A stretch of 64,000 nucleotides of DNA from Burkholderiaceae bacterium (lineage in GTDB: Bacteria; Pseudomonadota; Gammaproteobacteria; Burkholderiales; Burkholderiaceae_C), in the NCBI GenBank assembly GCA_044222685.1, contig JBGAMU010000011.1, positions 4,582 through 68,581 of the forward strand. Reading direction: 5' to 3'. Positions within the stretch are counted from its first letter, which is position 1; every line of letters begins with the position of its first letter. This document shows, piece by piece, positions 1 through 64,000 of this stretch. Under the pieces are notes generated by a model. The model searched no databases and had not been told where the DNA came from. It saw nothing but the letters and a program-made list of their open reading frames with translations. A program made the position numbers and the translations under genes.

Positions 1-532
1 CGGGGGTGCCGGCCACGATGCCGTAGCGCCGGGTGTGCGCGGCCGGGACTTCCTGCACGGCGAGGATGGTGGCGCGCCACTCGGCATACTGGTCGACCAT
101 TTGTTTCAGCACCGACGGCTTGCCGACCATCAGGTCGTCGGCCAGCAGCACGGCGAACGGCTCGTCGCCGACCAGTCTTTGCCCGCAGAGCACCGCATGT
201 CCAAGACCCAACGCCTGCGCCTGCCGGACATAGATGCACTCCATGTCGTCGGGCTTCACCTGGCGTACCACCTCGAGCAGCTCGGCTTTACCCGCCTGTT
301 CAAGGGCTACCTCGAGCTCGAACGTCATGTCAAAGTGGTCCTCAATGGGCCGCTTATGACGCCCGGTCACGAAGATCATTTCCCTCACGCCGGCCTCGTA
401 GGCCTCCTCGACCGCGTACTGGATCAGCGGTTTATCCACCACGGGCAGCATTTCCTTCGGCTGCGCCTTGGTGGCGGGCAGGAATCGGGTGCCGAGACCG
501 GCGACTGGGAAGATGGCCTTCTTGATCAACAT
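1..532 (-). CDS. galU: UTP--glucose-1-phosphate uridylyltransferase (GalU), 3' end cut by window edge
   Basis: My own minus-strand translation from the ATG at 532 gives [44 protein letters not shown]... This is the GalU-type AGxGTRxLPxTK nucleotide-binding N-terminus. It is absent from the ORF track because it is open-ended. Confidence 0.85.
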
Positions 533-618
533 CGCTTACATAAAATCGTTGGGCGTCACATGAGGGATTCTGGCATGCCGATCGGTGCGTCTCGCTCGAA
601 AAGTGAGCTGGAACACGC

Positions 619-1593
619 ATGGACGTGCTGATCGTCGAACCGCTCGAACCGGAGGTCATGCATTGGCTCGTCGCGCGCCATGCGGTGCGTTATGCGCCCG
701 ACCTCGCGCGTGATCCGCGCGCGTTCCGCCAGGCGCTGTTCAACGTCCGCGCGCTGATCATCCCGCCGTCGGTGGCGCTCGACAGCCAGGCGCTGCACTA
801 CGCGCCGGTGCTGCGTGCCGTGGGCCGCCTGAGCTCGGGCGCCGAGAACATCGATACCGACGCGTGCGCCCGTGCCGGCGTCGAGGTGGTGCGGCCGGTG
901 AGCGCCAGCGCCACCGCCGAGGCCGAGTTCATGATCGGCGCGCTGCTGCAGATGTTCCGCCGCGTGCCGGTGCTCAGCGCCGAGGGCCTGCTGGTCGGCC
1001 GCGAGCTCGGCGGCGCCACCGTCGGCCTGATCGGCATGACGCCGGCGGCGCGTCCGCTGGCGCAGCTGCTGGGCGCCTTCGGCTCGCGCGTGGTCGGCTA
1101 CGACCCGGCGGTGCACGTATCCGACACGCTGTGGAACCGCTGGAAGGTCGAGCCGCTGGGCCTGCGCGAGCTGATGGAGCAGGCCGACGGCGTGTGCGTG
1201 ATGCTGACCTACTTCTCCCGCTACCACGGCCTGCTGGGGGAGCGCTTCCTGCCGTCGTGCAAGCAGAGCCAGGTGCTGGTGAGCATCGCGCACTCGAGCC
1301 TGTTCGACGAGATGGCGCTGGCCGAGGTGCTGGGCTCCGGCCGCATGGCCGCGGCCTGGTTCGACAGCCTGGAGCCCGGCGTGCTCGACCCCGGGCGGCC
1401 GCTGCACGAGGTCGACACGCTGCAGGTCACGCCGCGCGTGGCCAGCACCACACGCGAGTCGCGCATCCGTAGCGCCTGGGCAGTGGCCCGGCGCATCGAC
1501 GAGCTGCTGTCGGCAACGCCGGCGCGCGCCGAGTTCAGGCCGACTGCGCCAGACGATCCCGTTGATCTTCAAGCCGGCGAAGCGCCTGCCTGA
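619..1593 (+). CDS. D-isomer-specific 2-hydroxyacid dehydrogenase family protein, probably catalytically degenerate
   Basis: 324-aa ORF with the family layout (VGLIG...[20 protein letters not shown]). The GxGxxG, catalytic Arg and catalytic His positions are all substituted. Confidence 0.7.
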
Positions 1594-4384
1594 AGTCGGC
1601 CAGCCGCGCACGCTCCTGCTCGACCACGGCCGCCGGCGCGCGCGCCACGAAGCTCTCGTTGCCGAGCTTGGCTTCGGCCTTGCGGATCTCGCCCTGCAGC
1701 CGCTCGATCTCCTTCGACTGACGCGCGCGCTCGGCATCGACGTCGATCGGTACCACCAGCGCCAGCCGGATGTCGCCCACCACGGCCACCGGTGATTGCG
1801 CCGCCGCGGCGCCGAAGGCGTCTTCGTCGTCGAACGACCGCACGTCGGCCAGCCGCCCGATCGTCGACAGCAGCGCACCCGATTGGCTGATGAAGGCCGC
1901 ATCGCCCACCGCGTACAGCGGCACCTTCTGCCCGGGTTGCAGACCCATCTCGCTGCGCAGGCTGCGGATGGCGAGCATCAGCGCCTTGAAGCGGGCCATC
2001 CACGCGTCGGCCTGCGGGTCGATCCTCTCCAGCTGGGCTTGCGGGTAGGGCGCGGTGACGATGGTGTCGCTCGAGCCGGCCGACCTGCGCCCGGCCACCA
2101 CCGACACCGTGTCCCACAGCTCGGCGGTGATGAACGGCGCCACCGGGTGCAGCAGGCGCAGCGCGGTCTCCAGCACGCGCAGCAGCGTGCGGCGCGTCGC
2201 GCGCTGCTGCGACTCGTCGCCCTGCGCGATCTGCACCTTGGCGATCTCGATGTACCAGTCGCAGTACTCGTCCCAGACGAACTGGTAGATGGCATTGGCC
2301 ACGTTGTCGAGGCGGTACTCGGCGAAGCCCTGCGCCACCGCGGCCTCCACGCGTTGCAGTTCGCCGGTGAGCCAGCGGTCGGCGGACGAGAAGCGCAGGT
2401 AGCCGTGCGCCTTGCCACCGGGACTGCAGTCGGCCTTGCTGTGCTCCAGCAGTCCGTTGTCCTTGCCCTCGCAGTTCATCAGCACGAACTTGGTGGCGTT
2501 CCAGAGCTTGTTGCAGAAGTTGCGGTAACCCTCGCAGCGCTTGCTGTCGAAGTTGATGTTGCGGCCCAGGCTCGCCAGCGCGGCGAACGTGAAGCGCAGC
2601 GCGTCGGCGCCGTAGCCCGGGATGCCGTCGGGAAACTCCTTCTCGGTCGACTGGCGGATGGCCGGCGCCGTCTCCGGCTTGCGCAGCCCGGTCGTGCGCT
2701 TGTCAAGCAGCGGCTTGAGCGCGATGCCGTCGATCAGGTCCACCGGATCGAGCACGTTGCCTTCGCTCTTGCTCATCTTCTTGCCGTGCGAATCGCGCAC
2801 CAGGCCGTGGATGTAGACGTGGCGGAACGGCACCTGGCCGGTGAAGTGCGTGGTCATCATGATCATCCGGGCGACCCAGAAGAAGATGATGTCGTAGCCG
2901 GTCACCAGCACGCTGGAGGGCAGGAACAGGTCCTGCTCGATCGTCTTCGCCGGCCAGCCGAGCGTGGAGAAGGGCACCAGCGCCGACGAGTACCAGGTGT
3001 CGAGCACGTCTTCGTCGCGCGTCAGCGTGCCGGTGTAGCCCGCCGCGGCCGCGCGGCTGCGCGCCTCGGCTTCGTCGCGCGCGACGAAGAGCTCGCCGCC
3101 CGACCCGTACCAGGCCGGGATCTGATGCCCCCACCACAGTTGACGCGAGATGCACCAGTCCTGGATGTTGTGCATCCACTGGTTGTAGGTGTTGACCCAT
3201 TGCTCGGGCACGAAGCGCACGGCGCCGGAGTCGACCGCATCGATCGCCTTGGCGGCGATGCTCTTGCCGTCCTTGCCCGGCTTGCTCAACGCGACGAACC
3301 ACTGGTCGGTAAGCATCGGCTCGACGATCTGGCCGGTACGAGCACAGCGCGGCACCATCAGCCGGTGCTTGCGTGTCTCGGCCAGCAGGCCCTGCGCATC
3401 GAGGTCGGCGACGATGCGCTTGCGCGCCTCGAAACGATCGAGCCCGCGATAGGCCGCGGGCGCCAGCTCGTTGAGCGTGGCGTCGAGCGCGAGCACGCCG
3501 ATCATCGGCAGCTGGTGGCGCTGGCCCACCGCATAGTCGTTGGCGTCGTGCGCCGGCGTGACCTTGACGGCGCCGGTGCCGAACTCGCGGTCGACGTAGG
3601 CATCGGCGATCACCGGGATCGAGCGATCGGTGAGCGGCAGGCGCACCTGCTTGCCGACCAGCGCGGCATAGCGATCGTCATCGGGATGCACCATCACTGC
3701 GGTGTCGCCCAGCATCGTCTCGGGCCGCGTGGTGGCCACCGTGAGATGGCCCGAACCGTCGGCCAGCGGATAGCGGATGTGCCAGAGGAAGCCGTCCTCC
3801 TCCTCGCTCTCCACCTCGAGGTCCGACACCGCCGACTTGAGCACCGGGTCCCAGTTGACCAGCCGCTTGCCGCGGTAGATGAGGCCCTCGTCGTACAGCC
3901 GCACGAAGGTTTCGGTGACGATGGTCGACAGCTTCTCGTCCATCGTGAAGTACTCGTGCGACCAGCTCACGCTGTCGCCCATGCGGCGCATCTGTTGCGT
4001 GATGGTGGCGCCGGAGGTGTTCTTCCAGTCCCACACCTGGGCGACGAAATTCTTGCGGCCGAGGTCGTGGCGCGACAGGCCGGCTTCCTGCAGCTGGCGT
4101 TCGACGACGATCTGCGTCGCGATGCCGGCATGGTCGGTACCCGGCACCCACAGCGTGTTGAAGCCGCGCATCCGGTGGTAGCGCGTCAACGAGTCCATGA
4201 TGGTCTGGTTGAACGCGTGGCCCATGTGCAGCGTGCCGGTCACGTTCGGCGGCGGCAGCTGGATGCAGAACGACGGTCGGCCCGGGTCGAGCGTCGGCGC
4301 GTAGACGCCGCTCTTCTCCCACAGCGGTGCCCAGCGCGCCTCGATGGCGGCGGGTTCGAAGGACTTGGCAAGCGGCTGCGTCAT
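1535..4384 (-). CDS. valS: valine--tRNA ligase
   Basis: Carries the class I HIGH motif ([15 protein letters not shown]), KMSKS and a C-terminal coiled coil. I prefer the ATG at 4384 ([11 protein letters not shown]...) over the track's GTG at 4426. Confidence 0.97.
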
Positions 4385-4580
4385 CGCGGGAGTAACTTCG
4401 TGTGTCGGCTGATCCGGCACCAGCACTGAGGCGCGATTCTAGGTGGCGTGCCCGTCTGCGCCGGTCGACGCGCGTGGGCGCTGCCTGTCAACGGGGACGG
4501 GCGTTCGAGGGTTCAGGGTCAGGCGATGTCGTTCATCGACGCGCCGCAGGCACCCGGCGTGCCGCCACCTGGAGCCGATC

Positions 4581-5948
4581 ATGCCCTCTATCGCCCGTTC
4601 GTCACCTCGCCGCGGCGCTCGCGGCCGCGTCCAGTTGTGGTTCGGTGGCCTGCTGTTGGCACTGCTGTCGGCCTGCGGCGGCGGCAGCGACAGCCTGACC
4701 TGCGACGTGCCGTCGCGACAGGCCGGGCTGCGTGACTACTTCAACGACTGGTACTTCTGGTACGCGCTGAGCCCCTATCCGGCTCCGGGATCGTTGCCGA
4801 CGCTCGACGCGTACTTCAACGCCTTGCTCTACACCGGCACCGATCCGAACTTCCCGGCCGACCGCTGGAGCTTCCACCAGAGCACCGAGAGCTTTAACCG
4901 CTTCTTCGGTGATGGCCAGTCGCTCGGCTACGGCATCTTCGTGGCCGGGCTCGAGGTCGCCGGCGCTCCTGCACAGCCGCTGTTCGTGCGCTATGTCGAG
5001 CCGCTGTCGCCGGCCGCCGCTGCCGGCATCACCCGCGGCGACCGCATCGTCTCGATCAATGGCCGCACCGCGGCCGACCTGATCGCCGCCGACGACTTCT
5101 CGATTCTGTCGCCCGATGCCGCCGGCCAGCGCATCGCCGTGGTGCTGCTCAACGGCGCCGCGCAGCGCAGCGTCACCCTCGACGCGGCGATCTTCCCGCT
5201 GTCCCCGGTGCCGGCCACGCGCGTGATCACCACCACGGGCGGCCGCAAAATGGGCTACGTGGCCGTCAAGGACATGATCAGCCAGGCCGCGTCGCCGCTG
5301 GCGGCGGCGTTCCAGACCTTCGCGGCCCAGGGCGTCACCGAACTCGCGATCGACCTGCGCTACAACGGCGGCGGCCTGGTGTCGACCGGGCGCGACATCG
5401 CGTCGTACGTGAATGCAACGCGGACCGCAGGGGCCACCTACGCCAGCCTGCTCTACAACGTGAAGCGCGCGGCCGACAACAACTCGACGTTCCTCTTCAG
5501 TGCACCAGCCAATGCGCTGGCGCTGACCCGGGTCTACGTGCTGCAGGGCGCGCGCACCTGCTCCGCGAGCGAGCAGGTGATCAATGCGCTGCGGCCGTTC
5601 GTGACGGTTGTGCCGATCGGCGACGTCACCTGCGGCAAGCCGGTCGGCTTCCTGCCCACCGACGACGGCTGCGGCGAGACCTACAACATCGTCAACTTCG
5701 AGACGGTGAATGCCAGCAACGAAGGTCGCTACTTCGACGGCTTCGCGCCGGCCTGCACGGTGGCCGAGGACTTCACGCAACCGATGGGCGGCGACGCTGA
5801 TCCGCTGCTGGCGACCGCTCGCAACCATGCCGACGGCATCACCTGCCCGCAGGCGGCGACGCCACAGCGCGAGCAATCGCTGGCGGCCAAGGTGCGACGT
5901 TGGGGCGCAAACCCCGAGGGCGAACGCGGCGCGATGATCCCGCGCTGA
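4581..5948 (+). CDS. S41-family (C-terminal processing type) peptidase lipoprotein with PDZ-like segment
   Basis: Signal peptide plus lipobox (LLLALLSACGGG), a PDZ-like GITRGDRIVSINGRTAADL and the S41 core DLRYNGGG. Start moved to the ATG at 4581. Confidence 0.8.
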   Translation: MPSIARSSPRRGARGRVQLWFGGLLLALLSACGGGSDSLTCDVPSRQAGLRDYFNDWYFWYALSPYPAPGSLPTLDAYFNALLYTGTDPNFPADRWSFHQSTESFNRFFGDGQSLGYGIFVAGLEVAGAPAQPLFVRYVEPLSPAAAAGITRGDRIVSINGRTAADLIAADDFSILSPDAAGQRIAVVLLNGAAQRSVTLDAAIFPLSPVPATRVITTTGGRKMGYVAVKDMISQAASPLAAAFQTFAAQGVTELAIDLRYNGGGLVSTGRDIASYVNATRTAGATYASLLYNVKRAADNNSTFLFSAPANALALTRVYVLQGARTCSASEQVINALRPFVTVVPIGDVTCGKPVGFLPTDDGCGETYNIVNFETVNASNEGRYFDGFAPACTVAEDFTQPMGGDADPLLATARNHADGITCPQAATPQREQSLAAKVRRWGANPEGERGAMIPR

Positions 5949-6034
5949 ATGATGCCCGCGCTGCGGAGTACCGCAGCCACCCCGAGGGGGTCGCGCGGCC
6001 GCGTGGGAGCGACCCGGCGCTGTCCGCGCGGCCG

Positions 6035-7012
6035 CTACATGAAAAGGTGCTCGCCGGCATTCTCGCCGCCGAGCACCACGTAGTTCACCTTGCGCAGGTC
6101 AGCCAGGGCGCGGCCGCCGGCGTAGGAGATCGAGCTCTGCACGTCCTCGCGCATCTCGCGCAGCGTGTCGGCCAGGCGCCCCTTGATCGGCTCGAGGATG
6201 CGCTTGCCCTCGACGTGCTTGTACTCGCCCTTGTTGAAGTCCGACGCCGAGCCGTAGTACTCCTTGTAGAGCTTGCCGTCGACCTCGACCGTCTGGCCCG
6301 GTGACTCCTCATGGCCGGCGAACAGCGAGCCGACCATCACCATGGCCGCGCCGAAACGCACGCTCTTGGCGATGTCGCCGTGGTGGCGGATGCCGCCGTC
6401 GGCGACGATCGGCTTGGTGGCGACACGGGCACACCACTTCAATGCGCTCAGTTGCCAGCCGCCGGTGCCGAAGCCGGTCTTCAGCCGCGTGATGCACACC
6501 TTGCCGGGCCCGATGCCGACCTTGGTGGCGTCGGCGCCCCAGTTCTCCAGATCGATCACCGCCTCGGGCGTGCCCACGTTGCCGGCAATGACGAAGGCAC
6601 TGGGCAGCCGCTGCTTGATGTACTCGATGGTCTTGCGCACGCTGTCGGCATGGCCGTGTGCGATGTCGATCGTGATGTAGTCGGCGCCGATGCCCTCGGC
6701 CGCCAGCCGGTCGACTACCGCATGGTCCGCCGGCTTGACGCCGGCACTGATCGAGACGAACAGGCCCAGCTCGCGCATGCGGCGAGCGAACACCACGCTG
6801 TCGAGATCGAAGCGGTGCATCACGTAGAAGTGGCCGCTGCCGGCCAGCATCTGGGCGATGCTCTCATCGATCACCGTGCGCATGTTGGCCGGCACGACGG
6901 GCAGCACGAAGCGGCGACCGCCGAATTCGACCGAGGGGTCGCACTCCGCACGGCTGTCGACGCGGCACTTGCGCGGCAGAAGCAGGATGTTGTCGTAGTC
7001 GAAGATTTCCAT
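6035..7012 (-). CDS. guaC: GMP reductase
   Basis: [17 protein letters not shown]-terminus and the catalytic loop [17 protein letters not shown] of the IMPDH/GMPR barrel; 325 aa. The longer N-terminal extension in the track is Arg/Ala-rich and not credible. Confidence 0.9.
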
Positions 7013-7022
7013 GTCAGCGGAC

Positions 7023-7057
7023 AAAAAAAAACCGGCCCTGCGAAACGCAGGCCCGGT
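7023..7057 (-). terminator. Rho-independent terminator closing the long minus-strand gene train
   Basis: On the minus strand this reads CCGGGCCTGCG-TTT-CGCAGGGCCGG followed by a run of 9 T. It lies 18-52 nt after the stop at 7075. Confidence 0.6.
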
Positions 7058-7074
7058 GGCCGATTCTACGCCGA

Positions 7075-8364
7075 TCAGGCGCTGCCGTACTTGGTCTCGA
7101 AGGTGATGCCGATCTTCTTGAGCAGCGGCGTGGGCAGCAGTCCACCCGCGCAGACGATGACGGCATCGTTGCGCAGCTTCTGCGTGCCGGCCTTGGTCTT
7201 CAAGGTCACCGTGTCCTGCTCGATCGAGGCCACGGTCGACTCCAGCAGCACCTTGACGCGCCCATCGCGCTGAGCCTGCTCGAGCTGCTGGCGGTTCTTC
7301 TGCTTCACGCGCGAGAAGGCCTCGCTGCGGTACGACAGCGTGACCTCGGTGTCGCGTTCCTCGCCGAGGGCGATCGCCGCCTCTAGCGCGCTGTCGCCGC
7401 CGCCGACCACCAGCACGGCCTTGCCGCTGTACTGGCTCGCATCGATCAGCCGGTAGACCACCTTGGGCGACTCCTCGCCCGGCACCTCCAGCTTGCGCGG
7501 GCTGCCGCGCCGGCCCATCGTCAGCAGCACGCTGCGGGTCCGGTAGGCGCCGGTGTTGGTGCGCACGATGAAGCCGTCGCCGTCTCGCTCGACCGCCTCC
7601 ATGCACTCGCGAAACGCGATCTGCAGGTTCGTGCGCTTGACCACCTTGAGCCAGAAGTCGAGCAGCTTCTCCTTCTGCACTTCACCGAAGCGCACCTTGC
7701 CGATCAGCGCGAGCCGCACCGGCGCCGTCATCGCGACCTTGTTGCGCGGGTAGTGGAACACTGCCCCGCCAAGCGATGCCTCCTGTTCGAGCAGCTTGTA
7801 GCGCAGCTTGTGCTCGATCGACGACAGGCCCGCCGACAGCCCTGCCGGCCCGCAACCGACGATGACGACGTCGTAGTCGTGCCGGCCGCCCTTGCGCTTG
7901 CGGATGACCTCGATCGCCTGCCGGCCCTGTTCGGCCGCCTTGCGGATCAGCCCCATGCCGCCCAGTTCGCCGGCGATGAAGATGCCGGGCACATTGCTCT
8001 CGAACTGCGGCGAGACGTCCGGGATGTCGATGCCGCGCGCCTCGGTGCCGAAGACCAGCTTGATGGCGTCGACCGGGCAGGCGTTGTGGCAGGCGCCGTG
8101 GCCGATGCAGGCCGCACCGTTGATCAGCACGGCCTTGCCCTTGACGATGCCGAGCGCGCCCTCCGGGCAGGCGGTGACGCACGAACTGGACCCCAGGCAG
8201 CGCAACGGGTCGATCACCGGGTGCAGCGACGGTGGCTCGACGAGGCCGGCCTGCACCGCCTCCTTCAACTGCTGCTCGTGCTCGCGCTGGATGCGCCGCT
8301 GGCGGCGCAGGTACAGCGCCCACAGTGCGATCAGGACGGCGGCATAGAGGGCCAGATACCCCAT
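7075..8364 (-). CDS. membrane-tethered ferredoxin-domain / FAD-NAD(P)-dependent (thioredoxin-reductase-like) oxidoreductase
   Basis: N-terminal TM ([17 protein letters not shown]) followed by RRQRR. Two ferredoxin-like ...C..CP motifs and two dinucleotide folds ([26 protein letters not shown]). Confidence 0.8.
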
Positions 8365-8392
8365 GGGCTCGACGGGCGCGGCGTCGGACCGC

Positions 8393-9703
8393 TCAGGGGC
8401 CGACGACCTCGGAGATCTCGATCTTCAGGCCGCGCGCGCCGGGCGCCACCGGCGCCGACAGGCCCTGCAGGTCGCCAGGCTGGGCGGTCGCGTCGCCGCG
8501 CTTGCTGACGCGCGCGCCGACGATGACACGCTGCGCCGACGACAGCTTGGCCGTCGGCGACATGGCCATGCTGTCGTCGAGCTTGAAGGTCAGTGGCAGG
8601 TCCTTGACCTGCTTGCGCAGGATGGCCAGCGGCATGCGCGGGCCTTCGGCCGGGCGGGCGAAGACGAACACGGTGTCCTCCGGCGAGGCCTTGCCGGCGA
8701 TCGAGGCAGCCAGCGTCACCGTGCCGCTGACCGACGGGCCACCGCCGGCGACGGGCCGCTCGGCCGGCGCGGGCGCCGGAGCGGGCGCCGGAGCGGGCGG
8801 CGTGGCAGGCGAGGGCTGCGCCGCGGCCGCGCCGCCGGTCTGGTTGGCCGCCATCATCTGCCGGGCCTCATCGATGCCGCCCTGGATCTGCTGCACGAAC
8901 GGGCTGTTGGGGTCGACCGACTTCATCTTCTCCCAGTGGCGCAGCGCGCCCGCGAAGTCGCGGCGATAGAAGGCGGCCGTGCCGGCGAGCGACAAGGCTT
9001 TCAGGTTGTTCGGATCGACCCGCAGCGCCTGGTCGATCAGCCGACTCGGCTCGCCCTCGAGGCTGCGGCCGTTGACGACCGCCAGCGCATCGGCATAGTC
9101 GGCAATCAGCACCGCATCGTTCGGGCGCAAGGCCATCGCCTGCTTGAAGGCCGGCACCGCCTTGTCGTGCTTGCCGAGCACGGCATACGAGCGACCGAGC
9201 ATGCCCCAGCCTTCGGCGTCGTCGGGCTTCTCCTGCAGACGCGCCGCGAGCTTCTCGGTCATGCCCTCGATCTGCTCCATCGTCACCGAGTGGCCGGCGC
9301 CGTCACCACCGCCGGCCGGCCGGGCGGCCGCGGCAACCGCGGCCGGATCGAGCGCGATGGGGGTGCCGAGCGTGACGTAGCCGACCGCCGCGACGGTGCA
9401 CACAAAGACCGCCAGGCCGCCGATGAACGCCTTCGGGGCGCCGGGTCGCGGCGGCGCCGCCGGCGCTGCCGACAACGCGGCGCCGAGCTGTCGCTCGACC
9501 TTGGCCCGGGCCTCGGCGTGCTGGCTGTCGTTGAGCGCGCCGCTGGAGTGCAGCGCGTCGAGTTGCTGCAGCTGCTGGCGTGCCTGCGCCGCCGCGTCGG
9601 CGGTGGCCGCACCGGCCGCCGATGCGGGTCGCCATAGCGGCCGCGTCAGGATGGCGAGCGCCACCAGCGCCAGCAGCACCGCGCCGATCAGAAAGCCCGT
9701 CAT
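8393..9703 (-). CDS. ccmI: cytochrome c biogenesis protein CcmI (TPR)
   Basis: N-terminal TM pair, TPR repeats, a PAPAPAPAPA linker and a C-terminal domain. Last ccm gene, with a 4-nt overlap on ccmH. Confidence 0.85.
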   Translation of the reverse strand: MTGFLIGAVLLALVALAILTRPLWRPASAAGAATADAAAQARQQLQQLDALHSSGALNDSQHAEARAKVERQLGAALSAAPAAPPRPGAPKAFIGGLAVFVCTVAAVGYVTLGTPIALDPAAVAAAARPAGGGDGAGHSVTMEQIEGMTEKLAARLQEKPDDAEGWGMLGRSYAVLGKHDKAVPAFKQAMALRPNDAVLIADYADALAVVNGRSLEGEPSRLIDQALRVDPNNLKALSLAGTAAFYRRDFAGALRHWEKMKSVDPNSPFVQQIQGGIDEARQMMAANQTGGAAAAQPSPATPPAPAPAPAPAPAERPVAGGGPSVSGTVTLAASIAGKASPEDTVFVFARPAEGPRMPLAILRKQVKDLPLTFKLDDSMAMSPTAKLSSAQRVIVGARVSKRGDATAQPGDLQGLSAPVAPGARGLKIEISEVVGP

Positions 9704-10194
9704 CGCGTCACCTCGCTGCCAGCCGCCGGCGGCACCGGCGAACCGTCGCGCGCCTCATCCTCATCGGGCTCGAACAGCTCGGGCGCCATGCGCGTGCGCC
9801 GTCGCAACACGATCGCCAGCACCGTCAGGCCGATGAGCAGCAGGACGATCGGGCCGATCCACAGCACGGCGGTCGTGGCATTGAACGGCGGACGGTAACG
9901 CACGAAGTCGCCGTAGCGGTCGGTCATGTACTGCACCACTTGGTCGTCGCTGGCACCGCGCTTGAGCTGATCGCGCACCTCGCGGCGCAGGTCTTCCGCC
10001 AGCCCCGAATGCGAGTCGGCGATGGTCTGGTTCTGGCACACCAGGCAGCGCAGCTCGGCGGCGATGCGCAGCATGCGCGCCTCGAGCACCGGGTCGGCCG
10101 ACGCGGGCTCGGCTTCCTTGGCGCAAACCGGCCCGATCGCGATGGCCGCACACAGAAGTAGCGCGCGCGAAGCCGCACGCAGCCAAGTGGCCAC
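9700..10194 (-). CDS. ccmH: cytochrome c-type biogenesis protein CcmH
   Basis: Carries the LRCLVCQNQTIADS motif and a C-terminal TM. The start (GTG near 10194) is my choice; the track ORF extends implausibly over ccmG. Confidence 0.85.
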   Translation of the reverse strand: MATWLRAASRALLLCAAIAIGPVCAKEAEPASADPVLEARMLRIAAELRCLVCQNQTIADSHSGLAEDLRREVRDQLKRGASDDQVVQYMTDRYGDFVRYRPPFNATTAVLWIGPIVLLLIGLTVLAIVLRRRTRMAPELFEPDEDEARDGSPVPPAAGSEVTR

Positions 10195-10268
10195 CGCGGA
10201 GCCGGCTTCGCCGGTCCGCTGGTGGCGCCCCCTCGAGGGGGCGGCGCCGAAGGCGCATCGGGGGTAGG

Positions 10269-10796
10269 TCAAGACAATTCTTTCAGAAGCGGCTTGATGC
10301 GCGTCTCGATGATGGCCGGCGTGACCGGACCGATCTGCTTGAAGCGGATCACGCCTTGCTTGTCGATGATGAAGGTCTCGGGCACACCGTAGACGCCGAA
10401 ATCGATGCCGACGCGGCCGTCCTGGTCGAACAGCGACATGTCGTACGGGTCGCCGAAGCGCGACAGCCAGCCCAGGCCGTCGGGCCGCGAGTCCTTGTAG
10501 TTGAGGCCGACGATCGGCATCGCCTTGGTGCGGGCGAAGGCCACCAGATGCGGGTGCTCGTCGCGGCAGGCGGCGCACCACGAGGCCCACACGTTAAGCA
10601 TCCACACCTTGCCGAGCATGTCCTCGCGGCGCACGGTCCTGGCGGCATCGTCCAGCCGCGTCAGCGTGAAGCCGGGGGCAGGCTTGCCGATCAGCGGCGA
10701 GGGAACCTCGCGCGGGTCGAGCTTCAGGCCCGCCGCCAGGAAACCCACCAAGATGAAGAACACCGCCAGCGGCAGGATGAATTTCAGACTCTTCAT
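10269..10796 (-). CDS. ccmG: thiol:disulfide interchange protein CcmG/DsbE
   Basis: Membrane anchor plus a thioredoxin fold with WASWCAACRDEHP. Confidence 0.9.
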   Translation of the reverse strand: MKSLKFILPLAVFFILVGFLAAGLKLDPREVPSPLIGKPAPGFTLTRLDDAARTVRREDMLGKVWMLNVWASWCAACRDEHPHLVAFARTKAMPIVGLNYKDSRPDGLGWLSRFGDPYDMSLFDQDGRVGIDFGVYGVPETFIIDKQGVIRFKQIGPVTPAIIETRIKPLLKELS

Positions 10797-12781
10797 GGTG
10801 CGGCACCCGCTGTGGTGGCGGGCGCGGCCGCCCGCTCGCGGCTGGTCGCCCGGTAGCGCCGGTCCGACGCGGCGAGCGCGCCACCCAGCGCCATCAGCAG
10901 GCAGCCGCCCCAGATCCAGTCGACGAACGGTTTGTAGTACACCCGCACGATCCAGGCGTTGCCGCCCACCGGCTCGCCGAGCGACACATAGAGGTCGCGC
11001 GTGAAGCCGGTATTGATGGCGGCTTCGGTCATCGGGTTCTGCTGCACGCGGTAGATGCGCTTCTCGGGGCGCATCGTCGCCACCGCCTTGCCATTGCGGG
11101 TGACTTCGATCAGGCCCTGCGCGCCGCCGTAGTTGGGGCCCTGGATCTCGCGCACGCCGCGATAGGTGAACACGTAGCCGGCGAGCTCGGTGGTGTCGCC
11201 CACGTCCATCTTGAGATCACGCTCGATCTCGTAGGTCTTGACCATGCTGACGCCGAAGGCGAAGGCGGCGACGCCCAGATGCGCGACCATCATGCCGATC
11301 ATCGTGCGCGGCAGCAGACGTGCACGCGCCAGTACACCGGCGCCGCCGGCGATGCCGGTGGGCTTGATGCGTTCCCACACGTCGGTGGCGATCGCGAGCA
11401 CGATCCACCAGCTCATCAGGAAACCGAGCGTGGCTATCGCCGTGATGCGACCCATCACCCAGCCGGTGGCAAAGGCGGCGACCACCGCGACCACGCCGGC
11501 CCAGCGCAGACGGCGCGCAAGGTCGGGCAGCGCGGCCTGGCGCCAGCGCGCCAGCGGGGCGATCGCCATCAGGAACACCACCGGCGCCATGATCGGCACG
11601 AACACCGATTCGAAGTACGGCGGGCCGACGGAGATCTTGCCCAGGCCGAGCGCGTCGAGCACCAGCGGGTACAGCGTGCCGAGCAGCACGGTGGCCATCG
11701 CGACCACCAGCATCACGTTGTTGCCGAGCAGCATCGACTCGCGCGAGACGAGCTCGAAGCGCGCACCGAGACCGACCTTGGGTGCCCGCCAGGCATACAG
11801 CGACAGCGAACCGCCGATCACCACCACCAGGAAGGCGAGGATGAACAGGCCGCGCTCGGGGTCGGTGGCGAACGCATGCACCGACGACAGCACGCCCGAG
11901 CGGACCAAGAAGGTGCCGAGCAGCGACAGCGAGAAGGCCATGATCGCCAACAGCACCGTCCACGACTTGAACGCACCGCGTTTCTCGGTCACGGCCAGCG
12001 AGTGGATCAGCGCGGTGCCGACGAGCCACGGCATGAACGAGGCGTTCTCCACCGGGTCCCAGAACCACCAGCCGCCCCAGCCGAGCTCGTAGTACGCCCA
12101 CCAGCTGCCGAGCGCGATGCCGATCGTGAGGAAGATCCAGGCCGCGGTGGTCCACGGCCGCGTCCAGCGCGCCCAGGTGGCGTCGAGGTTGCCGCCGATC
12201 AGCGCGGCGATGGCGAATGCGAAGGCGACCGAGAAGCCGACATAACCCATGTAGAGCATCGGCGGATGGATCACCATGCCCGGGTCCTGCAGCAGCGGGT
12301 TCAGGTCGCGCCCGTCGGGCGCCGCCGGCAGCAGCCGCTCGAACGGATTCGACGTGAGCAGCATGAACAGCAGGAAGCCCACGCTGACGAGTCCCATCAC
12401 CGCCAGGATGCGCGCGACCACCGGGGCCGGCAGATGGCGGCTGAACTGCGCAACCGCCAGCATCCACAGGTTCAGCATCAGCAGCCACAGCAGCAACGAG
12501 CCCTCATGGCCACCCCAGACGCCGGCGATGCGATAGGCCACCGGCAGTGCGGAGTTGGAGTTCGAGGCGACGTACAGCACCGAGAAGTCGTTGTAGATGA
12601 ACGCATACGTCAGGCAGCCGAAGGCAAAGATCACCAGCAGGCACTGCGTCTGCGCGGCCGGACGGGCGAGCGACATCCAGTCATGGCGGCCCTGTGCGGC
12701 GCCGGCGATCGGCAGCGTGCCCTGCACGCAGGCGATCGCGAGCGCCAGCAGCAGCGCGACCTGGCCCAGTTCGGGGATCAT
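10793..12781 (-). CDS. ccmF: haem lyase subunit CcmF
   Basis: 662-aa polytopic protein with the WWD motif [19 protein letters not shown]. Confidence 0.95.
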
Positions 12782-13242
12782 GGCTTGCCTCCGGTGGCGG
12801 CGTTGGAGGTCATGTTGCCGCCGGACTGCTGCGCGCGCTTGAGCGCCTCGCCGGCTTCGGGCGGCATGTAGTTCTCGTCGTGCTTGGCCAGCACCTCGCG
12901 GGCGACGAAGGTACCGTCGTCGCGCAGCTGGCCTTGGGCGACGACGCCTTTGCCTTCCTTGAACAGGTCGGGCAGGATGCCCTGGTACTGCACCGGAATC
13001 GTCTGCGCGGTGTCGGTCACGGCGAACTGCACCACGGTGCCGTCGCGTTTGACGCTGCCTTCCTTGACCAGGCCACCCAGGCGGAACGTGCGGCTCACCG
13101 GCGCCTCCTTGGCCACGATCTGCGACGGCGAATAGAAGAACACCAGGTTGCTCTGGAACGCGTTCAGCACCAGGCCCACCGCCACGCCGACGGCGCAGAC
13201 GATGCCGCCGATGATGGCCAGACGCTTGTGACGTGGTTTCAT
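12778..13242 (-). CDS. ccmE: haem chaperone CcmE
   Basis: [13 protein letters not shown]... membrane anchor and the haem-binding [12 protein letters not shown] motif. Confidence 0.95.
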
Positions 13243-13418
13243 GAAGAAGCCTCCTGAGATGCGGGATCGGCGGCCGCGCGCAAGGCCTGGCGCCGGTGGC
13301 GCGCGACGAGCCACGGTTCGGCGAACATCAGCGCGGCGGTGACGACGTAGGAGCCCCACACGTACAGGCCGTAGCCGCGCATCGAGAAGAAGTCGGACCA
13401 GCTCGACCAGTTCATCAT
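13239..13418 (-). CDS. ccmD: haem exporter protein CcmD
   Basis: 59-aa single-TM protein ([32 protein letters not shown]...) between ccmC and ccmE, with 4-nt overlaps on both sides. Confidence 0.8.
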
Positions 13419-14188
13419 CGCTCCTTGCGCGCGAGCGCCATGTCGCGCACCCAGTCGGTGTCGCGTTCGCGCTCGAGCGCGAGTGCCTGTGCGCGGGTGA
13501 ACACCGTCGCGAAGGCATAGGCCCAGAAGGCAAAGGTCATCAGCATCATGGCGATCAGCATCGTATGGGCCATTTTCGGTGCTGCCGTCATGCTGATGGT
13601 GGCACCTTGATGCAAGGTGTTCCACCAACGCACCGAGAAGTAAATGATCGGCACGTTGACGGCACCCACGATGGCCAGAACCGCGCCGGCCTTGTCGCCG
13701 CGCACCACGTCGTCGATCGACGCCACCAGCGCGATGTAGCCCAGATACAGGAACAGCAGGATGAGTTCCGACGTCAGCCGCGCGTCCCAGACCCACCAGG
13801 TGCCCCAGGTCGGCTTGCCCCAGAAGGCGCCGGTCCACAGCGCGAGGAAGGTGAACATCGCGCCGGTCGGTGCGATCGCACGGGCCAGCATCGAGGCCAT
13901 GCGCGCGTTGAACATCCAGCCGATCGCCGCCCAGAATGCCATCGCGAGGTACAGGATCATCGACATCCACGCCGCCGGCACGTGGATGAAGATGATGCGG
14001 TACGACTCGCCCTGCGTGGCGTCGGTCGGCGCGATGAAAAACCCTACATAAAGTCCGGCCAATGCGAGGCCGGCCGCGATGGTCCACAGCCACGGATTCA
14101 GCAGGCCGGCAAGCCAGTAGAAGCGCGATGGCGCGGCGAAGGTGAACCAGCGGATCGGGCGGTTCATCGGCTCTTCACTCCAGCGCAA
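13415..14188 (-). CDS. ccmC: haem exporter protein CcmC
   Basis: Polytopic protein with the WWD motif [14 protein letters not shown]. Confidence 0.9.
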
Positions 14189-14861
14189 TGCTCAACGCGA
14201 ACGAGGTGGCCAGCGGCGCCGTCAGCGCGGTGAGGATCAGCAGCGCGCCCAGCAGCGAGAAGTGCCCGGCGGTCGACACACCGCTGTCGACCGCGCTGAC
14301 CGCGCCCGCGCCGAAGATCAGCGCCGGCACCGCCAAGGGCAGGATCAGCAGGATCAGCAGCACGCCGGCGCTGCGCAGCCCGAGCGTCAGCGCGGCACCC
14401 ATGCCGCCGAGCAGGCTCAGGATCGGCGTGCCGAGCAGCAGCGACGCGACCAGCGTGCCGAGCGCGGCGCTGCTCATGTCGAGCAGCAGGCCGATCAACG
14501 GCGCCGCCAGCACCAGCGGCGCACCGGTCACCGTCCAGTGTGCGGCGGCCTTGGCGCTGGCCACGACGAAACCCGATTGTCCTGACAAGATCATTTGTTC
14601 GAGTGAACCGTCCGCATGATCGCCTGCATACAGGCTGGTGACCGACAGCATCGACGCCAGCAGTGCGCTCACCCAGACCACGCCGGCCGCGATCTGGCGC
14701 AGCGTCTGCGGCTCGGGCCCGACGCCCAGGGGGAACAGGCTGACGGCGACGATGAAGAACACCACCGGCAGCAAGGCCTCGACGCGGCGGCGCAGGGCCA
14801 ATCGCAGGTCGCGGACGTAGACAGCACTGAAGGCGGCTCCCATGGATGATCGCTCAAGCAA
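14175..14861 (-). CDS. ccmB: haem exporter permease CcmB
   Basis: 228-aa hydrophobic six-TM-like protein between ccmA and ccmC. Confidence 0.9.
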   Translation of the reverse strand: MLERSSMGAAFSAVYVRDLRLALRRRVEALLPVVFFIVAVSLFPLGVGPEPQTLRQIAAGVVWVSALLASMLSVTSLYAGDHADGSLEQMILSGQSGFVVASAKAAAHWTVTGAPLVLAAPLIGLLLDMSSAALGTLVASLLLGTPILSLLGGMGAALTLGLRSAGVLLILLILPLAVPALIFGAGAVSAVDSGVSTAGHFSLLGALLILTALTAPLATSFALSIALE

Positions 14862-14864
14862 GTA

Positions 14865-15542
14865 TCAGGCAAATGGATCTAGGTCAAATTCGGCGAGGGT
14901 CGGCGCCGCGTGGCCTGGCGACAGGTGGCTGGTCAGCAGCACGCTGCCGCCGCGCGCGAGATGATCGTGAAGCAGTTCGTTCACCGCCTGCACGCCGTCG
15001 CTATCGAGTGCGTCGTAGGGTTCGTCGAGGATCCAGATCGAGGCGCGTTGCTCGAGCGCCAGGCGGGCCAGCGTGGCGCGGCGCCGCTGGCCCTGCGACA
15101 GTGTGCGCACCAGCGCATCGCGGCGCGAACCCATGCCGATGCGTTCGAGCGCGGCGCGTATCGCCGGCGCGTCGCTCGGGCGCCCGTGCATGCGAGCCAG
15201 GAAGGTGAGCGACTCCGTCACGCTCAGGTCGTCCTTCAAGGCATTGGCGTGGCCGACATAGACGCGCTGCGCGGCGTAGCCGGCAGCCGCACGCACCGGC
15301 TTGTCACCCCAAAGAATTTTCCCGGACTCGGGAACCGCCAATCCGGCAGCCAGGCGCAGCAGGCTGGTCTTGCCGCGGCCGTTGCGCCCGCGCAGCCACG
15401 TGGCTTCGCCCGGGCGCACCGCCAGGTTGACGCCGCGGAACAACACGCGATTGCCGCGGCGGCAGGCGAGATCGGAGGCAGTGAGTGTCGGCAGCTCCCC
15501 GGCGTCAGAACTCGTAGCGCGCGCCGAGGGAGTAGTTGACAC
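14865..15542 (-). CDS. ccmA: cytochrome c biogenesis ATP-binding export protein CcmA
   Basis: Walker A GRNGRGKTSLLR, signature LSQGQRRR and Walker B IWILDEP. The start overlaps the end of the upstream barrel gene by 38 nt, so the start is uncertain. Confidence 0.9.
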   Translation of the reverse strand: MSTTPSARATSSDAGELPTLTASDLACRRGNRVLFRGVNLAVRPGEATWLRGRNGRGKTSLLRLAAGLAVPESGKILWGDKPVRAAAGYAAQRVYVGHANALKDDLSVTESLTFLARMHGRPSDAPAIRAALERIGMGSRRDALVRTLSQGQRRRATLARLALEQRASIWILDEPYDALDSDGVQAVNELLHDHLARGGSVLLTSHLSPGHAAPTLAEFDLDPFA

Positions 15543-18249
15543 GGTTGGACGATTCCTTCGTGGTGACGGTCAGTGCCGGATCGTTCGGGTCCGGCCCGAC
15601 CCGCGAGGCCTTGCCCAGCTCGTAGGTGACGCTGGACTCCAGCGCCCAGCGCTGCCAGCCGCGATAGGTCACGCGCAGCCCGGGCGTCCAGCGCTGGCTC
15701 GTGCTGCCCTGGGGCGTGCGATCCCGGTAGTACTGCAAGGACGGCTCGAGTTGCCAGACCCCGCCCACCACCGACGAGAGATTGTAAGAGAGCAGCAAAC
15801 CGTCCAGACTGACGCTCGAGATCGCGGTGGTCGAGAACACGTGGGTGTCGCGGGTCGAGTAGAGGTTCAGGCCGATCAGCTGCGCACTCAGCGAATAGAT
15901 GTTGCCCGACGCGGCGCGCTCGGTCTCGAATCCGGCGACGCCTGGCACCGGCGGAATGGCGCCGATGCTCGTCAGCTGCAGGCTGGCACCGACCTGCCAG
16001 GTCTTGTCCAGCGGCTTGGTCATGCCGATCTGGCCCTGTGTGATGTAGGGCGTGGTCAGCTTGATCTGCTCGCGCAGCGCTTCGACCGTGGTGGCAGGCG
16101 GTCCGTTGAGCTTGTCCTGGATGCGCGTGAAGATCTGGCCCGGGTTGGCGATGTCGGCGAAGATGAGGCCGTTGCCGAGTGCGAGCAGGCTCAGCGCACG
16201 CTTGTCGTACAGCGCATTGAAGACGGTGGCGTCCTCCATGATCATGGTCGCCTGCACGGTGGCGATGTTCAGGCCCTTGATCGCAATGTCGTAGTCGTAC
16301 TGCGAGAAGATCGACGCGCCGCCCTTGAAGTAACGCATCTCCAGGCCGACCGCGCGCCGGTCGACCTCGCTGTCGATCTTCTGCTCGATGCCGTACAGCG
16401 CCGCGCCGAAGTTCGGCAACAGGCCGTCGGCATCGATCGAGGCGCCGTAGAAATGGCGTTTCGAATCGAAGAACTTGTCGGTCGGCTGGCCGGCCACCGC
16501 GCCGAGCTTGATCTTGGGCCGCAGCAGGTAGTTGGCCGAAACCCCGTCGAAGCGGCCCATCACGCCGCCGCCGGTGGGCGACTGCCGGCCGAGGCGCACA
16601 CCGTAGCCGCCGCTGATCGACTTGTAGTCGAAGTACAGCGCCGACAGGCGGTTCTTGCTCTTGTCGGTGCGCTCGAGGTCGCTGGTGTACGAGTCGCGGA
16701 ACACGAAACGCATGTCGCGGTCGCCGTCGCGCTGTCGCCAGTTGAGGTCGACGTCGTTGAGCAGCTGGCTGGTCTTGTCGGTGCTGAACAGAGGGTCGCC
16801 GGAAATCTGCGGCAGGCCGGCGACCGGCGAGTCCTTGAAGTCCTGACTGCGGATCTGGCCGTTGCCGCCGAAGTAGTACATCGACACCGATCCCGTCACC
16901 GTGGTTTCGGTCGCCGGGCGCGGGCGGCCTTCGGTGGCCGCCGCCGGCGTGGCCGGCAGCGCAGCGAGTTCGCGTCGCACGCGATCGGTGCCGTCGCCCT
17001 GGGGATACAGCTGCAGGTAGGTTTCGAACTCGATGCGAGCACGAGCGACATCGCCCGAGCGTGCGCGCGCCACGCCGGCCATCTCTTGCGCGGTGCGGGT
17101 GTTGCGGTTCGGCGGCAGGTTGAGCAGTTCGTTGAGCGCCTCGAGCGCACCTGGGTAGTTCAGTTGCGTCATGGCCGCCTGCGCGGTCGCCAGCAGCGCA
17201 TTGGAACGTGTCTCCACTTCGGCCGCACTCAGCACGGGCGGCTCGGCTATTGCGGGCGCAGTGACCGCGGGTGCGGCAGGTGCGACCGGCGGCGGGACAG
17301 TCGGCGCAGGGACCACCGGCGCAGGTGTCGTGGACGGCGCTGGCACCGGCACAGGCACCGGCATCGGACTGGGCGCGGGCGCGGGACCCGGTGGTGGTAC
17401 CGGCGTCGGCGCTGCACGCGGCGCGGGAGCCGGTGGCTGTGCTGGAGCGGGAGCGGGTGCCGGGGCAGGCGCTGTGGCGACAACCGCCGGCGCGGCCGGC
17501 GCCGCTGCCACGATGGACGCCTGCGGGAACGCCGACAACTGCTGCAGCACCGCCTCGGCCTGCGTCCGGTTGGTGAAGTGGCCGAGCTGGATCTCGTAGC
17601 GGCGTCGACCGTCGACGATGCGCTCTGCGGTGAACACGTCGTAGTTCTGCAGCCCGCGCGGAATCAACGTCGACAACTGAACGTTCGGCTGGCTCGACGA
17701 CTGCAACACGATCACGAACCGGCGGTCGGTCTCGGGCAGCGTCGCGGGTGTGGACTGCGTCGGCGCGTCGCTGGCCGCCACCGCGGGCGCAGGTGCGCGC
17801 CGAACCGGTGCGCCTTGGGCAGCGGTGACCGCGGCGCCGGCGCCTTCGATGACGACTTCGATGCTGCGATTGCCAGAGCCCGCGCGTACCGTCAGACGGG
17901 TCTGGTCGGCGGTGCGCAGCACGATCTTGCGGGCCCGCTCGCCGCGCTCGATCTCGTCGGCGATCGCCAGCTCGGGCAGGCCCTGCCGGGCGCCGAGGCG
18001 CAGCGTCTGCGTGGCGCGGATGTCGGCGTTCGTCTGCGTGACCAGCGAATAGAAGATCAGCGTCAGGTCGCCCGATCGGGTGGAGACCGCACGCTGGAAC
18101 TGCACCTCGGTGGCGAAGCGCAGTTGCAGGACGGCGTTGCTGCCTTCGCGGCGGACGTCAAACTGATCGATGGTCTGCGCATGGACTGCGCTGTTGCAGG
18201 CGGCCAGGACGGCCATCGTGACGATGCTGGGTCGGAGGAATGGATTCAC
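15505..18249 (-). CDS. outer-membrane beta-barrel protein with SPOR-like, Pro/Ala-rich and TPR N-terminal region (candidate porin of a porin-cytochrome complex)
   Basis: Signal peptide MNPFLRPSIVTMAVLAACNSAVHA. SPOR-like segment (RYEIQLGHFTNRTQAEAVLQQL) and a ~90-aa P/A linker. The ~465 C-terminal residues show alternating-hydrophobicity strands and end ...YSLGARYEF. Confidence 0.75.
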   Translation of the reverse strand: MNPFLRPSIVTMAVLAACNSAVHAQTIDQFDVRREGSNAVLQLRFATEVQFQRAVSTRSGDLTLIFYSLVTQTNADIRATQTLRLGARQGLPELAIADEIERGERARKIVLRTADQTRLTVRAGSGNRSIEVVIEGAGAAVTAAQGAPVRRAPAPAVAASDAPTQSTPATLPETDRRFVIVLQSSSQPNVQLSTLIPRGLQNYDVFTAERIVDGRRRYEIQLGHFTNRTQAEAVLQQLSAFPQASIVAAAPAAPAVVATAPAPAPAPAPAQPPAPAPRAAPTPVPPPGPAPAPSPMPVPVPVPAPSTTPAPVVPAPTVPPPVAPAAPAVTAPAIAEPPVLSAAEVETRSNALLATAQAAMTQLNYPGALEALNELLNLPPNRNTRTAQEMAGVARARSGDVARARIEFETYLQLYPQGDGTDRVRRELAALPATPAAATEGRPRPATETTVTGSVSMYYFGGNGQIRSQDFKDSPVAGLPQISGDPLFSTDKTSQLLNDVDLNWRQRDGDRDMRFVFRDSYTSDLERTDKSKNRLSALYFDYKSISGGYGVRLGRQSPTGGGVMGRFDGVSANYLLRPKIKLGAVAGQPTDKFFDSKRHFYGASIDADGLLPNFGAALYGIEQKIDSEVDRRAVGLEMRYFKGGASIFSQYDYDIAIKGLNIATVQATMIMEDATVFNALYDKRALSLLALGNGLIFADIANPGQIFTRIQDKLNGPPATTVEALREQIKLTTPYITQGQIGMTKPLDKTWQVGASLQLTSIGAIPPVPGVAGFETERAASGNIYSLSAQLIGLNLYSTRDTHVFSTTAISSVSLDGLLLSYNLSSVVGGVWQLEPSLQYYRDRTPQGSTSQRWTPGLRVTYRGWQRWALESSVTYELGKASRVGPDPNDPALTVTTKESSNRVNYSLGARYEF
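17236..17508 (-). repeat. Pro/Ala-rich low-complexity linker coding region
   Basis: APAAPAVVATAPAPAPAPAPAQPPAPAP...PVPVPVPAP...; GC-rich short-period DNA repeats. Confidence 0.8.
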
Positions 18250-18331
18250 TGATCTTTTCGTTCGAATGAGTGGATGCGTTCAGAAAGAGGTCCCGACGAT
18301 CGCGGGGCCGACCGCGCGGGCGATGGCATGG

Positions 18332-20833
18332 TCACCAGCTGCGATAGGGGGTTCCTCGGCTGCCGAGCGGGCGATGGCAACCGGATTGCGAGCAATCCGT
18401 GACGCCGGTGGATCTCTCGTGTGTCAGCGACTTCCTCTCCATGCTGCCGAGGAACGACTGACCGCTCGTGTGGCATCCCTTGCACCAGCCGGCACCGTTG
18501 CCCTGGCTGTTGTTGTGGTTCATCGTCATGGAGCTCCACGACGTGGTGTTGCTATGGCAGGCGTTGCAGTCCATCGCCGCGCCGTTGAGCAGTTGCACCT
18601 CGGGGATGTGGTTGCTCGGCTTGGCCAGCGCACCCTGCGTGCCCTGTGACACGTAGCTGCCGTTGTGGCACAGCTTGCACTGCGTGGCCGTCACCACCGT
18701 GTGGTTCATCGTCACCGCGGTCGAGAAGCTGGCTTGCGAGCGGTGGCATGAATCACACTTCGACACGCCGGTCGTCACCGGGATGTGGGTGCTCGGCTTG
18801 CCGCGCGCCGTGGCACCGTTGTGGCAGGTGTCGCAGGTGCCGGTGCCCACCGCATTGGCGGGCGAGTGGGCGAAGGTCACCGTGGCCCAGCTGGTGGTCG
18901 ACCGGTGGCAGCTCTCGCAGTTGCCGGTGATGGTGGCGTGCGTCGCGTTGTTGGGTTTGCCGACGGCGTTGAGGAAGGCGCCGGTGTGGCAGTTCGCGCA
19001 GTTGGTGCTGATCGAATAGTTCGCGTGCAGCCGACCGTTGGCCCAGCTCGTGAAGCTGCCCTTGTGGCACGCGTCGCAATTGGCTGCTGCAGTGATGGCC
19101 ACCGTCTGGTAAGGGATGTGATTCGTCGGCCTGCCGTCGGCCGGCGGGTAGCTGCCGGTGTGGCAGCTCGCGCACGCCGCGGTGACCACCATCTGCGTGT
19201 GGTTCCACTTCGTCGGTGTCCACAGCTGCGGGCTCACGTTGTGGCAGCTGAAGCAGTTGACGGTGGTGGGGAAGTGGTTCGCCGGTTTCGGCGTCGCCGC
19301 TCCGCCCGCGCCGTGGCACGACGTGCAGTTGGTCGCCGCGTTGAAGGTGCTGTGGTCGGTGCGGGCGCCGGCCCATGTGGCCGTGCTCTTGTGGCAGCTC
19401 TCGCAGTTGCCGGTCACGGTGGCGTGCGTGGCGTTGTTCGGCTTGCCGACGGCATTGAGATAGGCGCCGCTATGGCAGGTGACGCAGCCGGTGGCGACCG
19501 AGAAGTTGGTGTGGAAGCGCCCGTTGGCCCAGGTCGCGAAGCTGCCCTTGTGGCAGGCGTCGCAATTGGCGGCGGCCGACACCGCGACGGTCTGGTACGG
19601 CACGTGGTTGGTCGGCCGGCCGTCGGCCGGCGGGAAGCCGCCGGGGTGGGAGGTCGCGCAGGCCGCCGGGAAGGTGAACTGGGTGTGGTTCCACTTGGTC
19701 GGGGTCCAGCCGGCCGGGCTGACGGTGTGGCAGCCGAAGCAGTTGGCAGTGGTGGGGAAGTGCGCCGCCGGCTTCGGCGTCGCGGTGCCGCCCGCGGTGT
19801 GGCAGGTGGTGCAATTGGTTGCGGCGGTGAACGCGCTATGGTCGACCCTGGCCCCGCCCCAGGTGCTGGTGGTCTTGTGGCAGCTCTCGCAGTTTCCTGT
19901 CACGGTGGCATGCGTGGCGTTGTTGGGCTTGCCGACCGCGTTGAGGAACGTGCCGCTGTGGCAGGCGGCGCAGCCCGTCGTCACCGCGAAATTTGCGTGG
20001 AAGCGCCCGTTGGCCCAGGTGCTGAAGCTTCCCTTGTGGCAGGCGTCGCAGTTGGCGGCCGCCGCGACCGTGACGGTCTGATAGGGGACGTGGTTCGTCG
20101 GCCGGCCGTCGGCCGGCGGATACGCGCCGCTGTGACAGGTGGCGCATTGCGCCGTCACCACCATCTGCGTGTGATTCCACGCCGAAGGCCGCCAACTGGT
20201 GAACGTCTTGTGGCAGCTGTCGCAGGACTGGCCGGCATTGGTCGGCATGTGCTGCGCCGGCTTGCCGGTGGCGCGGCCTGCGCCGTGGCAGGTGGCGCAG
20301 GTGCCGGCGACCACGCCAACGTGGTCGAAGCCGGCCGCCGGCGACCAGGCGCTGGTGCGGTGACACGCATCGCACGACGCGCTGGTCTGGATGTGGTTGG
20401 ACGACTTGCCGCCAGCCGTGGAACCGTTGTGGCAGCTCTGGCAGCTGCCCGGCAGCACGCCGGCGTGGGTGAACCTGGCGCCGACATAGGTCTTCGTGTT
20501 GTGGCACGAATCGCAGGTCAGCTGGGCCGGGAAGGTCACGTGGTTCATCGGCTTCACGACGTTGCCTCGCGAGAACCGCAGGCCCGACACGTGGCACGAG
20601 GCACAGTCTCTCGGCGTGCCCTTGAAGATGCCGTTCAGGTGGCAGGACTCGCAGCGCGTCTGCACGTGCATGCCGGTCAGTGCGAAGCCGGTCTTCAGGT
20701 GGTCGAAGTCCTTGCCGCCCGACATCTGCGCCATGCTGGGCGGGGCCAGCAGCGCCATGGCGAGCCACAGTGCCGCGCCGAATCGAGCCGAGGCCGTTCG
20801 CCACATCCATCCCAGTTGAAACAGCTGCTTCAT
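18332..20833 (-). CDS. multihaem c-type cytochrome, 27 CxxCH + 1 CxxxxCH + 1 degenerate CxxSH
   Basis: I counted the motifs in the 881-aa track translation. Start set at MKQLFQLGWMWRTASARFGAALWLAMALLAPPSMAQ (signal peptide), overlapping the stop of the upstream cytochrome (ATGA). Ser/Thr/Asn/Ala-rich. Confidence 0.9.
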   Translation of the reverse strand: MKQLFQLGWMWRTASARFGAALWLAMALLAPPSMAQMSGGKDFDHLKTGFALTGMHVQTRCESCHLNGIFKGTPRDCASCHVSGLRFSRGNVVKPMNHVTFPAQLTCDSCHNTKTYVGARFTHAGVLPGSCQSCHNGSTAGGKSSNHIQTSASCDACHRTSAWSPAAGFDHVGVVAGTCATCHGAGRATGKPAQHMPTNAGQSCDSCHKTFTSWRPSAWNHTQMVVTAQCATCHSGAYPPADGRPTNHVPYQTVTVAAAANCDACHKGSFSTWANGRFHANFAVTTGCAACHSGTFLNAVGKPNNATHATVTGNCESCHKTTSTWGGARVDHSAFTAATNCTTCHTAGGTATPKPAAHFPTTANCFGCHTVSPAGWTPTKWNHTQFTFPAACATSHPGGFPPADGRPTNHVPYQTVAVSAAANCDACHKGSFATWANGRFHTNFSVATGCVTCHSGAYLNAVGKPNNATHATVTGNCESCHKSTATWAGARTDHSTFNAATNCTSCHGAGGAATPKPANHFPTTVNCFSCHNVSPQLWTPTKWNHTQMVVTAACASCHTGSYPPADGRPTNHIPYQTVAITAAANCDACHKGSFTSWANGRLHANYSISTNCANCHTGAFLNAVGKPNNATHATITGNCESCHRSTTSWATVTFAHSPANAVGTGTCDTCHNGATARGKPSTHIPVTTGVSKCDSCHRSQASFSTAVTMNHTVVTATQCKLCHNGSYVSQGTQGALAKPSNHIPEVQLLNGAAMDCNACHSNTTSWSSMTMNHNNSQGNGAGWCKGCHTSGQSFLGSMERKSLTHERSTGVTDCSQSGCHRPLGSRGTPYRSW
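18878..20176 (-). repeat. about 2.7 tandem copies of a ~161-aa (~485-nt) five-haem module inside the 27-haem cytochrome gene
   Basis: WNHTQ(M/F)..., C..(C/S)H..(Y/F)PPADGRPTNH(V/I)PYQTV...NCDACHKGSF..WANGR.H..., NAVGKPNNATHAT(V/I)TGNCESCH recur at aa 268, 429 and 591 of the track translation. Confidence 0.85.
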
Positions 20834-22746
20834 GGTCCCCACCCTGTTGGCTGGCCGCCTGCCAGGCGGCTCGAATGACCCAGGGCCCATCGACCGTCGT
20901 CGGGGCCGGGTTCGTCTCTGATACCGACACGCGTCTTCACGCGCTTCCAGTTCTCGGTCACGTGGCACTGCTCGCACGCCGGGCCGAAGGCACCGTCGTG
21001 CGTGTCGTCGCGGCGGTGGCAGGCAATGCAGTTGGTGCCGGTGTCGGCGGCAGCCTTGCCCTTGGGGGCCGGCCGCGTGTGGCAGGCCTCGCAGGCCACC
21101 TTGCGGTGCGCGCCGTCGAGCACGTATCTCGCGCGGCGGGTGTGGTCGTAGTCCCAGATGCCCCAGGCGCGCGCGTTGTGGCAGCTCTCGCAGGCGGTGC
21201 CGAACTTGAGCTTGTGCTTGTCGTCCTTCTCGTGGCAGCTGAAGCAGTCACGCGGCGCGTCCTTGTAGCGCGCGGTCTTATGGCAGTCGGCGCACTTCAC
21301 CGGAACGTGTTTGCCCACCAGCGGGAAGCGCGTGGCTGCGTGGTCAAAGCGCGGCACCTTCCAGTCGCGGTCGTTATGGCAGCTCTCGCACTTGGGGCCG
21401 AGCTGGCCCTCGTGCTTGTCGTCCTTCTTGTGGCACGACAGGCAGTCCCTGGGCGTATCGCGATAGTGCTTGAGGTCCTTGTGGCAGTCCTTGCACTGCA
21501 CCTTCTTCGCCGCATGCGCGTTGCGCAGCTGGAACTTGGTCTTGTCGTGGTCGAAGCGCTTCACGTCCTTCCAGTCGCGCTCGCTGTGGCACGACTCGCA
21601 CTTCGTGCCGAGCGTCGCCTCGTGCTTGTCGTCCTTCTTGTGGCAGCCGATGCAGTCCTTCGGCGCCTCCTTGTAGTTCGTGCTCTTGTGGCAGTCGCCG
21701 CACTTGGTGTCGATGTGCTTGCCCAGCAGCGGGAACTTGGTCTTGTCGTGGTCGAACTTGCCTTTTTCCTTCCAGCTGCTCTCGACGTGGCAGGCCGCGC
21801 AGTCGCGACCCAGGCTGCCCTTGTGGCCCTTGGCGGAGTCGTCGTCCTTCTTGTGGCAGTCGATGCAGGCGGTGCCGACCTTGTCCTTGTAGAGGTGCCC
21901 GGTGTGGCAGTCGGCGCACTTGGTCTGCTTGTGCTTGCCGCGCAGCAGGTACTTGGTGTCGGTGTCGTGGTTGAAGGTGCTCGGCTTCCACGCCTTCACA
22001 CCGTGGCAGCTGTCGCACTTGTCGCCGTACAAGCCCTTGTGGCCCTTGTTGCCGTCGTCATCCTTCTTGTGGCAGCCGATGCAGGTGCGCGGCGCGGCCT
22101 TGTAGTCGTCGCCCTTCTTGTGGCAGTCGACGCACTTGGCGTCGGCGTGCTTGCCCTTCAGCGCGAAGCGCGTCTTGTCATGGTCGAACTTGGCCTTCTC
22201 TTTCCAGTCGTTGTCGGTGTGGCAGTCGGCGCACTTGGTGCCGAGCGATCCCTTGTGCACGTCGTCCTTCCTGTGGCACGCGTTGCAGTCCGACGGCGCC
22301 TCCCAGTACTTCTTCTTCGGCTCGTGGCACTTCTCGCAGGCCACCTGCTTGTGCTTGCCGCGCAGCGCGTAGTCAGACTCGTCGTGATCGAACTTCTGCT
22401 TGTCGAAGACGACGATGCGCGCCGCGCGGCCCTTGTGGTCGGTGTGGCAGCTGCGACAGGTCGCCTGCGGCTTCTGTCGCCCGTGGTAGCCGGTGCGCTC
22501 ACGCATGTCGACGCCCACTTCCTTGTGGCAGTCCATGCACAGCCGGTCCTGCGCGTTCTTGTCGAAGCGCACGTGGCACTTCGAGCAGTCCTCTTCCCAC
22601 TTGGCGTGCCCCTGGATCAGCTCGCCGGGGCGCAGCACGGACTCGATGTTCTGCGCGGCCGCAGGAACGACCGCGAAGAGCGCGAGCAGCAACGTCCACA
22701 GCCAGCGTAGGCAGGATAGTTGTGGAGTGGCGCGCCACGGTGTCAA
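20830..22746 (-). CDS. multihaem c-type cytochrome, 24 CxxCH arranged as eight c7/c3-like triads
   Basis: Repeating FDH(D/A)xT.F.L.GKH...C..CH...C..CHKKDDKH...C..CH units; Lys-rich. No in-frame ATG precedes the signal peptide (WLWTLLLALFAVVPAAAQ). I propose the TTG at 22746, which follows GAGGA. Confidence 0.9.
   Translation of the reverse strand: MTPWRATPQLSCLRWLWTLLLALFAVVPAAAQNIESVLRPGELIQGHAKWEEDCSKCHVRFDKNAQDRLCMDCHKEVGVDMRERTGYHGRQKPQATCRSCHTDHKGRAARIVVFDKQKFDHDESDYALRGKHKQVACEKCHEPKKKYWEAPSDCNACHRKDDVHKGSLGTKCADCHTDNDWKEKAKFDHDKTRFALKGKHADAKCVDCHKKGDDYKAAPRTCIGCHKKDDDGNKGHKGLYGDKCDSCHGVKAWKPSTFNHDTDTKYLLRGKHKQTKCADCHTGHLYKDKVGTACIDCHKKDDDSAKGHKGSLGRDCAACHVESSWKEKGKFDHDKTKFPLLGKHIDTKCGDCHKSTNYKEAPKDCIGCHKKDDKHEATLGTKCESCHSERDWKDVKRFDHDKTKFQLRNAHAAKKVQCKDCHKDLKHYRDTPRDCLSCHKKDDKHEGQLGPKCESCHNDRDWKVPRFDHAATRFPLVGKHVPVKCADCHKTARYKDAPRDCFSCHEKDDKHKLKFGTACESCHNARAWGIWDYDHTRRARYVLDGAHRKVACEACHTRPAPKGKAAADTGTNCIACHRRDDTHDGAFGPACEQCHVTENWKRVKTRVGIRDEPGPDDGRWALGHSSRLAGGQPTGWGP
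20962..22587 (-). repeat. array of eight c7-like triheme modules (protein-level repeat)
   Basis: 24 CxxCH motifs with regular spacing; FDHDKT.F.L.GKH and CHKKDDKH recur. Confidence 0.8.
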
Positions 22747-22763
22747 TCCAATCCTCGGAGTCG

Positions 22764-23849
22764 TCAGTAGGCGTGCACAGCGAACACGTGGACGACGGCG
22801 CTGATGACGAGAAGGTAGATGAACGGCAGATGCGCCATGTGCCAGAGCGCGAAGACACGCTCGTACGCCGTGTACTGCGCGACGCGCACCACGGCATTCA
22901 GGTAGTGATCCACCAGGCGCCTGGCGCGCCGCCGGCGGCGCCGAAGATCGTGCGGCGACCACTTGTGGCGCACGGCCATCTGCTCCAGCGGCTTGCGCAG
23001 CTCGATCACGCATCGCAGATAGGTGAACCATTGCTGCACCGGCAGCCAGGTCACTTGGCGCAGGTGCGTGACCCAGGTGGAGTCGGCGTGCAGTTCGCGT
23101 TGCTCGAAGGCAAGCAGGCGAGCTTCGACCTTGGGCGCGAAGTGAAGGCGCGACCGCGCCGCGTTCTCGACGAAGCCCGCATTCTCGCGCAGTGTGTGCA
23201 GCGTCGTGCGTTCACCGTTCAGTCCACGGTGGACACGCACATAGATGAATCGGCCGATCACCCCGCTGGCCACCACGATGCCCATGCTGTACAGCGCGAC
23301 GCCTGCGTTGAGAGACCCGATCTTGAACGTCGAGTGCACAAGGATCAGCCACGGCCCGGTGATGCCCAGGAAGAGATGGAACCAGAACCACCACTTCACC
23401 TTGCCGATGCCGCGCATGAAGCCGACGTACTTGCGAAGCGGGTAGACGAACAGCGCGAGCATCATCGAGCCGCCGGTCACACCGATCCAGTAATTGGTGT
23501 CGCCATTCACCTTCACGAGACCAAGCTGCGTGATCTCCCAGGCGGCGAACACCAGGGCGCCGAGCAGCAGGTACAGCAACAGGTCCTCGCGCGCTGGGCT
23601 GCTGTCGGCCGACTTGCGTGGGGGAACCGTGGCGTCCAGCTCGGCGTCGGTCTTGTTTGGCTCGAGTTGCGCTACAGCCGGCTTCGCTTGCGGCGCCACG
23701 AGTTCAGCTTGCGGCGTCGTGCCTGCCCGGCGGCGACGGCCACGCGGAAACACGGTCTGATCCAGCGGCTCAGCGCTGGCATCGACGTTCGGATCGATCA
23801 GGGTGGCGGTGTTCATGCGGGGCGAATCAACGCGCCGGTCGGGGTTCAA
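22764..23849 (-). CDS. inner-membrane protein with paired transmembrane histidines (candidate dihaem-b electron carrier)
   Basis: About five hydrophobic helices. FHLFLGITGPWLILVHS and WHMAHLPFIYLLVISAVVHVFAVH carry His residues about 14 positions apart. Start is TTG at 23849 or ATG at 23816. Confidence 0.7.
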   Translation of the reverse strand: MNPDRRVDSPRMNTATLIDPNVDASAEPLDQTVFPRGRRRRAGTTPQAELVAPQAKPAVAQLEPNKTDAELDATVPPRKSADSSPAREDLLLYLLLGALVFAAWEITQLGLVKVNGDTNYWIGVTGGSMMLALFVYPLRKYVGFMRGIGKVKWWFWFHLFLGITGPWLILVHSTFKIGSLNAGVALYSMGIVVASGVIGRFIYVRVHRGLNGERTTLHTLRENAGFVENAARSRLHFAPKVEARLLAFEQRELHADSTWVTHLRQVTWLPVQQWFTYLRCVIELRKPLEQMAVRHKWSPHDLRRRRRRARRLVDHYLNAVVRVAQYTAYERVFALWHMAHLPFIYLLVISAVVHVFAVHAY

Positions 23850-23992
23850 TCGCCCAGCGTGCTCTCAGGTAGATGTGCGGAATGTACTTTTTGCGAAAGA
23901 CCATTGTCGGGTCGGCTTCGCGCTTCTTTGGTGTGAAAAGGTTGCGATCCGAAATGGGCCCCACTGCGAATGCGGGGCCGACAGGCTGGTTT

Positions 23993-24008
23993 CTTAACGG
24001 CCGTTAAG
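23993..24008. promoter_or_regulatory. perfect palindrome CTTAAC-GGCC-GTTAAG upstream of the cytochrome gene train
   Basis: Read directly; lies ~145 nt upstream of the start at 23849 in a relatively AT-rich intergenic region. Confidence 0.3.
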
Positions 24009-24088
24009 TCAGTCGCAGGCGATGGCCTCGATTCAAATCGCAAAGCAGTGCAATGCCGCCCCTCTGCGGCCCGACAGCGCTTTCAGGC

Positions 24089-24106
24089 GATTGATTCGAG
24101 TCAATC
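24089..24106. promoter_or_regulatory. palindrome GATTGA-N6-TCAATC
   Basis: Read directly in the same intergenic region (23850-24198). Confidence 0.25.
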
Positions 24107-24198
24107 ACCGTGGGTAGCATCCGGTTGCCAAACCCGTTGTCACGAGAACGCCAATGACCGCGCGGCGCGCTGGGCCATGGCATGACTTAAGCCTGACT

Positions 24199-25269
24199 TC
24201 AGAATGGTTCGCTTACGCGTGACGGCGTTCGATGGTCACCGAACAGGTAGACCAGATCTGCACTGCCGGAGTGGCCGACCGATTTGCCACTCTGCGCCAG
24301 CCAGGTTGTCGCGCGTGCTCGTCCGGCGTCGCGCAGTCGCAGCAGCAGTTGGGGATGTGTCAACAACCTGGACTCCGCCGGCAGGTCGGCCAGGTCATCG
24401 TGTCCGTCGATCAAATGCCAGCGCAACGCACGAAGACGTCGTTCCAACGGTCCGGGCCACCAGGCCTGCCGCGCCATCGACGTGGCGCTCGCGAGCCAGT
24501 GCATTTCGCGCAGGAACGCGGCATTGAACGCGATCTCGACCGCGCGAGCGCGGATCTCGCCCACCGCCTCGGGTGTGTCACCCAGCGTCCAGGGGCTCAG
24601 CATCACCACCAGCACATCGCGCACGGCGACATCGTGGACGAGCGGAAACAGCGCGGGGTTGGCGCTGTAGCCGCCGTCCCAGTAGGGTTCGCCATCAATC
24701 GTCACCGCACGCTGCAACGTCGGCAGACAGGCCGAGGCCAGCACGACATCGACCGACAGCTCATCGTTGCCAAAGACGCGCAGCCGGCCGCTGTTGGCCT
24801 GTGTCGCGGCGATGAACAGGCGCACGTCACGTTGGCGTCGCAGTCTCTCGAAGTCGACCGCCTTCACCAGCAGATCGCGCAACGGATCCATGCGCAACGG
24901 ATTCATGTGAGTCGGCGAGAACATCGACGCCCACTGCAGCATCATGCGACCCGCCGGCGTGAGCCGATCCCCACTGGCGCCGACCAGGCCCGCGGCCTCC
25001 CAGGACACGGACCCACCGAGCGCGTTCCAGAACCCGTCGAGGGCGGCTCGCGCGCCGGCAGGGCCCGAATCGAGCAGGCCATGCGCGAGCACCACGGCAT
25101 TGACTGCACCGGCGCTGGTGCCGCTGACGGCGGCGATGGGGTGCGAGGATTGTTCGAGGAGCGTGTCGAGCACGCCCCAGGTATAGGCGCCGTGCGCTCC
25201 GCCGCCTTGCAGGGCCAGGCTCAAGCGGTGAGGCGCGCGTTCCAGTCCGAGCATCGATGGGCGGAGCAT
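24199..25269 (-). CDS. patatin-like phospholipase
   Basis: GGGAHGAYTWGVLD oxyanion loop, GTSAGA nucleophile elbow and WDGGYSANP Asp motif. Start moved to MLRPSMLGLE. Confidence 0.85.
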   Translation of the reverse strand: MLRPSMLGLERAPHRLSLALQGGGAHGAYTWGVLDTLLEQSSHPIAAVSGTSAGAVNAVVLAHGLLDSGPAGARAALDGFWNALGGSVSWEAAGLVGASGDRLTPAGRMMLQWASMFSPTHMNPLRMDPLRDLLVKAVDFERLRRQRDVRLFIAATQANSGRLRVFGNDELSVDVVLASACLPTLQRAVTIDGEPYWDGGYSANPALFPLVHDVAVRDVLVVMLSPWTLGDTPEAVGEIRARAVEIAFNAAFLREMHWLASATSMARQAWWPGPLERRLRALRWHLIDGHDDLADLPAESRLLTHPQLLLRLRDAGRARATTWLAQSGKSVGHSGSADLVYLFGDHRTPSRVSEPF

Positions 25270-25411
25270 GCCATTGCTTAAGGTCAAGTAAGGCTTGGCG
25301 TCATGTGACCGTTTGTTTGCGGGGTTTCGACCGGCGCGGTGGGGTCTCTGCGTACCCGCGTGGACTGAAGCTGACAAGAATGACAGCCGTCAATACAGCG
25401 CCCTCCCGATC

Positions 25412-26101
25412 ATGCGGTTGTTAGTGGTTGAAGACGATCCGCTGATGGGCTCGGCGGTCCAGAAGTCCCTGCTGCGCACGGGTCATGCCGTCGACTGGAT
25501 TCGCCGAGGCGGCGAGCTGATCCACGCGCTGCGCACCTTTGCCTACGACGCGGTGCTGGTCGACCTGGGTCTGCCAGACATCGGCGGCGAGTTGTTGGTG
25601 CGCCAGGCCAAGGCCCACAACGCACGCTTGCCAGTCGTGGTGATGACCGCCCGGGGTGCCGTCAGCGATCGGGTGACGCTACTCGACGTCGGGGCGGACG
25701 ACTATCTGGTCAAGCCGTTCGACTTGAACGAGCTCGGCGCCAGGCTGCGCGCCGTGATGCGGCGAACGCCATCTAACGGCGGCAGGGACTGCGAGGCCGA
25801 TCTCGAAGTGGGCATGTTGACGTTCAGCCCGTCGCGCCGCTCGGCCACTTGGCACGGGACGCCGGTGCGCCTGACCAACAAGGAATACAGGGTGCTGGAG
25901 ATGCTGGTGCGCCGCAGGCACCAGGTGCTCACGCGTGCGCAGCTCGAAAGTGCCATGTACGACGACGGCGATGACGTCGACAGCAACTCCGTCGAGGTCT
26001 ACATCCACTTTCTGCGCCGCAAGTTCAGCGCCTCGCTGATCCAGACCGTGCGCGGCGTGGGCTACCAGCTCGGCGACACGCGCGCGTTGGCATCTCTCTG
26101 A
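25412..26101 (+). CDS. OmpR/QseB-family response regulator (no adjacent kinase)
   Basis: MRLLVVEDDPLMG..., VLVDLGLPD, VVVMTARG, DDYLVKPF, and a winged-helix C-terminus ending RGVGYQL. Confidence 0.9.
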   Translation: MRLLVVEDDPLMGSAVQKSLLRTGHAVDWIRRGGELIHALRTFAYDAVLVDLGLPDIGGELLVRQAKAHNARLPVVVMTARGAVSDRVTLLDVGADDYLVKPFDLNELGARLRAVMRRTPSNGGRDCEADLEVGMLTFSPSRRSATWHGTPVRLTNKEYRVLEMLVRRRHQVLTRAQLESAMYDDGDDVDSNSVEVYIHFLRRKFSASLIQTVRGVGYQLGDTRALASL

Positions 26102-26596
26102 CGCACATCTCGCGCGGCGCGCAGCAGCGCGACATTGCTCAACCGACATCGATTCGAACGCACGCGCGCCGGGCGTGATCGCCGGCGCGCGGCCCGTTGA
26201 CGCACGGGGTTCCCCCCTGACTGCGGGGGACGCTGAAGGGGCGCCGAGGCTTCGCTTTCAGGCGCATTTAAGAAAGCACGGAGACCCCGCGGTTTATCGC
26301 TCGCTGATTGGGGGATTCCCCTCTTTTTCGCGGCGGGTCCTCCCCCAACGACGTAACGCAATGGCGTCGGTACCTTGACAACCCATGCGAGGCCCGAAAA
26401 GGGCGTCGTGTCACAAGCGGACAAGTCCTGTCCGGGGGATGTCATGAAACCAGTCTCGAGCTCTACGACCTGCCAGTTGCGAATCGGCCTTCGGGCGGCG
26501 TCGCAATCCGGTGTGGCACGCGCGTTTCCGCGCGAGGACCTCGAGACCAGACCCGGGTCGTGTGTTGTACCTGTCGGGCACCGTGGGAGCGTCACT

Positions 26597-29500
26597 ATGA
26601 AGACCCAGAGCAGCGCCAAGCCGTTCCAGATGATCCGACTGTCAGCCGCGCTCGTGATGGCGCTGGCGCTGTGGCTGCTGCTGAGCGTCGCCGCGCAGGC
26701 CGCGCCGTTGAGGCTCAAGGTCATCGGCGTCGCCGCCAATGGCACGCAGACGGACATCACCGCTACCGCGGACTATCGCTGGACGGTAGAGCAGGACGCG
26801 ACCAAGGCATCGGTTCCCGGCAGGGCCGCCGACATCACCAACTACTCGTTCAGCTTCCATACCAGCTACATGCCGGTCGTGGCGGCCGGGCGGGCGGGTA
26901 CGGCGAGCAAGACAGCGCCTCACCAGGATCCTGACGTCCTGCGCCTGTACAGCCAGGCGCTGCCCGACCTCGATGCAAGCAAGCGCTACTACGTGTCGGT
27001 CGCGGCGGTGGGCTACCAGATGGGTGGTGCGCCGGTCGTGTTCAACGGCGGCACGCCGGAGGCCACCGTCTATCTCAATCAGTACGAGCTGCCGACGGCA
27101 CAGATCTCCGTCTTTGCGTTCAACGACAACAGCCCGATCAACGGTGCACCCGACCTGCCGCAGGAGCAGGGCCTTGCCGGCTTCACCGTGAAACTCATCG
27201 AGGCAGGCGGTACCTTCGGGCAATCGGGTGGCGAAGTCACGCAGGACGCGTTCGGCAATCCACTGGGTACGACCTATAACGCAGACGGCACCGTCAGAGT
27301 TCGCGGCAGCGGCATCATCCTCACCGACGCCAACGGCGTCGCGGTGATCAAGAACCTGTTCCCCGCCAAGTACACGATCTTCATCAACCCGCCGGTCGGT
27401 TCCGACTGGCACCAGACCTCGACGATCGAAGGCACCAAGGGCAGCGACGCCTGGGTCAAGAACAACGAACCCCAGTTCTTCCAGGAGTTCGGTCCGCCCG
27501 GCCACCACGTCTTCCTGGGCTTCACCCGGTCGGGGTTCATCGCGCGCAATGCGAACAACACGCCGGTGCTGAATGGCGCCAACGCGATCACGGGCCGGAT
27601 CGTCAATACGCACTACTCGCGTCCGCCCATCTATACGTTCCACAACGGCGCGCCGGTGAACGACTGCTGGGTCGGCCTGAACGAGACCAAGGCCAACGGC
27701 GGCCGCGCGCTTTACGCGGCGGCCTGCAACAAGGACAGCACGTTCCGCATCCCGAACGTGCCGGCAGGGACTTACGAGCTGGTGGTCTGGGACGAGCCGC
27801 TCGACATGATCATCGCGGCGACGACGATCACCGTTCCCGCCGGTGGTCTGACGATGGGTGACGTGCCCGTGGCCAGCTGGTTCGGGCGCTACCAGGGCCG
27901 CGTGTTCCAGGACATCGACGGCACCGGCTTGCCGTACTTCGTGGCGGACTTCGATCGCCCCTACGTGTACGTCAATCCGATCACCGGCGTGGAAGAGGAG
28001 CGCCAGCAATCGTTCAAGGCGGGTGACCTCAAGCCGCCGTTCGGCTCCGGCATCGCCAACAACCTTCGATTCCGCGACGGCAGCATCTACCAATCGACGA
28101 CGACCAAGGACGACGGCACGTTCGCCTTCACCGAGGTTTTCCCCTTCTTCAACTGGCTGGTCGCCGAGATCGACTACGCGCGCTTCAAGGCGACCAGCGC
28201 CAACGTGGTCGTCGACGGCGGCGGGCCGATCGATCCTGCGGCCAACCGGGCAAAGCTGTGGAACGCCGCGCCTGGCAGTTTCGGCAGCAACGACCCAGCG
28301 CTCAAGTACGACCCATGGACGCGGCTCAATCCGCAGTTGCAGGCGCCCGGCGAGTGCCCGGAGGGGAGGGCAGCCCCCTGCTACTTCCGCACGGAGAGCG
28401 TCGCAGGCGGTCCGGGCGCGATTCTGCTCGAAGGCATGCAGACCTTCCTCGGCCAGACCAACCACGTCGAGTGGGGCAAGGTCCCCTACAAGATCGACGA
28501 GAACGGCGGCATTGCCGGCATCGTCTACTACGGCATCACCCGGGCCGAGGACGACCCGCGATATGCCGCAGCGGAAAACTGGGAGCCTGGCATTCCGCGC
28601 GTCCAGGTCAACGTATTCCTCGACTGCGATGCCGATGGCGTGCCCGACAAGCCGAAGAACGACGGCACGGGCGAATGCGAGGCCGGTGGCCTGAGTACGC
28701 AGGGATACCAGTACGTCAAGCCCGACGTCGACAACTATCCGTTCTGCTGGCGCGATCCGGCTTCCTGCGGACTGACCGCGCCCAGCAAGGGCCCTGAAGA
28801 CGTGGTACGCGGTGGCAATGGCACTGCCTTCAGCTACGGCGACGTGCTGCGCTGGGGTGCGCCAGGCACCTACGCGACGCGGGCGGACGCCGAGGCTGCG
28901 CAACTTCATGTCGGCCTCGGCAAGACCGACTCCTGGGACGATTCGGTCCCGTTCGGTTGCCCCGATCCGACGCCGTACACGATTCCCAACTCGACAACGC
29001 AACTCGACTGCTTCGACGGCCTGCGCAACTTCAATCAGGTGCGCCCGTCGGTGTTCGACGGTGGTTTTGCGTTCGGCCGTGTGGCTGGCCAGGCCGAGTT
29101 GCCGATGATCATCGGCGCCAACGGTGACGGCAAATACATCCTCGAAGCCGTGGCTCCCCCGGGATATCTGCACCAGGGCAATGGCGACAAGAACGTCGTC
29201 TTCGGTGATTCGCTGAAGGCCTCGCCGGCCGCGCTGCCACACGAGTGCGTCGGCATGGAGCTCGACGTTCCGCAGTTCCTCACATTGTTCCCTGGCGAGC
29301 CTAACCCGAACTTCGGCAACCCACAGTACCCGAACAACAAGTGGCGCAAGTGCGACATGAAGTCCGTTCCGCTGACACCGGGGCTCAATGCGGCGCCCAA
29401 CTTCTTCATGTTCACCGAGGCGCCTGTTGCGGGCCACGGCGTGGGCTTCATCCTCGACGACACTGCAGCCGAGTTCAACCGCTTCGCGCCCACATTCGGC

Positions 29501-32500
29501 GAGAAGTTCTCGCCCCCGCACCTGCCGGTGTCGATCCAGGACTGGACCGGACGCGAAATCTCGCGTGTGTACTCCGACCAGTTCGGTTCATACAACTTCC
29601 TGGTCCCCTCGAGCTTCACGATCAATCCGCCGTATCCGTCGGGCGTGATGCCGAGCATGATGGTCGCGTGCATGAATCACGCGGGCCCGATCAAGATCGG
29701 CGTCAACGCCGACGGCACCGACAAGATGGGCATCGATCCATTCTTCAACCGGGCCTACTCGCAGTTCTGCTACACGTTCCAGTACCTGCCGGGCAAGACG
29801 ACGTACCTCGACACGCCGGTACTGCCGGTGGCGGCTTTCGCAGCCGTGGACAAGAACCCGCTGGATTGCGAGTGCGCCGACGGCACACCGGGGATCTACA
29901 GCGCCACCAATTCGAGCACGGACAACGGCCCGTGGGTGCCGGCCGCCGGCAGCCGGCAGTTGACCATCGTCTCGATGGGCAAGATGGATGTGATCAACCC
30001 GGCGTTCGACCCGGCCGATGCGAGCACCACGAAGACCATTCAACGCGACTACGGCTTTGGTGACGCGGGCGGTAGCGTCACGCTGGGCGGCGTCGCGCTG
30101 ACGATCAATTCCTGGGCTGACGGCATCATCACGGCCACCGTGCCCTCCGGCGCGAGCACCGGCCAATTGATGGTCAGGCGCGGCGACAACGGCAAGGAGT
30201 CGGTGGTCGGCCTGACGGTTCACGTCGGCGGGCCGGCGCCCAAGAAGGTGAATCCGAACGCGGTCGCGGGCAGCGGTGTCTACAAGACGATCCAGGCCGC
30301 GATCGACTCGGTGACCGACGCCAACATGTTGCTGAACGGCGGCGCGTTGATCACCGTGGCGCCGGGAACGTACAACGAGTACGTCATCATGGACAAGCGC
30401 GTTCGCCTGCAGGGCTGGGGCGCCGGGTCCGTCACCATCAACGCCGCCAAGGCGAGCGCCGCTGGCCTGGCCGACTGGCGCGCGAAGATCAACGCAAAGG
30501 CAAGCGGCCCGAACGCCACGTTCACCCTGCTGCCTGGTCAGACGCTGGGCATCGACCCGGCCAACAACGAGCCGCTGCTGTTCGGTGCCGAGGAGGGTCC
30601 TGGCATCCTCGTGGTTGGCAGGCAGAGTCCCCTCGGTGGAGTGGGACCGTTCAGCGAATGCCTGTTCGGCAACACCGCGGCACTGCACATCGACGGCTTG
30701 ACGATCACCGGCGCCGACAGTGGCGGCGGCATCCTCGCCAGTGGCTATGCCTGTGGCTTGACGGTGTCAAACAGCCGCATCCTCAGCAACTACGGCACTT
30801 ACGGCGGCGGTGTGCGCATCGGCCACACCACGCTGACCGCGGTGGTCAACGGCGCCGACGCCTACACCGACGGCGTCAATCGCAGCCCGACGCTGCATCA
30901 CAACTGGATCTCGCAGAACGGCGCCACCGAAGCGGGCGGCAGCGGCGGCATCACGCTGGGTACCGGCTCGAACAACTACTCGGTTTCCGACAACTACGTC
31001 TGCGGCAACTTCTCGATGGCCGACGGCGGCGGCCTGAGCCACCTCGGTCGGTCCGAGGGCTCGATCACGAGCAACGCCTCGCCGGCGAACACCATTGTTC
31101 GCAACAAGTTCATCTTCAACCAGACCTTCAATCAGGCTGCAGACCCGATGGGTGGCGGGCTGTCGATCGCCGGCCATGTCGTGCTCGCCGGCGGCGCGCC
31201 GGCAGGGACCGGTGACGTGGTGGTCAACGCCAACCTGATCCAGGGCAACCAGGCCGGCGCCGGCGCCGGTGGTGGCGTGAGCGTCGCCCGCACGTTGGCG
31301 GCCGACGACATCGACCTGACCAACAACATGATCGTCAACAACGTGGCGGCCTACACCGGCGGCGGCGTGGCGTTGACGGGCACTTCGACAGGTGTTCGGC
31401 TCGTCAACAACACCGTGGCCAGCAACGTCAGTACGGCAACCAACCGGCAGGCAGCCCATCCGCTGGGCTGGACGAATCCTTCGCTGCCGCAAGTCGCCGG
31501 ACTCGCGGTGCTGAGCGGGAGCAGCCCGACGCTGCTCAACAACATCCTGTGGGCCAACCGTTCATACGTCTACCTGATCAACGGAACCACGAGCGGGCTC
31601 TTCAACCCGGGGACGACGGACGTCAACGCGGAAGCGCCGGATGCGGTCTACGCGGATCTGGGTCGCATCGGTGCCGGCGACGCCCTGACGCCGCGGTACA
31701 GCGTATTGACTCTCGGCGGCGTGGGCAATGCGACCTATGACACCGGGCTGACCGGATGCTCGAACACGGCGCCGGCGGCTCTGCCCTTCTTCTGCAATCG
31801 GCTCGTCGCGGCAAACAGCTTGTCACTGTTCGAGTCGCCGAACGACTTCCTGTCGATCATCGATCCGACCCAGCCGGTGGTGCTGCCTGAAACGACCGTG
31901 CTGCTGCAATCGGCGCTGACATTCGACGAGACCGGCAACTTCATCAACGTGATCTTCAGTCCGCTCACGCTGTGGAACCCGGACGGATCGCTGCGCGCCG
32001 ACTACCACCTCTCCGGCACCTCGGTGGCCAGGGACAACGGCCGCGCGCAGAGCGCCGCAGCCGGCGTCAACGCGACGATCGGAGCCGGGTTCGTGCCTGC
32101 CGCGGACTTCGACGCCAACGCGCGCAGCGCGGCGGTAGACATCGGGGCCGACGAGTTCGTCGGCGCGGCGGCGGACCTGTCCATCACCCAGACCGACGAC
32201 GTGGCCAGCGTCAACGCGGGCGGAACGCTCACCTACACCATCACGGTTCGCAACTTCGGGCCTAACGCAGTGACCGGGGCCACGGTGACCGATATTTTCC
32301 CCGCGGCGCTCACGGTCAACAGCTGGACCTGCACGCCAGCCACGGGCTCGAGCTGCACGGTGGTCGGCAGCGGCAACAACAGGACGGGCACGGTGACGTT
32401 GACGAACGGCGGCAGCGCGACGTTCACGGCCAACGTGACCGTGGCGGCGACCGCAAGCGGACTGCTGACCAATACCGCCAGCGTCGCGGTGCCGGGCAGC

Positions 32501-33163
32501 CTGACCGATCCGCAGCCTAGCAACAACGTCGCCACGGATACCGACATGATCGTGATTCCGCGGCCGACGCTTGCTGTTACCGACAACTTCAATCGTGGCA
32601 ACGCAAACACGCTCGGGCCGAACTGGCAGCAGCTTGTTGCGCTCGGAAATGGCGGTATCCGGGTCAATGGCAATCAGGCGTTCTGCGTGAACTCAGGACT
32701 AGCGGCGGCTCTTTGCCTCGCTGGCGCAAATGGCTACTGGAACGGTCCGGGAGCGACATTCGGATCGAAGCAAGCCGCGTCATTCACCTTCGCCAACGCG
32801 ACGCTGAACAACGCGAGCCTGTACCTGAAGGCGACGGGGACATTGAACGCCGCTGGCGCCTACCCGAACGCGCTGCGCGTGCGCTACTCGACCGGCGGCG
32901 GCGGGCAAGTGATCGTCGAAGCAACGACGAACGGTGGCCTCTCCTTCACGACTGCGGGCAGCATGGCAGCTAGCTTCGTCAGTGGTGACACGCTGACTGC
33001 GCTGACCGACAGCTCCGGATTCACCTACGTCTGGAAGACCTCCGGCGCTACGACGACGCTGCTCGGTGGCGCGCCCACAGGGGCCACGGGAGCCGGGCGG
33101 ACCGGCATCTTCTTACCCCCCGGAGGCCGAGTCGACAACTTTTCGGGCGGCACCGTGCCGTGA
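26597..33163 (+). CDS. 2188-aa secreted multidomain protein (SdrD-B/Cna-B-like folds, IPT/TIG-like, right-handed parallel beta-helix repeats, DUF11-like repeat, C-terminal ~190-aa module)
   Basis: Signal peptide MKTQSSAKPFQMIRLSAALVMALALWLLLSVAAQA. Beta-helix repeats (ITGADSGGGI..., NNMIVNNVAAYTGGGVAL, NNTVASN). DUF11-like ADLSITQTDDV...TYTITVRNFGPNAVTGATVTD. Many paired Cys residues. Confidence 0.85.
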   Translation: MKTQSSAKPFQMIRLSAALVMALALWLLLSVAAQAAPLRLKVIGVAANGTQTDITATADYRWTVEQDATKASVPGRAADITNYSFSFHTSYMPVVAAGRAGTASKTAPHQDPDVLRLYSQALPDLDASKRYYVSVAAVGYQMGGAPVVFNGGTPEATVYLNQYELPTAQISVFAFNDNSPINGAPDLPQEQGLAGFTVKLIEAGGTFGQSGGEVTQDAFGNPLGTTYNADGTVRVRGSGIILTDANGVAVIKNLFPAKYTIFINPPVGSDWHQTSTIEGTKGSDAWVKNNEPQFFQEFGPPGHHVFLGFTRSGFIARNANNTPVLNGANAITGRIVNTHYSRPPIYTFHNGAPVNDCWVGLNETKANGGRALYAAACNKDSTFRIPNVPAGTYELVVWDEPLDMIIAATTITVPAGGLTMGDVPVASWFGRYQGRVFQDIDGTGLPYFVADFDRPYVYVNPITGVEEERQQSFKAGDLKPPFGSGIANNLRFRDGSIYQSTTTKDDGTFAFTEVFPFFNWLVAEIDYARFKATSANVVVDGGGPIDPAANRAKLWNAAPGSFGSNDPALKYDPWTRLNPQLQAPGECPEGRAAPCYFRTESVAGGPGAILLEGMQTFLGQTNHVEWGKVPYKIDENGGIAGIVYYGITRAEDDPRYAAAENWEPGIPRVQVNVFLDCDADGVPDKPKNDGTGECEAGGLSTQGYQYVKPDVDNYPFCWRDPASCGLTAPSKGPEDVVRGGNGTAFSYGDVLRWGAPGTYATRADAEAAQLHVGLGKTDSWDDSVPFGCPDPTPYTIPNSTTQLDCFDGLRNFNQVRPSVFDGGFAFGRVAGQAELPMIIGANGDGKYILEAVAPPGYLHQGNGDKNVVFGDSLKASPAALPHECVGMELDVPQFLTLFPGEPNPNFGNPQYPNNKWRKCDMKSVPLTPGLNAAPNFFMFTEAPVAGHGVGFILDDTAAEFNRFAPTFGEKFSPPHLPVSIQDWTGREISRVYSDQFGSYNFLVPSSFTINPPYPSGVMPSMMVACMNHAGPIKIGVNADGTDKMGIDPFFNRAYSQFCYTFQYLPGKTTYLDTPVLPVAAFAAVDKNPLDCECADGTPGIYSATNSSTDNGPWVPAAGSRQLTIVSMGKMDVINPAFDPADASTTKTIQRDYGFGDAGGSVTLGGVALTINSWADGIITATVPSGASTGQLMVRRGDNGKESVVGLTVHVGGPAPKKVNPNAVAGSGVYKTIQAAIDSVTDANMLLNGGALITVAPGTYNEYVIMDKRVRLQGWGAGSVTINAAKASAAGLADWRAKINAKASGPNATFTLLPGQTLGIDPANNEPLLFGAEEGPGILVVGRQSPLGGVGPFSECLFGNTAALHIDGLTITGADSGGGILASGYACGLTVSNSRILSNYGTYGGGVRIGHTTLTAVVNGADAYTDGVNRSPTLHHNWISQNGATEAGGSGGITLGTGSNNYSVSDNYVCGNFSMADGGGLSHLGRSEGSITSNASPANTIVRNKFIFNQTFNQAADPMGGGLSIAGHVVLAGGAPAGTGDVVVNANLIQGNQAGAGAGGGVSVARTLAADDIDLTNNMIVNNVAAYTGGGVALTGTSTGVRLVNNTVASNVSTATNRQAAHPLGWTNPSLPQVAGLAVLSGSSPTLLNNILWANRSYVYLINGTTSGLFNPGTTDVNAEAPDAVYADLGRIGAGDALTPRYSVLTLGGVGNATYDTGLTGCSNTAPAALPFFCNRLVAANSLSLFESPNDFLSIIDPTQPVVLPETTVLLQSALTFDETGNFINVIFSPLTLWNPDGSLRADYHLSGTSVARDNGRAQSAAAGVNATIGAGFVPAADFDANARSAAVDIGADEFVGAAADLSITQTDDVASVNAGGTLTYTITVRNFGPNAVTGATVTDIFPAALTVNSWTCTPATGSSCTVVGSGNNRTGTVTLTNGGSATFTANVTVAATASGLLTNTASVAVPGSLTDPQPSNNVATDTDMIVIPRPTLAVTDNFNRGNANTLGPNWQQLVALGNGGIRVNGNQAFCVNSGLAAALCLAGANGYWNGPGATFGSKQAASFTFANATLNNASLYLKATGTLNAAGAYPNALRVRYSTGGGGQVIVEATTNGGLSFTTAGSMAASFVSGDTLTALTDSSGFTYVWKTSGATTTLLGGAPTGATGAGRTGIFLPPGGRVDNFSGGTVP

Positions 33164-33260
33164 TCGAGATCGCCGACGAGAACTCGATTGACAAGGTAAC
33201 GAACTCCGCCGGGTGTCTGCCCGGTGGAAGACAGCAGAAGACACCAGGAGTCGCACCATC

Positions 33261-34520
33261 ATGATTGCCAAGACTTTTCGCAAGGCCCTGCTGCCGATGG
33301 CCGTGGTGGCAGCGCTTGGGGCCGCTTCGTCGGCAGGCGCGGCAGTGTTCGTGCAGTGCGGGCCCGGAAACAGTGGCGTCGACCCGGCGACGGGAAAGAT
33401 TCGCCCGGCGTTCGACGCTGATGCGGGCCCGGCCGGCGTGGCGTGCAAGCACCTCAGCGCAGGCGACGGTTTCATCAGCATGGCCGACGGCCGGAGCCTC
33501 TACACCTTCGGCTTCGCCGACGTGACCAGCAAGACCTCGGCCGAGATCGCGCTCGACGCTCTGACGGCGAACTTTGCCGCGCCCACCATCAAGCTCAAGC
33601 AGAACCAGGACTTCTACCTGACGCTGACCAACGTGGCGATGACGATGCGGCCCGATCTGTTCGACCCGCACACCGTGCACTTCCACGGCTTCCCGCAGGC
33701 GGCACCGGTGTTCGATGGCATGCCTGAGGGCTCCTTCGGCGTGAACATGGGTTCGTCGGTCACCTACTACTACAAGCTCAACGACCCGGGCACCTACATG
33801 TACCACTGCCACCAGGAGGCCACCGAGCACATGCAGATGGGCATGCTCGGCAACCTGTATGTCGAGCCCGCGCAGGACGGCACGTCGTTCACCTACCCAC
33901 CCGTCGGTGGACGGCCCTACACGAAGTTCGTCTACAACGACGGCGACGGCTCCACCGGCTACGACATCGCCGTGCCGCTGCAGCTCTCGTCGATGGACCA
34001 CAACTTCCATGACGCCAGCCTGAGCATCAATCCGCTGCCCTTCAAGAACATGAAGGACACCTACGCGATGATCAACGGGCGCGGATACCCGGACACCGTG
34101 AGGCCCACTCCGCTCGATCCGCCCGCCGAGAAGGTCGACTACCTCACCGGCGTCGTCGATCCGGTGCCGTCTTCGCAGCCGCTCAGCGCCCTGATCACCG
34201 CCAGCAAGGGCCAGCGCGTGCTGCTGCGCCTGTCGAATCTGAGCGTCACCAACTACTACACCGTCACGGCGCAGGGCCTGCCGATGAAGGTGGTGGGCGC
34301 TGGTGCACGCCAGTTGCGCGGGCCCGACGGCAAGAACCTGTACTACGACACCACCTCGGTGACGCTCGGCGGCGGTGAGTCGGCGGAGGTGCTGATCGAC
34401 ACCAGTCAGGTGGAGCCGGGAACCTACTTCCTCTACACCACCAACCTGAACTACCTCAGCAACAACGATCAAGACAGCGGCGGAATGATGACGGAGATCG
34501 TCATCGCGGCGGCGCCGTGA
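33261..34520 (+). CDS. multicopper-oxidase family protein 1 (type-1 Cu site plus half of a trinuclear-cluster ligand set in its N-terminal domain)
   Basis: AGGAG RBS upstream and a Sec-type signal. HTVHFHG (HxxHxH) and YHCHQEATEHMQMGM (HCH..H....M). The second cupredoxin-like half has no ligands. Confidence 0.85.
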   Translation: MIAKTFRKALLPMAVVAALGAASSAGAAVFVQCGPGNSGVDPATGKIRPAFDADAGPAGVACKHLSAGDGFISMADGRSLYTFGFADVTSKTSAEIALDALTANFAAPTIKLKQNQDFYLTLTNVAMTMRPDLFDPHTVHFHGFPQAAPVFDGMPEGSFGVNMGSSVTYYYKLNDPGTYMYHCHQEATEHMQMGMLGNLYVEPAQDGTSFTYPPVGGRPYTKFVYNDGDGSTGYDIAVPLQLSSMDHNFHDASLSINPLPFKNMKDTYAMINGRGYPDTVRPTPLDPPAEKVDYLTGVVDPVPSSQPLSALITASKGQRVLLRLSNLSVTNYYTVTAQGLPMKVVGAGARQLRGPDGKNLYYDTTSVTLGGGESAEVLIDTSQVEPGTYFLYTTNLNYLSNNDQDSGGMMTEIVIAAAP

Positions 34521-34561
34521 TCGCAAACGAGACCCACCCGGCAGTTGTCAGGAGAGGCGCA

Positions 34562-35986
34562 ATGAAGAGCATGTCGAAATTCAGGTCGTTGCCAGGGGTC
34601 CTCCGGACCGGTCTTGCGGCCCTGCTGCTGGGCATGGTCGGCCAGGCGCAGGCCTACATCAACGGCTGGGAGGGATCGTGCGATGCCGATGCGACCGGGA
34701 AGGCATGCCCGCCCGCGACCGTTCGCACGTTCACGCTGACGGCCAAGCACGACTTCATCAGCACGTCCGACGGTGGCAGCCACTACGCATGGGGCTACTC
34801 CTTCGGTACCGATCTGCCGATGCAGTACCCCGGGCCGACGCTGATCGCCAGGCAGGGCGACACGGTCAAGATCGTGCTCAACAACACTCTGCCCGCGCCG
34901 GTGTCGATCATCTTCCCTGGCGTGCAGGGTGTCACCGCGACCGGTGGCAACCCCGGGCTGCTGACACGCGAGGCGCGCGCGGTGCCGATGTCCGAGAACG
35001 CGATCGTGGCCGGTCCGACCTACACCTTCGTTGCCGACAAGCCAGGAACCTACCTGTACCACAGCGGCACGAATCCCGACCTGCAGATCGAGATGGGTCT
35101 GGTCGGGGCGCTCATCGTGCGGCCGAACGGTTACGACATGGGCACACCGGCATCCCACGCCGGCCGCAAGGCCTATGAGCAACCCGGCACCCACTACGAC
35201 CGCGAGAACCTGTTCCTGCTGAGCGAAATCGACCCGGCCATCCACTGGCAGGTGTACACGCAGGTGTTCGGTAATCAGCCGATCGCGGTCGACACGACGG
35301 CGATCAGGCCCAGCATCTGGTTCATCAACGGCCGCAACGCGCCCGACACGCTGCTGGACGACCACGTCGACTGGCTGCCGACGCAACCGTACAACGCGCT
35401 GCCGCGCATGCATCCCGGCGAACGACTGCTGATGCGCGTGGTGAGCGCGGGGCGTGACCTGCATCCCTTCCACCACCATGGCAATCACGCCACGCCGATC
35501 GCGCGCGACGCTCGTGTGCTCGAGAGCGCTCCAGGCGCCGGTCCGGACCTGACTTCGCCGGACTTCACCGTCCGCGCGATTCCGGGACAGACCATGGACC
35601 TCATCTTCGAGTGGACAGGCAAGGGGATCGGCTGGGATGTCTACGGCACCGCGGCCGTCAATCCGCATAGCTGCACTCCCGATGGCAGCGGGTTCGATCC
35701 CGTCAGCAGGGAATGGTGTGCCGACCACTACAAACCCATCCCGGTGATCATCCCCGGTGCGCTCGATCTCTCCTTCGGCGAGAGCTGGAGTGGCAGTCCG
35801 TTTCTGGGCCTGGTCGGTTCGTTGCCGCAAGGACATCCGGGGCTCAACACCACTGGCGGCTACTTCCACATGTGGCACTCCCACAATGAAAAAGAGATCA
35901 CCACCGACGACATCTTCCCGGGCGGGATGATGACCATGCTCATCGTCGAGCCCTGGTCAGTGCTTCTGTTCGAAGACAAGCCGTAA
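34562..35986 (+). CDS. multicopper-oxidase family protein 2 (no type-1 Cys; HxxHxH + HSH in C-terminal domain)
   Basis: Signal peptide MKSMSKFRSLPGVLRTGLAALLLGMVGQAQA. HPFHHHGNH and HMWHSHNEKE. The N-terminal domain is ligand-less (SIIFPG, YLYHSGT). Confidence 0.85.
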   Translation: MKSMSKFRSLPGVLRTGLAALLLGMVGQAQAYINGWEGSCDADATGKACPPATVRTFTLTAKHDFISTSDGGSHYAWGYSFGTDLPMQYPGPTLIARQGDTVKIVLNNTLPAPVSIIFPGVQGVTATGGNPGLLTREARAVPMSENAIVAGPTYTFVADKPGTYLYHSGTNPDLQIEMGLVGALIVRPNGYDMGTPASHAGRKAYEQPGTHYDRENLFLLSEIDPAIHWQVYTQVFGNQPIAVDTTAIRPSIWFINGRNAPDTLLDDHVDWLPTQPYNALPRMHPGERLLMRVVSAGRDLHPFHHHGNHATPIARDARVLESAPGAGPDLTSPDFTVRAIPGQTMDLIFEWTGKGIGWDVYGTAAVNPHSCTPDGSGFDPVSREWCADHYKPIPVIIPGALDLSFGESWSGSPFLGLVGSLPQGHPGLNTTGGYFHMWHSHNEKEITTDDIFPGGMMTMLIVEPWSVLLFEDKP

Positions 35987-36009
35987 CCGCAAATTGGGGG
36001 AGTGCAATC

Positions 36010-38001
36010 ATGCGCACCAGAAAACTCACACTCAAGTTCGGCGTCGCGGCACTGAGTTGTACCTCGTTGTCGCTGGTCGCAGGCCAGGCACTCGCGGCTG
36101 AGTACTGGCTGAAGGTCGCAGCGACGACGGTGCAGATGCCCGATCCCGCCGGCACTCCCGCGACGATCGGTGTACCGATGTGGGGCTACGCCAGCTGCAC
36201 GGCCAGCTTCGCCACCTGCAGCAGTCCCACGGTGCCAGGTCCGGCGCTGACAGTGCCGCCTGGCGACACGACTCTGACAGTGCATCTGCTGAACGGTCTG
36301 TCGGTGCCGACGTCTCTCGTGATCAACGGCCTGGTCAAGCCGATGACACCGGTGTGGGACACGGGTGCGTCCGGCAGTCGCCCCAACGCGACCGCGCGCG
36401 TGCGCTCGTTCGACACCGAAGCTCAAGCAAACAACGGCACGCAGGCCGACTACGTCTGGGGCAGCGCGGCCAACCCGCTCAAGCCCGGCACCTATCTGTA
36501 CCAGAGCGGCACGCAGCCCCAGGTGCAGGTGCAGATGGGCTTGTACGGCGCGGTGACCAAGAACGTGACGGACGCAGTCGCCGCCACGGCGACCGACCCA
36601 GCGATACCGGGCCAGGCCTACACGGGCGCCGGCTATGCCTTCGACAATGAAACCACGCTCCTGTACAGCGAGATCGACACCGACCTGCATACCGCTGTCG
36701 CAACTGGGACCTATGGAACGACCGGTCCGACCAGCACGATCAACTACGCACCGAAGTACTTCCTGATCAACGGCAAACCCTACCAGTTCGGAGCGTCGGT
36801 TATCGAACCCAGCGGCAGCCCCGGCACCACGTTGCTGCGCCTGCTCAACGCCGGGCTAACCACGCACGTGCCGATGATCCAGGGCAAGCACTGGGACGTG
36901 ATCGCCGAGGACGGCAGACCCTACGCCTATCGCCGGACCCAGTACACCGCGCTGCTGCCCGCGGCGAAGACGGTCGACGTACTGCTGACGCCCGAGATCG
37001 GCGCAACCTACCCGATCCTGGATCGGCGTCTCAGCCTGTCGAACAGCGGGGCGTCGGACGGCGGCATGTTGGCGTTCCTGCGCTTCGCGGCGCTCGGCTC
37101 GATGGGGCTCGGCGGCGGGGCAGGCGGCAATGCAGCGCCCGTGGCTGAAGCCGACCCCTACGAGTCCGTTGTGGGTGTCACGCTCAACGTCGCGGCGCCC
37201 GGCGTGTTGAGCAACGACACCGATGCCGATAGCCCGATCATCAAGGCCGTCGCCGCCAGCGGTGCGACCGCGGGCGGCGGAACGTACGCGTTGAACGCCA
37301 ATGGCTCGTTCACCTATTCGCCGCCAGCTGGGAACCTGTCGACCGATAGCTTCACCTATCAGGCCACCGACGGCAGGGCGTTGAGCGTCGCGGCGACCGT
37401 GACCATCACCCTGACCACGCCGCCGGCGCCGAGCCTGCCCACGCTCGACGCTTTCGCGACACCTGGCAATAGTCTCGGTGGCAACTGGAGCCAGCAGGTG
37501 GAGACCACGGCCTCGGTGCCGGACGTCGGAGTCAGCGCGGCAGGCGTCGCGGCCGCCAACACGATCGCCCTGGGTGGTTTGGCGGTCTGGAACGCGGCGC
37601 CATTCGGAGCGACTCAGGGCGCCAGTTTCACTGGCGGAGGGCCGCCTGCGTCCACGGCCTACCTTGTTCTCAAGGCCAGCGGAGGTAACTCCATCGCAGC
37701 GCCGGCCAACTACGTTCGCGTGGGTTGCGAAAGCGGCCAGATCGTCGTTTCGACAATGATGGGCGGCAGCAACGTCTCCGTGTTCACAAAGCAGGCGGCG
37801 TTTGGCAGCTGCAGCGGTAGCGGGTCAATGAGCGCCGTGGTCGACGCCAAAGGCTTGGTGACCGTGTTCCAGGGCGCGACCTTCGCCGGCGGCGTACAGC
37901 TGCCCGACGTCCCCGTGTGGAAGGGCGGCGGCCGCATCGGCATCCAGCTGACGACGGTGGGAGCCACGGCCGATGACTTCGCCGGTGGTACGTTGCCTTG
38001 A
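36010..38001 (+). CDS. copper-ligand-less multicopper-oxidase paralogue fused to cadherin/Big-like segment and the shared C-terminal module
   Basis: YLYQSGTQPQVQVQMGLYG aligns with the MCO1/2 motifs but lacks His and Cys. APGVLSNDTDADSPI...FTYSPPAG...FTYQATDG is cadherin-like. The C-terminus ends DDFAGGTLP. Confidence 0.75.
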   Translation: MRTRKLTLKFGVAALSCTSLSLVAGQALAAEYWLKVAATTVQMPDPAGTPATIGVPMWGYASCTASFATCSSPTVPGPALTVPPGDTTLTVHLLNGLSVPTSLVINGLVKPMTPVWDTGASGSRPNATARVRSFDTEAQANNGTQADYVWGSAANPLKPGTYLYQSGTQPQVQVQMGLYGAVTKNVTDAVAATATDPAIPGQAYTGAGYAFDNETTLLYSEIDTDLHTAVATGTYGTTGPTSTINYAPKYFLINGKPYQFGASVIEPSGSPGTTLLRLLNAGLTTHVPMIQGKHWDVIAEDGRPYAYRRTQYTALLPAAKTVDVLLTPEIGATYPILDRRLSLSNSGASDGGMLAFLRFAALGSMGLGGGAGGNAAPVAEADPYESVVGVTLNVAAPGVLSNDTDADSPIIKAVAASGATAGGGTYALNANGSFTYSPPAGNLSTDSFTYQATDGRALSVAATVTITLTTPPAPSLPTLDAFATPGNSLGGNWSQQVETTASVPDVGVSAAGVAAANTIALGGLAVWNAAPFGATQGASFTGGGPPASTAYLVLKASGGNSIAAPANYVRVGCESGQIVVSTMMGGSNVSVFTKQAAFGSCSGSGSMSAVVDAKGLVTVFQGATFAGGVQLPDVPVWKGGGRIGIQLTTVGATADDFAGGTLP

Positions 38002-38060
38002 TCGAAAGCCGCATCCAGGTGAGTCCCGCTCGTGTTCGTCTGACGCGTAGGTCTCGGGCC

Positions 38061-38528
38061 ATGACATCGCGGTTTGGTGTGGCACTCGTCGCGCTGTCGT
38101 CGGCGATCTTCGTGACGCAGCTAGTCGGTTGCGCCACGGCTCCCGACTCCGCAGCGCTGCTGGCAGCGATTCAGGCCGAAAGGTCAGTGGTCGAGACGAA
38201 TTACGGTATCAGGGTCGAAGGGCTACGCCTCACCGCGGCCGGGTCGATGCTCGACTTTCGCTATCGGGTCCTCGATGCGCAGAAGGCTGCTCCATTCCTT
38301 AACGGCAAGATCCAGGCGTATCTGCTCGACGACGTGCGCAATGCGAAGCTCGGCGTGCCCAACACGCCCAAGCTCGGGCGCATCCGCCAGACCGCACGGA
38401 ACAACGTGATCCACGTCGACCGCAGCTACTTCATCATGTTCGGCAATCCGGGCAAGGCTCTGCAAAGCGGCGACAAGGTGGCCTTGCTGCTGGGCGAGGT
38501 CAAGATCACCGATCTGACGGTGGAGTAG
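38061..38528 (+). CDS. small lipoprotein of unknown function
   Basis: MTSRFGVALVALSSAIFVTQLVGC lipobox; 155 aa; no motif I recognise. Confidence 0.6.
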   Translation: MTSRFGVALVALSSAIFVTQLVGCATAPDSAALLAAIQAERSVVETNYGIRVEGLRLTAAGSMLDFRYRVLDAQKAAPFLNGKIQAYLLDDVRNAKLGVPNTPKLGRIRQTARNNVIHVDRSYFIMFGNPGKALQSGDKVALLLGEVKITDLTVE

Positions 38529-38592
38529 CGCCGCTGGGCCGAGCATGACGTCACGCCGCCGCAGACGTGAGCTCGGGCAAGATGTGGTCAAC

Positions 38593-40065
38593 ATGTCGCG
38601 AATCGGCTTTCGAGACTTTGCAGTGCAGTTCCTGGCCATCTTCGGGTGGGCCGCGGCGACATCGGCTGCATCGGCGGCCGTCATCGCTCCCGAGCTCGAA
38701 CGCGTGATGGCGGCGCGCGGCACTCATGCCGATACGCCGGTGATCCTGCGATTTGCCGAGCCGCTGGACCTGCAGCCGCTGGCCGTGACCGATCGTCTCG
38801 CCCGCGACAACAGGTTGCTGTTGGCCCTCAAGGCGCGCGCAGCGCGCAATCGCGCCGTCGTCGAGCCGTTTCTTGCGATGCAGGGTGCCGTCGGTGTCAA
38901 GGATCTGTGGATCATCAACGGTCTGGCGGCAACACTGCCTGCGGTGGCGGTGAAGCAATTGGCCGGCCAGGCCGGCGTCGAGCGCATCGACGTTGACTCG
39001 TTCGTCCAGGGCGGACGTTCACAACACGCTTCCTCGCCGCGTACGCCAGCGCCGCAGACCAAAACGCAAACGGCAGTGGCACCCCCTGCGATCGCGGTCG
39101 ACCCAGTCGCGTTGTCGCGTACGACTGTGAGCTGGAACGTCGCCGCGATCCGCGCGCCGCAGCTGTGGGCGCTCGGCCATACCGGCACAGGAGTGGTGGT
39201 CGCAGCCATGGATACCGGCGTGGACCTTGCGCATCCGGACCTGCAGCGCCGTTGGCGCGGGGGGACGAACAGCTGGTTCGATCCACACGGTGAGCAAGCG
39301 ACACCCTACGACGGGTCCGGTCACGGCACGCAGGCGATGGGAGTCATCGTCGGCGGATCGTCGATAGGTGTCGCTCCCGACGCGCGCTGGGTCGCTGTGA
39401 AGCTCTACAACGCCGACGGGCGCGCGCGCATGAGCGACATTCACCTGGCCTTTCAATGGCTGATGGATCCCGACGGCGATCCGGCAACGCTCGATGCACC
39501 CGATATCGTCAACGCCTCATGGGCGCTGACCGGTCGGGGTGCGGGCGCCTGCATCCTCGAGTTCAGCGACGATGTCCGCGCCCTGCGCAGCGCCGGCATT
39601 GCAGTCGTTTTTGCCGCGGGCAACGATGGCCCGGCGCCAGGCACCAGCAACAGCCCGGGCAACAACCCGGGTGTTCTGTCGGTCGGTGCCGTGGATCGCA
39701 GGCTGCAAGTGGGGCGGCAAGTGAGCCGCGGTCCATCGGCCTGCGAAGGTACGGTGTTCCCTCGTCTGGTGGCGCCCGGAATGAACGTTCGCACGACCGA
39801 TGTCTCGCACGGCGGGCTGCCGTCGTACGCCACCGTGTCCGGCAGTTCGCTGGCCGCGCCGCATGTGGCGGGTGTGATGGCGTTGCTGGCCGGTGCATTT
39901 CCCAGGGCCTCGGTGACCGAACTGGAGGGCGCGCTTGTCCAGGGCGCGCTCGACCTGGGCGACGATGGCGCCGACAACACGTACGGCAGCGGCCTGGCCG
40001 ATGCCTTGGCGGCATTCCACATCCTGCAGAAGGCCAGCGGATCGGTCGTGACAGGCCATCGCTGA
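38593..40065 (+). CDS. subtilisin-like S8 serine protease with I9-type propeptide
   Basis: Catalytic triad contexts VVVAAMDTGVD, GSGHGTQAMG and SGSSLAAPHVAG, with an N-terminal signal peptide and propeptide. Confidence 0.9.
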   Translation: MSRIGFRDFAVQFLAIFGWAAATSAASAAVIAPELERVMAARGTHADTPVILRFAEPLDLQPLAVTDRLARDNRLLLALKARAARNRAVVEPFLAMQGAVGVKDLWIINGLAATLPAVAVKQLAGQAGVERIDVDSFVQGGRSQHASSPRTPAPQTKTQTAVAPPAIAVDPVALSRTTVSWNVAAIRAPQLWALGHTGTGVVVAAMDTGVDLAHPDLQRRWRGGTNSWFDPHGEQATPYDGSGHGTQAMGVIVGGSSIGVAPDARWVAVKLYNADGRARMSDIHLAFQWLMDPDGDPATLDAPDIVNASWALTGRGAGACILEFSDDVRALRSAGIAVVFAAGNDGPAPGTSNSPGNNPGVLSVGAVDRRLQVGRQVSRGPSACEGTVFPRLVAPGMNVRTTDVSHGGLPSYATVSGSSLAAPHVAGVMALLAGAFPRASVTELEGALVQGALDLGDDGADNTYGSGLADALAAFHILQKASGSVVTGHR

Positions 40066-40089
40066 AACCAGACATCCCGAGGTGCTCTG

Positions 40090-40713
40090 ATGAACGTACG
40101 TGCTGAATCCATGGGCCTTGCAGTGGCGCTCGCACTCGCGACAGGTGGCGCGCTGCTCAGCCCGTCCGTCGGTTCGGCGCACGAGGGCAAGCAACATGCA
40201 ACGCGGTGGCCCGGCTCCAACGACTACCTGCGCTCGGTACGTTCGTACGCGGTGCCGGATGTCGTGCTGACCGACGGCGACGCGCGCCAGGTGCGCCTGC
40301 GCGAACTGTTGGCGAGCAACGACCCGGTGATGATGAACTTCATCTTCACCACCTGCGGCACGATCTGCCCAGTGATGGTCAAGGTCTTCGCCGACGTGCC
40401 TGATCGGCTCGGTGCTCAGGCAAAGAACCTGCGCTTGATCTCGATCTCGATCGATCCCGACAACGACACACCGGCCCAGCTCAAGGCCTACGCCAGGAGC
40501 TTCGGCGCTGGTGAGCGGTGGAAGTTCCTGACCGGCAGCGCGCAGGACATCAAGAGCCTGCAACTCGCCTTCGATGGCTACCGTGGCGACAAGATGAACC
40601 ACGAGCCGCTCACGCTGATGCGTCATGCCGTGGGCAAACCCTGGATCCGTATCGACGGCTTCGCGAACCCCGACGAGCTGGTTCGCGAGTACCGCAAAGG
40701 GGGGCCGCAGTGA
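40090..40713 (+). CDS. SCO1/SenC-family copper chaperone
   Basis: Thioredoxin-like fold with FIFTTCGTICPVM (CxxxC) and a downstream His (KMNHEP). Confidence 0.85.
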   Translation: MNVRAESMGLAVALALATGGALLSPSVGSAHEGKQHATRWPGSNDYLRSVRSYAVPDVVLTDGDARQVRLRELLASNDPVMMNFIFTTCGTICPVMVKVFADVPDRLGAQAKNLRLISISIDPDNDTPAQLKAYARSFGAGERWKFLTGSAQDIKSLQLAFDGYRGDKMNHEPLTLMRHAVGKPWIRIDGFANPDELVREYRKGGPQ

Positions 40714-42377
40714 CGCTGCTCGGCGCGTCCGGTGTTTCCACCCTGCGGCGAGCGGCGTGGCTGCCTTCGGGGCTCGCCGTGCTAATGCATGTCTTCTTGG
40801 CGGTTGGTGCCTGGGCGCAGGCCGCTGCGCCCGAGGCAAGTGGCGATGCCGCGCAACTGGCGCTCGGCCAGCGCATCTATCGGGAGGGCATCGGTGCGTC
40901 TGGCCAAGCGCTGAGGGCGGTTGGCGCGGCGCAGGCGGCACTCGGTGGCAAGGACGCGGCCTGCGCCACCTGCCACCGCAGGAGCGGGTTTGGCTCCAGT
41001 GAGGGCAGGTTCGTCATCCGGCCGATCATCGCACCGGCATTGCTGCAGGAGCAGAGCGTCGCGCTGCACGCACCGCGCGTCAAGGCGCGAGTGGGGACGA
41101 GTCAACGCCCGGCCTACAACGAGGCCTTGCTGGCGCGCGCCATTCGAGGCGGCGTCGACGCCGCTGGCAAGCCGCTCGATGCCGTGATGCCGCGCTACGC
41201 GCTGAGCGACGACGAGATGAAAGCACTGTCGGCGTATCTGTTCTCGCTCGGCGCCAAACCATCGCCAGGCGTGGACGAGCACGACATCCACTTCGCCACC
41301 GTGATCCAACCCGGCGTCGCGCCGGAGCGGCGCCGTGCGATGCTCGACGTGATGCAGGCCTTCGTCAAGGACAAGGGTGCCAACGTGCGTTCGGACGAGC
41401 AACGCCGCGAGGCCGGCAACATGCGCATGTACCGCTCCTACCGCAAGTGGGTGCTGCATGTGTGGGAGTTGAATGGGCCGAGCGAAACCTGGTCAGCGCA
41501 ACTCGAGGCGTTGTACAGCCAGCAGCCAGTGTTCGCCTTCATTGGTGGCCTGGGCAACGCGAGCTGGGGCCCGATCCATGCCTTCAGCGAGCGCCTCGAG
41601 ATCCCGAGCGTGTTGCCGCAGGTGGATCTGCCGTTGCTGACCAGCATCAACCAATACACCTTCTACTTCTCGCGCGGCATGGTGCTCGAGGCGGAGGTGC
41701 TGGCCAAGTTCGTGCGTGAGCAGGGGGACGCGGGCCCGATCGTCCAGGTCTATCGCCGCGAAGAGGCGGGCGCGGCAGCGGCTGCGGCGTTCCGTGCCGC
41801 GCTGACGACTGGCGCGACGGTGGAGGACCGCGTGCTCGAAGGGCCGGCGACCGAGGCGTTCTGGCAACAGCTGTACGCCGGCAAGCCCGCCGCGGTGGTG
41901 CTGTGGCTCGGCGCATCGGATCTAGTGGGGGCACCTGCGCCGGGCGGCACTGCGCCCAGCGTGTACCTGTCCTCCAATCTGCTGCCGGGTCGGCTTCCCG
42001 ATGCGCTCGCCAAGGCCAATGCGCGACTCGTGTACCCGTCCGACCTTCCGCCCAAGCGCGAGGCGCGTCTGCTGCGCCACAAGCTGTGGCTGCACAACAA
42101 GGGCATTGCGGTCACCGACGAGGTGGTTCAGGTGAACACCCAGTTCACGATGACGGTGGTCAGCGATGTGGTGGGGCACATCATGGACAGCTTCTCGCGC
42201 GACTACTTCGTCGAGCGCATCGAGCATGTGGTCGGCCAGACACCGATGGCTTCGGTGTACCAGAACGTCAGCCTCGGTCCCGGCCAGCGTTTCGCGGCCA
42301 AGGGCAGCTCGGTGGTGCAGGTGCTCGACGCCGACAAGAAGCAGCTGAAGGCGCTGTCGGGCTGGATCGTGCCCTGA
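40710..42377 (+). CDS. monohaem cytochrome c domain fused to a type-1 periplasmic binding-protein-like domain
   Basis: The GTG start overlaps the SCO1 stop (GTGA). Signal/TM segment, then CATCH with a downstream Met (AVMPRY). The ~380 C-terminal residues look like a Leu/Ile/Val-binding-protein fold. Confidence 0.75.
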   Translation: MTLLGASGVSTLRRAAWLPSGLAVLMHVFLAVGAWAQAAAPEASGDAAQLALGQRIYREGIGASGQALRAVGAAQAALGGKDAACATCHRRSGFGSSEGRFVIRPIIAPALLQEQSVALHAPRVKARVGTSQRPAYNEALLARAIRGGVDAAGKPLDAVMPRYALSDDEMKALSAYLFSLGAKPSPGVDEHDIHFATVIQPGVAPERRRAMLDVMQAFVKDKGANVRSDEQRREAGNMRMYRSYRKWVLHVWELNGPSETWSAQLEALYSQQPVFAFIGGLGNASWGPIHAFSERLEIPSVLPQVDLPLLTSINQYTFYFSRGMVLEAEVLAKFVREQGDAGPIVQVYRREEAGAAAAAAFRAALTTGATVEDRVLEGPATEAFWQQLYAGKPAAVVLWLGASDLVGAPAPGGTAPSVYLSSNLLPGRLPDALAKANARLVYPSDLPPKREARLLRHKLWLHNKGIAVTDEVVQVNTQFTMTVVSDVVGHIMDSFSRDYFVERIEHVVGQTPMASVYQNVSLGPGQRFAAKGSSVVQVLDADKKQLKALSGWIVP

Positions 42378-42400
42378 TGGCGCTGGCGCCACGGCGCCGC

Positions 42401-43105
42401 TCAGGCCACGAGACCACCTTCCGCCGAGTCCTTCACCAGGCGGGCGAACGCGAACGGTCGCTCGATCAGGCCCAGCTCGAGTGCAATGAGCGTCAGCTCG
42501 GCGGCATTGCGCAGACCCAGCTTGTGCATCAGGTTGGCGCGGTGCTTCTCCACCGTCTTCGGGCTGACGCTCAGAAACTCGGCCGCGGTGCGATTGGTGC
42601 GGCCCTCGGCGATGAGCTGCAGAATGCTGCGCTCGCGATGGGTCAGCTTCTCCAGCGGGGACGATTTGGTGCCGTTGCTGCCCGGATGCAGAAAGCTCTG
42701 CACGACGTGGCGCGAGACGTCGGGACTGAGGTAGTTCTTGCCGCTGGCCACCGAGCGCATCGCCATCAGCAGCTCGTCGAACGACGCGTCCTTCAGCACA
42801 TAACCGTCGGCGCCGGCGCGCAGGGCCTCGCGCACGTAGTCTTCGGTCCGCAGTGTCGTCAGCATCACGACCTTCACCTGCGGCTGCCGACGCTTGATCT
42901 GCGACACGGTCTCCAGCCCACTGACGCCGGCCAGCACGATGTCCATCAGCACCACGTCGGGGTCGAGGTTGAGCGACGCCTGGACGGCCTCCTTGCCGTT
43001 GCTCGAGTGCGCGACCACCGCGAAATCGTCGTGCGCGGATATCAGCGCGCACAGGCCCAGGCGAAAGAGGTTGTTGTCGTCGACAAGCAGCACGCGGATG
43101 CTCAT
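42401..43105 (-). CDS. NarL/LuxR-family response regulator
   Basis: MSIRVLLVDDNNLFR..., VVLMDIVL, and a C-terminal HTH (LTHRERSILQLIAEGRTNRTAAEFLSVSPKTVEKHR). Its ATG overlaps the upstream stop (ATGA). Confidence 0.9.
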   Translation of the reverse strand: MSIRVLLVDDNNLFRLGLCALISAHDDFAVVAHSSNGKEAVQASLNLDPDVVLMDIVLAGVSGLETVSQIKRRQPQVKVVMLTTLRTEDYVREALRAGADGYVLKDASFDELLMAMRSVASGKNYLSPDVSRHVVQSFLHPGSNGTKSSPLEKLTHRERSILQLIAEGRTNRTAAEFLSVSPKTVEKHRANLMHKLGLRNAAELTLIALELGLIERPFAFARLVKDSAEGGLVA

Positions 43106-43692
43106 GATGGATTCCGGGAGACCGGCCTTGGCGGAGGGAAGGAGGGCACGTCGCCGTTGGCAGGCGTGCCGGGAAGAGCAGGGTTGGCGGTGAGTGGCCG
43201 ACCGGTGGACGAGATCGCGAACAACCATTCGCGATACGACTTGAGGCCTTCGAAGTGCTGGTATCCGGCGGCGAATCCGGCCTGCTTGACCGGCGCCTTC
43301 TCCGACAGGCTGTACACGCCGGCGACGCGGTCACCGATGCGCAACAGGCCCCATTCGTCACCGCCGGTCACCGGGTCGCGATAGGCGCGTCGCAGGTGGC
43401 GCACCGGCATCGGGTAGCGGTCGTCCTCGAGCAGATCCTCGATGCCGGTCGGCAACACCCGTGGCGTGCCCGGCGGCGCGCCGAAGTAGTAGCGCTGGAT
43501 GGCACGGCGGTACTGGTCGCCGACGAACAGCAGCTCCTGCTCCTGGCCGCGCTGGCGCGCCAGCGCCCACACGTCCACCGCCGCCATCAGCGCAATGCCA
43601 CCCAGCGTCAGTGCGACGAGCAGGGCGAGCAGGACGATCCCACCGGTTCTGCGGGTCCGCGGGCGGTGGGCGAGGGGCGCGCGTGCCGTCAT
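43102..43692 (-). CDS. T2SS minor pseudopilin-like protein (no Glu+5; GspK/J-like)
   Basis: N-terminal hydrophobic helix GGIVLLALLVALTLGGIALMA lacking the GFTLIE signature; sits in the operon after two pseudopilins. Confidence 0.6.
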   Translation of the reverse strand: MTARAPLAHRPRTRRTGGIVLLALLVALTLGGIALMAAVDVWALARQRGQEQELLFVGDQYRRAIQRYYFGAPPGTPRVLPTGIEDLLEDDRYPMPVRHLRRAYRDPVTGGDEWGLLRIGDRVAGVYSLSEKAPVKQAGFAAGYQHFEGLKSYREWLFAISSTGRPLTANPALPGTPANGDVPSFPPPRPVSRNPS

Positions 43693-44099
43693 TCGGTGCC
43701 CCTCACCGTGACGCCGGGATACGGCCGCGGGGCCGGTTGCACGTCATAGACGGCGCCCTGTGTCGGGTCCGGCGGCGCGACGACGACCCAGTTGGCTGCT
43801 TCGGTGACCGGGTCTACCGGCATCTGCCGCAGGTAGCGCTTGGCCACCAGCTCCTCGAGCGACTCCGGGTACTTGCCCTGGTCGCCATAGAACTTGTCGA
43901 TGGCATCGCGGATGGTGGCCACGTTCTGCCGCTGCACGCTGAAGCGTCCGTTGTCGACGGCGGTGAAGTAGCGCGGGATAGCCAGCGTCAGCAACAGCGC
44001 GATGAGGGAGAGCACCACCATCAGTTCGATCAGCGTGAAGCCCGCCGCCGCGCGCAGGCCCGGTCGCTGGTGGGGATGGCGGCCTGTGGTGTATCGCAT
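43689..44099 (-). CDS. GspG-like pseudopilin paralogue
   Basis: Prepilin cleavage/methylation motif AGFTLIELMVVLSLIALL, then GspG-like YGDQGKYPESLEELV...PVDP. Confidence 0.8.
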   Translation of the reverse strand: MRYTTGRHPHQRPGLRAAAGFTLIELMVVLSLIALLLTLAIPRYFTAVDNGRFSVQRQNVATIRDAIDKFYGDQGKYPESLEELVAKRYLRQMPVDPVTEAANWVVVAPPDPTQGAVYDVQPAPRPYPGVTVRGTE

Positions 44100-44104
44100 T
44101 TCCG

Positions 44105-44623
44105 CTACCAGGAGCTGTAGGGCGTGCCATCGAGCGCCACCCTGGATGACTTGGAGGACACGTCGAACACGTCAGCGCCGGCCGATGTGTCGCCCGGACG
44201 GCTGGCGTATGCACGAATGTCCCAGGTCTGCGCAGCGGGTACCTGCGCGTCGGCGAAGAATGGGTCTCTCGGCAGTTGACGCAGGATGACGATGCGTTGC
44301 GAGGCGTCGGTCTGGCCCAGGCCGAGGTCGCGTTTGTTGGCCATGTCGAGCACCTCGGTCAGCTTGTCCAGCGACGGCGGATAACCCGATTCGCCGGCGG
44401 CCTTGGCCAGCACACCGGAGTCGGTGGCTGCCTTGTAGGCATCCAGGCCGTTGCGAATCGTGCGCAACGCCTGGCGCAACTCGGCCTCCTTGAAGCGCGT
44501 GGTGGTGACTTCATAGAGCGGCAGCGCCACCATGGCGAGCAGACCTACGATCGCCAAGGTGATCAGCATTTCGACGAGCGTGAACCCGCGCGTCGCCGCT
44601 GTGGAGCGGGCCAGCATCCTCAC
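44105..44623 (-). CDS. GspG-like pseudopilin paralogue
   Basis: RGFTLVEMLITLAIVGLLA motif, plus GYPPSLDKL...LPRDPF. Confidence 0.8.
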   Translation of the reverse strand: MRMLARSTAATRGFTLVEMLITLAIVGLLAMVALPLYEVTTTRFKEAELRQALRTIRNGLDAYKAATDSGVLAKAAGESGYPPSLDKLTEVLDMANKRDLGLGQTDASQRIVILRQLPRDPFFADAQVPAAQTWDIRAYASRPGDTSAGADVFDVSSKSSRVALDGTPYSSW

Positions 44624-46662
44624 GGCTTGACCTTGGGTTCGCCGGCCGAAGGCGTCGGCTCCGTGGTGGCGGGAGCGCCGGGAATCGGGCTTTGGCCCGA
44701 CGATGCGGACCCAGCCGGATCGGCCGCAAGCGGCGCTCCGGCGCCGGCCGGCGTCGCTGCCGGCGCGGGCTGCGGCGATGGGGCCGCGCTGCCGCCACGA
44801 CCGGGCAGAGGTGCCCGGGTCGGGCCGGGCCGCGCACCGGTTGGCGGCGGGGCCGCGCCACCGGTGGACTGGCCCGTCGCCGCGCCGATCGGATCGAGCT
44901 GCAGTGCACGCTCGCGCATGCTGCTTTCGGTCCCGGAGAACACATTGCGTACCGACGCGTCGAGCGTGGCGGGCGGCCGCACGATGCGCGGCGTGATGGA
45001 CAGGACGATCTCCGACTTCTTGTCCGAGCCGCTGTTGTTGCCGAACAGCTTGCCTACGGTGGGCAGGTGGCCAAGGCCGGGCACCCTGGCCGACGTGTTC
45101 TTGTCGTCGGCCGAGATCAGGCCGCCCAGGATCTGCGTCTCGCCGTCGCGCAGACGCACCACGGTCTGCGCATTGCGTGTGCCGATCTGGTACGCGAGCG
45201 ACCCGTTCGGTCCCGGAATCTCCTTGACGATGCTGCTCACCTCCAGGCTGACGCGGATGCCGACCTCCTGGTCGGAGTAGACCTGCGGCTCGAACTCGAG
45301 CTTGAGGCCGACGTCCTGGTACTGCACCGAGCCGGTCACGACGCCGCTGCCGGTGTTGGTGGGCGTCACCGTGTTGGTGATGATCGGCACGCGGTCACCG
45401 ATCAGGATGCGTGCCTTCTCCTTGTTGCGGGCCCGGATGCGCGGGCTGGCCAGCAGCTTGGAGTCGGAGTCCTCCAGCCGCAGGTTGATGCCCAGACTGA
45501 GCTGGTTCACCAGCAGGTCGTTGCGGGTCAGCGCCTTCAGGCCGCCGATGGTGTTGGCGCTCTCGGGGGTGGAGATGCTGACTGCGTTGGGAATCTCGAC
45601 ACCCAGGTTGGACAGGCGGTCGTGCGACACCTCGAGCACCTCGACCTCGAGCATCACCTCTGCTTCGGGAACGTCGTGGGCGGCGATGACCTTGCTGGCC
45701 ACGGCGATCGCGTCGGCGGTGTCACGCATCACCAGCGTACCGCTGCGTTCGTCGACCGAGAGGTCCTTGATCTTCAGCACCGACTTCAGCACGGTCTGCA
45801 TGTACTTGACGTCGACGTTCGTCACCTGGAACGTGCGCACCTGCAGGTCCTGGTACTCCTTGAACTTGGCTGCGGTGGCCGGGTAGATGAACAAGGTGTT
45901 GGCGTTCAGCGCGCGCTTTTCCAGCTGGTTCTGCAGCAGGATCAGATCCACCGTGTCCTCGACGGCCGCGTCCTTCACGAAGATGGTCGTCTTCAGGTCG
46001 GCGCGCACGTCGCGATCGAGGATCACGTTCAACCCGGTGGTGCGCGACAACGCCTCGAACACCATGCGCAGGTTGGCGTCGCGAAACTGCAGCGTCACCG
46101 GCTTGTTCATGATCGACTGCGCCGCGGCCTGGGCGGCGCGGGTCTGGCGTGTCTTCTCGACGTGTTCGCGGATCGCGGCGTTCTGGCGTTGAGCCGCGGC
46201 GTTGGAGGGGTTGTCGGCCAGCACGGCGTCGACCCGCTCCTGGGCCGCGCTGACATTGCCTGCTCGCAGCTGCCTGTCCGCTTCGGCCAGCAGCTTGGCG
46301 CCGCGCGCGTCGAGCTCGATCATCTTCAGGCCGCGTCGTGCCCGGTCGTTGCTCACGTCGACCTGCAGTGCCTTGTTGAAGAGCGCGGCCGCTTCGGTGT
46401 CGTTGCCGCTGCGTCGAGCCGCCTCGGCCCGCTCCACCAGGTCGCGGCCGTGGGCCTGTGTGGCCTTGAGCAGATCGATGCGGTACTCGGCGTTGGTCGG
46501 CTCGAGCCGGCTGGCCTCCTGCAGCTTGGCCAGCGCCGCGTCGCGGTTGCCCTCCGCAAGCAGGCGCATGCCGTCGTTGTGAACCCGGCTGCCTGCGCAG
46601 CCCCACAGCAGCAGGGCCACGACCAACGGCAGCCGTCTGGCAGCGCCCTTGACGATGTTCAC
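44620..46662 (-). CDS. secretin (GspD/PilQ superfamily) with N-terminal TPR region and Pro/Ala-rich C-terminal tail
   Basis: Lipobox-like LLLWGCAG, TPR-like helices, N0/N1-like VTLQFRDANLRMVFEAL and a secretin core ...VPGLGHLPTVGKLFGN.... Confidence 0.9.
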   Translation of the reverse strand: MNIVKGAARRLPLVVALLLWGCAGSRVHNDGMRLLAEGNRDAALAKLQEASRLEPTNAEYRIDLLKATQAHGRDLVERAEAARRSGNDTEAAALFNKALQVDVSNDRARRGLKMIELDARGAKLLAEADRQLRAGNVSAAQERVDAVLADNPSNAAAQRQNAAIREHVEKTRQTRAAQAAAQSIMNKPVTLQFRDANLRMVFEALSRTTGLNVILDRDVRADLKTTIFVKDAAVEDTVDLILLQNQLEKRALNANTLFIYPATAAKFKEYQDLQVRTFQVTNVDVKYMQTVLKSVLKIKDLSVDERSGTLVMRDTADAIAVASKVIAAHDVPEAEVMLEVEVLEVSHDRLSNLGVEIPNAVSISTPESANTIGGLKALTRNDLLVNQLSLGINLRLEDSDSKLLASPRIRARNKEKARILIGDRVPIITNTVTPTNTGSGVVTGSVQYQDVGLKLEFEPQVYSDQEVGIRVSLEVSSIVKEIPGPNGSLAYQIGTRNAQTVVRLRDGETQILGGLISADDKNTSARVPGLGHLPTVGKLFGNNSGSDKKSEIVLSITPRIVRPPATLDASVRNVFSGTESSMRERALQLDPIGAATGQSTGGAAPPPTGARPGPTRAPLPGRGGSAAPSPQPAPAATPAGAGAPLAADPAGSASSGQSPIPGAPATTEPTPSAGEPKVKP

Positions 46663-47243
46663 TTGCTTCTCCCGGTGACGTTGAGCGTCTGCTGAACGTT
46701 GGTTGGCAGATAGGTCATTACCACCTCGTTGGCGTTGAGTGCGTCGACCCGGTAGGTGTTGTTGTCCAGCATGTCGCCGGCCGCGACGACCAGCAGCGCG
46801 TCGCCCTTGGCGAGAAACGCCTGCGGCTTGGCGGCGCCGCTTTCCAGCAGGCCGACGAAACTGAACGGCAGCGGTGGCGTGACCGGCTGGGGTTTGGGTG
46901 GCGGCGGTGGCGGCGGCGCAGGCGGCGGTGGGGCTGGAGGAGGCGGCAGCCAGCTCAGACTGGCGAACGGAGTGCCTTTGCTGCGCGGAATCGTCTTCGT
47001 GCGATCGACGGCGACGCCGGCGGCAGCTGCGTCCGCTGGCGGCACCGGCGCCGACGACGGCGTCGCGATGATCGAGGGTGCACTGGCCGGCCTGCTGCCG
47101 GGTGCCGACGGGCGCGCGACCTCCTCCACCACGTCGTCGCCGGCCGCGCGGTGGTTGCGCGACAACTGCGCGCTCACGTAGAACGTCGAGATGCCGGCGC
47201 AGGCGATGAACAGCAGACGAACGGGCTTGCTGGGTGTGGCCAT
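46659..47243 (-). CDS. GspC/PilP-like secretin-coupling protein with polyproline tract
   Basis: N-terminal TM, a PPPPAPPPPAPPPPPPPKPQP tract and a C-terminal beta-rich ~70 aa (PFSFVGLLESG...YRVDALNANEVVMTYL). Confidence 0.5.
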   Translation of the reverse strand: MATPSKPVRLLFIACAGISTFYVSAQLSRNHRAAGDDVVEEVARPSAPGSRPASAPSIIATPSSAPVPPADAAAAGVAVDRTKTIPRSKGTPFASLSWLPPPPAPPPPAPPPPPPPKPQPVTPPLPFSFVGLLESGAAKPQAFLAKGDALLVVAAGDMLDNNTYRVDALNANEVVMTYLPTNVQQTLNVTGRSK

Positions 47244-47244
47244 G

Positions 47245-47787
47245 TCACGGGCCCCGATACACGAACGTGAACCGAACCAGGGAGTCGAGTGCGCCGCTGC
47301 CGGAGTCAGTGCGCGACATGCGCAGTTCGTCGAGCGCCACGTGCGGCATCGCTTCCAGCACGTCGGCCGTGAAGGCCTTGAGCGCTGCGTACTCGTTGCG
47401 CACGGGGAAGGTGACGCTGTACGACACCAGCGACGTGTTGGGCTCCGCCTTCAGCTGGTAGTCGCCCTTGGCGAGCAGCACGTGGTGTCGTCCAGCGATG
47501 GTGAAGACCGCGGCCAGGTCGCTCGAGCACTGCGTCAGCGGCGGAAAGCGCGACATGAACTCGACCAGCTGTTCGCCGCTGGACGGGCGGCGGGCCGGCG
47601 GCCCTTGGCGTGCCAAGGCGCTGGCCTGTGCCGCCAGCGTCGCTTGCAGCGTCTCTGCCTGGCGACTGACCTGCGGCATCCAGGCGACGGTGAACGCTGC
47701 GAGTGCGAGCAGCAACAACGACAACAGGCCCGCGTAACCCAGGCGGCGCAACGCGAGCTGCCAGCCGATCAGCAGCAGCCGGTTCAT
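47245..47787 (-). CDS. GspM/PilO-like inner-membrane assembly protein
   Basis: MNRLLLIGWQLALRRLGYAGLLSLLLLALAAF TM followed by a coiled-coil-like segment. Call rests on position and size only. Confidence 0.5.
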   Translation of the reverse strand: MNRLLLIGWQLALRRLGYAGLLSLLLLALAAFTVAWMPQVSRQAETLQATLAAQASALARQGPPARRPSSGEQLVEFMSRFPPLTQCSSDLAAVFTIAGRHHVLLAKGDYQLKAEPNTSLVSYSVTFPVRNEYAALKAFTADVLEAMPHVALDELRMSRTDSGSGALDSLVRFTFVYRGP

Positions 47788-48326
47788 GGCGCCACCCCCC
47801 AGCCGGCCTGAACCTGGAAGCGGACCGGTGTGCCCGGTGTCTGCGCCTGCACCTGATGCGAGACCAGCACCACTTGCGACAGGCGTGGGTCCTTCTGCAG
47901 GGCGCTCAGGTACGCCAGCATCTCCTGCAGGTTGCGCGCCTCGGCGGTGAGCCGGATGCTCTTCTTGGCGACCGATGGCTCCACCGAGAGCAGCGCAACG
48001 GACTGGATCGGCGCCGACTCCAGCGTGTCCAGCAGGTCGGCCCATGGCGTGGTCAGGCCCTGCGACACCTTGCTGACCACCCTGGCGCGGGCGGCCTCGC
48101 CGGGCTCCAGTGGCCTTGCACGCGATGCACTGCTGGCGATCGACGTGCGCCGCGCCTCCAGCGCCGCCAGCCGCTCGGCCTGCTCGGCGGTGTCGGCCAC
48201 CATCAGCCCGAGCCGCACCGCGCCGGCGACGAAGAGCACGCCGCTCACCAGCAGCATGGCGGCGCCGCGCGGCGAGATGCGCCGCGTCTGCGGTGCGAAG
48301 TCCAGCTGCAGGCGGGCCGTCTTCAT
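47784..48326 (-). CDS. PilN/GspL(periplasmic)-like assembly protein
   Basis: MKTARLQLDFAP..., one TM (AAMLLVSGVLFVAGAV), a coiled coil and a ferredoxin-like C-terminus; 4-nt overlaps on both sides. Confidence 0.55.
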   Translation of the reverse strand: MKTARLQLDFAPQTRRISPRGAAMLLVSGVLFVAGAVRLGLMVADTAEQAERLAALEARRTSIASSASRARPLEPGEAARARVVSKVSQGLTTPWADLLDTLESAPIQSVALLSVEPSVAKKSIRLTAEARNLQEMLAYLSALQKDPRLSQVVLVSHQVQAQTPGTPVRFQVQAGWGVAP

Positions 48327-49183
48327 GGCGTCGGTGCCTCGCGATCGAACACGGTCCAGCGCGACGCCACGGCCTTGCCGGGCAGCTGCGGCGCCACCAA
48401 CACGTAGGCTGCCTGTTTGTCGACGTCGAGGCCGGCGGTGGCCAGCAGCCGGTCGACCCGCGTGTCCAGCAGCGCGGCGCTGGCCGTCGGCGCCAGCCCG
48501 AACCCGCACATCAGGCGCTGGGCGCGCTCGTTGTGCAGGCCGGGATCCGGCCGGTCCAGCCACGGGCCACTGCTGATCGCGGCAATGGCGCCGTTGAAGA
48601 CCTGCGCCACGACGGCCTCGCGCCCACTCGCCACGGCGAACACCGCCGAGCCGGGCTTCAGCGCCTGCGCATGACGATTCCACTGGACGCAGAAGTCGGG
48701 CTGCACGCGGCGCAGCGCGAGTCGATGGCGTGTCGCGAGTTCGATCAACGCCTGGATCTGTGCCTTGGACACCGCAGCGATCAGCAGGTGGCGACCGCCG
48801 CTCTGCAACTGCCAGCGCACCTCGTGCTGCGCGGCTGCGTCGCCCAGCAGTTCGAGCACGCAGGCAGACGCCACCGCCTGCAGCTGGCGGTCGCTGCTGG
48901 CGGCGAAGTCGCCTTCGACCACGTCGAGATGCAGAAACGCGTCGGCCAGCTCGACGTGAAGCCCGGCACCGGTCAGCGGCATGGTTCGGGCCAGCTCGCC
49001 GAGCACCGCGGCGATGGCGTCGCTCTGCTCGTCGAGAGACGGGCCGGCCGGCGCACCGTCGGCTTCGCCGGATTCGGCATCCCAGGTGCCGGTCGCGTGG
49101 GTCGCACTGGCCATCACCCTCGGCTGCAACCACCCGCACTCCAGCGTGCCGCACACCGAGCCGGGCACGATGCGCAGCCGCAC
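48323..49183 (-). CDS. GspL/PilM-like cytoplasmic assembly protein
   Basis: Call rests on position between gspE and the PilN-like gene. No TM seen. Start uncertain: GTG at 49183 or 49168, or ATG at 49114. Confidence 0.45.
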   Translation of the reverse strand: MRLRIVPGSVCGTLECGWLQPRVMASATHATGTWDAESGEADGAPAGPSLDEQSDAIAAVLGELARTMPLTGAGLHVELADAFLHLDVVEGDFAASSDRQLQAVASACVLELLGDAAAQHEVRWQLQSGGRHLLIAAVSKAQIQALIELATRHRLALRRVQPDFCVQWNRHAQALKPGSAVFAVASGREAVVAQVFNGAIAAISSGPWLDRPDPGLHNERAQRLMCGFGLAPTASAALLDTRVDRLLATAGLDVDKQAAYVLVAPQLPGKAVASRWTVFDREAPTP

Positions 49184-49187
49184 CAGG

Positions 49188-50923
<1,736 letters not shown>

Positions 50924-50927
<4 letters not shown>

Positions 50928-52135
50928 TGGAGGCTGGAGGCGAGATCGAAGATCGGCAGGTACATCAGCACGACGATGGCGCCGATGACCAGACCGATCA
51001 CCACCATCAGCACGGGCTCGAACAGGCGGCTGGTCAGCTCGACCGAGCGCTGCAGACGCGCCTCATGGAAGGCGGCGATGCGCTCGAGGATTTCCGCCAT
51101 TGCACCAGTGCGTTCGGCGACGGCCAGCATGCTCGTCGCCACGGGGTCGGCCAGGCGCGCCTGCTGCAGCGCGTCGCTGATGCTGCGACCCTGCTGGATC
51201 AGCATGACGGCTCGCTCGAGCCGCCCCCGGTCGTCGCTGCCGAGCAGATTGGCGCCGAGCTGCAGTGCCCGCGGCGCGGCAATACCACCCTTGATGAGCA
51301 TGCCCGTCGTGCGGTACAGCTGCGCGTGGCGGAACAGCCGGATCGTCGATCCGATCAACGGCACCGCCTCGATCCAGCGCGCGCGGGCGCCGTTGCGCAG
51401 CACCTGGCGCAGGCTCACGAAGCCCGCCGCCAGCGCCAGCACGACGCCGCCGCCGACGGCTCCCGCGTGTCCGGCGACCAGGCGTCCCCACGTCATCAGC
51501 ACCTGCGACGACCACGGCAGTTCGCGCCGCGTGCTCTCGATGAGCACGGCGAACTTCGGCACCACGAAGCCGAGCAGGAAGACGACCACCAGGCTGCCGA
51601 CCGCCAGCAGCAGCATCGGGTAGACCGCCGCGCCGACCACCTTGTCGCGCAGCGCCTTGATGCTCAGCTGATGCTGGGCGTAGCGCACGAGTGCCGTGCT
51701 GAGATCACCCGTCTGCTCGCTGGCACTGACGGTGGCAATCAGCAGCGGTGGAAACTGATGCGGTTGACGTCCGAATGAGGCCGACAGCGGCAGCCCCTCC
51801 GAGACGCCCCTGACCACGTCGAGCAGCACGGCTCGTCGGGCCGCCACCGTCTCGTTGTTGGCCAGCGTCCGCAAGGCGTCGACGACGGACAGGCCCGCCG
51901 CCAGCAGCGACGCCAGTTCATGCGAGAACGTGGCGATGTCCAAGCCGCCGCGCGGCGAGCCGAGCCAGCGCGTCCTCGAGATAGGCTCCCGCCCGCCACG
52001 CATCGAACAGTCGAGAACCTGAAATCCGCTCTGCGTGGCCCTGGCGCGGGCGGTGAGGGCATCGGGCGCGTCGATGCGCAGGCTTTGCACGGAGCCGCCC
52101 GGCGTGCGCACGACCAGATCGAAGGGGTTTGCCAT
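50924..52135 (-). CDS. gspF: type II secretion platform protein GspF
   Basis: 403 aa with a duplicated GspF/PilC domain and three TM segments; 4-nt overlap with gspE. Confidence 0.95.
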
Positions 52136-52147
52136 CGCGTCGTTGGC

Positions 52148-52573
52148 TCAGGAGCCCCAGGAGGTCACGTCGGTCGCCTCGCCGCTGCCGCCGACCTGTC
52201 GATCGGAGCCGAAGGACGACAGGTCGTAGTCGCCGTGGTCGCCCGGCGACTTGTAGATGTAGCGCACACCCCAGGGATCAGGCGGCACCGCCTTCTTGAG
52301 GTACGGGCCGGCCCATTTGTCGACGTTCTGCGGCCGTGTGTTCAGCGCCTCGAGGCCTTGCTCGCTGGTCGGGTAACTGCCCACGTCGAGCCGGTACTGG
52401 TCGAGCGCCTTCTCGAGCGAGTCGATCTGTGCCCGGGCGATCTTGGTGTTGGACTTGCCCACCTGGTCGAAGAACCGTGGGCCCACCAGGCCGGCAAGCA
52501 GCCCGATGATGACCACCACCACCAGCAGTTCGAGCAATGTGAAGCCGCGGCCGCGGCCGATGCCCTCAGCCAC
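52148..52573 (-). CDS. gspG: major pseudopilin GspG
   Basis: GRGFTLLELLVVVVIIGLLAGLV..., ARAQIDSLEKALDQYRLDVGSYPTSEQGLEAL and DPWGVRYIYKSPGDHGDYDLSSFGSDRQVGG. I chose the GTG at 52573 because the ATG at 52672 would give a 44-aa leader. Confidence 0.9.
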   Translation of the reverse strand: MAEGIGRGRGFTLLELLVVVVIIGLLAGLVGPRFFDQVGKSNTKIARAQIDSLEKALDQYRLDVGSYPTSEQGLEALNTRPQNVDKWAGPYLKKAVPPDPWGVRYIYKSPGDHGDYDLSSFGSDRQVGGSGEATDVTSWGS

Positions 52574-52697
52574 CGGCGTCGGCCGAATGCATCGAAGTGA
52601 AGACCGGGTCGTCACAGCTGAGTGCTCCGTCGTTCGATGCCGGTCCCGGGCAGCGAAATGCGCCCTCGTCATCTGACGAACACTGTTGTTCGACGGT

Positions 52698-52714
52698 CTT
52701 AAAGTCGACTTAAG
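52698..52714. promoter_or_regulatory. near-palindrome CTTAAAGTCGACTTAAG upstream of gspG
   Basis: Read directly in the SLT-gspG intergenic region. It shares the CTTAAG-type half-site with the 23993 palindrome. Confidence 0.25.
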
Positions 52715-52794
52715 TCAGGTAGGGTCACCCCCCCGGATAGGCGGGCGGGTCTGCAGGGATGCGTACCTGCCGCGGCTCGACGCGGCCGTTCGCG

Positions 52795-53439
52795 CTAGAG
52801 CGCGTCCGCGTGCCTGAAGCGTGCCTGAAGCGAGAGCACCTTGGGCACGTAGGCCCGTGTCTCGGCGATGTCGGGGATGCGCCGCCCGGCGCGCATCACC
52901 GCGCCTTCACCCGCGTTGTAGGCCGCCAGCGCGAGCGACACGTCGCCGGCAAAGTAGTCCAGCAGCCAGCGCAGGTAGGCCGTGCCGCCGCGCACGTTGT
53001 CGGCGACGGCATAGGCATCACGCACGTTGAAGCGACGCGCCGTGTCGGGCATCAACTGCATCAACCCCATCGCCCCCTTGCGCGAGCGTGCATGGGGATC
53101 GAAGTTGGATTCGACTGCGATCAAGGCCTTCAGCAGCGCGGCCTCGACAGCGTACTCGCGTGCCACCTCGCCGATCAGGCCGTGCAGTCCCGCGGGAAGG
53201 GGTCGAAGCGCGAACGGGGCGCGTCGCGGTGCGTTCAACGCCGCGTCCGCCTCGGCAGGAGTCGCACCGCCTCGGGCACGCTCGTCGGGAATCAACACCG
53301 TTGGCGTCTGCGCCGATGCGAAGTTGGACAGCACGACGGCGCCGCCCGACTCGACGCCAGGGCCTACGTAGATTTGGGCCTGCGCCGCACCGACGACCAG
53401 GCAGCCGGTGACAAGCTTCGACAGGAACGCGTGCTTCAT
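52795..53439 (-). CDS. lytic transglycosylase (SLT domain), secreted
   Basis: Signal peptide MKHAFLSKLVTGCLVVGAAQA. LIAVESNFDPHARSRKGAMGLMQLMP and AYNAGEGAV. Confidence 0.85.
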   Translation of the reverse strand: MKHAFLSKLVTGCLVVGAAQAQIYVGPGVESGGAVVLSNFASAQTPTVLIPDERARGGATPAEADAALNAPRRAPFALRPLPAGLHGLIGEVAREYAVEAALLKALIAVESNFDPHARSRKGAMGLMQLMPDTARRFNVRDAYAVADNVRGGTAYLRWLLDYFAGDVSLALAAYNAGEGAVMRAGRRIPDIAETRAYVPKVLSLQARFRHADAL

Positions 53440-53643
53440 CGAATCCGTGGCACTGCGCACGGCGCAGCGTTTGGGGTCATTTGACGCTGGCCGGCCGGTG
53501 AGCGCCAGGATGCTGGGACCCGCCACAATAGGTGGGATGTCTCCTACCGAACGGATGGTGATTCACCCGCCATCTCGATTCGGAAGACACCGCCTTGAAA
53601 ACCATGAGGTCGCATCGACCCTTCCGCCGCCGAGAATCACGCC

Positions 53644-54354
53644 ATGCGCCTGCTCTTTGCTGAGGACGACGGGTTGCTCGGCCGCGCGACCTGCGTCGCG
53701 CTGCTCCAGGTCGGCCATGCCGTCGACTGGGTGACGAGTGGCGAGCAGTTGCTGGCCGCGCTGGAGCGCGAGCCCTACGATTGCCTGCTGCTGGATCTCG
53801 GCCTGCCAGGGCTGTCGGGTGAGGATTGCCTTCGCGCCATACGTGCGGGGCAGCGTCGACTGCCGGTGATCGTGTTGACGGCGCGCGGCCAGAAGGACGA
53901 CCGCATAGCGGTTCTCGACCTGGGCGCGGACGACTACATGGTCAAGCCCTACGACCTCGAAGAGATGGCGGCCCGTGTGCGCGCGGTGGTCCGGCGAAAC
54001 CGCGAGAGCGAATCGTCGGAGTTGGCGCATGGGCCGCTGGTGCTGCGGCCGCTGACGCGAACGGTGTTGTGGCAAGGCCAACCCGTCACGCTGACAGGCA
54101 AGGAGTTCATGCTGCTGGAGGCGATGATGCGTGCCACCGATCGAGCGGTGACCCGCGAGCACCTCGAGGCCTCGCTGTACGGCTGGGGCGAGGAGATCGG
54201 CAGCAACGCGGTGGAGGTTCATGTGCACCACCTGCGGCGCAAGCTGAGTCGCCGGCTGATCGTCACCGTCCGGGGTGTGGGCTATCGGCTTGGCGCGGCG
54301 GACCAGCTCGGCGAAACGGTCCACGACGAGGCCGGCGCGCGCGACGCCGGATAA
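53644..54354 (+). CDS. OmpR/QseB-family response regulator
   Basis: MRLLFAEDDGLLG..., LLLDLGLPG, VIVLTARG, DDYMVKPY, and RGVGYRL. Confidence 0.9.
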   Translation: MRLLFAEDDGLLGRATCVALLQVGHAVDWVTSGEQLLAALEREPYDCLLLDLGLPGLSGEDCLRAIRAGQRRLPVIVLTARGQKDDRIAVLDLGADDYMVKPYDLEEMAARVRAVVRRNRESESSELAHGPLVLRPLTRTVLWQGQPVTLTGKEFMLLEAMMRATDRAVTREHLEASLYGWGEEIGSNAVEVHVHHLRRKLSRRLIVTVRGVGYRLGAADQLGETVHDEAGARDAG

Positions 54355-54374
54355 CCCGCCCGCGCACACCTCGG

Positions 54375-54905
54375 CTAACGCATCAGGTCCTTGACGATCT
54401 CTCGGTCGAGCAGCACGAGTTCGGCGGTGTCGCCGTTCGTGTTCAGACCGGCGCTCCGATCGTCACCGGCCGGCATGCGCGGCGATCGCACCACGCAGTC
54501 CCCACTGAGCGGGTCGGCCGCAGCGTAGACGACTTGCCTGCCGCTTTCCCAACGCAGCACCATTTCGTTCAATGCCGACAGTCGTTCGTCGGTGTGCGCG
54601 TCGATGAGGATGACCGCATCGCCGCGTGCGGCCTCCAGGCCCAGCACGAGTGCCGACGCCCGATCGAGCGGGTCATCGAGCGCAATCAAGCGAAAGCCCG
54701 GCAAGTCGCACCACGCGCGCAACACGCGCTCGGTGGCGTCGCCGCTGGCGCGATCGACGACGATGATCTCCCACGGGTATCCGCATTCGGTCAATCGGTC
54801 GCTCAACGCGGGCAGCAGCGTGCGCAACGCGTCAAGGTCGTTCTGCGCGGGCACGACGCAGGAGAGGCAACGGCGCACGCCGTTGAGCTGTGCCCAGCCC
54901 GACAC
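54375..54905 (-). CDS. short family-2 glycosyltransferase-like protein (degenerate DxD)
   Basis: LSCVVPAQNDLDAL...WEIIVVDRASGDAT...GDAVILIDAH. Only ~176 aa and the start is uncertain (track ORF runs to 55079). Confidence 0.5.
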   Translation of the reverse strand: MSGWAQLNGVRRCLSCVVPAQNDLDALRTLLPALSDRLTECGYPWEIIVVDRASGDATERVLRAWCDLPGFRLIALDDPLDRASALVLGLEAARGDAVILIDAHTDERLSALNEMVLRWESGRQVVYAAADPLSGDCVVRSPRMPAGDDRSAGLNTNGDTAELVLLDREIVKDLMR

Positions 54906-55144
54906 ATGGGCCCATGTGACCTCGGAATCGTCGCGATCCGCGGGGTACCAGCGACAGGGCGGGTGACTGGCGGGATGCGACAGCGGCGTATGCACGGGGC
55001 GCCTCGAATGGCCTGGGGTGACTTGATTCTTGTCATGGCCCCTTAAGGACGCATTAAAACGCGTCCGCCGTGTCAACAATGCACGCCTGTCGCCCCGCTC
55101 GATCGTGGGGACGACCGGGGGCCTCGCTTGACACGAGGTTCGGG

Positions 55145-56482
55145 CTACCGGGCAGACGGGTCTTGTGCGTTCTCGTCCGACGCGAAGACCGTCGGTTGCG
55201 GAAAGCTGACCTCAACGCGAAGCCCACCCAGGGGTGACTCACCCAGCGAGAGCCTGGCGCGATGCAGTTCCGCGACCGAGTGGACGATCGACAGACCCAG
55301 CCCAACCCCACCGGCCTGCGTCATGCCGTCGCGGTGCGTGCTCAGCTCCACGCGGCCGCCGTCGGGCGTGTAGGCGATGGCATTGGCCAGCAAGTTGCGC
55401 ATCAGCACCTGCACGGCGAAGCGATGACCGACCATCACATGCACCTGCAGCCGCGCCGCGAATTCCAGGTGCTTGCGAGCACCTCGGTATCCCAGGTCCT
55501 CCATGATCTGCTGATAGAGGTCGGACAGGTCGATCGCTTCGAACTGCGACTCGGCGTCCTTGGGCATCGTCTCGATGCGGGCCAGGTCGAGCAGCTGGTC
55601 GATCAGATGGGCCGCACGATCGGCGCCGACCATCATCGAGTCGAGCGCCTGCCTCAAGTCGTCTGGGGTGCTGGCTTTGGTCGCCAATTGCGCATGTGCG
55701 CGCAGGCCGGCCAGCGGCGTGCGCATCTCGTGCGCGGCAACCGCGGTGAACCCGCGCTCGACGGACAGTGCATGCGCGACCCGTTCGAACAGCGCATCAA
55801 CGGCCTTCAGGATCGGCAGCAGTTCGCGCGGGGGTTGCTCGATGGTGATCGGTGTCATGTCCAGTGGTCTGCGTTCACCCAGCTGGTCGGCGAGGTCATC
55901 GATCGATCGCAACGAGCGTCGTAGCCAGATCCACGTGGTGCCGAACACCAGCGACAGCGGGATCAACAGGAACCCGACGTAATACAGCGTGATGCTGGCG
56001 GTCTGTGTCCAGCGTTCCTCGATGTTCTCGGCCACCTGGACGACGAATTCGCGGTTGTCGGTAGGAACCGCAAAGGTCCGGTACTGCTCCCCCTGCAACC
56101 GGACCGTGTTGAAGCCGAAATGCTCCAGCGGCGTCAGAGGACGATCGGCCGGCGACTCGTGACTGCGCATCAACAGCGAACCGTGTCGGGTCCAGACCTG
56201 AAAGCGATAGAGCAGCGCCACCGAGGGTCTGGTCTTCATGTTCAGCGGCATGCTGTGTATGCCCTCGCGAATCTCCTGCAGTTCCTCCTCGATCTCCTCT
56301 TCCACGAACGCCAGCACGGTAGCGCCCAGGTGCTCGAGCCGGGCGTCCATCATCTGGTCTTCCTCGATGCTGGAGGCCCAGTACATGGCCATGCCACCGA
56401 AGGCCAGCGAGGCCAACAGCGCCACGGCGGCAATCGACAGCAACCGGCTGCGCAGTGACCATGCGGACTGGCGATCTGACAT
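55145..56482 (-). CDS. sensor histidine kinase (QseC/PmrB-like) with shortened ATP-binding domain
   Basis: Two TMs flank a ~150-aa periplasmic domain. H-box VAAHEMRTPLAGL, N-box LMRNLLANAIAY and G2 GVGLGLSIV are present. The G1 (DxGxG) and F boxes are absent. Confidence 0.85.
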   Translation of the reverse strand: MSDRQSAWSLRSRLLSIAAVALLASLAFGGMAMYWASSIEEDQMMDARLEHLGATVLAFVEEEIEEELQEIREGIHSMPLNMKTRPSVALLYRFQVWTRHGSLLMRSHESPADRPLTPLEHFGFNTVRLQGEQYRTFAVPTDNREFVVQVAENIEERWTQTASITLYYVGFLLIPLSLVFGTTWIWLRRSLRSIDDLADQLGERRPLDMTPITIEQPPRELLPILKAVDALFERVAHALSVERGFTAVAAHEMRTPLAGLRAHAQLATKASTPDDLRQALDSMMVGADRAAHLIDQLLDLARIETMPKDAESQFEAIDLSDLYQQIMEDLGYRGARKHLEFAARLQVHVMVGHRFAVQVLMRNLLANAIAYTPDGGRVELSTHRDGMTQAGGVGLGLSIVHSVAELHRARLSLGESPLGGLRVEVSFPQPTVFASDENAQDPSAR

Positions 56483-56483
56483 C

Positions 56484-57020
56484 TCAGGGCAACAGCGCGG
56501 CGACCGGCTGATCCGCCGCGTCGAGCCGGCGGGCAGGAATGCCGTCGGGCGATAACAGGACGATGCGGAAGTCGTGCAGCGTGTGCTCGCCGTAGCGCCA
56601 GTAGTGGATTCCTAGGCTTCGCGCCAGGCGTCGGGTCGATGCCTCGTCGCCCGAAAGGAATCTCCAGTTGCCTCTGGCAAGGCCGCGCTCGACTCGCAAC
56701 CGTGCCCAATCGGACGGGCGATCCTGTGTCGGGTCGAGACCGACGACCACGAAGTTGAGGTCCAGCCGCCGATCGTCTGCGAGCTTCTGGATCTGCTCCA
56801 TCGTGCGCAGGCTGGTCGCGCAGACGCGTCGGCAGGCGCCATAGGCCATCGTCATGACAGTCGTCTGGCCGCGCAAGGCGTTGAGCTCGAAGGGGCGTTG
56901 CTGATCGTCCAGCCATCGCCCGGGCTGACGAAGGATGTCCTGCCCGTTGGCCCCCAGCGAGAAGAGCCAGCCGATCAGCAGGACGAACCAGCGGAAGCGT
57001 GATGTGGAGCCGGCGCGCAT
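56484..57020 (-). CDS. SCO1/SenC-like thioredoxin-fold protein
   Basis: Signal/anchor, MTMAYGACRRVCATS (CxxxC) and GEHTLHDFRIVLLSPDG. Its stop abuts the kinase start. Confidence 0.65.
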   Translation of the reverse strand: MRAGSTSRFRWFVLLIGWLFSLGANGQDILRQPGRWLDDQQRPFELNALRGQTTVMTMAYGACRRVCATSLRTMEQIQKLADDRRLDLNFVVVGLDPTQDRPSDWARLRVERGLARGNWRFLSGDEASTRRLARSLGIHYWRYGEHTLHDFRIVLLSPDGIPARRLDAADQPVAALLP

Positions 57021-57158
57021 GGAGGAATGGGACGCGACCGGGAAAGCCTAACGCAAATCAAGCCGGCCGATCACGCCAATGCTGGCGAAACTGCACGCCT
57101 GCCCTCTAGACTCGGTGCCGCGGGGCCAATTTGGCCGTGAGGGTTCAAGAGGATCGAC

Positions 57159-58541
57159 ATGGCAATCCACCTTGCGACGGGCAGGTTGGCAACCACCCTG
57201 TGCGCGGCGTTGTGCCTCGCGCTCACCTGCGCGGTCGCGCGCGCGGAGACCGACGCGGAGCGCATCCGTCGGCTCGAACAAAGGCTCGCCGCCAATCAAC
57301 GTCTGATCGAGCAACTGGCCGCACGGGTGGCCGAACTGGAGCGCGGGGCCGCGTCGGGTGCAGCCGCCAAGACCGTCGCGGCGCCTGTGCCTCAGGCGGC
57401 GGCATCCGCCGTTGCGCCGCCCGACCAGGCGAAAGCCATCGCCAGCCTGCAAGACAGCGTCAACCAGATCTCCGAAGGGTTGGGTCGGCGGGACGCCGAG
57501 TCGGGGCTGCCGCTGCACGGCTTTGCCGACGTCAGCGCGGGTTGGTCATCAGCGCGGGACCCTCAGCGCCTGCGCGGTTTCAACGCAGGTTCACTCGACA
57601 TCTATTTGACCCCGCAGATCGGCGATCGCGCCAAGGCGTTGGTCGAGGTGGTGTTCGAGTCGCTGCCGGGTGGTGTGCAGGAGGTCGATCCCGAGCGCTT
57701 GCAGATCGGCTACACGGTCAACGACGCGATGACCGTGTGGATGGGCCGCTTCCACACACCGATGGGACAGTGGAACACGTTGTTCCATCACGGGGCGAAT
57801 CTGCAGACCGGCATTTCGCGTCCGCGGTTCATCGACTTCGAGGACAAGGGCGGCTTGCTGCCCACTCACACCGTCGGGCTGTGGGCCAATGGCAAGGTGC
57901 GCCTGGGTGGTTCCCAGCTGACCTACGATGGATACGTCGGCAACGGGCCCAGCATCCGGGATCGAGGCCTCCAGGTCAACACATTCACCGACGACAACGG
58001 CAGCAAGCTCTACGGCCTGAACCTGGGCTATCAACCCCAGACGATGTTCGGCGGTCTGACGGTGGGATTGCATGGCATGGCGACGCGGGTGAACACGTAC
58101 TCAACCAGCGGCGTCCAGCGCGACTCGACGCGCCTACGTATGGCGGGAACGTACCTCGGGTACGACGCAAACGACTGGGACGTCCTTGCAGAGGTGTACC
58201 GACTGGCCAATCGTGAAGCCGGCAGCAGCGCAAGCCGATCCAGTTCCCTCTGGTTCGTTCAGGTTGCTCGCGCCTTGGGGCTGTGGACGCCCTTCGCCCG
58301 CTTGGAGCGTGTTCATCTCGACCCCCTTGATCCCTATTTCGCGAATCAAGCGGCCGGGCGTTCATATCGAAGAGCCACTGCAGGCCTGCGCTACGAGCTT
58401 CACCCGCGAGCGGCACTGAAGGTCGAATTCAGCGACACCCGCGAATCGGCCGCTTCATTGGTTGACGGCGACGGCCTCCAGCAGCCCTTCGAGGCGGCGC
58501 GATACAGGCGGACGGCCGTCGAGTACTCGATTGCCTTCTGA
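57159..58541 (+). CDS. outer-membrane porin (OprO/P-like) with N-terminal coiled coil
   Basis: Signal peptide, ETDAERIRRLEQRLAANQRLIEQLAARVAELE, then beta-strand periodicity ending AVEYSIAF. Confidence 0.7.
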   Translation: MAIHLATGRLATTLCAALCLALTCAVARAETDAERIRRLEQRLAANQRLIEQLAARVAELERGAASGAAAKTVAAPVPQAAASAVAPPDQAKAIASLQDSVNQISEGLGRRDAESGLPLHGFADVSAGWSSARDPQRLRGFNAGSLDIYLTPQIGDRAKALVEVVFESLPGGVQEVDPERLQIGYTVNDAMTVWMGRFHTPMGQWNTLFHHGANLQTGISRPRFIDFEDKGGLLPTHTVGLWANGKVRLGGSQLTYDGYVGNGPSIRDRGLQVNTFTDDNGSKLYGLNLGYQPQTMFGGLTVGLHGMATRVNTYSTSGVQRDSTRLRMAGTYLGYDANDWDVLAEVYRLANREAGSSASRSSSLWFVQVARALGLWTPFARLERVHLDPLDPYFANQAAGRSYRRATAGLRYELHPRAALKVEFSDTRESAASLVDGDGLQQPFEAARYRRTAVEYSIAF

Positions 58542-58550
58542 TCCTCGGCA

Positions 58551-58952
58551 ATGAAGCCCGCCTGGCCCTGCCTCATCGTCGTGGCGTTGCTGTGGTTTGG
58601 CGACGCCGGCGCCGGCGAGGTCATTGCCCACCCGACGGTGCACCTCAGCTCGAGCGATGTGCGCAACGTGTTTCTCGGCGAGAAGCAACTGATGGGTAGT
58701 CAGCGCCTGTTTCCGGTCGACAACTCGGCTCTTCAGACCGAGTTCCTGGCCAAGGTGCTGCAAACCGACGAGCGCAAATACTCCGCGCGCTGGATACGCA
58801 AGACCTTCCGCGAAGGACTGGTTGCGCCGATCGTGAAGGGGAGTGACGCGGAGGTCATCTCCTTCGTCCGATCGACGCCCGGCGCGATCGGCTACGTGAC
58901 GACAACCCCCGGCGAGGCAAACGGCACCGTGAAGGTGCTCGAGAAATTCTGA
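58551..58952 (+). CDS. small PstS-like (PBP-like) periplasmic protein
   Basis: Signal peptide; DVRNVFLGEK..., VRSTPGAIGYV. Only 133 aa, so roughly half a binding-protein fold. Confidence 0.55.
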   Translation: MKPAWPCLIVVALLWFGDAGAGEVIAHPTVHLSSSDVRNVFLGEKQLMGSQRLFPVDNSALQTEFLAKVLQTDERKYSARWIRKTFREGLVAPIVKGSDAEVISFVRSTPGAIGYVTTTPGEANGTVKVLEKF

Positions 58953-58978
58953 GATGCGCTGGCCAGTGGCAGGCCCGC

Positions 58979-59662
58979 CTATGGAGGGTCGAGCTGCGAA
59001 AGCGGCCCCAGCTGATAGCCGACGCCACGCACTGTCTGCACCAGCTTGTTGCCGAACTTGCGACGCAGGAAGTGAACGTAGACCTCGACCGCATTGCTGC
59101 CAACGTCCTCGCCCCAGCCGTAGAGCGCCTCCTCGAGCTGGGCACGGGTGACCACCTGACTCTTCTTGCGCACCAGCGTTTCCAGCAGCCAGTATTCCTT
59201 GTTCGTCAAGGCGACCGGTTTGCCGTTCCAGGTGGCACTCCGACGTGCGGGGTGCAACTTCAACGGACCGTGTTCTGCATCTTCTGAAAGTTCGGCTACC
59301 GACGATGCTCGACGCAGCACCGCCCGCACGCGAGCGCCCAGCTCGTCGAGGTCGACCGGCTTCGTCAGGTAGTCGTCGGCGCCGATATCCAGCAGGTTGA
59401 TTCGGTCCCGGACACCGCCGCGCGCGGTGACCACGATGATCGGCATGCCTGGCACGCGGCTGCGTATGCTCCTGAGCAGGGTCTCACCCGGGGTGTCTGG
59501 CAGGCCCAGGTCGAGCAGGACGCAGTCGTAGTCGTGCAGCAGCATCGCGGCCGCCATCGCCTCGCCGCAGTTCGCCCAGTCGGCGACATAACCCGTGCGC
59601 TCCAGCTCGCGCTGGAGCGCGCTCCCCACGAGGTCATCGTCCTCGATCACCAACACACGCAT
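58979..59662 (-). CDS. OmpR/QseB-family response regulator (no adjacent kinase)
   Basis: MRVLVIEDDDLVG..., VLLDLGLPD, IIVVTARG, DDYLTKPV, and RGVGYQL. Confidence 0.9.
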   Translation of the reverse strand: MRVLVIEDDDLVGSALQRELERTGYVADWANCGEAMAAAMLLHDYDCVLLDLGLPDTPGETLLRSIRSRVPGMPIIVVTARGGVRDRINLLDIGADDYLTKPVDLDELGARVRAVLRRASSVAELSEDAEHGPLKLHPARRSATWNGKPVALTNKEYWLLETLVRKKSQVVTRAQLEEALYGWGEDVGSNAVEVYVHFLRRKFGNKLVQTVRGVGYQLGPLSQLDPP

Positions 59663-59823
59663 ACTGCTTGTCCCGCGGGTGGAGTCCCACCGCCGGATTC
59701 TTCGTTTGATTGCCATCCATCATGCGGCAATCCTGTGCATGAAACGACCGGGACCCCGCGATCTGAGGGGCGCCGCGGGTTTGTCGACGTCGCAGATGCA
59801 ACCCGCGGATGCGGGGGTCGGCG

Positions 59824-60519
59824 CTACTTCACGACGCAGCGCTCGCCGGCCACGGCGACGATCGCTCCGTCCGGCGCCTCGATCCAGGCACGCGCCCTGA
59901 GACGCGCCGGCTGCGCCGTGTCGGGCCAGCGCAGCGCACGCAGCACCTGAACCCGGCCGTTGGACCGCAGCGCATCGAGATCGAGCGGGCCGGCCACCGT
60001 GCGCATCAGCTGGCGCGCCACGGGTGTGCCGTCCGTGCCGACCGGCACCACTTCCACCAGAGCCAGCCAGCCGGTGCTTCGCGCCGGCCATCGCCCTCGC
60101 GCGTCGATCTGCAGAGCGAAGTAGCCGTTCCAGGCGGGCCCAGAGGTCACACGCAACGCAGGGGCAGGGCGCGGCAGCGCGGTGCGCCGCAGCGACGGCC
60201 GGCTCGCGTCGATGGCGAATCCTTCGATGCGTTGGCTGCGCTGCCGGGCCTCGGGCGTTGCGGCGGCAGCCAGCGGTGCGTCGTCGCCTTGCGCTCCGGG
60301 AACGATCCAGTCGAACAACCACGCACTGCGCGGAGCAGGCATCGCCGGCGCGGTTGCCCAGCAATCGGCGCAATCGGCGTCGATGAAGCGTTCGATCACG
60401 GCGGTGGCGCCACTGGGACATTCCGCTGGTGGCGGCACACCCTGCGGCGCAGCGGCCACGATCGCGGTGAATGTCAACCCGAGCGTGACTCCTAGAATCA
60501 GTCGATGCATGAAGCGCAT
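59824..60519 (-). CDS. secreted hypothetical protein
   Basis: MRFMHRLILGVTLGLTFTAIVAAAP signal and a CPSG...DADCADCW cysteine cluster. Only the last ~231 codons of the 893-aa track ORF are credible. Confidence 0.5.
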   Translation of the reverse strand: MRFMHRLILGVTLGLTFTAIVAAAPQGVPPPAECPSGATAVIERFIDADCADCWATAPAMPAPRSAWLFDWIVPGAQGDDAPLAAAATPEARQRSQRIEGFAIDASRPSLRRTALPRPAPALRVTSGPAWNGYFALQIDARGRWPARSTGWLALVEVVPVGTDGTPVARQLMRTVAGPLDLDALRSNGRVQVLRALRWPDTAQPARLRARAWIEAPDGAIVAVAGERCVVK

Positions 60520-62898
60520 TCTCGCGGCAATCCGTTGCACGATGCCGCAGGCCCTGATGATGGCCTGCTCTCGAAATTGAATGACGAGCAGCGTGCCGCG
60601 GTCACGCTGCCGGCGGTGCCCGCGCTGATCCTCGCCGGCGCCGGCTCGGGCAAGACGCGTGTTCTCACCACGCGCATCGCCTGGCTGCTGTCCACCGGCC
60701 AGGTGTCGCCGGGTGGCGTGCTGGCCGTGACGTTCACCAACAAGGCGGCCAAGGAGATGCTGACGCGGCTGTCGGCGATGCTGCCGATCAACGTGCGCGG
60801 CATGTGGATCGGCACCTTCCACGGCCTGTGCAACCGCTTCCTGCGCGCGCACTGGAAGCTCGCGGGCCTGCCGCAGAGCTTCCAGATCCTCGACAGCGGC
60901 GACCAGCTGTCGGCGGTGAAGCGCGTGATCAAGGCGATGAACGTCGACGAGGACCGCTTCGTGCCGAAGCAGGTGAGCTGGTTCATCGCCGGCAGCAAGG
61001 ACGACGGCCTGCGCCCGAAGGACGTGCCGGTGAACGACCCGCACACGCGCAGGATGGTCGAGATCTTCCAGGCCTACGAAGACCAGTGCCAGCGCGAAGG
61101 CGTGGTCGACTTCGCCGAGCTGATGCTGCGCAGCTACGAGCTGCTGCGCGACAACGACGCCGTGCGCGAGCACTACCAGCGGCGTTTCGCCCACGTGCTG
61201 GTCGACGAGTTCCAGGACACCAACCGATTGCAGTACCAATGGCTGCAGATGTTCGCGCCGCCGCCCGGTCGGCTCGGACAGGGCGTGTTCGCGGTCGGCG
61301 ACGACGATCAGAGCATCTACGCGTTCCGCGGCGCGCTGGTCGGCAACATGGCCGACTTCGAGCGCGAGTACCGCGTGCCGCAGGTGATCAAGCTCGAGCG
61401 CAACTACCGTTCGTTCGGCAACATCCTCGACACCGCCAACGCGCTGATCTCGCACAACACGCGGCGCCTCGGCAAGAACCTGCGCACCGAGGCCGGCCCC
61501 GGCGAGCCGGTGCGTGTGGTCGAGGCCAACAGCGACTATGCCGAGGCGCAGTGGCTGCTCGAGGAGCTGCAGCAGCTGCACCGCGCCGGCACGCCGCGCA
61601 GCGAGCTGGCGCTGCTCTACCGCAGCAACGCGCAGAGCCGCGTGCTGGAGAGTGCGCTGTTCAACGCCGGTGTGCCGTACCGGGTGTACGGCGGCCTTCG
61701 CTTCTTCGAGCGCGCCGAGGTCAAGCACGCGCTGGCGTACCTGCGGCTGATCGAGAACCCGAGCGACGACACGTCCTACCTGCGGGTGGTGAACTTTCCG
61801 GCGCGTGGCATCGGCGCGCGCAGCATCGAGCAGCTGCAGGACGCCGCTCGGGTCAGCGGGCGCAGCCTGTACCAGAGCGCCGGCGCACTGACGGGCAAGG
61901 CCGGCAGCAACATCACCGCGTTCAATGCGCTGGTCGATGCGATGCGCGACGCGACGCGCGGCCTCACGCTGCGCGAGATCATCGAGCACGTGCTGCACGC
62001 GACCGGACTGATCGACTTCTATCGCACCGAGAAGGAAGGCGCCGACCGTATCGAGAACCTGGAAGAGCTGGTCAACGCCGCCGAAGCCTTCGTCACGCAG
62101 GAGGGCTTCGGCAAGGATGCGGTCGCGCTGCCGATCGACGAGACTGCCGGTGCCATCGCCGCCGGTGTGCCCGCCGCCGTGGCGGCGGCCGAGGTGACGC
62201 CGGACGCCGAGACCGGCGAGATCGTCTCGCCGCTGGCGGCGTTCCTCACCCACGCCGCGCTCGAGGCGGGCGACAACCAGGCGCAGGCCGGCGCCGACGC
62301 GGTGCAGCTGATGACGGTGCACTCGGCCAAGGGCCTGGAGTTCGATTGCGTGTTCATCACCGGCCTCGAGGAGGGCCTGTTCCCGCACGAGAACTCGCTG
62401 TCCGACGCCGACGGACTGGAGGAGGAGCGCCGCCTGATGTACGTGGCGATCACGCGGGCCAGGAAGCGCCTGTACCTCACCTTCAGCCAGACGCGGCTGC
62501 TGCACGGCCAGACCCGCTACAACGTCAAGAGCCGTTTCCTCGAAGAGCTGCCCGAGGGCGCGCTGAAGTGGCTGACGCCGCGCAACCAGGGCTTCGGCTC
62601 GGGCTTCGCCCGCCAGTACCAGGAGGCCTGGTCACGCGGCAGCGGGCTCGGCTCGATGATCGGCGCCGGGCGCGTCGAGGCGCGGCCGTCGGCGATGGAG
62701 CTCAACCGCAGCGTGACGGCGGGCGCGTCGGGGCCGTCGCTGCGCGTCGGCCAGAGCGTGTTCCACACCAAGTTCGGCGAGGGCGTGATCCTCACGCTGG
62801 AGGGCAGCGGCAACGATGCCCGGGCGCAGGTCAACTTCGGCCGTCATGGCGCCAAGTGGCTCGCACTCGGCGTCGCCAAGCTGACGCCGATCGTTTGA
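60505..62898 (+). CDS. uvrD: ATP-dependent DNA helicase UvrD/Rep family
   Basis: LNDEQRAAV..., ILAGAGSGKTRVLT, VDEFQDTN, and the LMTVHSAKGLEFD and YVAITRAR motifs. The true start is probably downstream of 60505. Confidence 0.95.
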   Translation: MHEAHSRGNPLHDAAGPDDGLLSKLNDEQRAAVTLPAVPALILAGAGSGKTRVLTTRIAWLLSTGQVSPGGVLAVTFTNKAAKEMLTRLSAMLPINVRGMWIGTFHGLCNRFLRAHWKLAGLPQSFQILDSGDQLSAVKRVIKAMNVDEDRFVPKQVSWFIAGSKDDGLRPKDVPVNDPHTRRMVEIFQAYEDQCQREGVVDFAELMLRSYELLRDNDAVREHYQRRFAHVLVDEFQDTNRLQYQWLQMFAPPPGRLGQGVFAVGDDDQSIYAFRGALVGNMADFEREYRVPQVIKLERNYRSFGNILDTANALISHNTRRLGKNLRTEAGPGEPVRVVEANSDYAEAQWLLEELQQLHRAGTPRSELALLYRSNAQSRVLESALFNAGVPYRVYGGLRFFERAEVKHALAYLRLIENPSDDTSYLRVVNFPARGIGARSIEQLQDAARVSGRSLYQSAGALTGKAGSNITAFNALVDAMRDATRGLTLREIIEHVLHATGLIDFYRTEKEGADRIENLEELVNAAEAFVTQEGFGKDAVALPIDETAGAIAAGVPAAVAAAEVTPDAETGEIVSPLAAFLTHAALEAGDNQAQAGADAVQLMTVHSAKGLEFDCVFITGLEEGLFPHENSLSDADGLEEERRLMYVAITRARKRLYLTFSQTRLLHGQTRYNVKSRFLEELPEGALKWLTPRNQGFGSGFARQYQEAWSRGSGLGSMIGAGRVEARPSAMELNRSVTAGASGPSLRVGQSVFHTKFGEGVILTLEGSGNDARAQVNFGRHGAKWLALGVAKLTPIV

Positions 62899-62963
62899 GC
62901 GCCCCAGGACCGGGCGAACCCGGCCCGTCCCCCGAGGGGGTTCAAGGCGCCCGGCGAAGCCGG

Positions 62964-63794
62964 TCACCTTGAGAGGGTCTCGGGCAGCGCCGTGGTGGGA
63001 GGCGCCTCGTCGCTGCCGAAGCAGTCGACGAAGGTGAACCACAGCGAGACGTAGAACGCGCCGGAGAACACCAAGCCGGCGGGCAGCCCGATCAGGCCGA
63101 CGAGCTGGCGCAGGCCAAGCAGGTTGAACAGCAGCGCGGCGACGATGCCGAAGACCGTGACGGCCGCGGTCCAAGCCAGGCTGTACAGCATGAAGGCGCC
63201 CTTGGCGCGCCACAACGCCACCGTGCTGGAGAACAGCGACTGGTTCGCCGACTGGCCGCCCCAGACGGCCAGCGCCGGTGCGTGCCAATACGGGATCGAC
63301 ACCAGCACCATCAGCGTGATGCGCATCAGCAGACCGCTCAGCAGCCGTGGATCGGACAGCGCCGCTTCGACCTCGGACGCCGGCACGTCGGGCTTGGCCA
63401 ACACCACTTGCAGCCTTTCGAAGGCGCCGCCGTCGACCCAGTGGCTCAGCATCAGCACCGCCACCGAGGCAATGCCGTAGCCGACACACAGCTTGATCAG
63501 CGCGCCGCGGCCCGGCGCGCCGGCCTTCAGCGGGGCGATGAAGAGCTGCGGGCCGAGGCTCTCGTTGCGCAGCGCGGCGCGCGACGCAGCCATGAAGCCG
63601 AGCGTCATCAGCGGCAGCGTGGCCAGGCCGATCACGCCGCCGACAACGGGAATCGACATCAGCAGCATCGCGCCGATCAGGAAGATCATGAACAGACCGG
63701 TGAACGCGAGCGGGCGGCGGAAGTACAGGCGCAGCCCATCGCGCATCCAGGTCCAGCCTTGGCGCGGCGCTACGACTTGAAGTTTGAGTCCCAT
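62964..63794 (-). CDS. polytopic membrane protein of unknown function
   Basis: MGLKLQVVAPRQGWTWMRDGLRLYFRRPLAFTGLFMIFLIGAMLLM...; several hydrophobic helices. Confidence 0.6.
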   Translation of the reverse strand: MGLKLQVVAPRQGWTWMRDGLRLYFRRPLAFTGLFMIFLIGAMLLMSIPVVGGVIGLATLPLMTLGFMAASRAALRNESLGPQLFIAPLKAGAPGRGALIKLCVGYGIASVAVLMLSHWVDGGAFERLQVVLAKPDVPASEVEAALSDPRLLSGLLMRITLMVLVSIPYWHAPALAVWGGQSANQSLFSSTVALWRAKGAFMLYSLAWTAAVTVFGIVAALLFNLLGLRQLVGLIGLPAGLVFSGAFYVSLWFTFVDCFGSDEAPPTTALPETLSR

Positions 63795-63823
63795 GGGGTG
63801 GTGTCGAGATGCCTTCAGCGCGG

Positions 63824-64000
63824 CGGATGCCACGGGGTGGCGATGCGTTGGCGCAGCAGCCGCTCGAAGTGTGCCGGATCCTTGGGCTGCAGCACCGCGG
63901 CCTCGCGCGGCAGGTGCAGATCGGCCAGCCGTGACAGCCAGAAGCGCAGCGCGGCGGCACGCAGCAGGGCGGGCAGCAGGCGATGCTCCAGCGCCGTCAG
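63824..64000 (-). CDS. 3' end of an unidentified gene running off the window
   Basis: My minus-strand translation gives ...[61 protein letters not shown]-stop. Confidence 0.3.

What the first reader, a model, noticed from the sequence alone, without database searches (positions are those of the whole stretch)
15505..23849. Four-gene porin-cytochrome-type conduit with 51 canonical haem sites
The gene order is: inner-membrane protein, 24-haem Lys-rich cytochrome of c7-type triads (periplasmic-wire type), 27-haem Ser/Thr/Asn-rich repeat cytochrome, then a 914-aa outer-membrane barrel. The two cytochrome genes overlap (ATGA), which suggests coupled translation. As far as I recall, this order matches the 'PCC3' clusters predicted by comparative genomics in neutrophilic Fe(II)-oxidising Gallionellaceae. 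Those clusters have never been characterised biochemically. Two cytochromes this large could bridge the periplasm and extend beyond the outer membrane.
Basis: partly seen in the sequence, partly recalled or inferred. Interest (0 to 1): 0.85.

Follow-up and report, generated by a model that had tools for sequence, protein, structure and literature searches.

The report
PCC3-type porin–multihaem cytochrome gene cluster
This is a well-preserved copy, in an uncultured Burkholderiales bacterium, of the already-described but never biochemically tested "PCC3" gene cluster, which probably builds a haem-packed electrical wire from the inner membrane to the cell surface.

Summary
Four co-directional minus-strand genes encode an inner-membrane protein, a 24-CxxCH Lys/Asp-rich cytochrome, a 27-CxxCH Ala/Thr/Gly/Ser/Asn-rich repeat cytochrome and a 914-aa outer-membrane protein. 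The two cytochrome genes overlap as ATGA.

The PCC3 interpretation is supported. Every published PCC3 feature I could test is met, including the Wx3Hx13H/SGxxG motifs of the inner-membrane protein. PCC3 is not specific to Gallionellaceae: it was first described also in Leptothrix and is reported in Aquabacterium, relatives of this organism.

The same cluster occurs in 38 of 49 Burkholderiales species loci and in three more distant loci, one of them from Sulfuricaulis (Gammaproteobacteria).

Additions from this work:
- The first cytochrome always has 24 haems. The second ranges from 14 to 64, mostly in six-haem steps.
- Only the C-terminal half of the "barrel" protein is a barrel (22 strands). 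The N-terminal half is a β-sandwich, a SPOR domain, a Pro/Ala linker and TPR helices.
- The cluster runs straight into a complete ccm haem-attachment operon and a membrane-anchored Fe–S flavoprotein. Both linkages are conserved.

The function and the direction of electron flow remain untested, and published Sideroxydans data argue against Fe(II) oxidation. Verdict: a new member of a known, predicted kind.

The parts
22764..23816 (-). PCC3 inner-membrane protein (IMP), 350 aa. It has a disordered Arg-rich N-terminus, five TM helices and a ~120-aa cytoplasmic helical insert between TM4 and TM5. Conserved residues are H147/H161 (TM3), S184-G188 (TM4) and H329/H343 (TM5).
   Evidence: Motifs read from the translation and invariant in 60 homologues. 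AF2 model pLDDT 79 with helices 74-98, 106-123, 140-162, 169-198 and 288-349. No Pfam or NCBIfam family. No PDB relative by sequence or fold. 2124 clusters at 50 % identity in the representative library.
20830..22746 (-). Periplasmic-type 24-haem cytochrome c, 638 aa with a signal peptide (…AAA|QN). It consists of eight c7-like trihaem modules and has 26.6 aa per haem. It is rich in Lys and Asp.
   Evidence: 24 CxxCH with the repeating spacing 16-17 / 18-22 / 33; 51 His. Pfam Cytochrome_C7 E 1.7e-27 in 7 stretches. TTG start with GAGGA Shine-Dalgarno. Exactly 24 haems in ~40 Burkholderiales loci and in three remote loci at 43-54 % identity.
18332..20833 (-). Extracellular-type 27-haem cytochrome c, 833 aa with an SPase-I signal (…SMA|Q) and no lipobox. 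It is rich in Ala, Thr, Gly, Ser and Asn and has 30.9 aa per haem. Its start overlaps the stop of the 24-haem gene (ATGA).
   Evidence: Pfam Cytochrome_C7 E 1.6e-41 in 15 stretches. DmsE and OmcA/MtrC NCBIfam hits fall below their cut-offs.
18905..20358 (-). Tandem array of three 486-bp (162-aa) six-haem modules inside the 27-haem gene.
   Evidence: TRF period 486, 2.6-3.0 copies, 73-80 % matches. Protein modules aligned. The closest relative, L001, has four modules and 34 haems. Counts of 22, 28, 34, 40 and 46 dominate among relatives.
19646..19660 (-). Degenerate haem site CATSH (Cys to Ser) at the first position of the second six-haem module.
   Evidence: The equivalent sites of the other two modules, and of all four modules in L001, are CxxCH.
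18374..18394 (-). CX4CH motif (CSQSGCH) near the C-terminus of the 27-haem protein. It is a possible 28th haem site.
   Evidence: Conserved in L001.
15505..18249 (-). Outer-membrane protein, 914 aa, with a signal peptide (…VHA|Q) and a C-terminal Phe. It is modular (sub-parts listed below).
   Evidence: AF2 mean pLDDT 82.8. 139 homologues in the word-indexed search, from Burkholderiales where named. The GTG start matches the homologue consensus.
17809..18174 (-). N-terminal β-sandwich domain of the outer-membrane protein (aa 26-147). It is homologous to a separate ~160-aa protein in the three remote PCC3 clusters, so a fifth component is fused here.
   Evidence: AF2 strands 27-134. hhalign probability 94.5 %, E 7.5e-8 over 109 columns against the L050, L051 and L052 small proteins. 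Pairwise BLAST E 0.001. No Pfam hit.
17506..17718 (-). SPOR-like peptidoglycan-binding domain (aa 178-248). It is followed by a disordered ~90-aa Pro/Ala-rich linker (nt 17230-17502).
   Evidence: Pfam SPOR 22.0 bits against a cut-off of 21. Homologues are annotated as SPOR. AF2 gives a β-β-β-α-β fold, and the linker has pLDDT below 50. SPOR aligns with the Sulfuricaulis porin.
16960..17226 (-). Short TPR-like helical domain (aa 342-430).
   Evidence: Pfam TPR_9 and TPR_16 hits, below their cut-offs. Five AF2 helices with pLDDT of 94 or more. 46 % identical to remote homologues.
15508..16908 (-). 22-strand β-barrel (aa 448-914) with one long helix-containing loop (aa 686-734).
   Evidence: AF2 DSSP strand list, pLDDT mostly above 90. 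Foldseek finds only generic barrels with TM-score normalised to the target of 0.49 or less and ~10 % identity. No PDB sequence relative. 31-32 % identical (E 1e-63 to 1e-65) to the barrel in the L050 and L052 clusters.
8393..15542 (-). Complete System I cytochrome c maturation operon directly downstream: ccmA (the ORF overlaps the porin stop by 38 nt), ccmB, ccmC, (ccmD not resolved), ccmE, ccmF, ccmG, ccmH and ccmI.
   Evidence: Pfam hits. Gaps between genes of -38, 3 and -14 nt. A ccm gene follows the porin in 24 of 29 loci where the downstream gene is visible. In the Sulfuricaulis locus and L052, ccm genes lie on both sides of the cluster.
7075..8364 (-). Membrane-anchored Fe-S flavoprotein, 429 aa. 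It has an N-terminal TM helix, a six-Cys ferredoxin-like domain and a TrxR/YpdA-like FAD/NAD(P)H fold with two Rossmann motifs. It is the last gene of the co-directional array, and a terminator-like hairpin follows at 7051-7037.
   Evidence: Pfam and NCBIfam. Sequence features. Terminator scan. 54-63 % identical homologues lie divergent from the IMP in L050-L052. A homologue lies within 10 kb of the IMP in 15 of 49 Burkholderiales loci: it follows the porin directly in 5 and lies upstream of the IMP in 10.

Best explanation
The region is a PCC3-type porin-cytochrome cluster in a ~67 % GC Burkholderiales genome. It is embedded in a ~16.8-kb co-directional array of about 14 genes. The most likely mechanism is a single haem chain spanning the cell envelope, in four steps.

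1. A five-helix inner-membrane protein, inferred to hold two bis-His b-type haems through its two Hx13H pairs, carries electrons across the cytoplasmic membrane.
2. It exchanges electrons with a rigid 24-haem periplasmic cytochrome made of eight c7-like trihaem modules. This protein is long enough to cross the periplasm. The estimate of ~24 nm is scaled from the 12-haem GSU1996 protein and rests on my recollection of that structure.
3. The periplasmic wire meets a 27- or 28-haem, small-residue-rich repeat cytochrome at or inside a 22-strand outer-membrane barrel. The barrel protein is tethered to peptidoglycan by its SPOR domain and carries TPR and β-sandwich modules that could dock the cytochromes.
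4. The second cytochrome projects to the cell surface.

The adjoining ccm operon supplies the 51-52 haem attachments.

Shown here: the genes, motifs, haem counts, domain architecture, barrel model and conserved synteny. Inferred: haem b binding, protein contacts, surface exposure and electron flow. The direction of flow and the substrate are not determined.
For: - Haem counts and the ATGA overlap are confirmed.
- The IMP motifs are those published for PCC3, and the model has five TM helices.
- The first cytochrome has a trihaem module spacing pattern and Cytochrome_C7 hits.
- The barrel model has 22 strands at high confidence.
- All four genes are syntenic in 38 of 49 Burkholderiales species loci. 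The same order occurs in L050 (Sulfuricaulis limicola) and L052, with 52-54 % identity for the 24-haem protein and 31-32 % for the barrel; L051 has the first three genes but its contig ends before a barrel.
- The first cytochrome invariably has 24 haems, whereas the second has 14-64 and changes in six-haem steps. This fits a fixed-distance periplasmic span plus a free-ended outer segment.
- The haem numbers equal those of the reference clusters: ES-1 24/28 and L. cholodnii 24/22 with a 22-strand porin prediction.
- A ccm gene or the flavoprotein gene is the next gene after the porin in 29 of 29 informative loci.
Against: - No experiment exists for any PCC3 system. It is still called 'functionally unverified' in 2025.
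- The IMP has no detectable relative among solved structures and no Ferric_reduct Pfam hit. Haem b binding therefore rests on motifs alone.
- The 27-haem protein has an ordinary SPase-I signal and no lipobox, and no export route for it is evident in the operon.
- In ES-1 the extracellular MHC was not detected in proteomes.
- One long helix-bearing loop (aa 686-734) could occlude the barrel. I could not inspect the model coordinates.
Confidence: 0.75

Rival explanations
1. The conduit works outward. It is a split NOX/ferric-reductase-like machine. The membrane-anchored Fe-S flavoprotein (7075-8364) oxidises cytoplasmic NAD(P)H and docks on the cytoplasmic helical domain of the IMP. Electrons then leave through the two b haems and the 51-52 c haems to an extracellular acceptor such as Fe(III), Mn(III/IV), humics or O2. 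The quinone pool is bypassed.
For: - A flavoprotein homologue (54-63 % identical in the remote loci) lies next to PCC3 in all three remote loci, including Sulfuricaulis. It also lies within 10 kb of the IMP in 15 of 49 Burkholderiales loci, in three different positions relative to ccm.
- It has an N-terminal TM anchor, Fe-S and FAD/NAD(P)H motifs, and no signal peptide.
- The IMP has a conserved ~120-aa Arg-rich cytoplasmic domain and is not a NapC/CymA-type quinol dehydrogenase.
- Inference: outward electron movement is favoured both by redox potential and by the membrane potential. Uphill import to NAD(P)+ is not.
- The hosts (Aquabacterium, Ideonella, Rubrivivax, Hydrogenophaga) are mostly organotrophs.
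Against: - The case rests on gene neighbourhood only.
- No IMP-flavoprotein fusion was found among ten long IMP homologues.
- In this window the flavoprotein gene lies ~14 kb downstream of the IMP gene, beyond ccm.
- Its substrate is unknown. The best family hit, YpdA, scores 156 bits against a cut-off of 340.
- PCC3 is enriched in Fe(II) oxidisers.
Confidence: 0.3
2. The conduit works inward, as a Fe(II) or other metal/mineral oxidase. This is the role usually proposed for PCC3. Electrons from extracellular Fe(II), Mn(II) or minerals enter through the surface cytochrome and reach the quinone pool through the IMP.
For: - PCC3 is common in Sideroxydans, Leptothrix and other iron oxidisers and in iron-rich habitats.
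- The IMP of one CL21 copy was up-regulated when cells oxidised iron.
- In this window the cluster adjoins a multicopper-oxidase/SCO1/cytochrome c island, which could be a metal-oxidation locus.
Against: - Both ES-1 PCC3 clusters were down-regulated on Fe(II) compared with thiosulfate.
- The ES-1 extracellular MHC was undetected on magnetite, while MtoAB was induced.
- Most hosts found here are not known iron oxidisers.
- There is no evidence that the IMP reacts with quinones.
- The conserved NAD(P)H-type flavoprotein does not fit a downhill route to the quinone pool.
Confidence: 0.25
3. The outer membrane is not crossed. Both cytochromes stay in the periplasm as an electron store or buffer (a capacitor). 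The SPOR/TPR/barrel protein is only an envelope anchor or an unrelated channel.
For: - Neither cytochrome has a lipobox, and no dedicated secretion gene lies in the operon.
- The extracellular assignment in the literature is a predictor output.
- The variable haem number is also compatible with a storage role.
- A capacitor function is discussed by Hoover et al..
Against: - The barrel gene is strictly syntenic with the two cytochromes across two proteobacterial classes.
- A 22-strand barrel has a Cα diameter of about 40 Å by the standard barrel-geometry formula, which is wide enough for a thin haem wire. This is an inference.
- A small-residue-rich repeat cytochrome whose length is unconstrained fits a free extracellular end better.
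Confidence: 0.12
4. The IMP and the Fe-S flavoprotein are not the electron entry or exit point. They are dedicated maturation helpers, for example keeping haem or apocytochrome thiols reduced, for very large multihaem cytochromes. They would work with the adjacent Ccm system.
For: - The cluster is tightly nested with ccm genes in this window, in 24 of 29 informative Burkholderiales loci and in two of the three remote loci, L050 and L052.
- The flavoprotein is thioredoxin-reductase-like.
- He et al. report related five-TM IMPs next to multihaem cytochromes that have no porin.
Against: - Five loci carry PCC3 plus the flavoprotein with no ccm genes between or after them.
- A two-Hx13H transmembrane pattern is typical of electron-transfer di-haem proteins.
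- A standard CcmG/CcmH thiol pathway is already encoded.
Confidence: 0.1
5. The barrel is a polysaccharide or other export porin of the BcsC, PgaA or AlgE type that merely happens to lie beside cytochrome genes.
For: - A TPR-plus-barrel architecture superficially recalls BcsC and PgaA.
- AlgE and BcsC appear among the Foldseek hits.
Against: - Those hits are generic: TM-score normalised to the target of 0.22-0.40, 8-10 % identity, ranked with porins and ushers.
- BcsC, PgaA and AlgE have 16-18 strands (from my own knowledge) against 22 here.
- There is no Pfam or PDB sequence match.
- Homologues are flanked by multihaem cytochromes in every locus examined, and no polysaccharide synthesis genes are adjacent.
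Confidence: 0.02

Closest known systems
PCC3 clusters of Sideroxydans lithotrophicus ES-1 (Slit_1446-1449) and Leptothrix cholodnii SP-6 (He et al. 2017, PMC5566968; Hoover et al. 2023, PMC10734462)
   Same: - Same four genes in the same order.
- The IMP carries the published Wx3Hx13H ×2 and SGxxG motifs.
- The periplasmic MHC has 24 haems at ~27 aa per haem in eight repeats.
- The second MHC is rich in small residues and repetitive. It has 28 motifs in ES-1, 22 in L. cholodnii, and 27 plus 1 degenerate here.
- The porin is predicted with 22 strands in L. cholodnii.
   Different: - The host is an uncultured ~67 % GC Burkholderiales bacterium, not a known iron oxidiser.
- One haem site is degenerate.
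- Four features are not mentioned in He 2017 and, except for the flavoprotein, which I did not search for there, not in Hoover 2023: the SPOR/TPR/β-sandwich periplasmic half of the porin protein, fusion of a fifth small component, direct continuation into ccmA-I, and a conserved Fe-S flavoprotein.
- Sequence identity to the reference proteins could not be measured here.
MtrCAB / MtoAB / PioAB porin-cytochrome complexes
   Same: The logic is the same: a periplasmic multihaem cytochrome, an outer-membrane barrel and, in MtrCAB, a surface multihaem cytochrome form a trans-outer-membrane haem chain. The aa-per-haem ratio is low, as in MtrA.
   Different: - There is no MtrB/PioB family hit, and MtrB is absent from the top 50 fold matches.
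- The barrel has 22 strands, not 26.
- The DmsE/MtrA and OmcA/MtrC models score below their cut-offs.
- The cytochromes have 24 and 27 haems, not 10 and 10.
- The surface cytochrome is not a lipoprotein.
- The inner-membrane partner is a novel five-TM protein, not CymA/NapC.
Geobacter c7-type polymer cytochromes (GSU1996 / GSU0592 family, 'nanowire' trihaem domains)
   Same: The 24-haem protein is a tandem array of c7-like trihaem modules (Pfam PF14522; the FDHxxT…C..CH pattern). The 27-haem protein hits TIGR04257 nanowire_3heme at 54 bits against a cut-off of 40.
   Different: - It has eight modules rather than four.
- There is no significant sequence match to any solved structure.
- It is encoded with a porin and an IMP.
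Ferric-reductase domain (FRD) proteins: NOX, FRE, STEAP, MsrQ/YedZ
   Same: Two His pairs spaced by 13 residues sit on two transmembrane helices. Together with the neighbouring FAD/NAD(P)H flavoprotein, this gives a NOX-like division of labour. This is an inference.
   Different: - There is no Pfam Ferric_reduct hit and no Foldseek match at E of 0.001 or better to any solved structure.
- It has five TM helices and a large cytoplasmic helical insert.
- The dehydrogenase is a separate polypeptide that carries an Fe-S domain.

Membership tests
PCC3 (He et al. 2017) | [quoted passage not shown] | tested here: met
   Minus-strand genes 23816-15505 with gaps of 17, -4 and 82 nt. The order is the same as Slit_1446-1449.
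PCC3 (He et al. 2017) | IMP of ~300 aa with five TM helices, SGxxG on TM4 and Wx3Hx13H on TM3 and TM5 | tested here: met
   W143-H147-H161, S184-G188 and W325-H329-H343. These residues are invariant in 60 homologues. AF2 gives five TM helices.
PCC3 (He et al. 2017; Hoover et al. 2023) | Periplasmic MHC with 21, 24 or 27 haem motifs, a low aa:haem ratio (~26-27) and internal repeats | tested here: met
   24 CxxCH in 638 aa gives 26.6 aa per haem. There are eight trihaem modules.
PCC3 (He et al. 2017) | Second MHC rich in Thr, Ser, Ala and Gly, built of repeats that each contain at least one haem site, and predicted extracellular | tested here: inconclusive
   Composition and repeats are met: A, T, G and S sum to 43.8 %, and there are three 162-aa six-haem modules. 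Extracellular location cannot be tested in silico here. The protein has an SPase-I signal and no lipobox.
PCC3 (He et al. 2017) | Large outer-membrane β-barrel ('porin') encoded next to the MHCs | tested here: met
   AF2 gives a 22-strand barrel at aa 448-914 with pLDDT mostly above 90 and a C-terminal Phe.
PCC3 (He et al. 2017) | Sequence homology of the four proteins to the reference clusters (S. lithotrophicus ES-1, L. cholodnii SP-6) | not testable with these tools
   The reference sequences could not be retrieved. The single genome-contig scan returned only closer Burkholderiales. Indirect support: homologous clusters in Aquabacterium spp., a genus listed as PCC3-bearing by He et al.; identical haem numbers; and homologues reaching Sulfuricaulis.
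MtrAB / MtoAB / PioAB | MtrB/PioB-family 26-strand porin | tested here: not met
   No Pfam hit for the barrel. 22 strands. MtrB is not among the top 50 Foldseek matches.
MtrAB / MtoAB / PioAB | DmsE/MtrA-family decahaem periplasmic cytochrome | tested here: not met
   TIGR03508 scores 21 bits (24-haem protein) and 107 bits (27-haem protein) against a cut-off of 192.
OmcA/MtrC outer-surface decahaem lipoproteins | TIGR03507 family membership and a lipoprotein signal | tested here: not met
   57.8 bits against a cut-off of 209. There is no Cys in the signal peptide of the 27-haem protein.
Ferric reductase transmembrane domain (PF01794) proteins | Detectable sequence or fold similarity to the FRD domain, with two bis-His haem b sites | tested here: not met
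   No Pfam family for the IMP at E of 0.01 or better. No PDB hit by profile at E of 10 or better. No Foldseek hit at E of 0.001 or better. Only the Hx13H spacing is shared.
Exopolysaccharide TPR-porins (BcsC, PgaA, AlgK/AlgE) | Specific homology of the barrel, and a genomic context of polysaccharide synthesis genes | tested here: not met
   Foldseek hits to AlgE and BcsC have TM-score normalised to the target of 0.22-0.40 and 8-10 % identity, no better than those to generic porins. The context is cytochromes plus ccm in all loci.

The most novel reading that the evidence does not exclude
PCC3 may be more than a four-gene porin-cytochrome module wired to the quinone pool. It may be a larger, conserved machine of six or more parts. 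A membrane-anchored Fe-S flavoprotein plus the five-TM di-haem IMP would form a split, NOX-like transmembrane NAD(P)H dehydrogenase. This would inject cytoplasmic electrons directly into a fixed-length 24-haem periplasmic wire and a length-variable surface wire (22 + 6n haems). The outer-membrane unit would be pinned to peptidoglycan (β-sandwich + SPOR + TPR + 22-strand barrel), and the system would have co-evolved with its own ccm operon. That would make it a quinone-independent extracellular electron-export system, widespread in organotrophic Beta- and Gammaproteobacteria, rather than an iron oxidase.
Probability: 0.25. Interest if true: 0.8.

Novelty: new member of a known kind. Interest (0 to 1): 0.45.

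Why it matters
PCC3 is one of the largest predicted extracellular electron-transfer systems, and it is common in metagenomes: the IMP alone has more than 2000 clusters at 50 % identity. Yet no component has been purified and no phenotype assigned.

This copy adds little as an occurrence. PCC3 is already reported in the related Leptothrix and Aquabacterium. The comparative results do sharpen what to test:
- An invariant 24-haem periplasmic span against a modular 22 + 6n surface wire.
- A peptidoglycan-tethered 22-strand barrel with a fused fifth component.
- Conserved linkage to ccm and to a cytoplasmic-face Fe-S flavoprotein.

The flavoprotein link suggests that electrons may come from NAD(P)H and flow outward. 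That would reinterpret a proposed 'iron oxidase', and it fits the published down-regulation on Fe(II).

Tried and rejected
- **Retrieving the window's own contig.** Looking up the 100 %-identical NCBI porin protein found no record.
- **Reaching the reference clusters.** Its two peptide patterns were too specific to reach Sideroxydans or Leptothrix. Direct alignment with reference PCC3 proteins was therefore impossible. The supplement of He et al. holds repeat tables but no sequences.
- **Naming distant IMP homologues.** Cluster-member look-up of ten distant representatives gave almost no organism names: one Gammaproteobacteria and one Nitrospinota.
- **A gene-fusion link between IMP and flavoprotein.** I tested ten unusually long IMP homologues (449-687 aa). 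Their extensions are TPR, SPOR or unassigned, not flavoprotein. This line of support was dropped.
- **The IMP as a ferric-reductase-domain fold.** No Pfam hit, no PDB sequence hit and no significant Foldseek hit. The FRD label is kept only as an analogy of motif spacing.
- **PDB relatives of the two cytochromes and the barrel.** None is significant. The best E-values are 0.0036 to MtrA (6R2Q chain A, identified from my recollection; the table labels it differently) and 0.0042 to 3OUQ, a cytochrome c family protein.
- **A lipoprotein reading of the porin signal (LAAC).** Rejected, because the Cys is not conserved and the consensus is AxA|Q.
- **Promoter scan.** Uninformative: one hit against 1.2 expected by chance.
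- **Model coordinates.** These are not exposed, so pore occlusion by loop 686-734 and the His-His distances in the IMP could not be measured.

Full report
**1. The observation**

The window is ~67 % GC throughout. On the minus strand, four long ORFs occupy 23849-15505. Their translations contain 0, 24, 27 and 0 CxxCH motifs. These 51 motifs are 51 of the 54 found in all six frames of the 64-kb window. Shuffling the residues of each cytochrome gives a mean of ~0.3 motifs and a maximum of 3-4, so this is not chance.

Start-codon inspection, together with the homologue consensus, gives these genes:
- IMP, ATG 23816 to TGA 22764, 350 aa.
- 24-haem protein, TTG 22746 with a GAGGA Shine-Dalgarno sequence, to 20830, 638 aa.
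- 27-haem protein, ATG 20833 to 18332, 833 aa.
- Outer-membrane protein, GTG 18249 to 15505, 914 aa.

The ATG of the 27-haem gene and the TGA of the 24-haem gene share TG, so the ATGA overlap is real.

**2. Anatomy of the parts**

*24-haem protein.* Its sites repeat with the spacing 16-17 / 18-22 / 33 residues, which gives eight trihaem modules of the form FDHxxT…C..CH. It has 51 His, enough for bis-His ligation. Pfam Cytochrome_C7 matches at E 1.7e-27.

*27-haem protein.* It has three tandem 162-aa modules of six haems each (486-bp DNA repeat). In the second module the first site has decayed to CATSH. A CX4CH motif lies near the C-terminus. Neither cytochrome has a significant relative among solved structures.

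*IMP.* It has no Pfam or NCBIfam family. It carries W143-x3-H147-x13-H161, S184-G-x-x-G188 and W325-x3-H329-x13-H343, all invariant across 60 homologues. AF2 (pLDDT 79) gives five transmembrane helices and a ~120-aa Arg-rich helical insert between TM4 and TM5. By the positive-inside rule this insert is cytoplasmic; that is an inference. Foldseek and a profile search find no solved relative.

*914-aa protein.* It is not simply a barrel. AF2 (mean pLDDT 82.8) shows, in order:
- a signal peptide;
- a β-sandwich (aa 27-134);
- a SPOR-like domain (178-248; Pfam 22 bits against a cut-off of 21);
- a disordered ~90-aa Pro/Ala linker;
- five TPR-like helices (342-430);
- a 22-strand barrel (448-913) with one long helix-bearing loop (686-734) and a C-terminal Phe.

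Foldseek against the PDB returns only generic barrels: FimD, MOMP, porins, AlgE, BcsC and TonB-dependent receptors. Their TM-scores normalised to the target are 0.49 or less, with ~10 % identity. MtrB is not in the top 50.

**3. Surroundings**

The porin stop overlaps an ORF for ccmA. A complete System I maturation operon follows on the same strand with tiny or negative gaps: ccmA, B, C, E, F, G, H and I (ccmD was not resolved).

Next comes a 429-aa protein with an N-terminal TM helix, a six-Cys ferredoxin-like domain and a TrxR/YpdA-like FAD/NAD(P)H fold. A terminator-like hairpin follows it. The four genes therefore head a ~16.8-kb co-directional array of about 14 genes.

Upstream and on the opposite strand lie:
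- an OmpR-type regulator;
- a 2262-aa DUF11 protein;
- three multicopper-oxidase-like genes;
- a subtilase;
- SCO1/SenC;
- a monohaem cytochrome c protein.

Further on there is a T2SS/MSHA-like secretion set.

**4. Related loci**

Homologues of the porin and the IMP are abundant in metagenomes. The IMP family has 2124 clusters at 50 % identity.

A scan of one genome per species returned 49 loci, all Burkholderiales: Aquabacterium, Ideonella, Rubrivivax, Vitreoscilla, Hydrogenophaga aromaticivorans D2P1 and many MAGs. The findings were:
- 38 loci contain all four genes in the same order. The rest are cut by contig ends.
- In the 29 loci where the gene after the porin is visible, it is a ccm gene in 24 and the Fe-S flavoprotein in 5. 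It is never anything else.
- In 10 loci the flavoprotein lies upstream of the IMP on the opposite strand.
- The first cytochrome has exactly 24 CxxCH in ~40 loci. The second ranges from 14 to 64, and 22, 28, 34, 40 and 46 are the commonest values, a step of six haems.
- The closest relative (L001, IMP 97 % identical) has four six-haem modules and 34 haems, against three modules here.

A profile of distant IMPs led to three further loci. One is the complete genome of Sulfuricaulis limicola (Gammaproteobacteria). Each shows:
- an IMP 37-43 % identical;
- a 24-haem protein 43-54 % identical;
- a second MHC of 24-55 haems (L051 has a further 39-haem ORF at the contig end);
- a separate ~160-aa protein;
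- the flavoprotein, 54-63 % identical, divergent from the IMP.

In L050 and L052 a SPOR/TPR/barrel protein follows (barrel 31-32 % identical, E ~1e-64) and ccm genes lie on both sides. The L051 contig ends before any barrel gene.

The ~160-aa protein is homologous to the N-terminal β-sandwich of the window's porin protein (hhalign 94.5 %, E 7.5e-8). A fifth component is therefore fused here.

**5. Mechanism**

The best-supported reading is a trans-envelope haem chain, as set out in the best explanation.

The contrast between an invariant 24-haem protein and a length-variable second cytochrome is new evidence for the published topology. The 24-haem protein is conserved at 52-54 % identity between the window and Sulfuricaulis, which belongs to another proteobacterial class. 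A fixed span, roughly the width of the periplasm, fits the invariant protein. A free end fits the variable one.

By standard barrel geometry, a 22-strand barrel has a Cα diameter of ~40 Å. That is wide enough for a thin cytochrome if loop 686-734 does not plug it.

SPOR and the Pro/Ala linker would tether the barrel to peptidoglycan. TPR and the β-sandwich are candidate docking modules.

The direction of flow is open:
- Against Fe(II) oxidation: both ES-1 PCC3 clusters fell on Fe(II) (PMC8788666), and the ES-1 surface MHC was not detected on magnetite.
- For an outward, NAD(P)H-fed route: the conserved, cytoplasm-facing, membrane-anchored Fe-S flavoprotein and the conserved cytoplasmic domain of the IMP. 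This rests on neighbourhood only, and no fusion was found.
- A maturation-helper role for the IMP and flavoprotein, and a purely periplasmic capacitor, cannot be excluded.

**6. Comparison with what is known**

All testable defining features of PCC3 (He et al. 2017) are met. The haem numbers equal those of Slit_1447/1448 (24/28) and L. cholodnii (24/22, with a 22-strand porin prediction). PCC3 has also been reported across the Sphaerotilus-Leptothrix group and in Aquabacterium.

Direct sequence comparison with the reference proteins could not be run.

The cluster is not an Mtr/Mto/Pio system and not an exopolysaccharide porin. The IMP is not a detectable FRD-family member.

**7. Novelty and verdict**

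- The taxonomic scope is wider than Gallionellaceae.
- The cluster is larger than four genes.
- An iron-oxidation role is not supported.

In the held literature PCC3 is still described as functionally unverified.

As an occurrence this is a new member of a known, predicted kind, so interest is moderate. Some comparative details are, as far as my term searches of two of the PCC3 papers show (He 2017 and Hoover 2023), not described:
- linkage to ccm;
- the SPOR and TPR modules of the porin protein.

I did not check those two papers for the other details: the flavoprotein linkage (searched in He 2017 only, where it is absent), the invariance at 24 haems, the six-haem modular steps and the fused fifth component.

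These details give concrete, testable hypotheses about how PCC3 is built and which way it runs.

Noticed in passing
window 25295-42377 (+ strand): A co-directional cluster: an OmpR-type response regulator, a 2262-aa DUF11-repeat protein, three multicopper-oxidase-like genes (435, 489 and 663 aa; the last has cadherin/Big_9 domains), a 176-aa ORF, a subtilase S8, SCO1/SenC and a 619-aa monohaem cytochrome c protein. It may be a secreted copper-oxidase or metal-oxidation island. The DUF11 protein also lies upstream of PCC3 in L001, L002 and L022, and the first multicopper oxidase in L001 and L002.
   Followed up: partly
window 44105-53526 (- strand): A type II secretion / MSHA-pilus-like gene set: an N-methyl pseudopilin, a secretin with TPR and STN N-terminal domains (44620-46662), a T2SSE ATPase, T2SSF, a T2SSG pseudopilin and an SLT transglycosylase. 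It is a candidate export route for the surface cytochrome or the copper oxidases. No link was tested.
   Followed up: no
window 24199-25377 (- strand): A patatin-like phospholipase gene lies 383 nt upstream of the IMP on the same strand. A homologue sits in the same position in seven related loci (L001, L002, L013, L014, L022, L038, L049). Its role is unknown.
   Followed up: partly
window 19646-19660: One of the 28 expected haem sites of the second cytochrome reads CATSH, with the Ser codon TCC at 19649-19651. The same position is CxxCH in the other modules and in the closest relative. It is either a real loss of one haem in the chain or a sequencing or assembly error in a 486-bp repeat.
   Followed up: partly
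L001-L049, second cytochrome gene: Two sequence types of the variable cytochrome exist. One is similar to the window's protein (43-76 % identity, mostly 22 + 6n haems). The other is only 25-31 % identical, with roughly 27-64 haems where the gene is complete, and is paired with a more divergent porin (barrel 30-35 % identical). L011 and L051 carry two large variable cytochromes.
   Followed up: partly
P0269, P0278, P0282, P0330, P0338, P0344 (distant IMP homologues): Some IMP homologues are 450-690 aa long, with N-terminal extensions that contain TPR or SPOR domains or nothing recognisable. Peptidoglycan-binding or TPR modules can thus sit on the inner-membrane component instead of the porin.
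   Followed up: partly
L050 18006-18623: In Sulfuricaulis limicola an SLT lytic transglycosylase gene lies directly after the PCC3 porin. The window also has an SLT gene (52795-53526) beside its secretion cluster. Local peptidoglycan remodelling may be needed to thread such long cytochromes.
   Followed up: no

Follow-up and report, generated by a model that had tools for sequence, protein, structure and literature searches.

A conserved operon predicted to encode a secreted multicopper oxidase with its copper ligands divided between paralogous subunits

The eight-gene operon and its surroundings

The window analysed here is a 64,000-nt stretch of DNA from a Burkholderiaceae bacterium. Between positions 26597 and 42377 it holds eight co-directional open reading frames on the plus strand, all real as called, which are separated by gaps of 97, 41, 23, 59, 16, and 24 nt (range 16–97 nt) and, at 40710–40713, by none, as the stop codon of SCO1 and the start of the cytochrome gene overlap in the sequence GTGA. 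This bears out the original prediction of eight tightly spaced genes on one strand with a single GTGA overlap. The GC3 values of the eight genes (0.79–0.89) are usual for genes of this 67% GC window. A second candidate GTGA, at 34517, needs a GTG start for MCO2, which is less likely; homologues begin where the ATG at 34562 stands.

Product identities were assigned by Pfam and NCBIfam searches of all eight proteins. The first gene (26597–33163; 2188 aa) encodes a giant protein that is scaffold- or adhesin-like and predicted to be secreted. It is followed by MCO1 (33261–34520; 419 aa), a two-domain cupredoxin subunit; MCO2 (34562–35986; 474 aa), a two-domain subunit paralogous to MCO1; MCO3 (36010–38001; 663 aa), a ligand-less pseudo-MCO; a lipoprotein gene (38061–38528; 155 aa, lipobox LVGC); a gene for a secreted S8 protease of the subtilisin family (38545–40065); SCO1 (40090–40713), encoding a periplasmic Sco1/SenC-type copper chaperone or thiol-disulfide protein; and a gene with a GTG start (40710–42377) for a MofC-like fusion of cytochrome c to a binding protein. 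Pfam finds Cu-oxidase domains in MCO1 and MCO2 and gives a weak match to them in MCO3. The domain searches agree with the proposal that the operon encodes a secreted copper oxidase and supplies a protease, a Sco1 chaperone, and a cytochrome of its own, the activity itself being inferred. The N-termini of the operon products all lack a twin-arginine motif and the signals are Sec-type, and copper would therefore be loaded after export from the cytoplasm, as had been argued.

We compared 80 homologous loci from many phyla, 51 of them with full 10-kb flanks. The original prediction had suggested a search for the same gene order elsewhere; the order giant protein-MCO1-MCO2-MCO3-lipoprotein-S8 protease was found again in most of the 80 loci and is intact in at least 41 of the 51 with full flanks, which come from Burkholderiales, Gallionellaceae, Thiobacillus, Methylocaldum, and Desulfobulbaceae as well as from Nitrospirota, Acidobacteriota, Phycisphaerae, Myxococcota, and others. 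Genes 7 and 8 (Sco1 and the MofC-like cytochrome) lie nearby in about 31 of the 51 and are absent within 10 kb in many non-betaproteobacterial loci. The eight-gene arrangement is conserved far beyond chance.

The maturation factors are intact and conserved, with CxxxC and a His in Sco1, the haem motif CxxCH and a Met in the cytochrome, and Asp, His, and Ser in the S8 protease. The protease matches Pfam Peptidase_S8 (E=6e-42) and PDB entry 3afg (E=1.6e-35), and its triad of D223 (nt 39211), H260 (nt 39322), and S435 (nt 39847) is invariant in 50 orthologues; S8 orthologues in other species bear the cadherin-like module found in MCO3. The propeptide attributed to this protease found no support, no I9 domain being detected; its true start may be the ATG at 38590. 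SCO1 matches SCO1-SenC (Pfam, E=2e-21) and carries the motif CGTIC at nt 40354–40368, with C89, C93, and H171 kept in 29–30 of 30 orthologues. The last gene specifies a monohaem cytochrome c domain (Pfam Cytochrom_C; CATCH at nt 40962–40976) and a type-1 periplasmic-binding-protein domain (Peripla_BP_6, E=5e-7, just under the Pfam cut-off), and 35 orthologues all keep CxxCH and the axial Met. MofC, which adjoins MofA/OmpB, has the same architecture (PMC5566968). The lipoprotein occupies the same position in 66 of the 80 loci; none of its His, Cys, or Met residues is conserved, and no Pfam, NCBIfam, or PDB entry matches it, even by a 34-sequence profile.

Beyond the operon, on the minus strand, lies a gene for a NarL/LuxR-type response regulator (42401..43228; Pfam Response_reg and GerE), which is likely to be the regulator of the operon; its homologues adjoin the cluster in 29–33 of the 80 loci, and a PAS-HisKA_3 kinase often accompanies them (22 loci). 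Also on the minus strand, Pfam identifies a T2SS-like export cluster (43102..53526) made up of pseudopilins (43102–44623), a TPR-STN secretin (44620–46662), three unknown ORFs, a GspE-type ATPase (49188–50927), a GspF-type platform protein (50924–52135), the GspG major pseudopilin (52148–52672), and an SLT lytic transglycosylase (52795–53526). At least nine other loci have T2SS components or pseudopilins no more than 10 kb from the cluster, and SLT is near it in 10–18; with flanks limited to 10 kb, the adjacency is visible in a minority of loci only. An EET-type multihaem cytochrome cluster is also adjacent to the operon, and 24- and 27-haem cytochromes lie beside it.

Division of the copper ligands between MCO1 and MCO2

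MCO1 (Pfam Cu-oxidase_3, Cu-oxidase_2, and Cu-oxidase) has as its closest PDB match 3g5w, a type-C two-domain MCO. In its domain 1 lie the T1 blue-copper site and that domain's four histidine ligands to the trinuclear cluster (TNC), with the motifs HTVHFH (nt 33669–33686) and HCHQEATEHMQMGM (nt 33804–33845), and every T1 and TNC ligand is aligned with domain 1 of 3g5w. Domain 2 has no ligands; Tyr, Thr, and Asn stand at the positions of the 3g5w HxH motifs. All 68 species compared, from many phyla, share H137, H140, H142, H182, C183, H184, H190, and M195. The acidic residues D132, D135, E186, and E189, which flank both T1 histidines, are likewise invariant.

In MCO2 it is domain 1 that has lost the T1/TNC ligands, with Ser168 in place of the T1 Cys (S168 is kept in 68 of 69 species), and domain 2 that supplies the other TNC half, four histidines in the motifs HPFHHH (nt 35462–35479) and HSH (nt 35876–35884), which are separated by an insertion of ~90 aa. 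H301, H304, H306, H439, H441, and S440 are invariant in 69 species, again of many phyla, and the stretches 'lhPfhtHGnh' and 'MwHsH...GGmmt' of the family profile align to the domain-2 TNC motifs of 3g5w. Comparison by hhalign supports the paralogy of MCO1 and MCO2 (probability 99.4%). The predicted structure of MCO2, the only MCO modelled, is poor (pLDDT 48, domain 2 unresolved).

MCO3 consists of two cupredoxin-like domains (residues 1–360), a cadherin/Big_9 module (nt 37123–37416; Pfam Big_9/Cadherin_5), and a lectin-like C-terminal module (nt 37417–37998) that the giant protein also has. It matches the MCO2 family with an hhalign probability of 100% (E=3.7e-46) and keeps both cupredoxin-like domains and the family-specific linker, with 251 columns aligned, the HPFHxHG of MCO2 lying opposite tHVPxxxG in MCO3. 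No HxH, HCH, or Cys is conserved in MCO3 among 74 orthologues.

No single MCO holds the full ligand set, and we infer that the one O2-reducing centre must therefore form at an MCO1/MCO2 interface. The original prediction had listed three MCOs; judging from where the ligands fall, split over MCO1 and MCO2 with none in MCO3, we correct this to three putative subunits that share one catalytic centre, the complex itself being inferred. The split active site is the new point, and we found no description of one in the literature.

It is scarcely credible that each MCO gene encodes a multicopper oxidase in its own right, or that the operon is a copper resistance determinant of the Cop/Pco type. Each protein does have a Cu-oxidase Pfam match, and there are weak NCBIfam matches to CopA and CueO, but none of the three has the full ligand set. 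Copper resistance had also been doubted in the original prediction, and homology agrees: the CopA (TIGR01480) matches reach 54 and 35 bits where the cut-off is 479, and the CueO match reaches 18 bits where it is 525. Met-rich segments are absent (at most 4 Met per 30 residues), and neither CopB/C/D nor a P-type ATPase is found among the genes around the operon.

The giant protein and its fusions to oxidase subunits in other species

Behind an N-terminal Sec signal, the giant protein has Ig-like beta-sandwich domains (about nt 26702–30496), a TIG-like domain (nt 29993–30187), a parallel beta-helix (about nt 30464–32146), DUF11 (nt 32174–32542), and a lectin-like C-terminal module (nt 32564–33160). 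Its original description as a beta-helix protein holds for about residues 1290–1850 only and not for the whole protein. Residues 1–1853 are conserved in 75 loci with a median identity of 43%; the homologues all go by the name 'hypothetical', and PF13229 Beta_helix is present in some. In Pfam the window protein matches DUF11 and Ig-like domains, its beta-helix matches being only weak.

Those weak matches, to pectinesterase and NosD, together with a match to fn3_3 (polysaccharide lyase family 4 domain II), the lectin-like and cadherin-like modules, and the annotation of homologues as 'parallel beta-helix repeat protein', could point to a laccase-type oxidase for organic matter (phenolics, humics, and lignin-like or exopolymer material) in which the beta-helix would be a polysaccharide lyase or binder. 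We think this improbable. The domain searches returned no lyase or hydrolase catalytic family at significance, and an AF2 model of residues 501–1300 (pLDDT 76.5) matches only Ig-like adhesin and pilin folds. Moreover, the neighbours are multihaem cytochromes rather than carbohydrate-active enzymes, and the only expression data tie the cluster to a mineral electron donor.

Natural fusions link the giant protein to the oxidase. The giant protein and MCO1 form one ORF in four loci (L034, L051, L059, and L073), the signal peptide of MCO1 being gone in L034, and MCO3 and the giant protein form one ORF in L057. At least 17 of the best 150 cluster representatives are proteins of 1700–2800 aa with a C-terminal MCO1 domain; one of these, P0362, shares 42% identity with the giant protein across 1710 aa. 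Lectin-like and cadherin-like modules swap among the giant protein, MCO2, MCO3, and the S8 protease across species. The fusions give strong support, at the level of sequence, to the earlier idea that a large surface protein, here the giant adhesin-like one, carries the oxidase, with the surface location being inferred.

Proposed assembly, export, and substrate

We favour, as probable but well short of certain, the reading that the operon specifies one secreted, surface-tethered multicopper oxidase of three paralogous subunits together with its scaffold and maturation factors, the complex being inferred. In homotrimeric two-domain MCOs each TNC is formed where domain 1 of a subunit meets domain 2 of its neighbour, and with this geometry the sole possible O2-reducing centre is therefore the interface of MCO1 domain 1 and MCO2 domain 2. 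MCO3, as the copper-free paralogue, would close the ring with MCO1 and MCO2, to give a 1:1:1 heterotrimer whose six domains, with a single T1 site and a single TNC, would be arranged in a ring as in ceruloplasmin. By analogy we regard this ring as most likely, without physical or structural evidence; the ligand split would also be compatible with other stoichiometries.

The ligand split needs MCO1 and MCO2 alone, and these two may instead make up the active enzyme, as a heterodimer or a larger alternating heteromer, with MCO3 outside the catalytic ring and only an adaptor whose cadherin and lectin-like modules link the oxidase to the giant protein or the substrate. MCO3 has binding modules, is fused to the giant protein in L057, and is the least conserved of the three (median identity 45%, against 61% and 54% for the other two). 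Yet the three MCO genes are neighbours in the same order in essentially all loci with enough flank, MCO3 is present in every complete locus, and both its cupredoxin-like domains and its linker are retained. Known two-domain cupredoxin enzymes, two-domain MCOs and NirK, close into trimers, and we know of no precedent for a two-subunit cupredoxin ring. We consider the adaptor role unlikely, though a serious possibility.

Type-C two-domain MCOs (for example the Nitrosomonas europaea blue copper oxidase 3g5w and Arthrobacter 3gdc) also have two cupredoxin domains per chain and, like MCO1, the T1 copper in domain 1, and their motifs HxxHxH and HCHx5HxxxGM (domain 1) and HxxHxH and HxH (domain 2) align motif by motif with the operon proteins. 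They are, however, homotrimers with both cluster halves on each chain, and thus three T1 sites and three TNCs, whereas in the operon the halves lie on different paralogous chains and the third chain has no ligands, which would leave one T1 site and one TNC. The operon proteins also have extra insertions (~90 aa in MCO2 domain 2) and attach to a giant adhesin-like protein. Ceruloplasmin and hephaestin have the layout proposed here: their six cupredoxin domains form a pseudo-threefold ring, and one of the domain interfaces houses the only trinuclear cluster. They are, however, eukaryotic single polypeptides with three mononuclear sites, and the architectural likeness is inferred, not demonstrated. 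In these extracellular ferroxidases acidic residues by the T1 histidines bind Fe(II), and the acidic residues near the T1 site of MCO1 may be a clue to substrate that is only suggestive.

For the heterotrimer that we prefer, the subunits would pass the inner membrane unfolded via Sec and be loaded with copper in the periplasm, aided by Sco1 and the MofC-like cytochrome c/binding protein, and the S8 protease would process at least one component. The folded holo-complex and the giant protein may then exit through the adjacent T2SS-like system. The giant protein, a beta-sandwich stalk with a beta-helix and with tips made of DUF11 and the lectin-like module, would hold the oxidase at the cell surface or up against a solid, where the enzyme would draw single electrons from an extracellular reductant and reduce O2 to water. 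We infer that the probable substrate is mineral-surface Fe(II) or Mn(II). Since electrons handed to extracellular O2 are lost to the respiratory chain, this route would bring no energy conservation of its own.

The cluster occurs frequently in Desulfobulbaceae, Desulfatibacillum, and Syntrophobacterales, which are considered strictly anaerobic, a distribution that sits badly with an oxidase dependent on O2. Its presence there would be explained if there were no O2 reduction in vivo and the proteins served instead in extracellular electron transfer or mineral binding, the role proposed for Geobacter OmpB/OmpC in Fe(III) oxide reduction. The 24- and 27-haem cytochromes beside the operon speak for this, as do the MofC-like and Sco1 genes common to OmpB clusters and the requirement of OmpB for Fe(III) oxide reduction (PMC5566968). 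On the other hand, neither the eight TNC histidines nor the T1 ligands vary across many phyla, which is hard to explain if the O2-reducing cluster is unused, and many such 'anaerobes' inhabit oxic-anoxic interfaces; we rate this reading as very improbable.

The cluster appears, from published description and without sequence comparison, to be the same as Slit_1812-1818 of Sideroxydans lithotrophicus ES-1, described as 'three tandem MCO genes' and predicted to be extracellular (PMC5566968, PMC12016527), and that work agrees with the original reading. Slit_1812-1818 (three cupredoxin proteins, Sco1, cytochrome) is expressed more highly on solid magnetite than on Fe(II)-citrate (PMC12016527). It likewise comprises three adjacent cupredoxin proteins, two with MCO motifs and one without, small hypothetical proteins, Sco1/SenC, and a MofC-like cytochrome. 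An S8 protease is unmentioned, however, and the giant protein is apparently fused to MCO3 with no separate first gene; the motif-less protein, 'larger, with adhesin and polysaccharide-lyase-like domains', matches the L057 fusion. In those papers two of the proteins are classed as canonical MCOs, and a split ligand set is not described.

OmpB/OmpC of Geobacter and MofA-MofB-MofC of Leptothrix likewise pair a secreted MCO with a cytochrome c/periplasmic-binding-domain protein (MofC), and a Sco1/SenC gene also occurs in the clusters of Geobacter and some iron oxidisers. Geobacter OmpB is surface-exposed and exported by an atypical T2SS (cited in PMC5566968). OmpB and MofA differ in being single large one-chain MCOs with all motifs, and their clusters have the peptidyl-prolyl isomerase MofB instead of the S8 protease and lipoprotein and are without the trio of two-domain paralogues. 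The Bacillus Mnx complex (MnxG with MnxE3F3) is similarly a multisubunit multicopper oxidase for a metal cation, but MnxG is a complete six-domain MCO whose catalytic cluster is not divided between chains, and MnxE and MnxF are small and unrelated to MCOs.

Layout and distribution of the eight-gene cluster

The original prediction described an eight-gene operon for a secreted copper oxidase, and all eight ORFs are indeed present on the plus strand at 26597–42377, each assignment being borne out by domain searches; their GC3 of 0.79–0.89 is the bias of real genes (the GC content of the window is 67%). The gene for a giant protein (26597–33163) is followed after 97 nt by that for MCO1 (33261–34520), after a further 41 nt by MCO2 (34562–35986), after 23 nt by MCO3 (36010–38001), after 59 nt by a lipoprotein gene (38061–38528), after 16 nt by an S8 protease gene (38545–40065) and after 24 nt by Sco1 (40090–40713), whose stop codon is overlapped (GTGA) by the GTG start of a gene for a MofC-like fusion of a cytochrome c and a binding protein (40710–42377). 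The single GTGA overlap that had been predicted therefore exists if the Sco1/cytochrome junction was meant; if the GTG at 34517 was meant the overlap is doubtful, since homologues of MCO2 begin at the position of the ATG at 34562. As had also been predicted, none of the N-termini encoded by the operon contains a twin-arginine motif, and the lipoprotein has a lipobox (LVGC). We note a terminator-like hairpin with a T-run at 26310–26323 (plus strand), some 200 nt past the gene for an OmpR-type regulator (25295–26101). Approximately 270 nt remain after this hairpin in which the operon could have a promoter of its own; nothing resembling a sigma-70 promoter was detected in that interval, and the result of the promoter and terminator scan was not above chance.

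MCO1 has thousands of relatives in the database. An exhaustive search of 1.84 billion cluster representatives yielded 278 clusters at E ≤ 1e-30, and in a scan covering about 186,000 species, each represented by a single genome, relatives turned up in more than 512. The best 80 loci (homologous loci in other species, given L numbers below) show 54–81% identity in MCO1 and are spread across phyla (Burkholderiales, Gallionellaceae, Thiobacillus, Sulfuricella, Methylocaldum, Thiohalomonadales, Desulfobulbaceae, Desulfatibacillum, Syntrophobacterales, Myxococcota, Nitrospirota, Acidobacteriota, Phycisphaerae, Hydrogenedentes and Bacteroidales). Gene order at these loci was determined by tblastn and blastp with the eight window proteins. 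The order from the giant protein through MCO1, MCO2, MCO3 and the lipoprotein to the S8 protease recurs, a check that the original prediction had proposed, in at least 41 of the 51 loci whose flanks are complete. In about 31 of the 51 the protease is followed by Sco1 and the cytochrome; a few loci have these two in reverse order or upstream instead. Compared with the eight window proteins, in gene order, the homologues have median identities of 43, 61, 54, 45, 44, 51, 51 and 45%. The operon is a conserved system and no chance arrangement, and because the MCO family is highly conserved and found in so many species its function is probably of ecological importance.

Copper ligands of the three MCO paralogues

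MCO1, MCO2 and MCO3 are paralogues with a common unusual inter-domain linker (LLSEMDPxIH ... INGRxxPDT); profile alignment relates MCO1 to MCO2 with a probability of 99.4% and MCO3 to MCO2 with a probability of 100% (E=3.7e-46). The closest PDB relative of MCO1 is 3g5w, the type-C two-domain MCO of Nitrosomonas europaea, with an alignment that spans both domains, and Pfam matches place Cu-oxidase_3/_2 at residues 103–205 and Cu-oxidase at residues 283–401, i.e. two cupredoxin domains (d1 and d2) with the blue-copper (T1) site in d1. Every ligand in d1 of MCO1 aligns with its counterpart in 3g5w (HTVHFHG with HTIHWHG, and YHCHQEATEHMQMGM with YHCHVNVNEHVTMRGM), whereas opposite the d2 histidine motifs of 3g5w, HAIHTHGH and MIHDHVDTH, MCO1 has YYTVTAQGL and LYTTNLNYL. 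Only MCO1 contains a complete T1 site of two His, a Cys and an axial Met (H137, C183, H190 and M195), and neither these residues nor H140, H142, H182 and H184 show any variation in 68 species. H140/H142 and H182/H184 make up the only two HxH motifs of the protein, d2 being without either His motif in the 68 species.

In two-domain MCOs of the 3g5w type the trinuclear cluster (TNC) is held by four histidines of d1 of one chain and four of d2 of its neighbour. Type-C enzymes are homotrimers whose three d1/d2 interfaces, all identical, each contain a TNC; the sequence of MCO1 does not fit this pattern, because without the two His motifs of d2 an MCO1 homotrimer cannot build a TNC.

The motifs in question are found in MCO2. 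A 48-sequence profile of MCO2 has a cupredoxin-like d1 in which the Cys is replaced (YHSGT) and a d2 in which 'lhPfhtHGnh' and 'ffMwHsHnek...GGmmt' match the two d2 motifs of 3g5w. H301, H304, H306, H439, S440 and H441 never vary, 68 of 69 species have S168, the only HxH motifs are H304/H306 and H439/H441, and the two Cys positions are occupied by Ser168 and Ser440. This mapping of ligands is based on profile alignments and not on the AF2 model of MCO2 (28-sequence alignment), which, with a pLDDT of 48 and a disordered d2, was too poor for use. Across 74 orthologues of MCO3 no HxH, HCH or Cys is conserved, and opposite HPFHxHG of MCO2 it has tHVPxxxG, where opposite is HPFHxHG in MCO2. The motifs missing from MCO1 or MCO2 are missing essentially everywhere (68–69 species); the eight histidines of a TNC, in four HxH motifs, thus occur in no single protein and are complete only when MCO1 and MCO2 are taken together.

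These alignments establish, at the level of sequence, that the ligands are split between MCO1 and MCO2, and an MCO1/MCO2 heteromer, itself predicted, follows closely from the split. Given the geometry of two-domain MCOs, a TNC would here be possible only at the interface of d1 of MCO1 with d2 of MCO2. That the three paralogues form a 1:1:1 ring is an inference, as is the stoichiometry; a ring of this kind is complete only with three two-domain units, which would explain why the copper-free MCO3 is universally retained. Such a heterotrimer would have six cupredoxin domains, one T1 site and one TNC, the same layout as that of ceruloplasmin (one cluster, six cupredoxin domains). In the literature we found no MCO with a TNC built from two gene products alongside a third, copper-free paralogue, and searches for heteromeric, heterotrimeric or split MCOs returned nothing relevant, the only 'heterotrimer' being a proteolytic alpha-alpha-alpha' form of a homotrimer. 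In our judgement the system is a two-domain MCO turned heteromeric (the heteromer being inferred), with a single active centre and an adhesin scaffold. Confirmation would make it a present-day representative of the step proposed to lead from homotrimeric two-domain oxidases to six-domain, single-cluster enzymes such as ceruloplasmin. If the active site is split, expression of a lone "MCO" should be unsuccessful, and purification or deletion would have to target the trio with its scaffold.

Two further features of MCO2 were observed. The first His of the HxxHxH motif is the T1 ligand position in copper-bearing domains, and in MCO2 this residue, H301 (35462–35464), is invariant despite an invariant Ser (S440) in place of the partner Cys. 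Between the two His motifs of d2 lies an insertion of ~90 aa with near-invariant H369, E384, D388 and H389 (residues 369–389; 35666–35728) and, in about half of the species, a Cys pair; the insertion may provide an additional site for a metal or for proton relay.

The giant protein as a putative scaffold

Residues 1–1853 of the giant protein are conserved everywhere, and its DUF11 domain and lectin-like tail (1860–2188) are lineage-specific. Its Pfam matches are confined to Ig-like beta-sandwich families, weak TIG and weak beta-helix matches, those to the NosD beta-helix (E=0.011) and pectinesterase (E=0.003) being too weak for use. All of its homologues carry the annotation 'hypothetical', and some have PF13229 (Beta_helix). 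No match came from a PDB search with the full-length sequence, and an AF2 model of its central 800 residues (501–1300; pLDDT 76.5) matches only generic Ig-like adhesin or pilin beta-sandwich arrays, with TM-scores of about 0.1. From these matches and this model no enzymatic role can be assigned to it. The possibility that the giant protein is itself an MCO of the MofA/OmpB type was rejected on domain and motif searches alone, as it has no Cu-oxidase domain and no HxH or HCH copper motifs.

The giant protein and MCO1 are encoded as one ORF at L034 (Gallionella), where the signal peptide of MCO1 has been lost, at L051, at L059 (Hydrogenedentes) and at L073 (Steroidobacteraceae); at L057 (Vicinamibacterales) MCO3 and the giant protein are one ORF. 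Among the 150 best cluster representatives, at least 17 are 1700–2800 aa long with an MCO1 domain at the end, and one of these, P0362, shares 42% identity with the giant protein over 1710 aa. Modules are also exchanged among the subunits: a lectin-like module ends both the giant protein (32564–33160) and MCO3 (37417–37998) and is found on MCO2 at L002, L009, L011 and L013, and the cadherin-like module of MCO3 sits on the S8 protease at L018, L021, L030, L033 and L039. The natural fusions, which are the decisive evidence, and the exchange of modules indicate that the subunits belong to one physical assembly, with the giant protein as its putative scaffold.

The lectin-like module (~200 aa; DNF...W...DxF-GGT[VL]P) matches no Pfam family above threshold and resembles a binding domain of the jelly-roll or lectin-like kind that moves from one subunit to another. 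We did not count as clear fusions the giant-protein–MCO1 ORFs of two Desulfatibacillum MAGs (L049:4817–11194, and L050), which have anchor-like and signal-like segments between the two parts. In both, the giant ORF continues without a stop through what looks like a C-terminal anchor, made up of a Gly-run, a hydrophobic helix and RSRFTRR, and then through a signal-peptide-like stretch into MCO1; fusion, read-through and assembly artefact are all possible.

Maturation, export and possible substrate

Sco1 (PF02630, E=2e-21) retains its CxxxC cysteines, C89 and C93, in 30 of 30 orthologues and the distal His, H171, in 29 of 30; the triad of the S8 protease (PF00082, E=6e-42), D223, H260 and S435, is unchanged in 50 orthologues; and the CxxCH motif and axial Met of the cytochrome are conserved in its orthologues, a PDB search with the fusion protein finding nothing. 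The lipoprotein, conserved in 66 loci, lacks metal ligands and has no relatives in Pfam, NCBIfam or PDB, even by profile. The operon proteins carry Sec-type signals, and downstream, convergent to the operon, are the genes for a response regulator of the LuxR type and a T2SS-like cluster (43102–53526) of pseudopilins, a TPR-STN secretin, GspE/F/G homologues and SLT. Within 10-kb flanks, T2SS or pseudopilin genes occur near the cluster in at least nine other loci (Betaproteobacteria, Nitrospiraceae and Deltaproteobacteria), SLT in 10–18, a response regulator in 29–33 and a PAS-HisKA_3 kinase in 22. The signals and neighbouring genes would fit type II secretion, secretion itself being inferred. 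We envisage that unfolded chains would be exported by Sec, that copper would be inserted in the periplasm by Sco1, with the MofC-like haem/binding protein possibly giving reducing power or a ligand, and that after proteolytic processing the folded holo-complex would leave via the T2SS. This inferred route parallels that of OmpB, a multicopper protein of Geobacter that leaves through an atypical T2SS and whose gene cluster likewise includes MofC-like and Sco1 genes (PMC5566968).

The window operon likewise holds a MofC-like cytochrome c/periplasmic-binding protein and a Sco1/SenC gene, as do MofA/OmpB-type clusters (published description of MofC, GSU1397 and GSU1398; PMC5566968). Those clusters encode one large single-chain MCO, with the isomerase MofB in Leptothrix; no FKBP gene was seen here, and MofA/OmpB sequences were not compared directly. 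An apparent counterpart is Slit_1812-1818 of Sideroxydans lithotrophicus ES-1, which encodes Sco1, a cytochrome and two small proteins in addition to three cupredoxin proteins; its products, with a predicted extracellular location, reach significantly higher levels on magnetite than on Fe(II)-citrate (PMC12016527). Its motif-less member, described as 'larger, with adhesin and polysaccharide-lyase-like domains' (PMC12016527), fits the MCO3–giant fusion type, as judged from that description without sequence comparison. He et al. (2017) had listed these genes of ES-1, to which they assigned no role, as 'three tandem MCO genes' not homologous to MofA/OmpB (PMC5566968). What appears to be the same cluster has been noticed twice without analysis of its copper sites, one paper taking two of the proteins to be canonical MCOs, and researchers on iron oxidisers have flagged it as a candidate for the oxidation of solid Fe(II) minerals.

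Copper resistance of the CopA/PcoA type, already thought unlikely in the original prediction, was rejected: with TIGR01480 (cut-off 479) the MCOs reach only 53.6 and 35 bits and with the CueO model NF008205 (cut-off 525) 18, there is no Met-rich segment (at most four Met in any 30-aa window), and no cop or pco genes occur in the 64-kb window. In MCO1, invariant D132 and D135 lie just before the T1 ligand H137, and invariant E186 and E189 just before H190, acidic residues that recall ferroxidase sites; the operon also adjoins a ccm operon and two cytochromes that contain 27 and 24 CxxCH motifs, respectively. For a metal or mineral substrate these are leads only, and both substrate and cellular location are inferred. 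Electrons from an MCO pass to O2, so a mineral would be oxidised without feeding the respiratory chain; an O2-dependent oxidase does not explain why the cluster occurs in sulfate reducers and syntrophs. We put forward only tentatively, and at somewhat less than an even chance, the full proposal that the trio is an obligate 1:1:1 heterotrimer, a bacterial counterpart of ceruloplasmin made of three chains, with one T1 site and one cross-chain TNC, permanently docked on the giant adhesin, exported by its own T2SS and acting as a widespread, overlooked extracellular oxidase of solid-phase Fe(II)/Mn(II).

The region on the minus strand with these two very large multihaem cytochromes c, whose Pfam matches are c7/MtrC-like (18332–23031, with 15505–18249 and 8393–15542), looks like a 'PCC3' porin–cytochrome cluster for extracellular electron transfer, as in iron oxidisers; beside it are a 914-aa secreted TPR/SPOR-like protein and a ccm cytochrome-maturation operon that is complete. 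The PAS-HisKA_3 kinase (22 loci) and a NarL/LuxR regulator (33) are the commonest conserved neighbours of the MCO cluster, found in upstream flanks (e.g. at L030 and L045), which suggests redox or O2-responsive control. Finally, a second Sco1/SenC gene (56484–57020, minus strand) adjoins a histidine kinase gene (55145–56482, minus strand), and this pair, together with a 460-aa secreted protein without known identity (57159–58541, plus strand), is found upstream of the MCO cluster at L005, L007, L065 and L068.

Follow-up and report, generated by a model that had tools for sequence, protein, structure and literature searches.

Copper ligands divided between adjacent two-domain paralogs point to a hetero-oligomeric multicopper oxidase in diverse bacteria

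In two-domain multicopper oxidases (MCOs), the trinuclear copper cluster is coordinated by residues of two protomers (PMC13151041). The type-C two-domain MCOs, such as the blue copper oxidase of Nitrosomonas europaea (3G5W) and the metagenomic mgLAC (2ZWN), have two cupredoxins per chain and an N-terminal type-1 site. Their ligand motifs are HxxHxH and HCHx5Hx4-5M in domain 1 and HxxHxH and HxH in domain 2. They are homotrimers with both half-sites in each chain, which gives three clusters. NirK is also a trimer of two-cupredoxin chains; its type-1 copper is in domain 1, and its catalytic copper is at the subunit interface. In ceruloplasmin, a single trinuclear cluster lies between domains 1 and 6. 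Mnx (MnxG with MnxE and MnxF) is a secreted, multi-subunit multicopper oxidase complex encoded in one operon. Ceruloplasmin, hephaestin, and MnxG each have six cupredoxins and one interface cluster. Such six-domain MCOs are single polypeptides (PMC13151041).

Another relevant case is a gene cluster from Sideroxydans lithotrophicus ES-1, Slit_1812-1818. It encodes three proteins with cupredoxin domains, of which two have MCO motifs and the third, a larger protein, has none; it also encodes a cytochrome, SCO1/SenC, and small hypothetical proteins (bioRxiv 10.1101/2024.09.20.614158). These proteins were predicted to be extracellular, and they were co-expressed and higher on magnetite. The same paper calls the MCO motifs of the two proteins “canonical,” assigns no function, and does not mention a division of the ligands (bioRxiv 10.1101/2024.09.20.614158). 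In the literature that we searched, we found no description of a divided cluster in a heterotrimeric or otherwise heteromeric MCO. The nearest cases were the Nmar_1354 heterotrimer, in which some chains have a dangling domain and others do not, and the heterodimers of fungal laccases with a small subunit that is not an MCO.

We analyzed a window of 64,000 nucleotides from a Burkholderiaceae bacterium (contig JBGAMU010000011.1; positions are counted from the first nucleotide of the window). The best reading of this region is that its MCO genes belong to a conserved, secreted system of eight genes:

26597–33163, + strand: GIANT, a secreted protein of ~2188 amino acids (counted from Met75 of an ORF with its start at 26375)
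33261–34520, + strand: MCO1, 419 amino acids, with two cupredoxin domains and a signal peptide (ATG at 33261)
34562–35986, + strand: MCO2, with two cupredoxin domains and no type-1 site (from the ORF, Pfam, and motifs)
36010–38001, + strand: MCO3, a ligand-free paralog with two cupredoxin domains (from the ORF, Pfam, and a motif scan)
38061–38528, + strand: SMALL, a predicted lipoprotein of ~155 amino acids (counted from Met22 in the ORF at 37998; the sequence has an LVGC lipobox)
38545–40065, + strand: a subtilase (Peptidase_S8, Pfam E = 6e-42), a candidate maturation protease
40090–40713, + strand: a SCO1/SenC-type copper chaperone with a CGTIC motif (Pfam E = 2e-21)
40518–42377, + strand: a protein with a monoheme cytochrome c domain (Pfam Cytochrom_C, E = 1.6e-5), one CATCH motif, and a large C-terminal domain; its true start is probably near 40785

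The most likely start of MCO2 is the ATG at 34562, which has a Shine-Dalgarno sequence (AGGAGA) 7 nt upstream and leaves a gap of 41 nt after MCO1, on the same strand; an alternative, longer ORF from the GTG at 34517 overlaps the stop codon of MCO1. Pfam finds Cu-oxidase domains in MCO1 (E = 8e-15; Cu-oxidase_3/_2 and Cu-oxidase), in MCO2 (E = 1e-11), and, weakly, in MCO3 (E = 6e-4). In MCO3, the cupredoxins (residues ~30–360) are followed by a Big_9/cadherin-like domain and then by a C-terminal domain of ~200 amino acids that is shared with GIANT (32% identity). According to Pfam, GIANT also contains SdrD-B/fn3_3-like and DUF11 domains. We found no family for SMALL in Pfam or NCBIfam.

The original prediction was that the copper ligands of a single MCO are split between MCO1 and MCO2. 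Translation gives all four of the motifs that it named, exactly where it put them:

33669–33686, + strand: HTVHFH of MCO1 (H137, H140, H142), with type-1 His H137 and cluster His H140 and H142
33804–33845, + strand: HCHQEATEHMQMGM of MCO1 (H182, C183, H184, H190, M195), with the type-1 Cys, His, and Met and two cluster His
35462–35479, + strand: HPFHHH of MCO2 (H301, H304, H305, H306), with predicted cluster His H304 and H306
35873–35884, + strand: WHSH of MCO2 (H439, S440, H441), with two cluster His on either side of a Ser

Domain 2 of MCO1 and domain 1 of MCO2 were said to be free of ligands, and a motif scan found no H.H, HCH, or H..H.H in either of them. The ligands in the “last” domain of MCO2 are present, with no Cys, as predicted; we can add that this last domain is domain 2, as there are two cupredoxin domains in MCO2. 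The reading of HPFHHH can also be refined: the conserved cluster His are H304 and H306, H305 is variable, and H301 lies at the position of the type-1 His. The HSH of MCO2 matches HCH position for position, with Ser replacing the type-1 Cys. The motifs of MCO1 and MCO2 are complementary, and jointly they supply eight cluster His and one type-1 site, as the prediction held. The type-1 site in the N-terminal domain (H137, C183, H190, and M195) is present in MCO1 but not in MCO2 or MCO3, where hhalign places HSG and QSG, respectively, at the HCH position. MCO3 has just four His in total, and the motif scan found no H.H, HCH, or H..H.H in it. In all of the orthologs examined, no chain has both half-sites: the domain-1 half is in MCO1, the domain-2 half is in MCO2, and MCO3 has neither. 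This tally of ligands permits exactly one trinuclear cluster per set of MCO1, MCO2, and MCO3. Because all three proteins have Pfam Cu-oxidase domains and the motifs are exact, chance is not an issue.

MCO1, MCO2, and MCO3 are colinear two-domain paralogs (in hhalign, MCO3 matches MCO1 with a probability of 99.1% and MCO2 with 100%). The presence of two cupredoxin domains in each chain is indicated by Pfam and the match to 3G5W for MCO1, by a structural model for MCO2, and by colinearity for MCO3. Among proteins with solved structures, the best sequence match of MCO1 is 3G5W (E = 4.9e-13). Domain 1 of MCO1 aligns with domain 1 of both 3G5W and 2ZWN across both ligand motifs: HTVHFH aligns with PHTIHWHG of 3G5W, and HCHQEATEHMQMGM aligns with YHCHVNVNEHVTMRGM of 3G5W. 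MCO1 also has a weak match to ceruloplasmin (5N0K). When a profile of full-length MCO2 was compared to the sequences in the PDB, it matched in domain 1 only, so we used a profile of domain 2 by itself. This profile matches domain 2 of 2ZWN (E = 5e-4) and of 3G5W (E = 7e-3), and the match to 3G5W spans both of its ligand motifs. HPFHHH is aligned with HAMHSHG of 2ZWN and with HAIHTHG of 3G5W domain 2, and WHSH is aligned with MIHDH of 3G5W domain 2.

We also modeled MCO2 with AlphaFold2. With an alignment of 80 diverse sequences, the model had a pLDDT of 92.5 and a pTM of 0.89, while an alignment of 21 sequences (60–88% identity) gave a pLDDT of 43. The top matches of the model in Foldseek are 2ZWN, 3G5W, 3GDC, 7RAB, and 9CCK; the matches to 2ZWN and 3G5W are full-length, with target-normalized TM scores of 0.74 and 0.72. 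Other close matches are trimeric two-domain MCOs and NirK.

MCO1 thus resembles the type-C enzymes in its two cupredoxins and N-terminal type-1 site, and the motifs of the locus are those of the type-C enzymes. In contrast to those enzymes, the two half-sites are divided over different gene products, which allows at most one cluster per three subunits, and no type-1 site is left in MCO2 or MCO3. Also, MCO1 and MCO2 are ~100–150 amino acids longer because of insertions. One insertion of ~80 residues in domain 2 of MCO2 (roughly residues 352–433) might have a bearing on the predicted interface.

Relatives of MCO1 are found in the genomes of at least 512 species, and the conserved cluster is present at all 80 of the loci that we examined. 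GIANT is upstream of MCO1 in 69 of 71 evaluable genomes (by an automatic count); in the two exceptions, GIANT is in frameshifted fragments (L013) or is downstream and fused to MCO3 (L060). SMALL is present in 59 of 60 evaluable genomes. Most loci have a subtilase in the cluster, many proteobacterial loci have the cytochrome c protein, and in distant lineages, SCO1/SenC is swapped for CopC/CopD. Homologs that occur alone would speak against a shared cluster; we looked for these and did not find them. Instead, MCO2 directly follows MCO1 in 76 of 76 evaluable genomes, and in distant lineages, whose MCO2 is just 35–40% identical, the split and the gene order are unchanged.

The hosts belong to the Pseudomonadota, Nitrospirota, Acidobacteriota, Planctomycetota, Myxococcota, Desulfobacterota, and Bacteroidota, and they include iron and sulfur oxidizers. 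Four loci from the Gallionellaceae (L025, L029, L037, and L038) belong to the family described here; the Slit_1812-1818 cluster, judged by its published description, matches ours. We also noticed that many of the hosts are described as anaerobes (Desulfobulbaceae and Syntrophobacterales), which have no obvious need for an oxidase that reduces O2.

Some of the genes are fused. GIANT is fused in frame to MCO1 at three loci (L037, L062, and L076), and MCO2 is fused to MCO3 in three other cases (P0297, P0309, and P0364), so that some lineages have two chains, MCO1 and the MCO2–MCO3 fusion. A single-chain, six-domain form was not seen among the loci examined.

We propose that MCO1, MCO2, and MCO3 form one hetero-oligomeric MCO of the two-domain type, and we consider this likely; its most likely form is a 1:1:1 ring of six domains with one metal-bearing interface. 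The three paralogs would close the ring as in the trimeric two-domain MCOs, with the metal site kept at just one of the three subunit interfaces. Domain 1 of MCO1 would provide the type-1 copper (H137, C183, H190, and M195) and four of the cluster His (H140, H142, H182, and H184), and domain 2 of MCO2 would provide the other four (H304, H306, H439, and H441). Electrons would pass from the type-1 copper, via the link from Cys183 to His182 and His184, to the trinuclear cluster at the MCO1/MCO2 interface, and the predicted activity there is the reduction of O2 to water. As the third member of the ring, MCO3 would use the Ig-like and C-terminal domains to anchor the ring to the adhesin-like GIANT. 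The geometry of the interface and the stoichiometry, that is, the convergence of the eight His, the order of the ring, and the 1:1:1 ratio, are what homology to the trimeric enzymes, by itself, suggests. Most likely, the enzyme works only as a mixed complex.

The logic of the ligands demands the pairing of MCO1 with MCO2 only. So we also considered that these two share a cluster without a 1:1:1 ring, in a heterodimer or a larger alternating oligomer, with MCO3 serving as a scaffold or an adhesin module instead of a ring subunit. Of the three paralogs, MCO3 shows the lowest conservation (32 of 663 columns are invariant), and it bears the additional Ig-like and tether domains. Furthermore, quaternary structure varies within this class, as a dodecameric two-domain MCO (7RAB) exists. 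However, MCO3 has retained both of its cupredoxin domains, colinear with those of MCO1 and MCO2; it is the next gene after MCO2 in 72 of 72 evaluable genomes, and some lineages have the two covalently fused; and the closest relatives with solved structures are all trimer-based. We consider an arrangement without the ring to be unlikely.

If the ring of three paralogs is correct, then it is like the six-domain MCOs in having six cupredoxins and one interface cluster. It differs from them in being made of three chains with their own signal peptides, or of two chains where MCO2 and MCO3 are fused, and its sole type-1 site is on a domain of the N-terminal type instead of on the last domain. It also differs from Mnx, in which one chain is a complete catalytic MCO and the accessory subunits are small and are not MCOs; in the present system, each of the three subunits is an MCO paralog, and the cluster is divided.

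A complete site is not present in any single chain, which might instead mean that these are independent proteins and that there is no trinuclear cluster: MCO1 would be an electron carrier that resembles a type-1 cupredoxin and has leftover His, and MCO2 and MCO3 would be structural or would bind metals. Ligand-free proteins with the MCO fold, such as FtsP, are known, and we found a weak match to FtsP here. A degenerate version of the system exists as well: in one lineage (L087), H306 of MCO2 is replaced by Asp, and the partner MCO1 lacks HCH and H190, so the two have decayed jointly. (A second MCO2 with altered cluster His, P0273, is on a contig that ends before the partner gene.) However, leftover His would not stay invariant, and all eight cluster His are conserved across phyla. 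In MCO1, none of the eight ligand positions varies in 84 of 84 sequences; for two of them, H137 and H190, the conservation is in part a result of how the loci were chosen, as both lie within the two peptide patterns of MCO1 that we used to pick the 80 genome loci. In a diverse set of 80 MCO2 sequences, with identities down to 34%, the cluster His are also kept (H304 in 80, H306 in 78, H439 in 80, and H441 in 79), and position 440 is never Cys. Among close orthologs of MCO2, H301, H304, H306, H439, S440, and H441 are all invariant. Meanwhile, the neighboring His of MCO2, H305 and H436, drift. The strict adjacency of the genes and the copper chaperones encoded in the cluster also argue against independent proteins, and we count the chaperone gene in favor of a copper enzyme. 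It is quite improbable that the proteins act separately. Overall, homology, the fold of MCO2, synteny, conservation, and joint decay support the original prediction of a trinuclear cluster across MCO1 and MCO2, as a heteromeric counterpart of the two-domain trimers.

Both MCO1 and MCO2 have NirK structures among their matches by fold and sequence, and many of the hosts are anaerobes or denitrifiers, so the interface could in principle hold a mononuclear type-2 copper, in a NirK-like reductase instead of an oxidase. But NirK is just a neighbor in fold and sequence: its type-2 site has three His, two from domain 1 and one from domain 2, while the eight His here follow the MCO pattern for a trinuclear cluster (HxxHxH and HCH versus HxH and HxH). 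Furthermore, the top matches by sequence and by fold are the oxidases 3G5W and 2ZWN, not NirK. We rejected a NirK-type site, as both half-sites have paired HxH and the score for TIGR02376 was ~30 bits (the cutoff is 296); a reductase of this kind is very improbable. Some homologs of MCO2 carry an automatic label of “manganese oxidase” from JGI, which is an annotation, and we rejected it as functional evidence. Finally, adjacent genes on the same strand with so short a gap might be one gene broken by a frameshift or an assembly error, but the chance of this is negligible and we consider it refuted, as MCO1 and MCO2 align as full two-domain paralogs and not as halves, both come with a signal peptide and a ribosome-binding site of their own, and the separate genes recur in all 76 independent genomes.

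For the accessory genes, we infer the following roles. Sec-type signal peptides would export the subunits, so that metallation and assembly would take place after export. SCO1/SenC (or CopC/CopD elsewhere) would aid in metallation or assembly, and the subtilase perhaps processes the subunits. The electron donor is possibly Fe(II) or a mineral, or else the cytochrome c of the cluster. The carriers include iron and sulfur oxidizers. The cluster described in Sideroxydans, which matches ours, is raised on magnetite, which makes the system a candidate component of mineral oxidation outside the cell. More tentatively, it is possible that these proteins are a widespread class, not recognized before, of obligately heterotrimeric “unfused ceruloplasmins,” held on a giant surface protein, that form the O2-reducing end of extracellular metal or mineral oxidation and that are a living intermediate on the path that has been proposed to lead from the homotrimeric two-domain MCOs to the six-domain MCOs, with the MCO2–MCO3 fusions as a further step.

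The split has been conserved across hundreds of bacterial species, and we found no prior description of it. MCOs have been described as monomers (with three or six domains) or as homotrimers (with two domains). If our proposal is correct, then a split cluster with an inactive third paralog is a new quaternary solution. Each gene by itself resembles an oxidase and yet should be inactive, and heterologous expression of a single subunit would probably fail. The system would also be a natural case of the duplication and subfunctionalization of a symmetric homo-oligomer, and it would allow a test of the long-standing model of how ceruloplasmin and other six-domain oxidases arose.

Of three neighbouring oxidase genes in the window, which we call MCO1, MCO2, and MCO3, the first two appear to divide the copper ligands of a single enzyme. 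From their sequences, we propose that MCO1 and MCO2 probably form a hetero-oligomer with a common trinuclear cluster. The gaps between the genes are short and all three are on the same strand:

33261-34520, + strand: MCO1, 419 amino acids, with a signal peptide
33669-33686, + strand: MCO1 motif HTVHFH (translated)
33804-33845, + strand: MCO1 motif HCHQEATEHMQMGM (translated)
34562-35986, + strand: MCO2, 474 amino acids from an ATG with an AGGAGA ribosome-binding site, with a signal peptide
GTG start at 34517, + strand: alternative longer ORF for MCO2
35462-35479, + strand: MCO2 motif HPFHHH (translated)
35873-35884, + strand: MCO2 motif WHSH (translated)
36010-38001, + strand: MCO3, 663 amino acids, with a signal peptide

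Translation gave exactly the four motifs of the original prediction, at exactly the predicted nucleotides. The second domain of MCO1 and the first domain of MCO2 had been described as ligand-free, and our motif scan of both was indeed empty: no further HxH, HxxHxH, or HCH motifs were found in these domains or in MCO3 (which has four histidines in total). MCO1 has the type-1 ligands H137, C183, H190, and M195 and the cluster ligands H140, H142, H182, and H184. The predicted cluster histidines of MCO2 are H304, H306, H439, and H441, with S440 at the type-1 cysteine position and H301 at the type-1 histidine position. Pfam identifies multicopper-oxidase cupredoxin domains in all three proteins (weakly in MCO3). 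In a search of NCBIfam, named oxidases matched below threshold only, so these proteins are outside any curated equivalog family.

Comparison of the ortholog alignments with hhalign (probabilities of 99.1–100%) identifies the three proteins as colinear paralogs, each of two cupredoxin domains. In domain 1, PHTVHFHG of MCO1 aligns with APVSIIFPG of MCO2 and VPTSLVING of MCO3 (first motif), and YHCHQEATEHMQMGM of MCO1 aligns with YHSGTNPDLQIEMGL of MCO2 and YQSGTQPQVQVQMGL of MCO3 (second motif). In domain 2, HPFHHHG of MCO2 aligns with YYTVTAQG of MCO1 and HVPMIQG of MCO3, and WHSH...GGMMTML of MCO2 aligns with YTTN...GGMMTEI of MCO1 and LDRR...GGMLAFL of MCO3. Thus, ligands are retained in just two of the six domains. 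We also noticed an acidic-His motif at the start of domain 2 in all three paralogs:

approx. 33981-34010: SMDxxFH, MCO1 residues 241-250
approx. 35204-35245: SEIDPAIH, MCO2 residues 215-228
approx. 36670-36690: SEIDTDLH, MCO3 residues 221-227

Its histidine is 97–100% conserved across the paralog alignments; the motif could have a structural role, or it could be an extra metal or substrate site. The MCO2 orthologs of many Burkholderiales are longer (590–740 amino acids, versus 474 here), and a few contain a PF22544 domain. Another MCO2 relative (P0264, 899 amino acids) has two large inserts, apparently in loops of the oxidase fold.

When we compared a profile of MCO1 to all PDB chains, the best match was 3G5W, a two-domain oxidase from Nitrosomonas europaea (E = 4.9e-13), followed by a metagenomic two-domain laccase (2ZWN) and Nmar_1354 (9CCK). 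The alignment with 3G5W spans domain 1, including both ligand motifs; domain 2 of 3G5W has the motifs HAIHTHG and MIHDH...GGIMTTI. For a profile of domain 2 of MCO2 only, the two best PDB matches were 2ZWN (E = 5e-4) and 3G5W (E = 7e-3), each in its own domain 2. In both, the first motif (profile consensus HPFHTHG) is aligned, with HAMHSHG of 2ZWN and HAIHTHG of 3G5W, and the second motif (MWHSH) aligns with MIHDH in the match to 3G5W. An AlphaFold2 model of MCO2 from an alignment of 80 diverse sequences had a pLDDT of 92.5 and a pTM of 0.89 (we used this alignment instead of a shallow one, which gave a pLDDT of 43). The structures nearest to the model were full-length 2ZWN, 3G5W, 3GDC, 7RAB, and 9CCK, and then copper nitrite reductases. 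All of these are two-domain, trimer-based cupredoxin enzymes. In two-domain MCOs, the coppers of the trinuclear site are coordinated by "residues from two protomers", and type C enzymes have, by definition, their type-1 site in the N-terminal domain (PMC13151041). Given a site of this kind, domain 1 of MCO1 and domain 2 of MCO2 together hold every ligand that one type-C interface needs. The original prediction had counted the ligands of one enzyme across the two proteins, and homology to 3G5W and 2ZWN supports that count. No chain alone, whether MCO1, MCO2, or MCO3, is predicted to be able to form a trinuclear cluster.

Scanning a single genome for each species, we identified at least 512 genomes with a relative of MCO1, and we retrieved 80 loci. 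Some are from Burkholderiales, Gallionellaceae, Thiobacillus, Sulfuricella, Methylocaldum, Thioploca, and Amphritea; others are from Nitrospirota, Acidobacteriota, Phycisphaerae, Hydrogenedentes, Myxococcota, Desulfobulbaceae and other Desulfobacterota, and Bacteroidales. All eight ligand positions of MCO1 were unchanged in 84 of 84 sequences. Two of them, H137 and H190, were part of the search patterns for MCO1, which accounts for some of their conservation; the remaining six lie outside the patterns, and MCO2 had no part in choosing the loci. In every complete MCO2 from these loci, H301, H304, H306, H439, S440, and H441 were invariant, and H305 and H436, which are near the ligands, were variable. 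With MCO2 as the query, 217 relatives reached E ≤ 1e-30 in a search of 1.8 billion 50%-identity representatives. In the 80-sequence alignment (down to 34% identity), H304 and H439 were conserved in 80/80 sequences, H441 in 79/80, and H306 in 78/80. Cys never occurred at position 440, which was Ser, Asn, Val, or Pro. In more distant sequences, Tyr takes the place of H301, as one would expect of a position that binds no type-1 copper.

The oxidase genes are part of a conserved cluster, listed here with three genes upstream of it:

26597-33163, + strand: giant secreted protein, first gene of the cluster
38061-38528: predicted lipoprotein, in the cluster
38545-40065: subtilase, in the cluster
40090-40713: SCO1/SenC protein with a CGTIC motif, in the cluster
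40518-42377: ORF for a monoheme cytochrome c domain protein, in the cluster
25295-26101, + strand: OmpR-type response regulator ORF, directly upstream of the giant gene
24199-25377, - strand: patatin-like phospholipase ORF, directly upstream of the giant gene
20830-23031, - strand: multiheme cytochrome, 733 amino acids, with c7, c3, and MtrC/MtrF-like domains

The original prediction raised homologues occurring alone as a test. Instead, MCO2 is directly downstream of MCO1 in 76 of 76 evaluable cases among the 80 loci. (The automatic count was 75 of 76; the "miss" at L071 is a gene overlap of a few bases.) MCO3 comes next in all 72 evaluable loci, the giant protein is upstream of MCO1 in 69 of 71 (the exceptions are frameshifted fragments at L013 and a downstream fusion at L060), and the small lipoprotein follows MCO3 in 59 of 60. 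Gene order is unchanged in metagenomic contigs. In distant lineages, whose MCO2 is 35–40% identical, both the order (giant protein, MCO1, MCO2, MCO3, small protein) and the division of ligands between MCO1 and MCO2 are retained, with CopC/CopD in place of SCO1, which implies that the copper-supply module is interchangeable. In five of these loci (L084, L085, L088, L089, and L090), a CopC/CopD fusion protein replaces the SCO1/SenC and cytochrome genes, and no subtilase was called; in L090, an ApbE gene follows. Two-component genes are beside the cluster in L001 and L003 as well.

Among the 80 diverse sequences of MCO2, only two have lost a cluster histidine, and one locus was readable (that of P0295). 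This MCO2 has HPFHFDG, or H306D. Its partner MCO1 has YLYSGFAEAAEQMEMGM where YMYHCHQEATEHMQMGM is expected, and so lacks H182, C183, H184, and H190:

L087:4684-7455: degenerate cluster, MCO2 with H306D and adjoining MCO1 without HCH and H190

This is a single case, but a shared site would predict such decay of both half-sites in one lineage. The giant protein is absent upstream at this locus, and its MCO3 has 1490 amino acids, with weak or faint NHL matches and a HYR domain.

Natural fusions also join the partners. Three representatives (P0297, P0309, and P0364) are fusions of MCO2 with MCO3, and at the loci of P0309 and P0297, an MCO1-type gene with HxxHxH and HCH...H...M is immediately upstream. 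In L037 (Gallionella), L062 (Hydrogenedentes), and L076 (Steroidobacteraceae), an in-frame fusion joins the giant protein to the N-terminus of mature MCO1, without an intervening signal peptide. In L060 (Vicinamibacterales), MCO3 and the giant protein form a single ORF, MCO3 first (L060:12492-19691). Furthermore, the giant protein and MCO3 of the window have a C-terminal domain in common, some 200 amino acids long (32% identity, E = 3e-9):

32501-33160, + strand: homologous C-terminal domain of the giant protein
37390-37998, + strand: homologous C-terminal domain of MCO3

Both close with D(N/D)F(S/A)GGT(V/L)P, and the domain is possibly an anchoring or sorting module. The fusions and the common domain point to one physical assembly of the giant protein, MCO1, MCO2, and MCO3. 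In two Desulfatibacillum MAGs (L052 and L053), there is no stop codon between the giant ORF and MCO1. These are probably not true fusions: the signal peptide of MCO1 is kept, and the giant part has a Gly-rich end and then a hydrophobic segment resembling a C-terminal sorting signal.

In summary, complementary and conserved half-sites lie on two co-inherited paralogs from a trimer-forming class of two-domain MCOs, accompanied by a third, ligand-free paralog and by covalent fusions among the partners. The most likely form of a shared-cluster hetero-oligomer is a 1:1:1 ring, in which MCO1, MCO2, and MCO3 would contribute six cupredoxin domains. The single type-1 copper would sit in domain 1 of MCO1 and would be wired via Cys183-His182/184 to the single trinuclear cluster, at the interface with domain 2 of MCO2, where O2 would be reduced. 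MCO3 would close the ring and tether it to the giant protein. Copper insertion would follow Sec export, aided by SCO1/SenC or CopC/CopD. We also considered other stoichiometries that keep the shared cluster, which seem rather unlikely. Independent proteins, a NirK-like site, or an artefact are, even taken together, somewhat less likely still.

Leads for the electron donor of the proposed enzyme are the cytochrome c of the cluster and Fe(II) or mineral surfaces. The multiheme cytochrome, encoded some 3.5 kb upstream of the oxidase cluster, is a possible partner for extracellular electron transfer. In Sideroxydans lithotrophicus ES-1, the cluster Slit_1812-1818 encodes three cupredoxin proteins, SCO1/SenC, a cytochrome, and small hypothetical proteins; two of the cupredoxin proteins have "canonical" MCO motifs and the larger third does not (bioRxiv 10.1101/2024.09.20.614158). 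These proteins are predicted to be extracellular and have higher expression on magnetite than on Fe(II)-citrate (bioRxiv 10.1101/2024.09.20.614158). By its description, this cluster matches ours, and Gallionellaceae loci are in our retrieved set. The preprint does not mention divided ligands.

In its predicted chemistry, and in having the cluster between subunits, the enzyme would be the same as known two-domain MCOs. The proposed topology is like that of ceruloplasmin and other six-domain oxidases, but MCO1, MCO2, and MCO3 are separate chains. No equivalent came up when we searched the literature for heteromeric or heterotrimeric MCOs. What would be new is one active site that is divided obligately between paralogs, in a heteromer, and one site per six domains. 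Such a divided-site oxidase would clearly interest specialists in copper enzymes and in metal oxidation.
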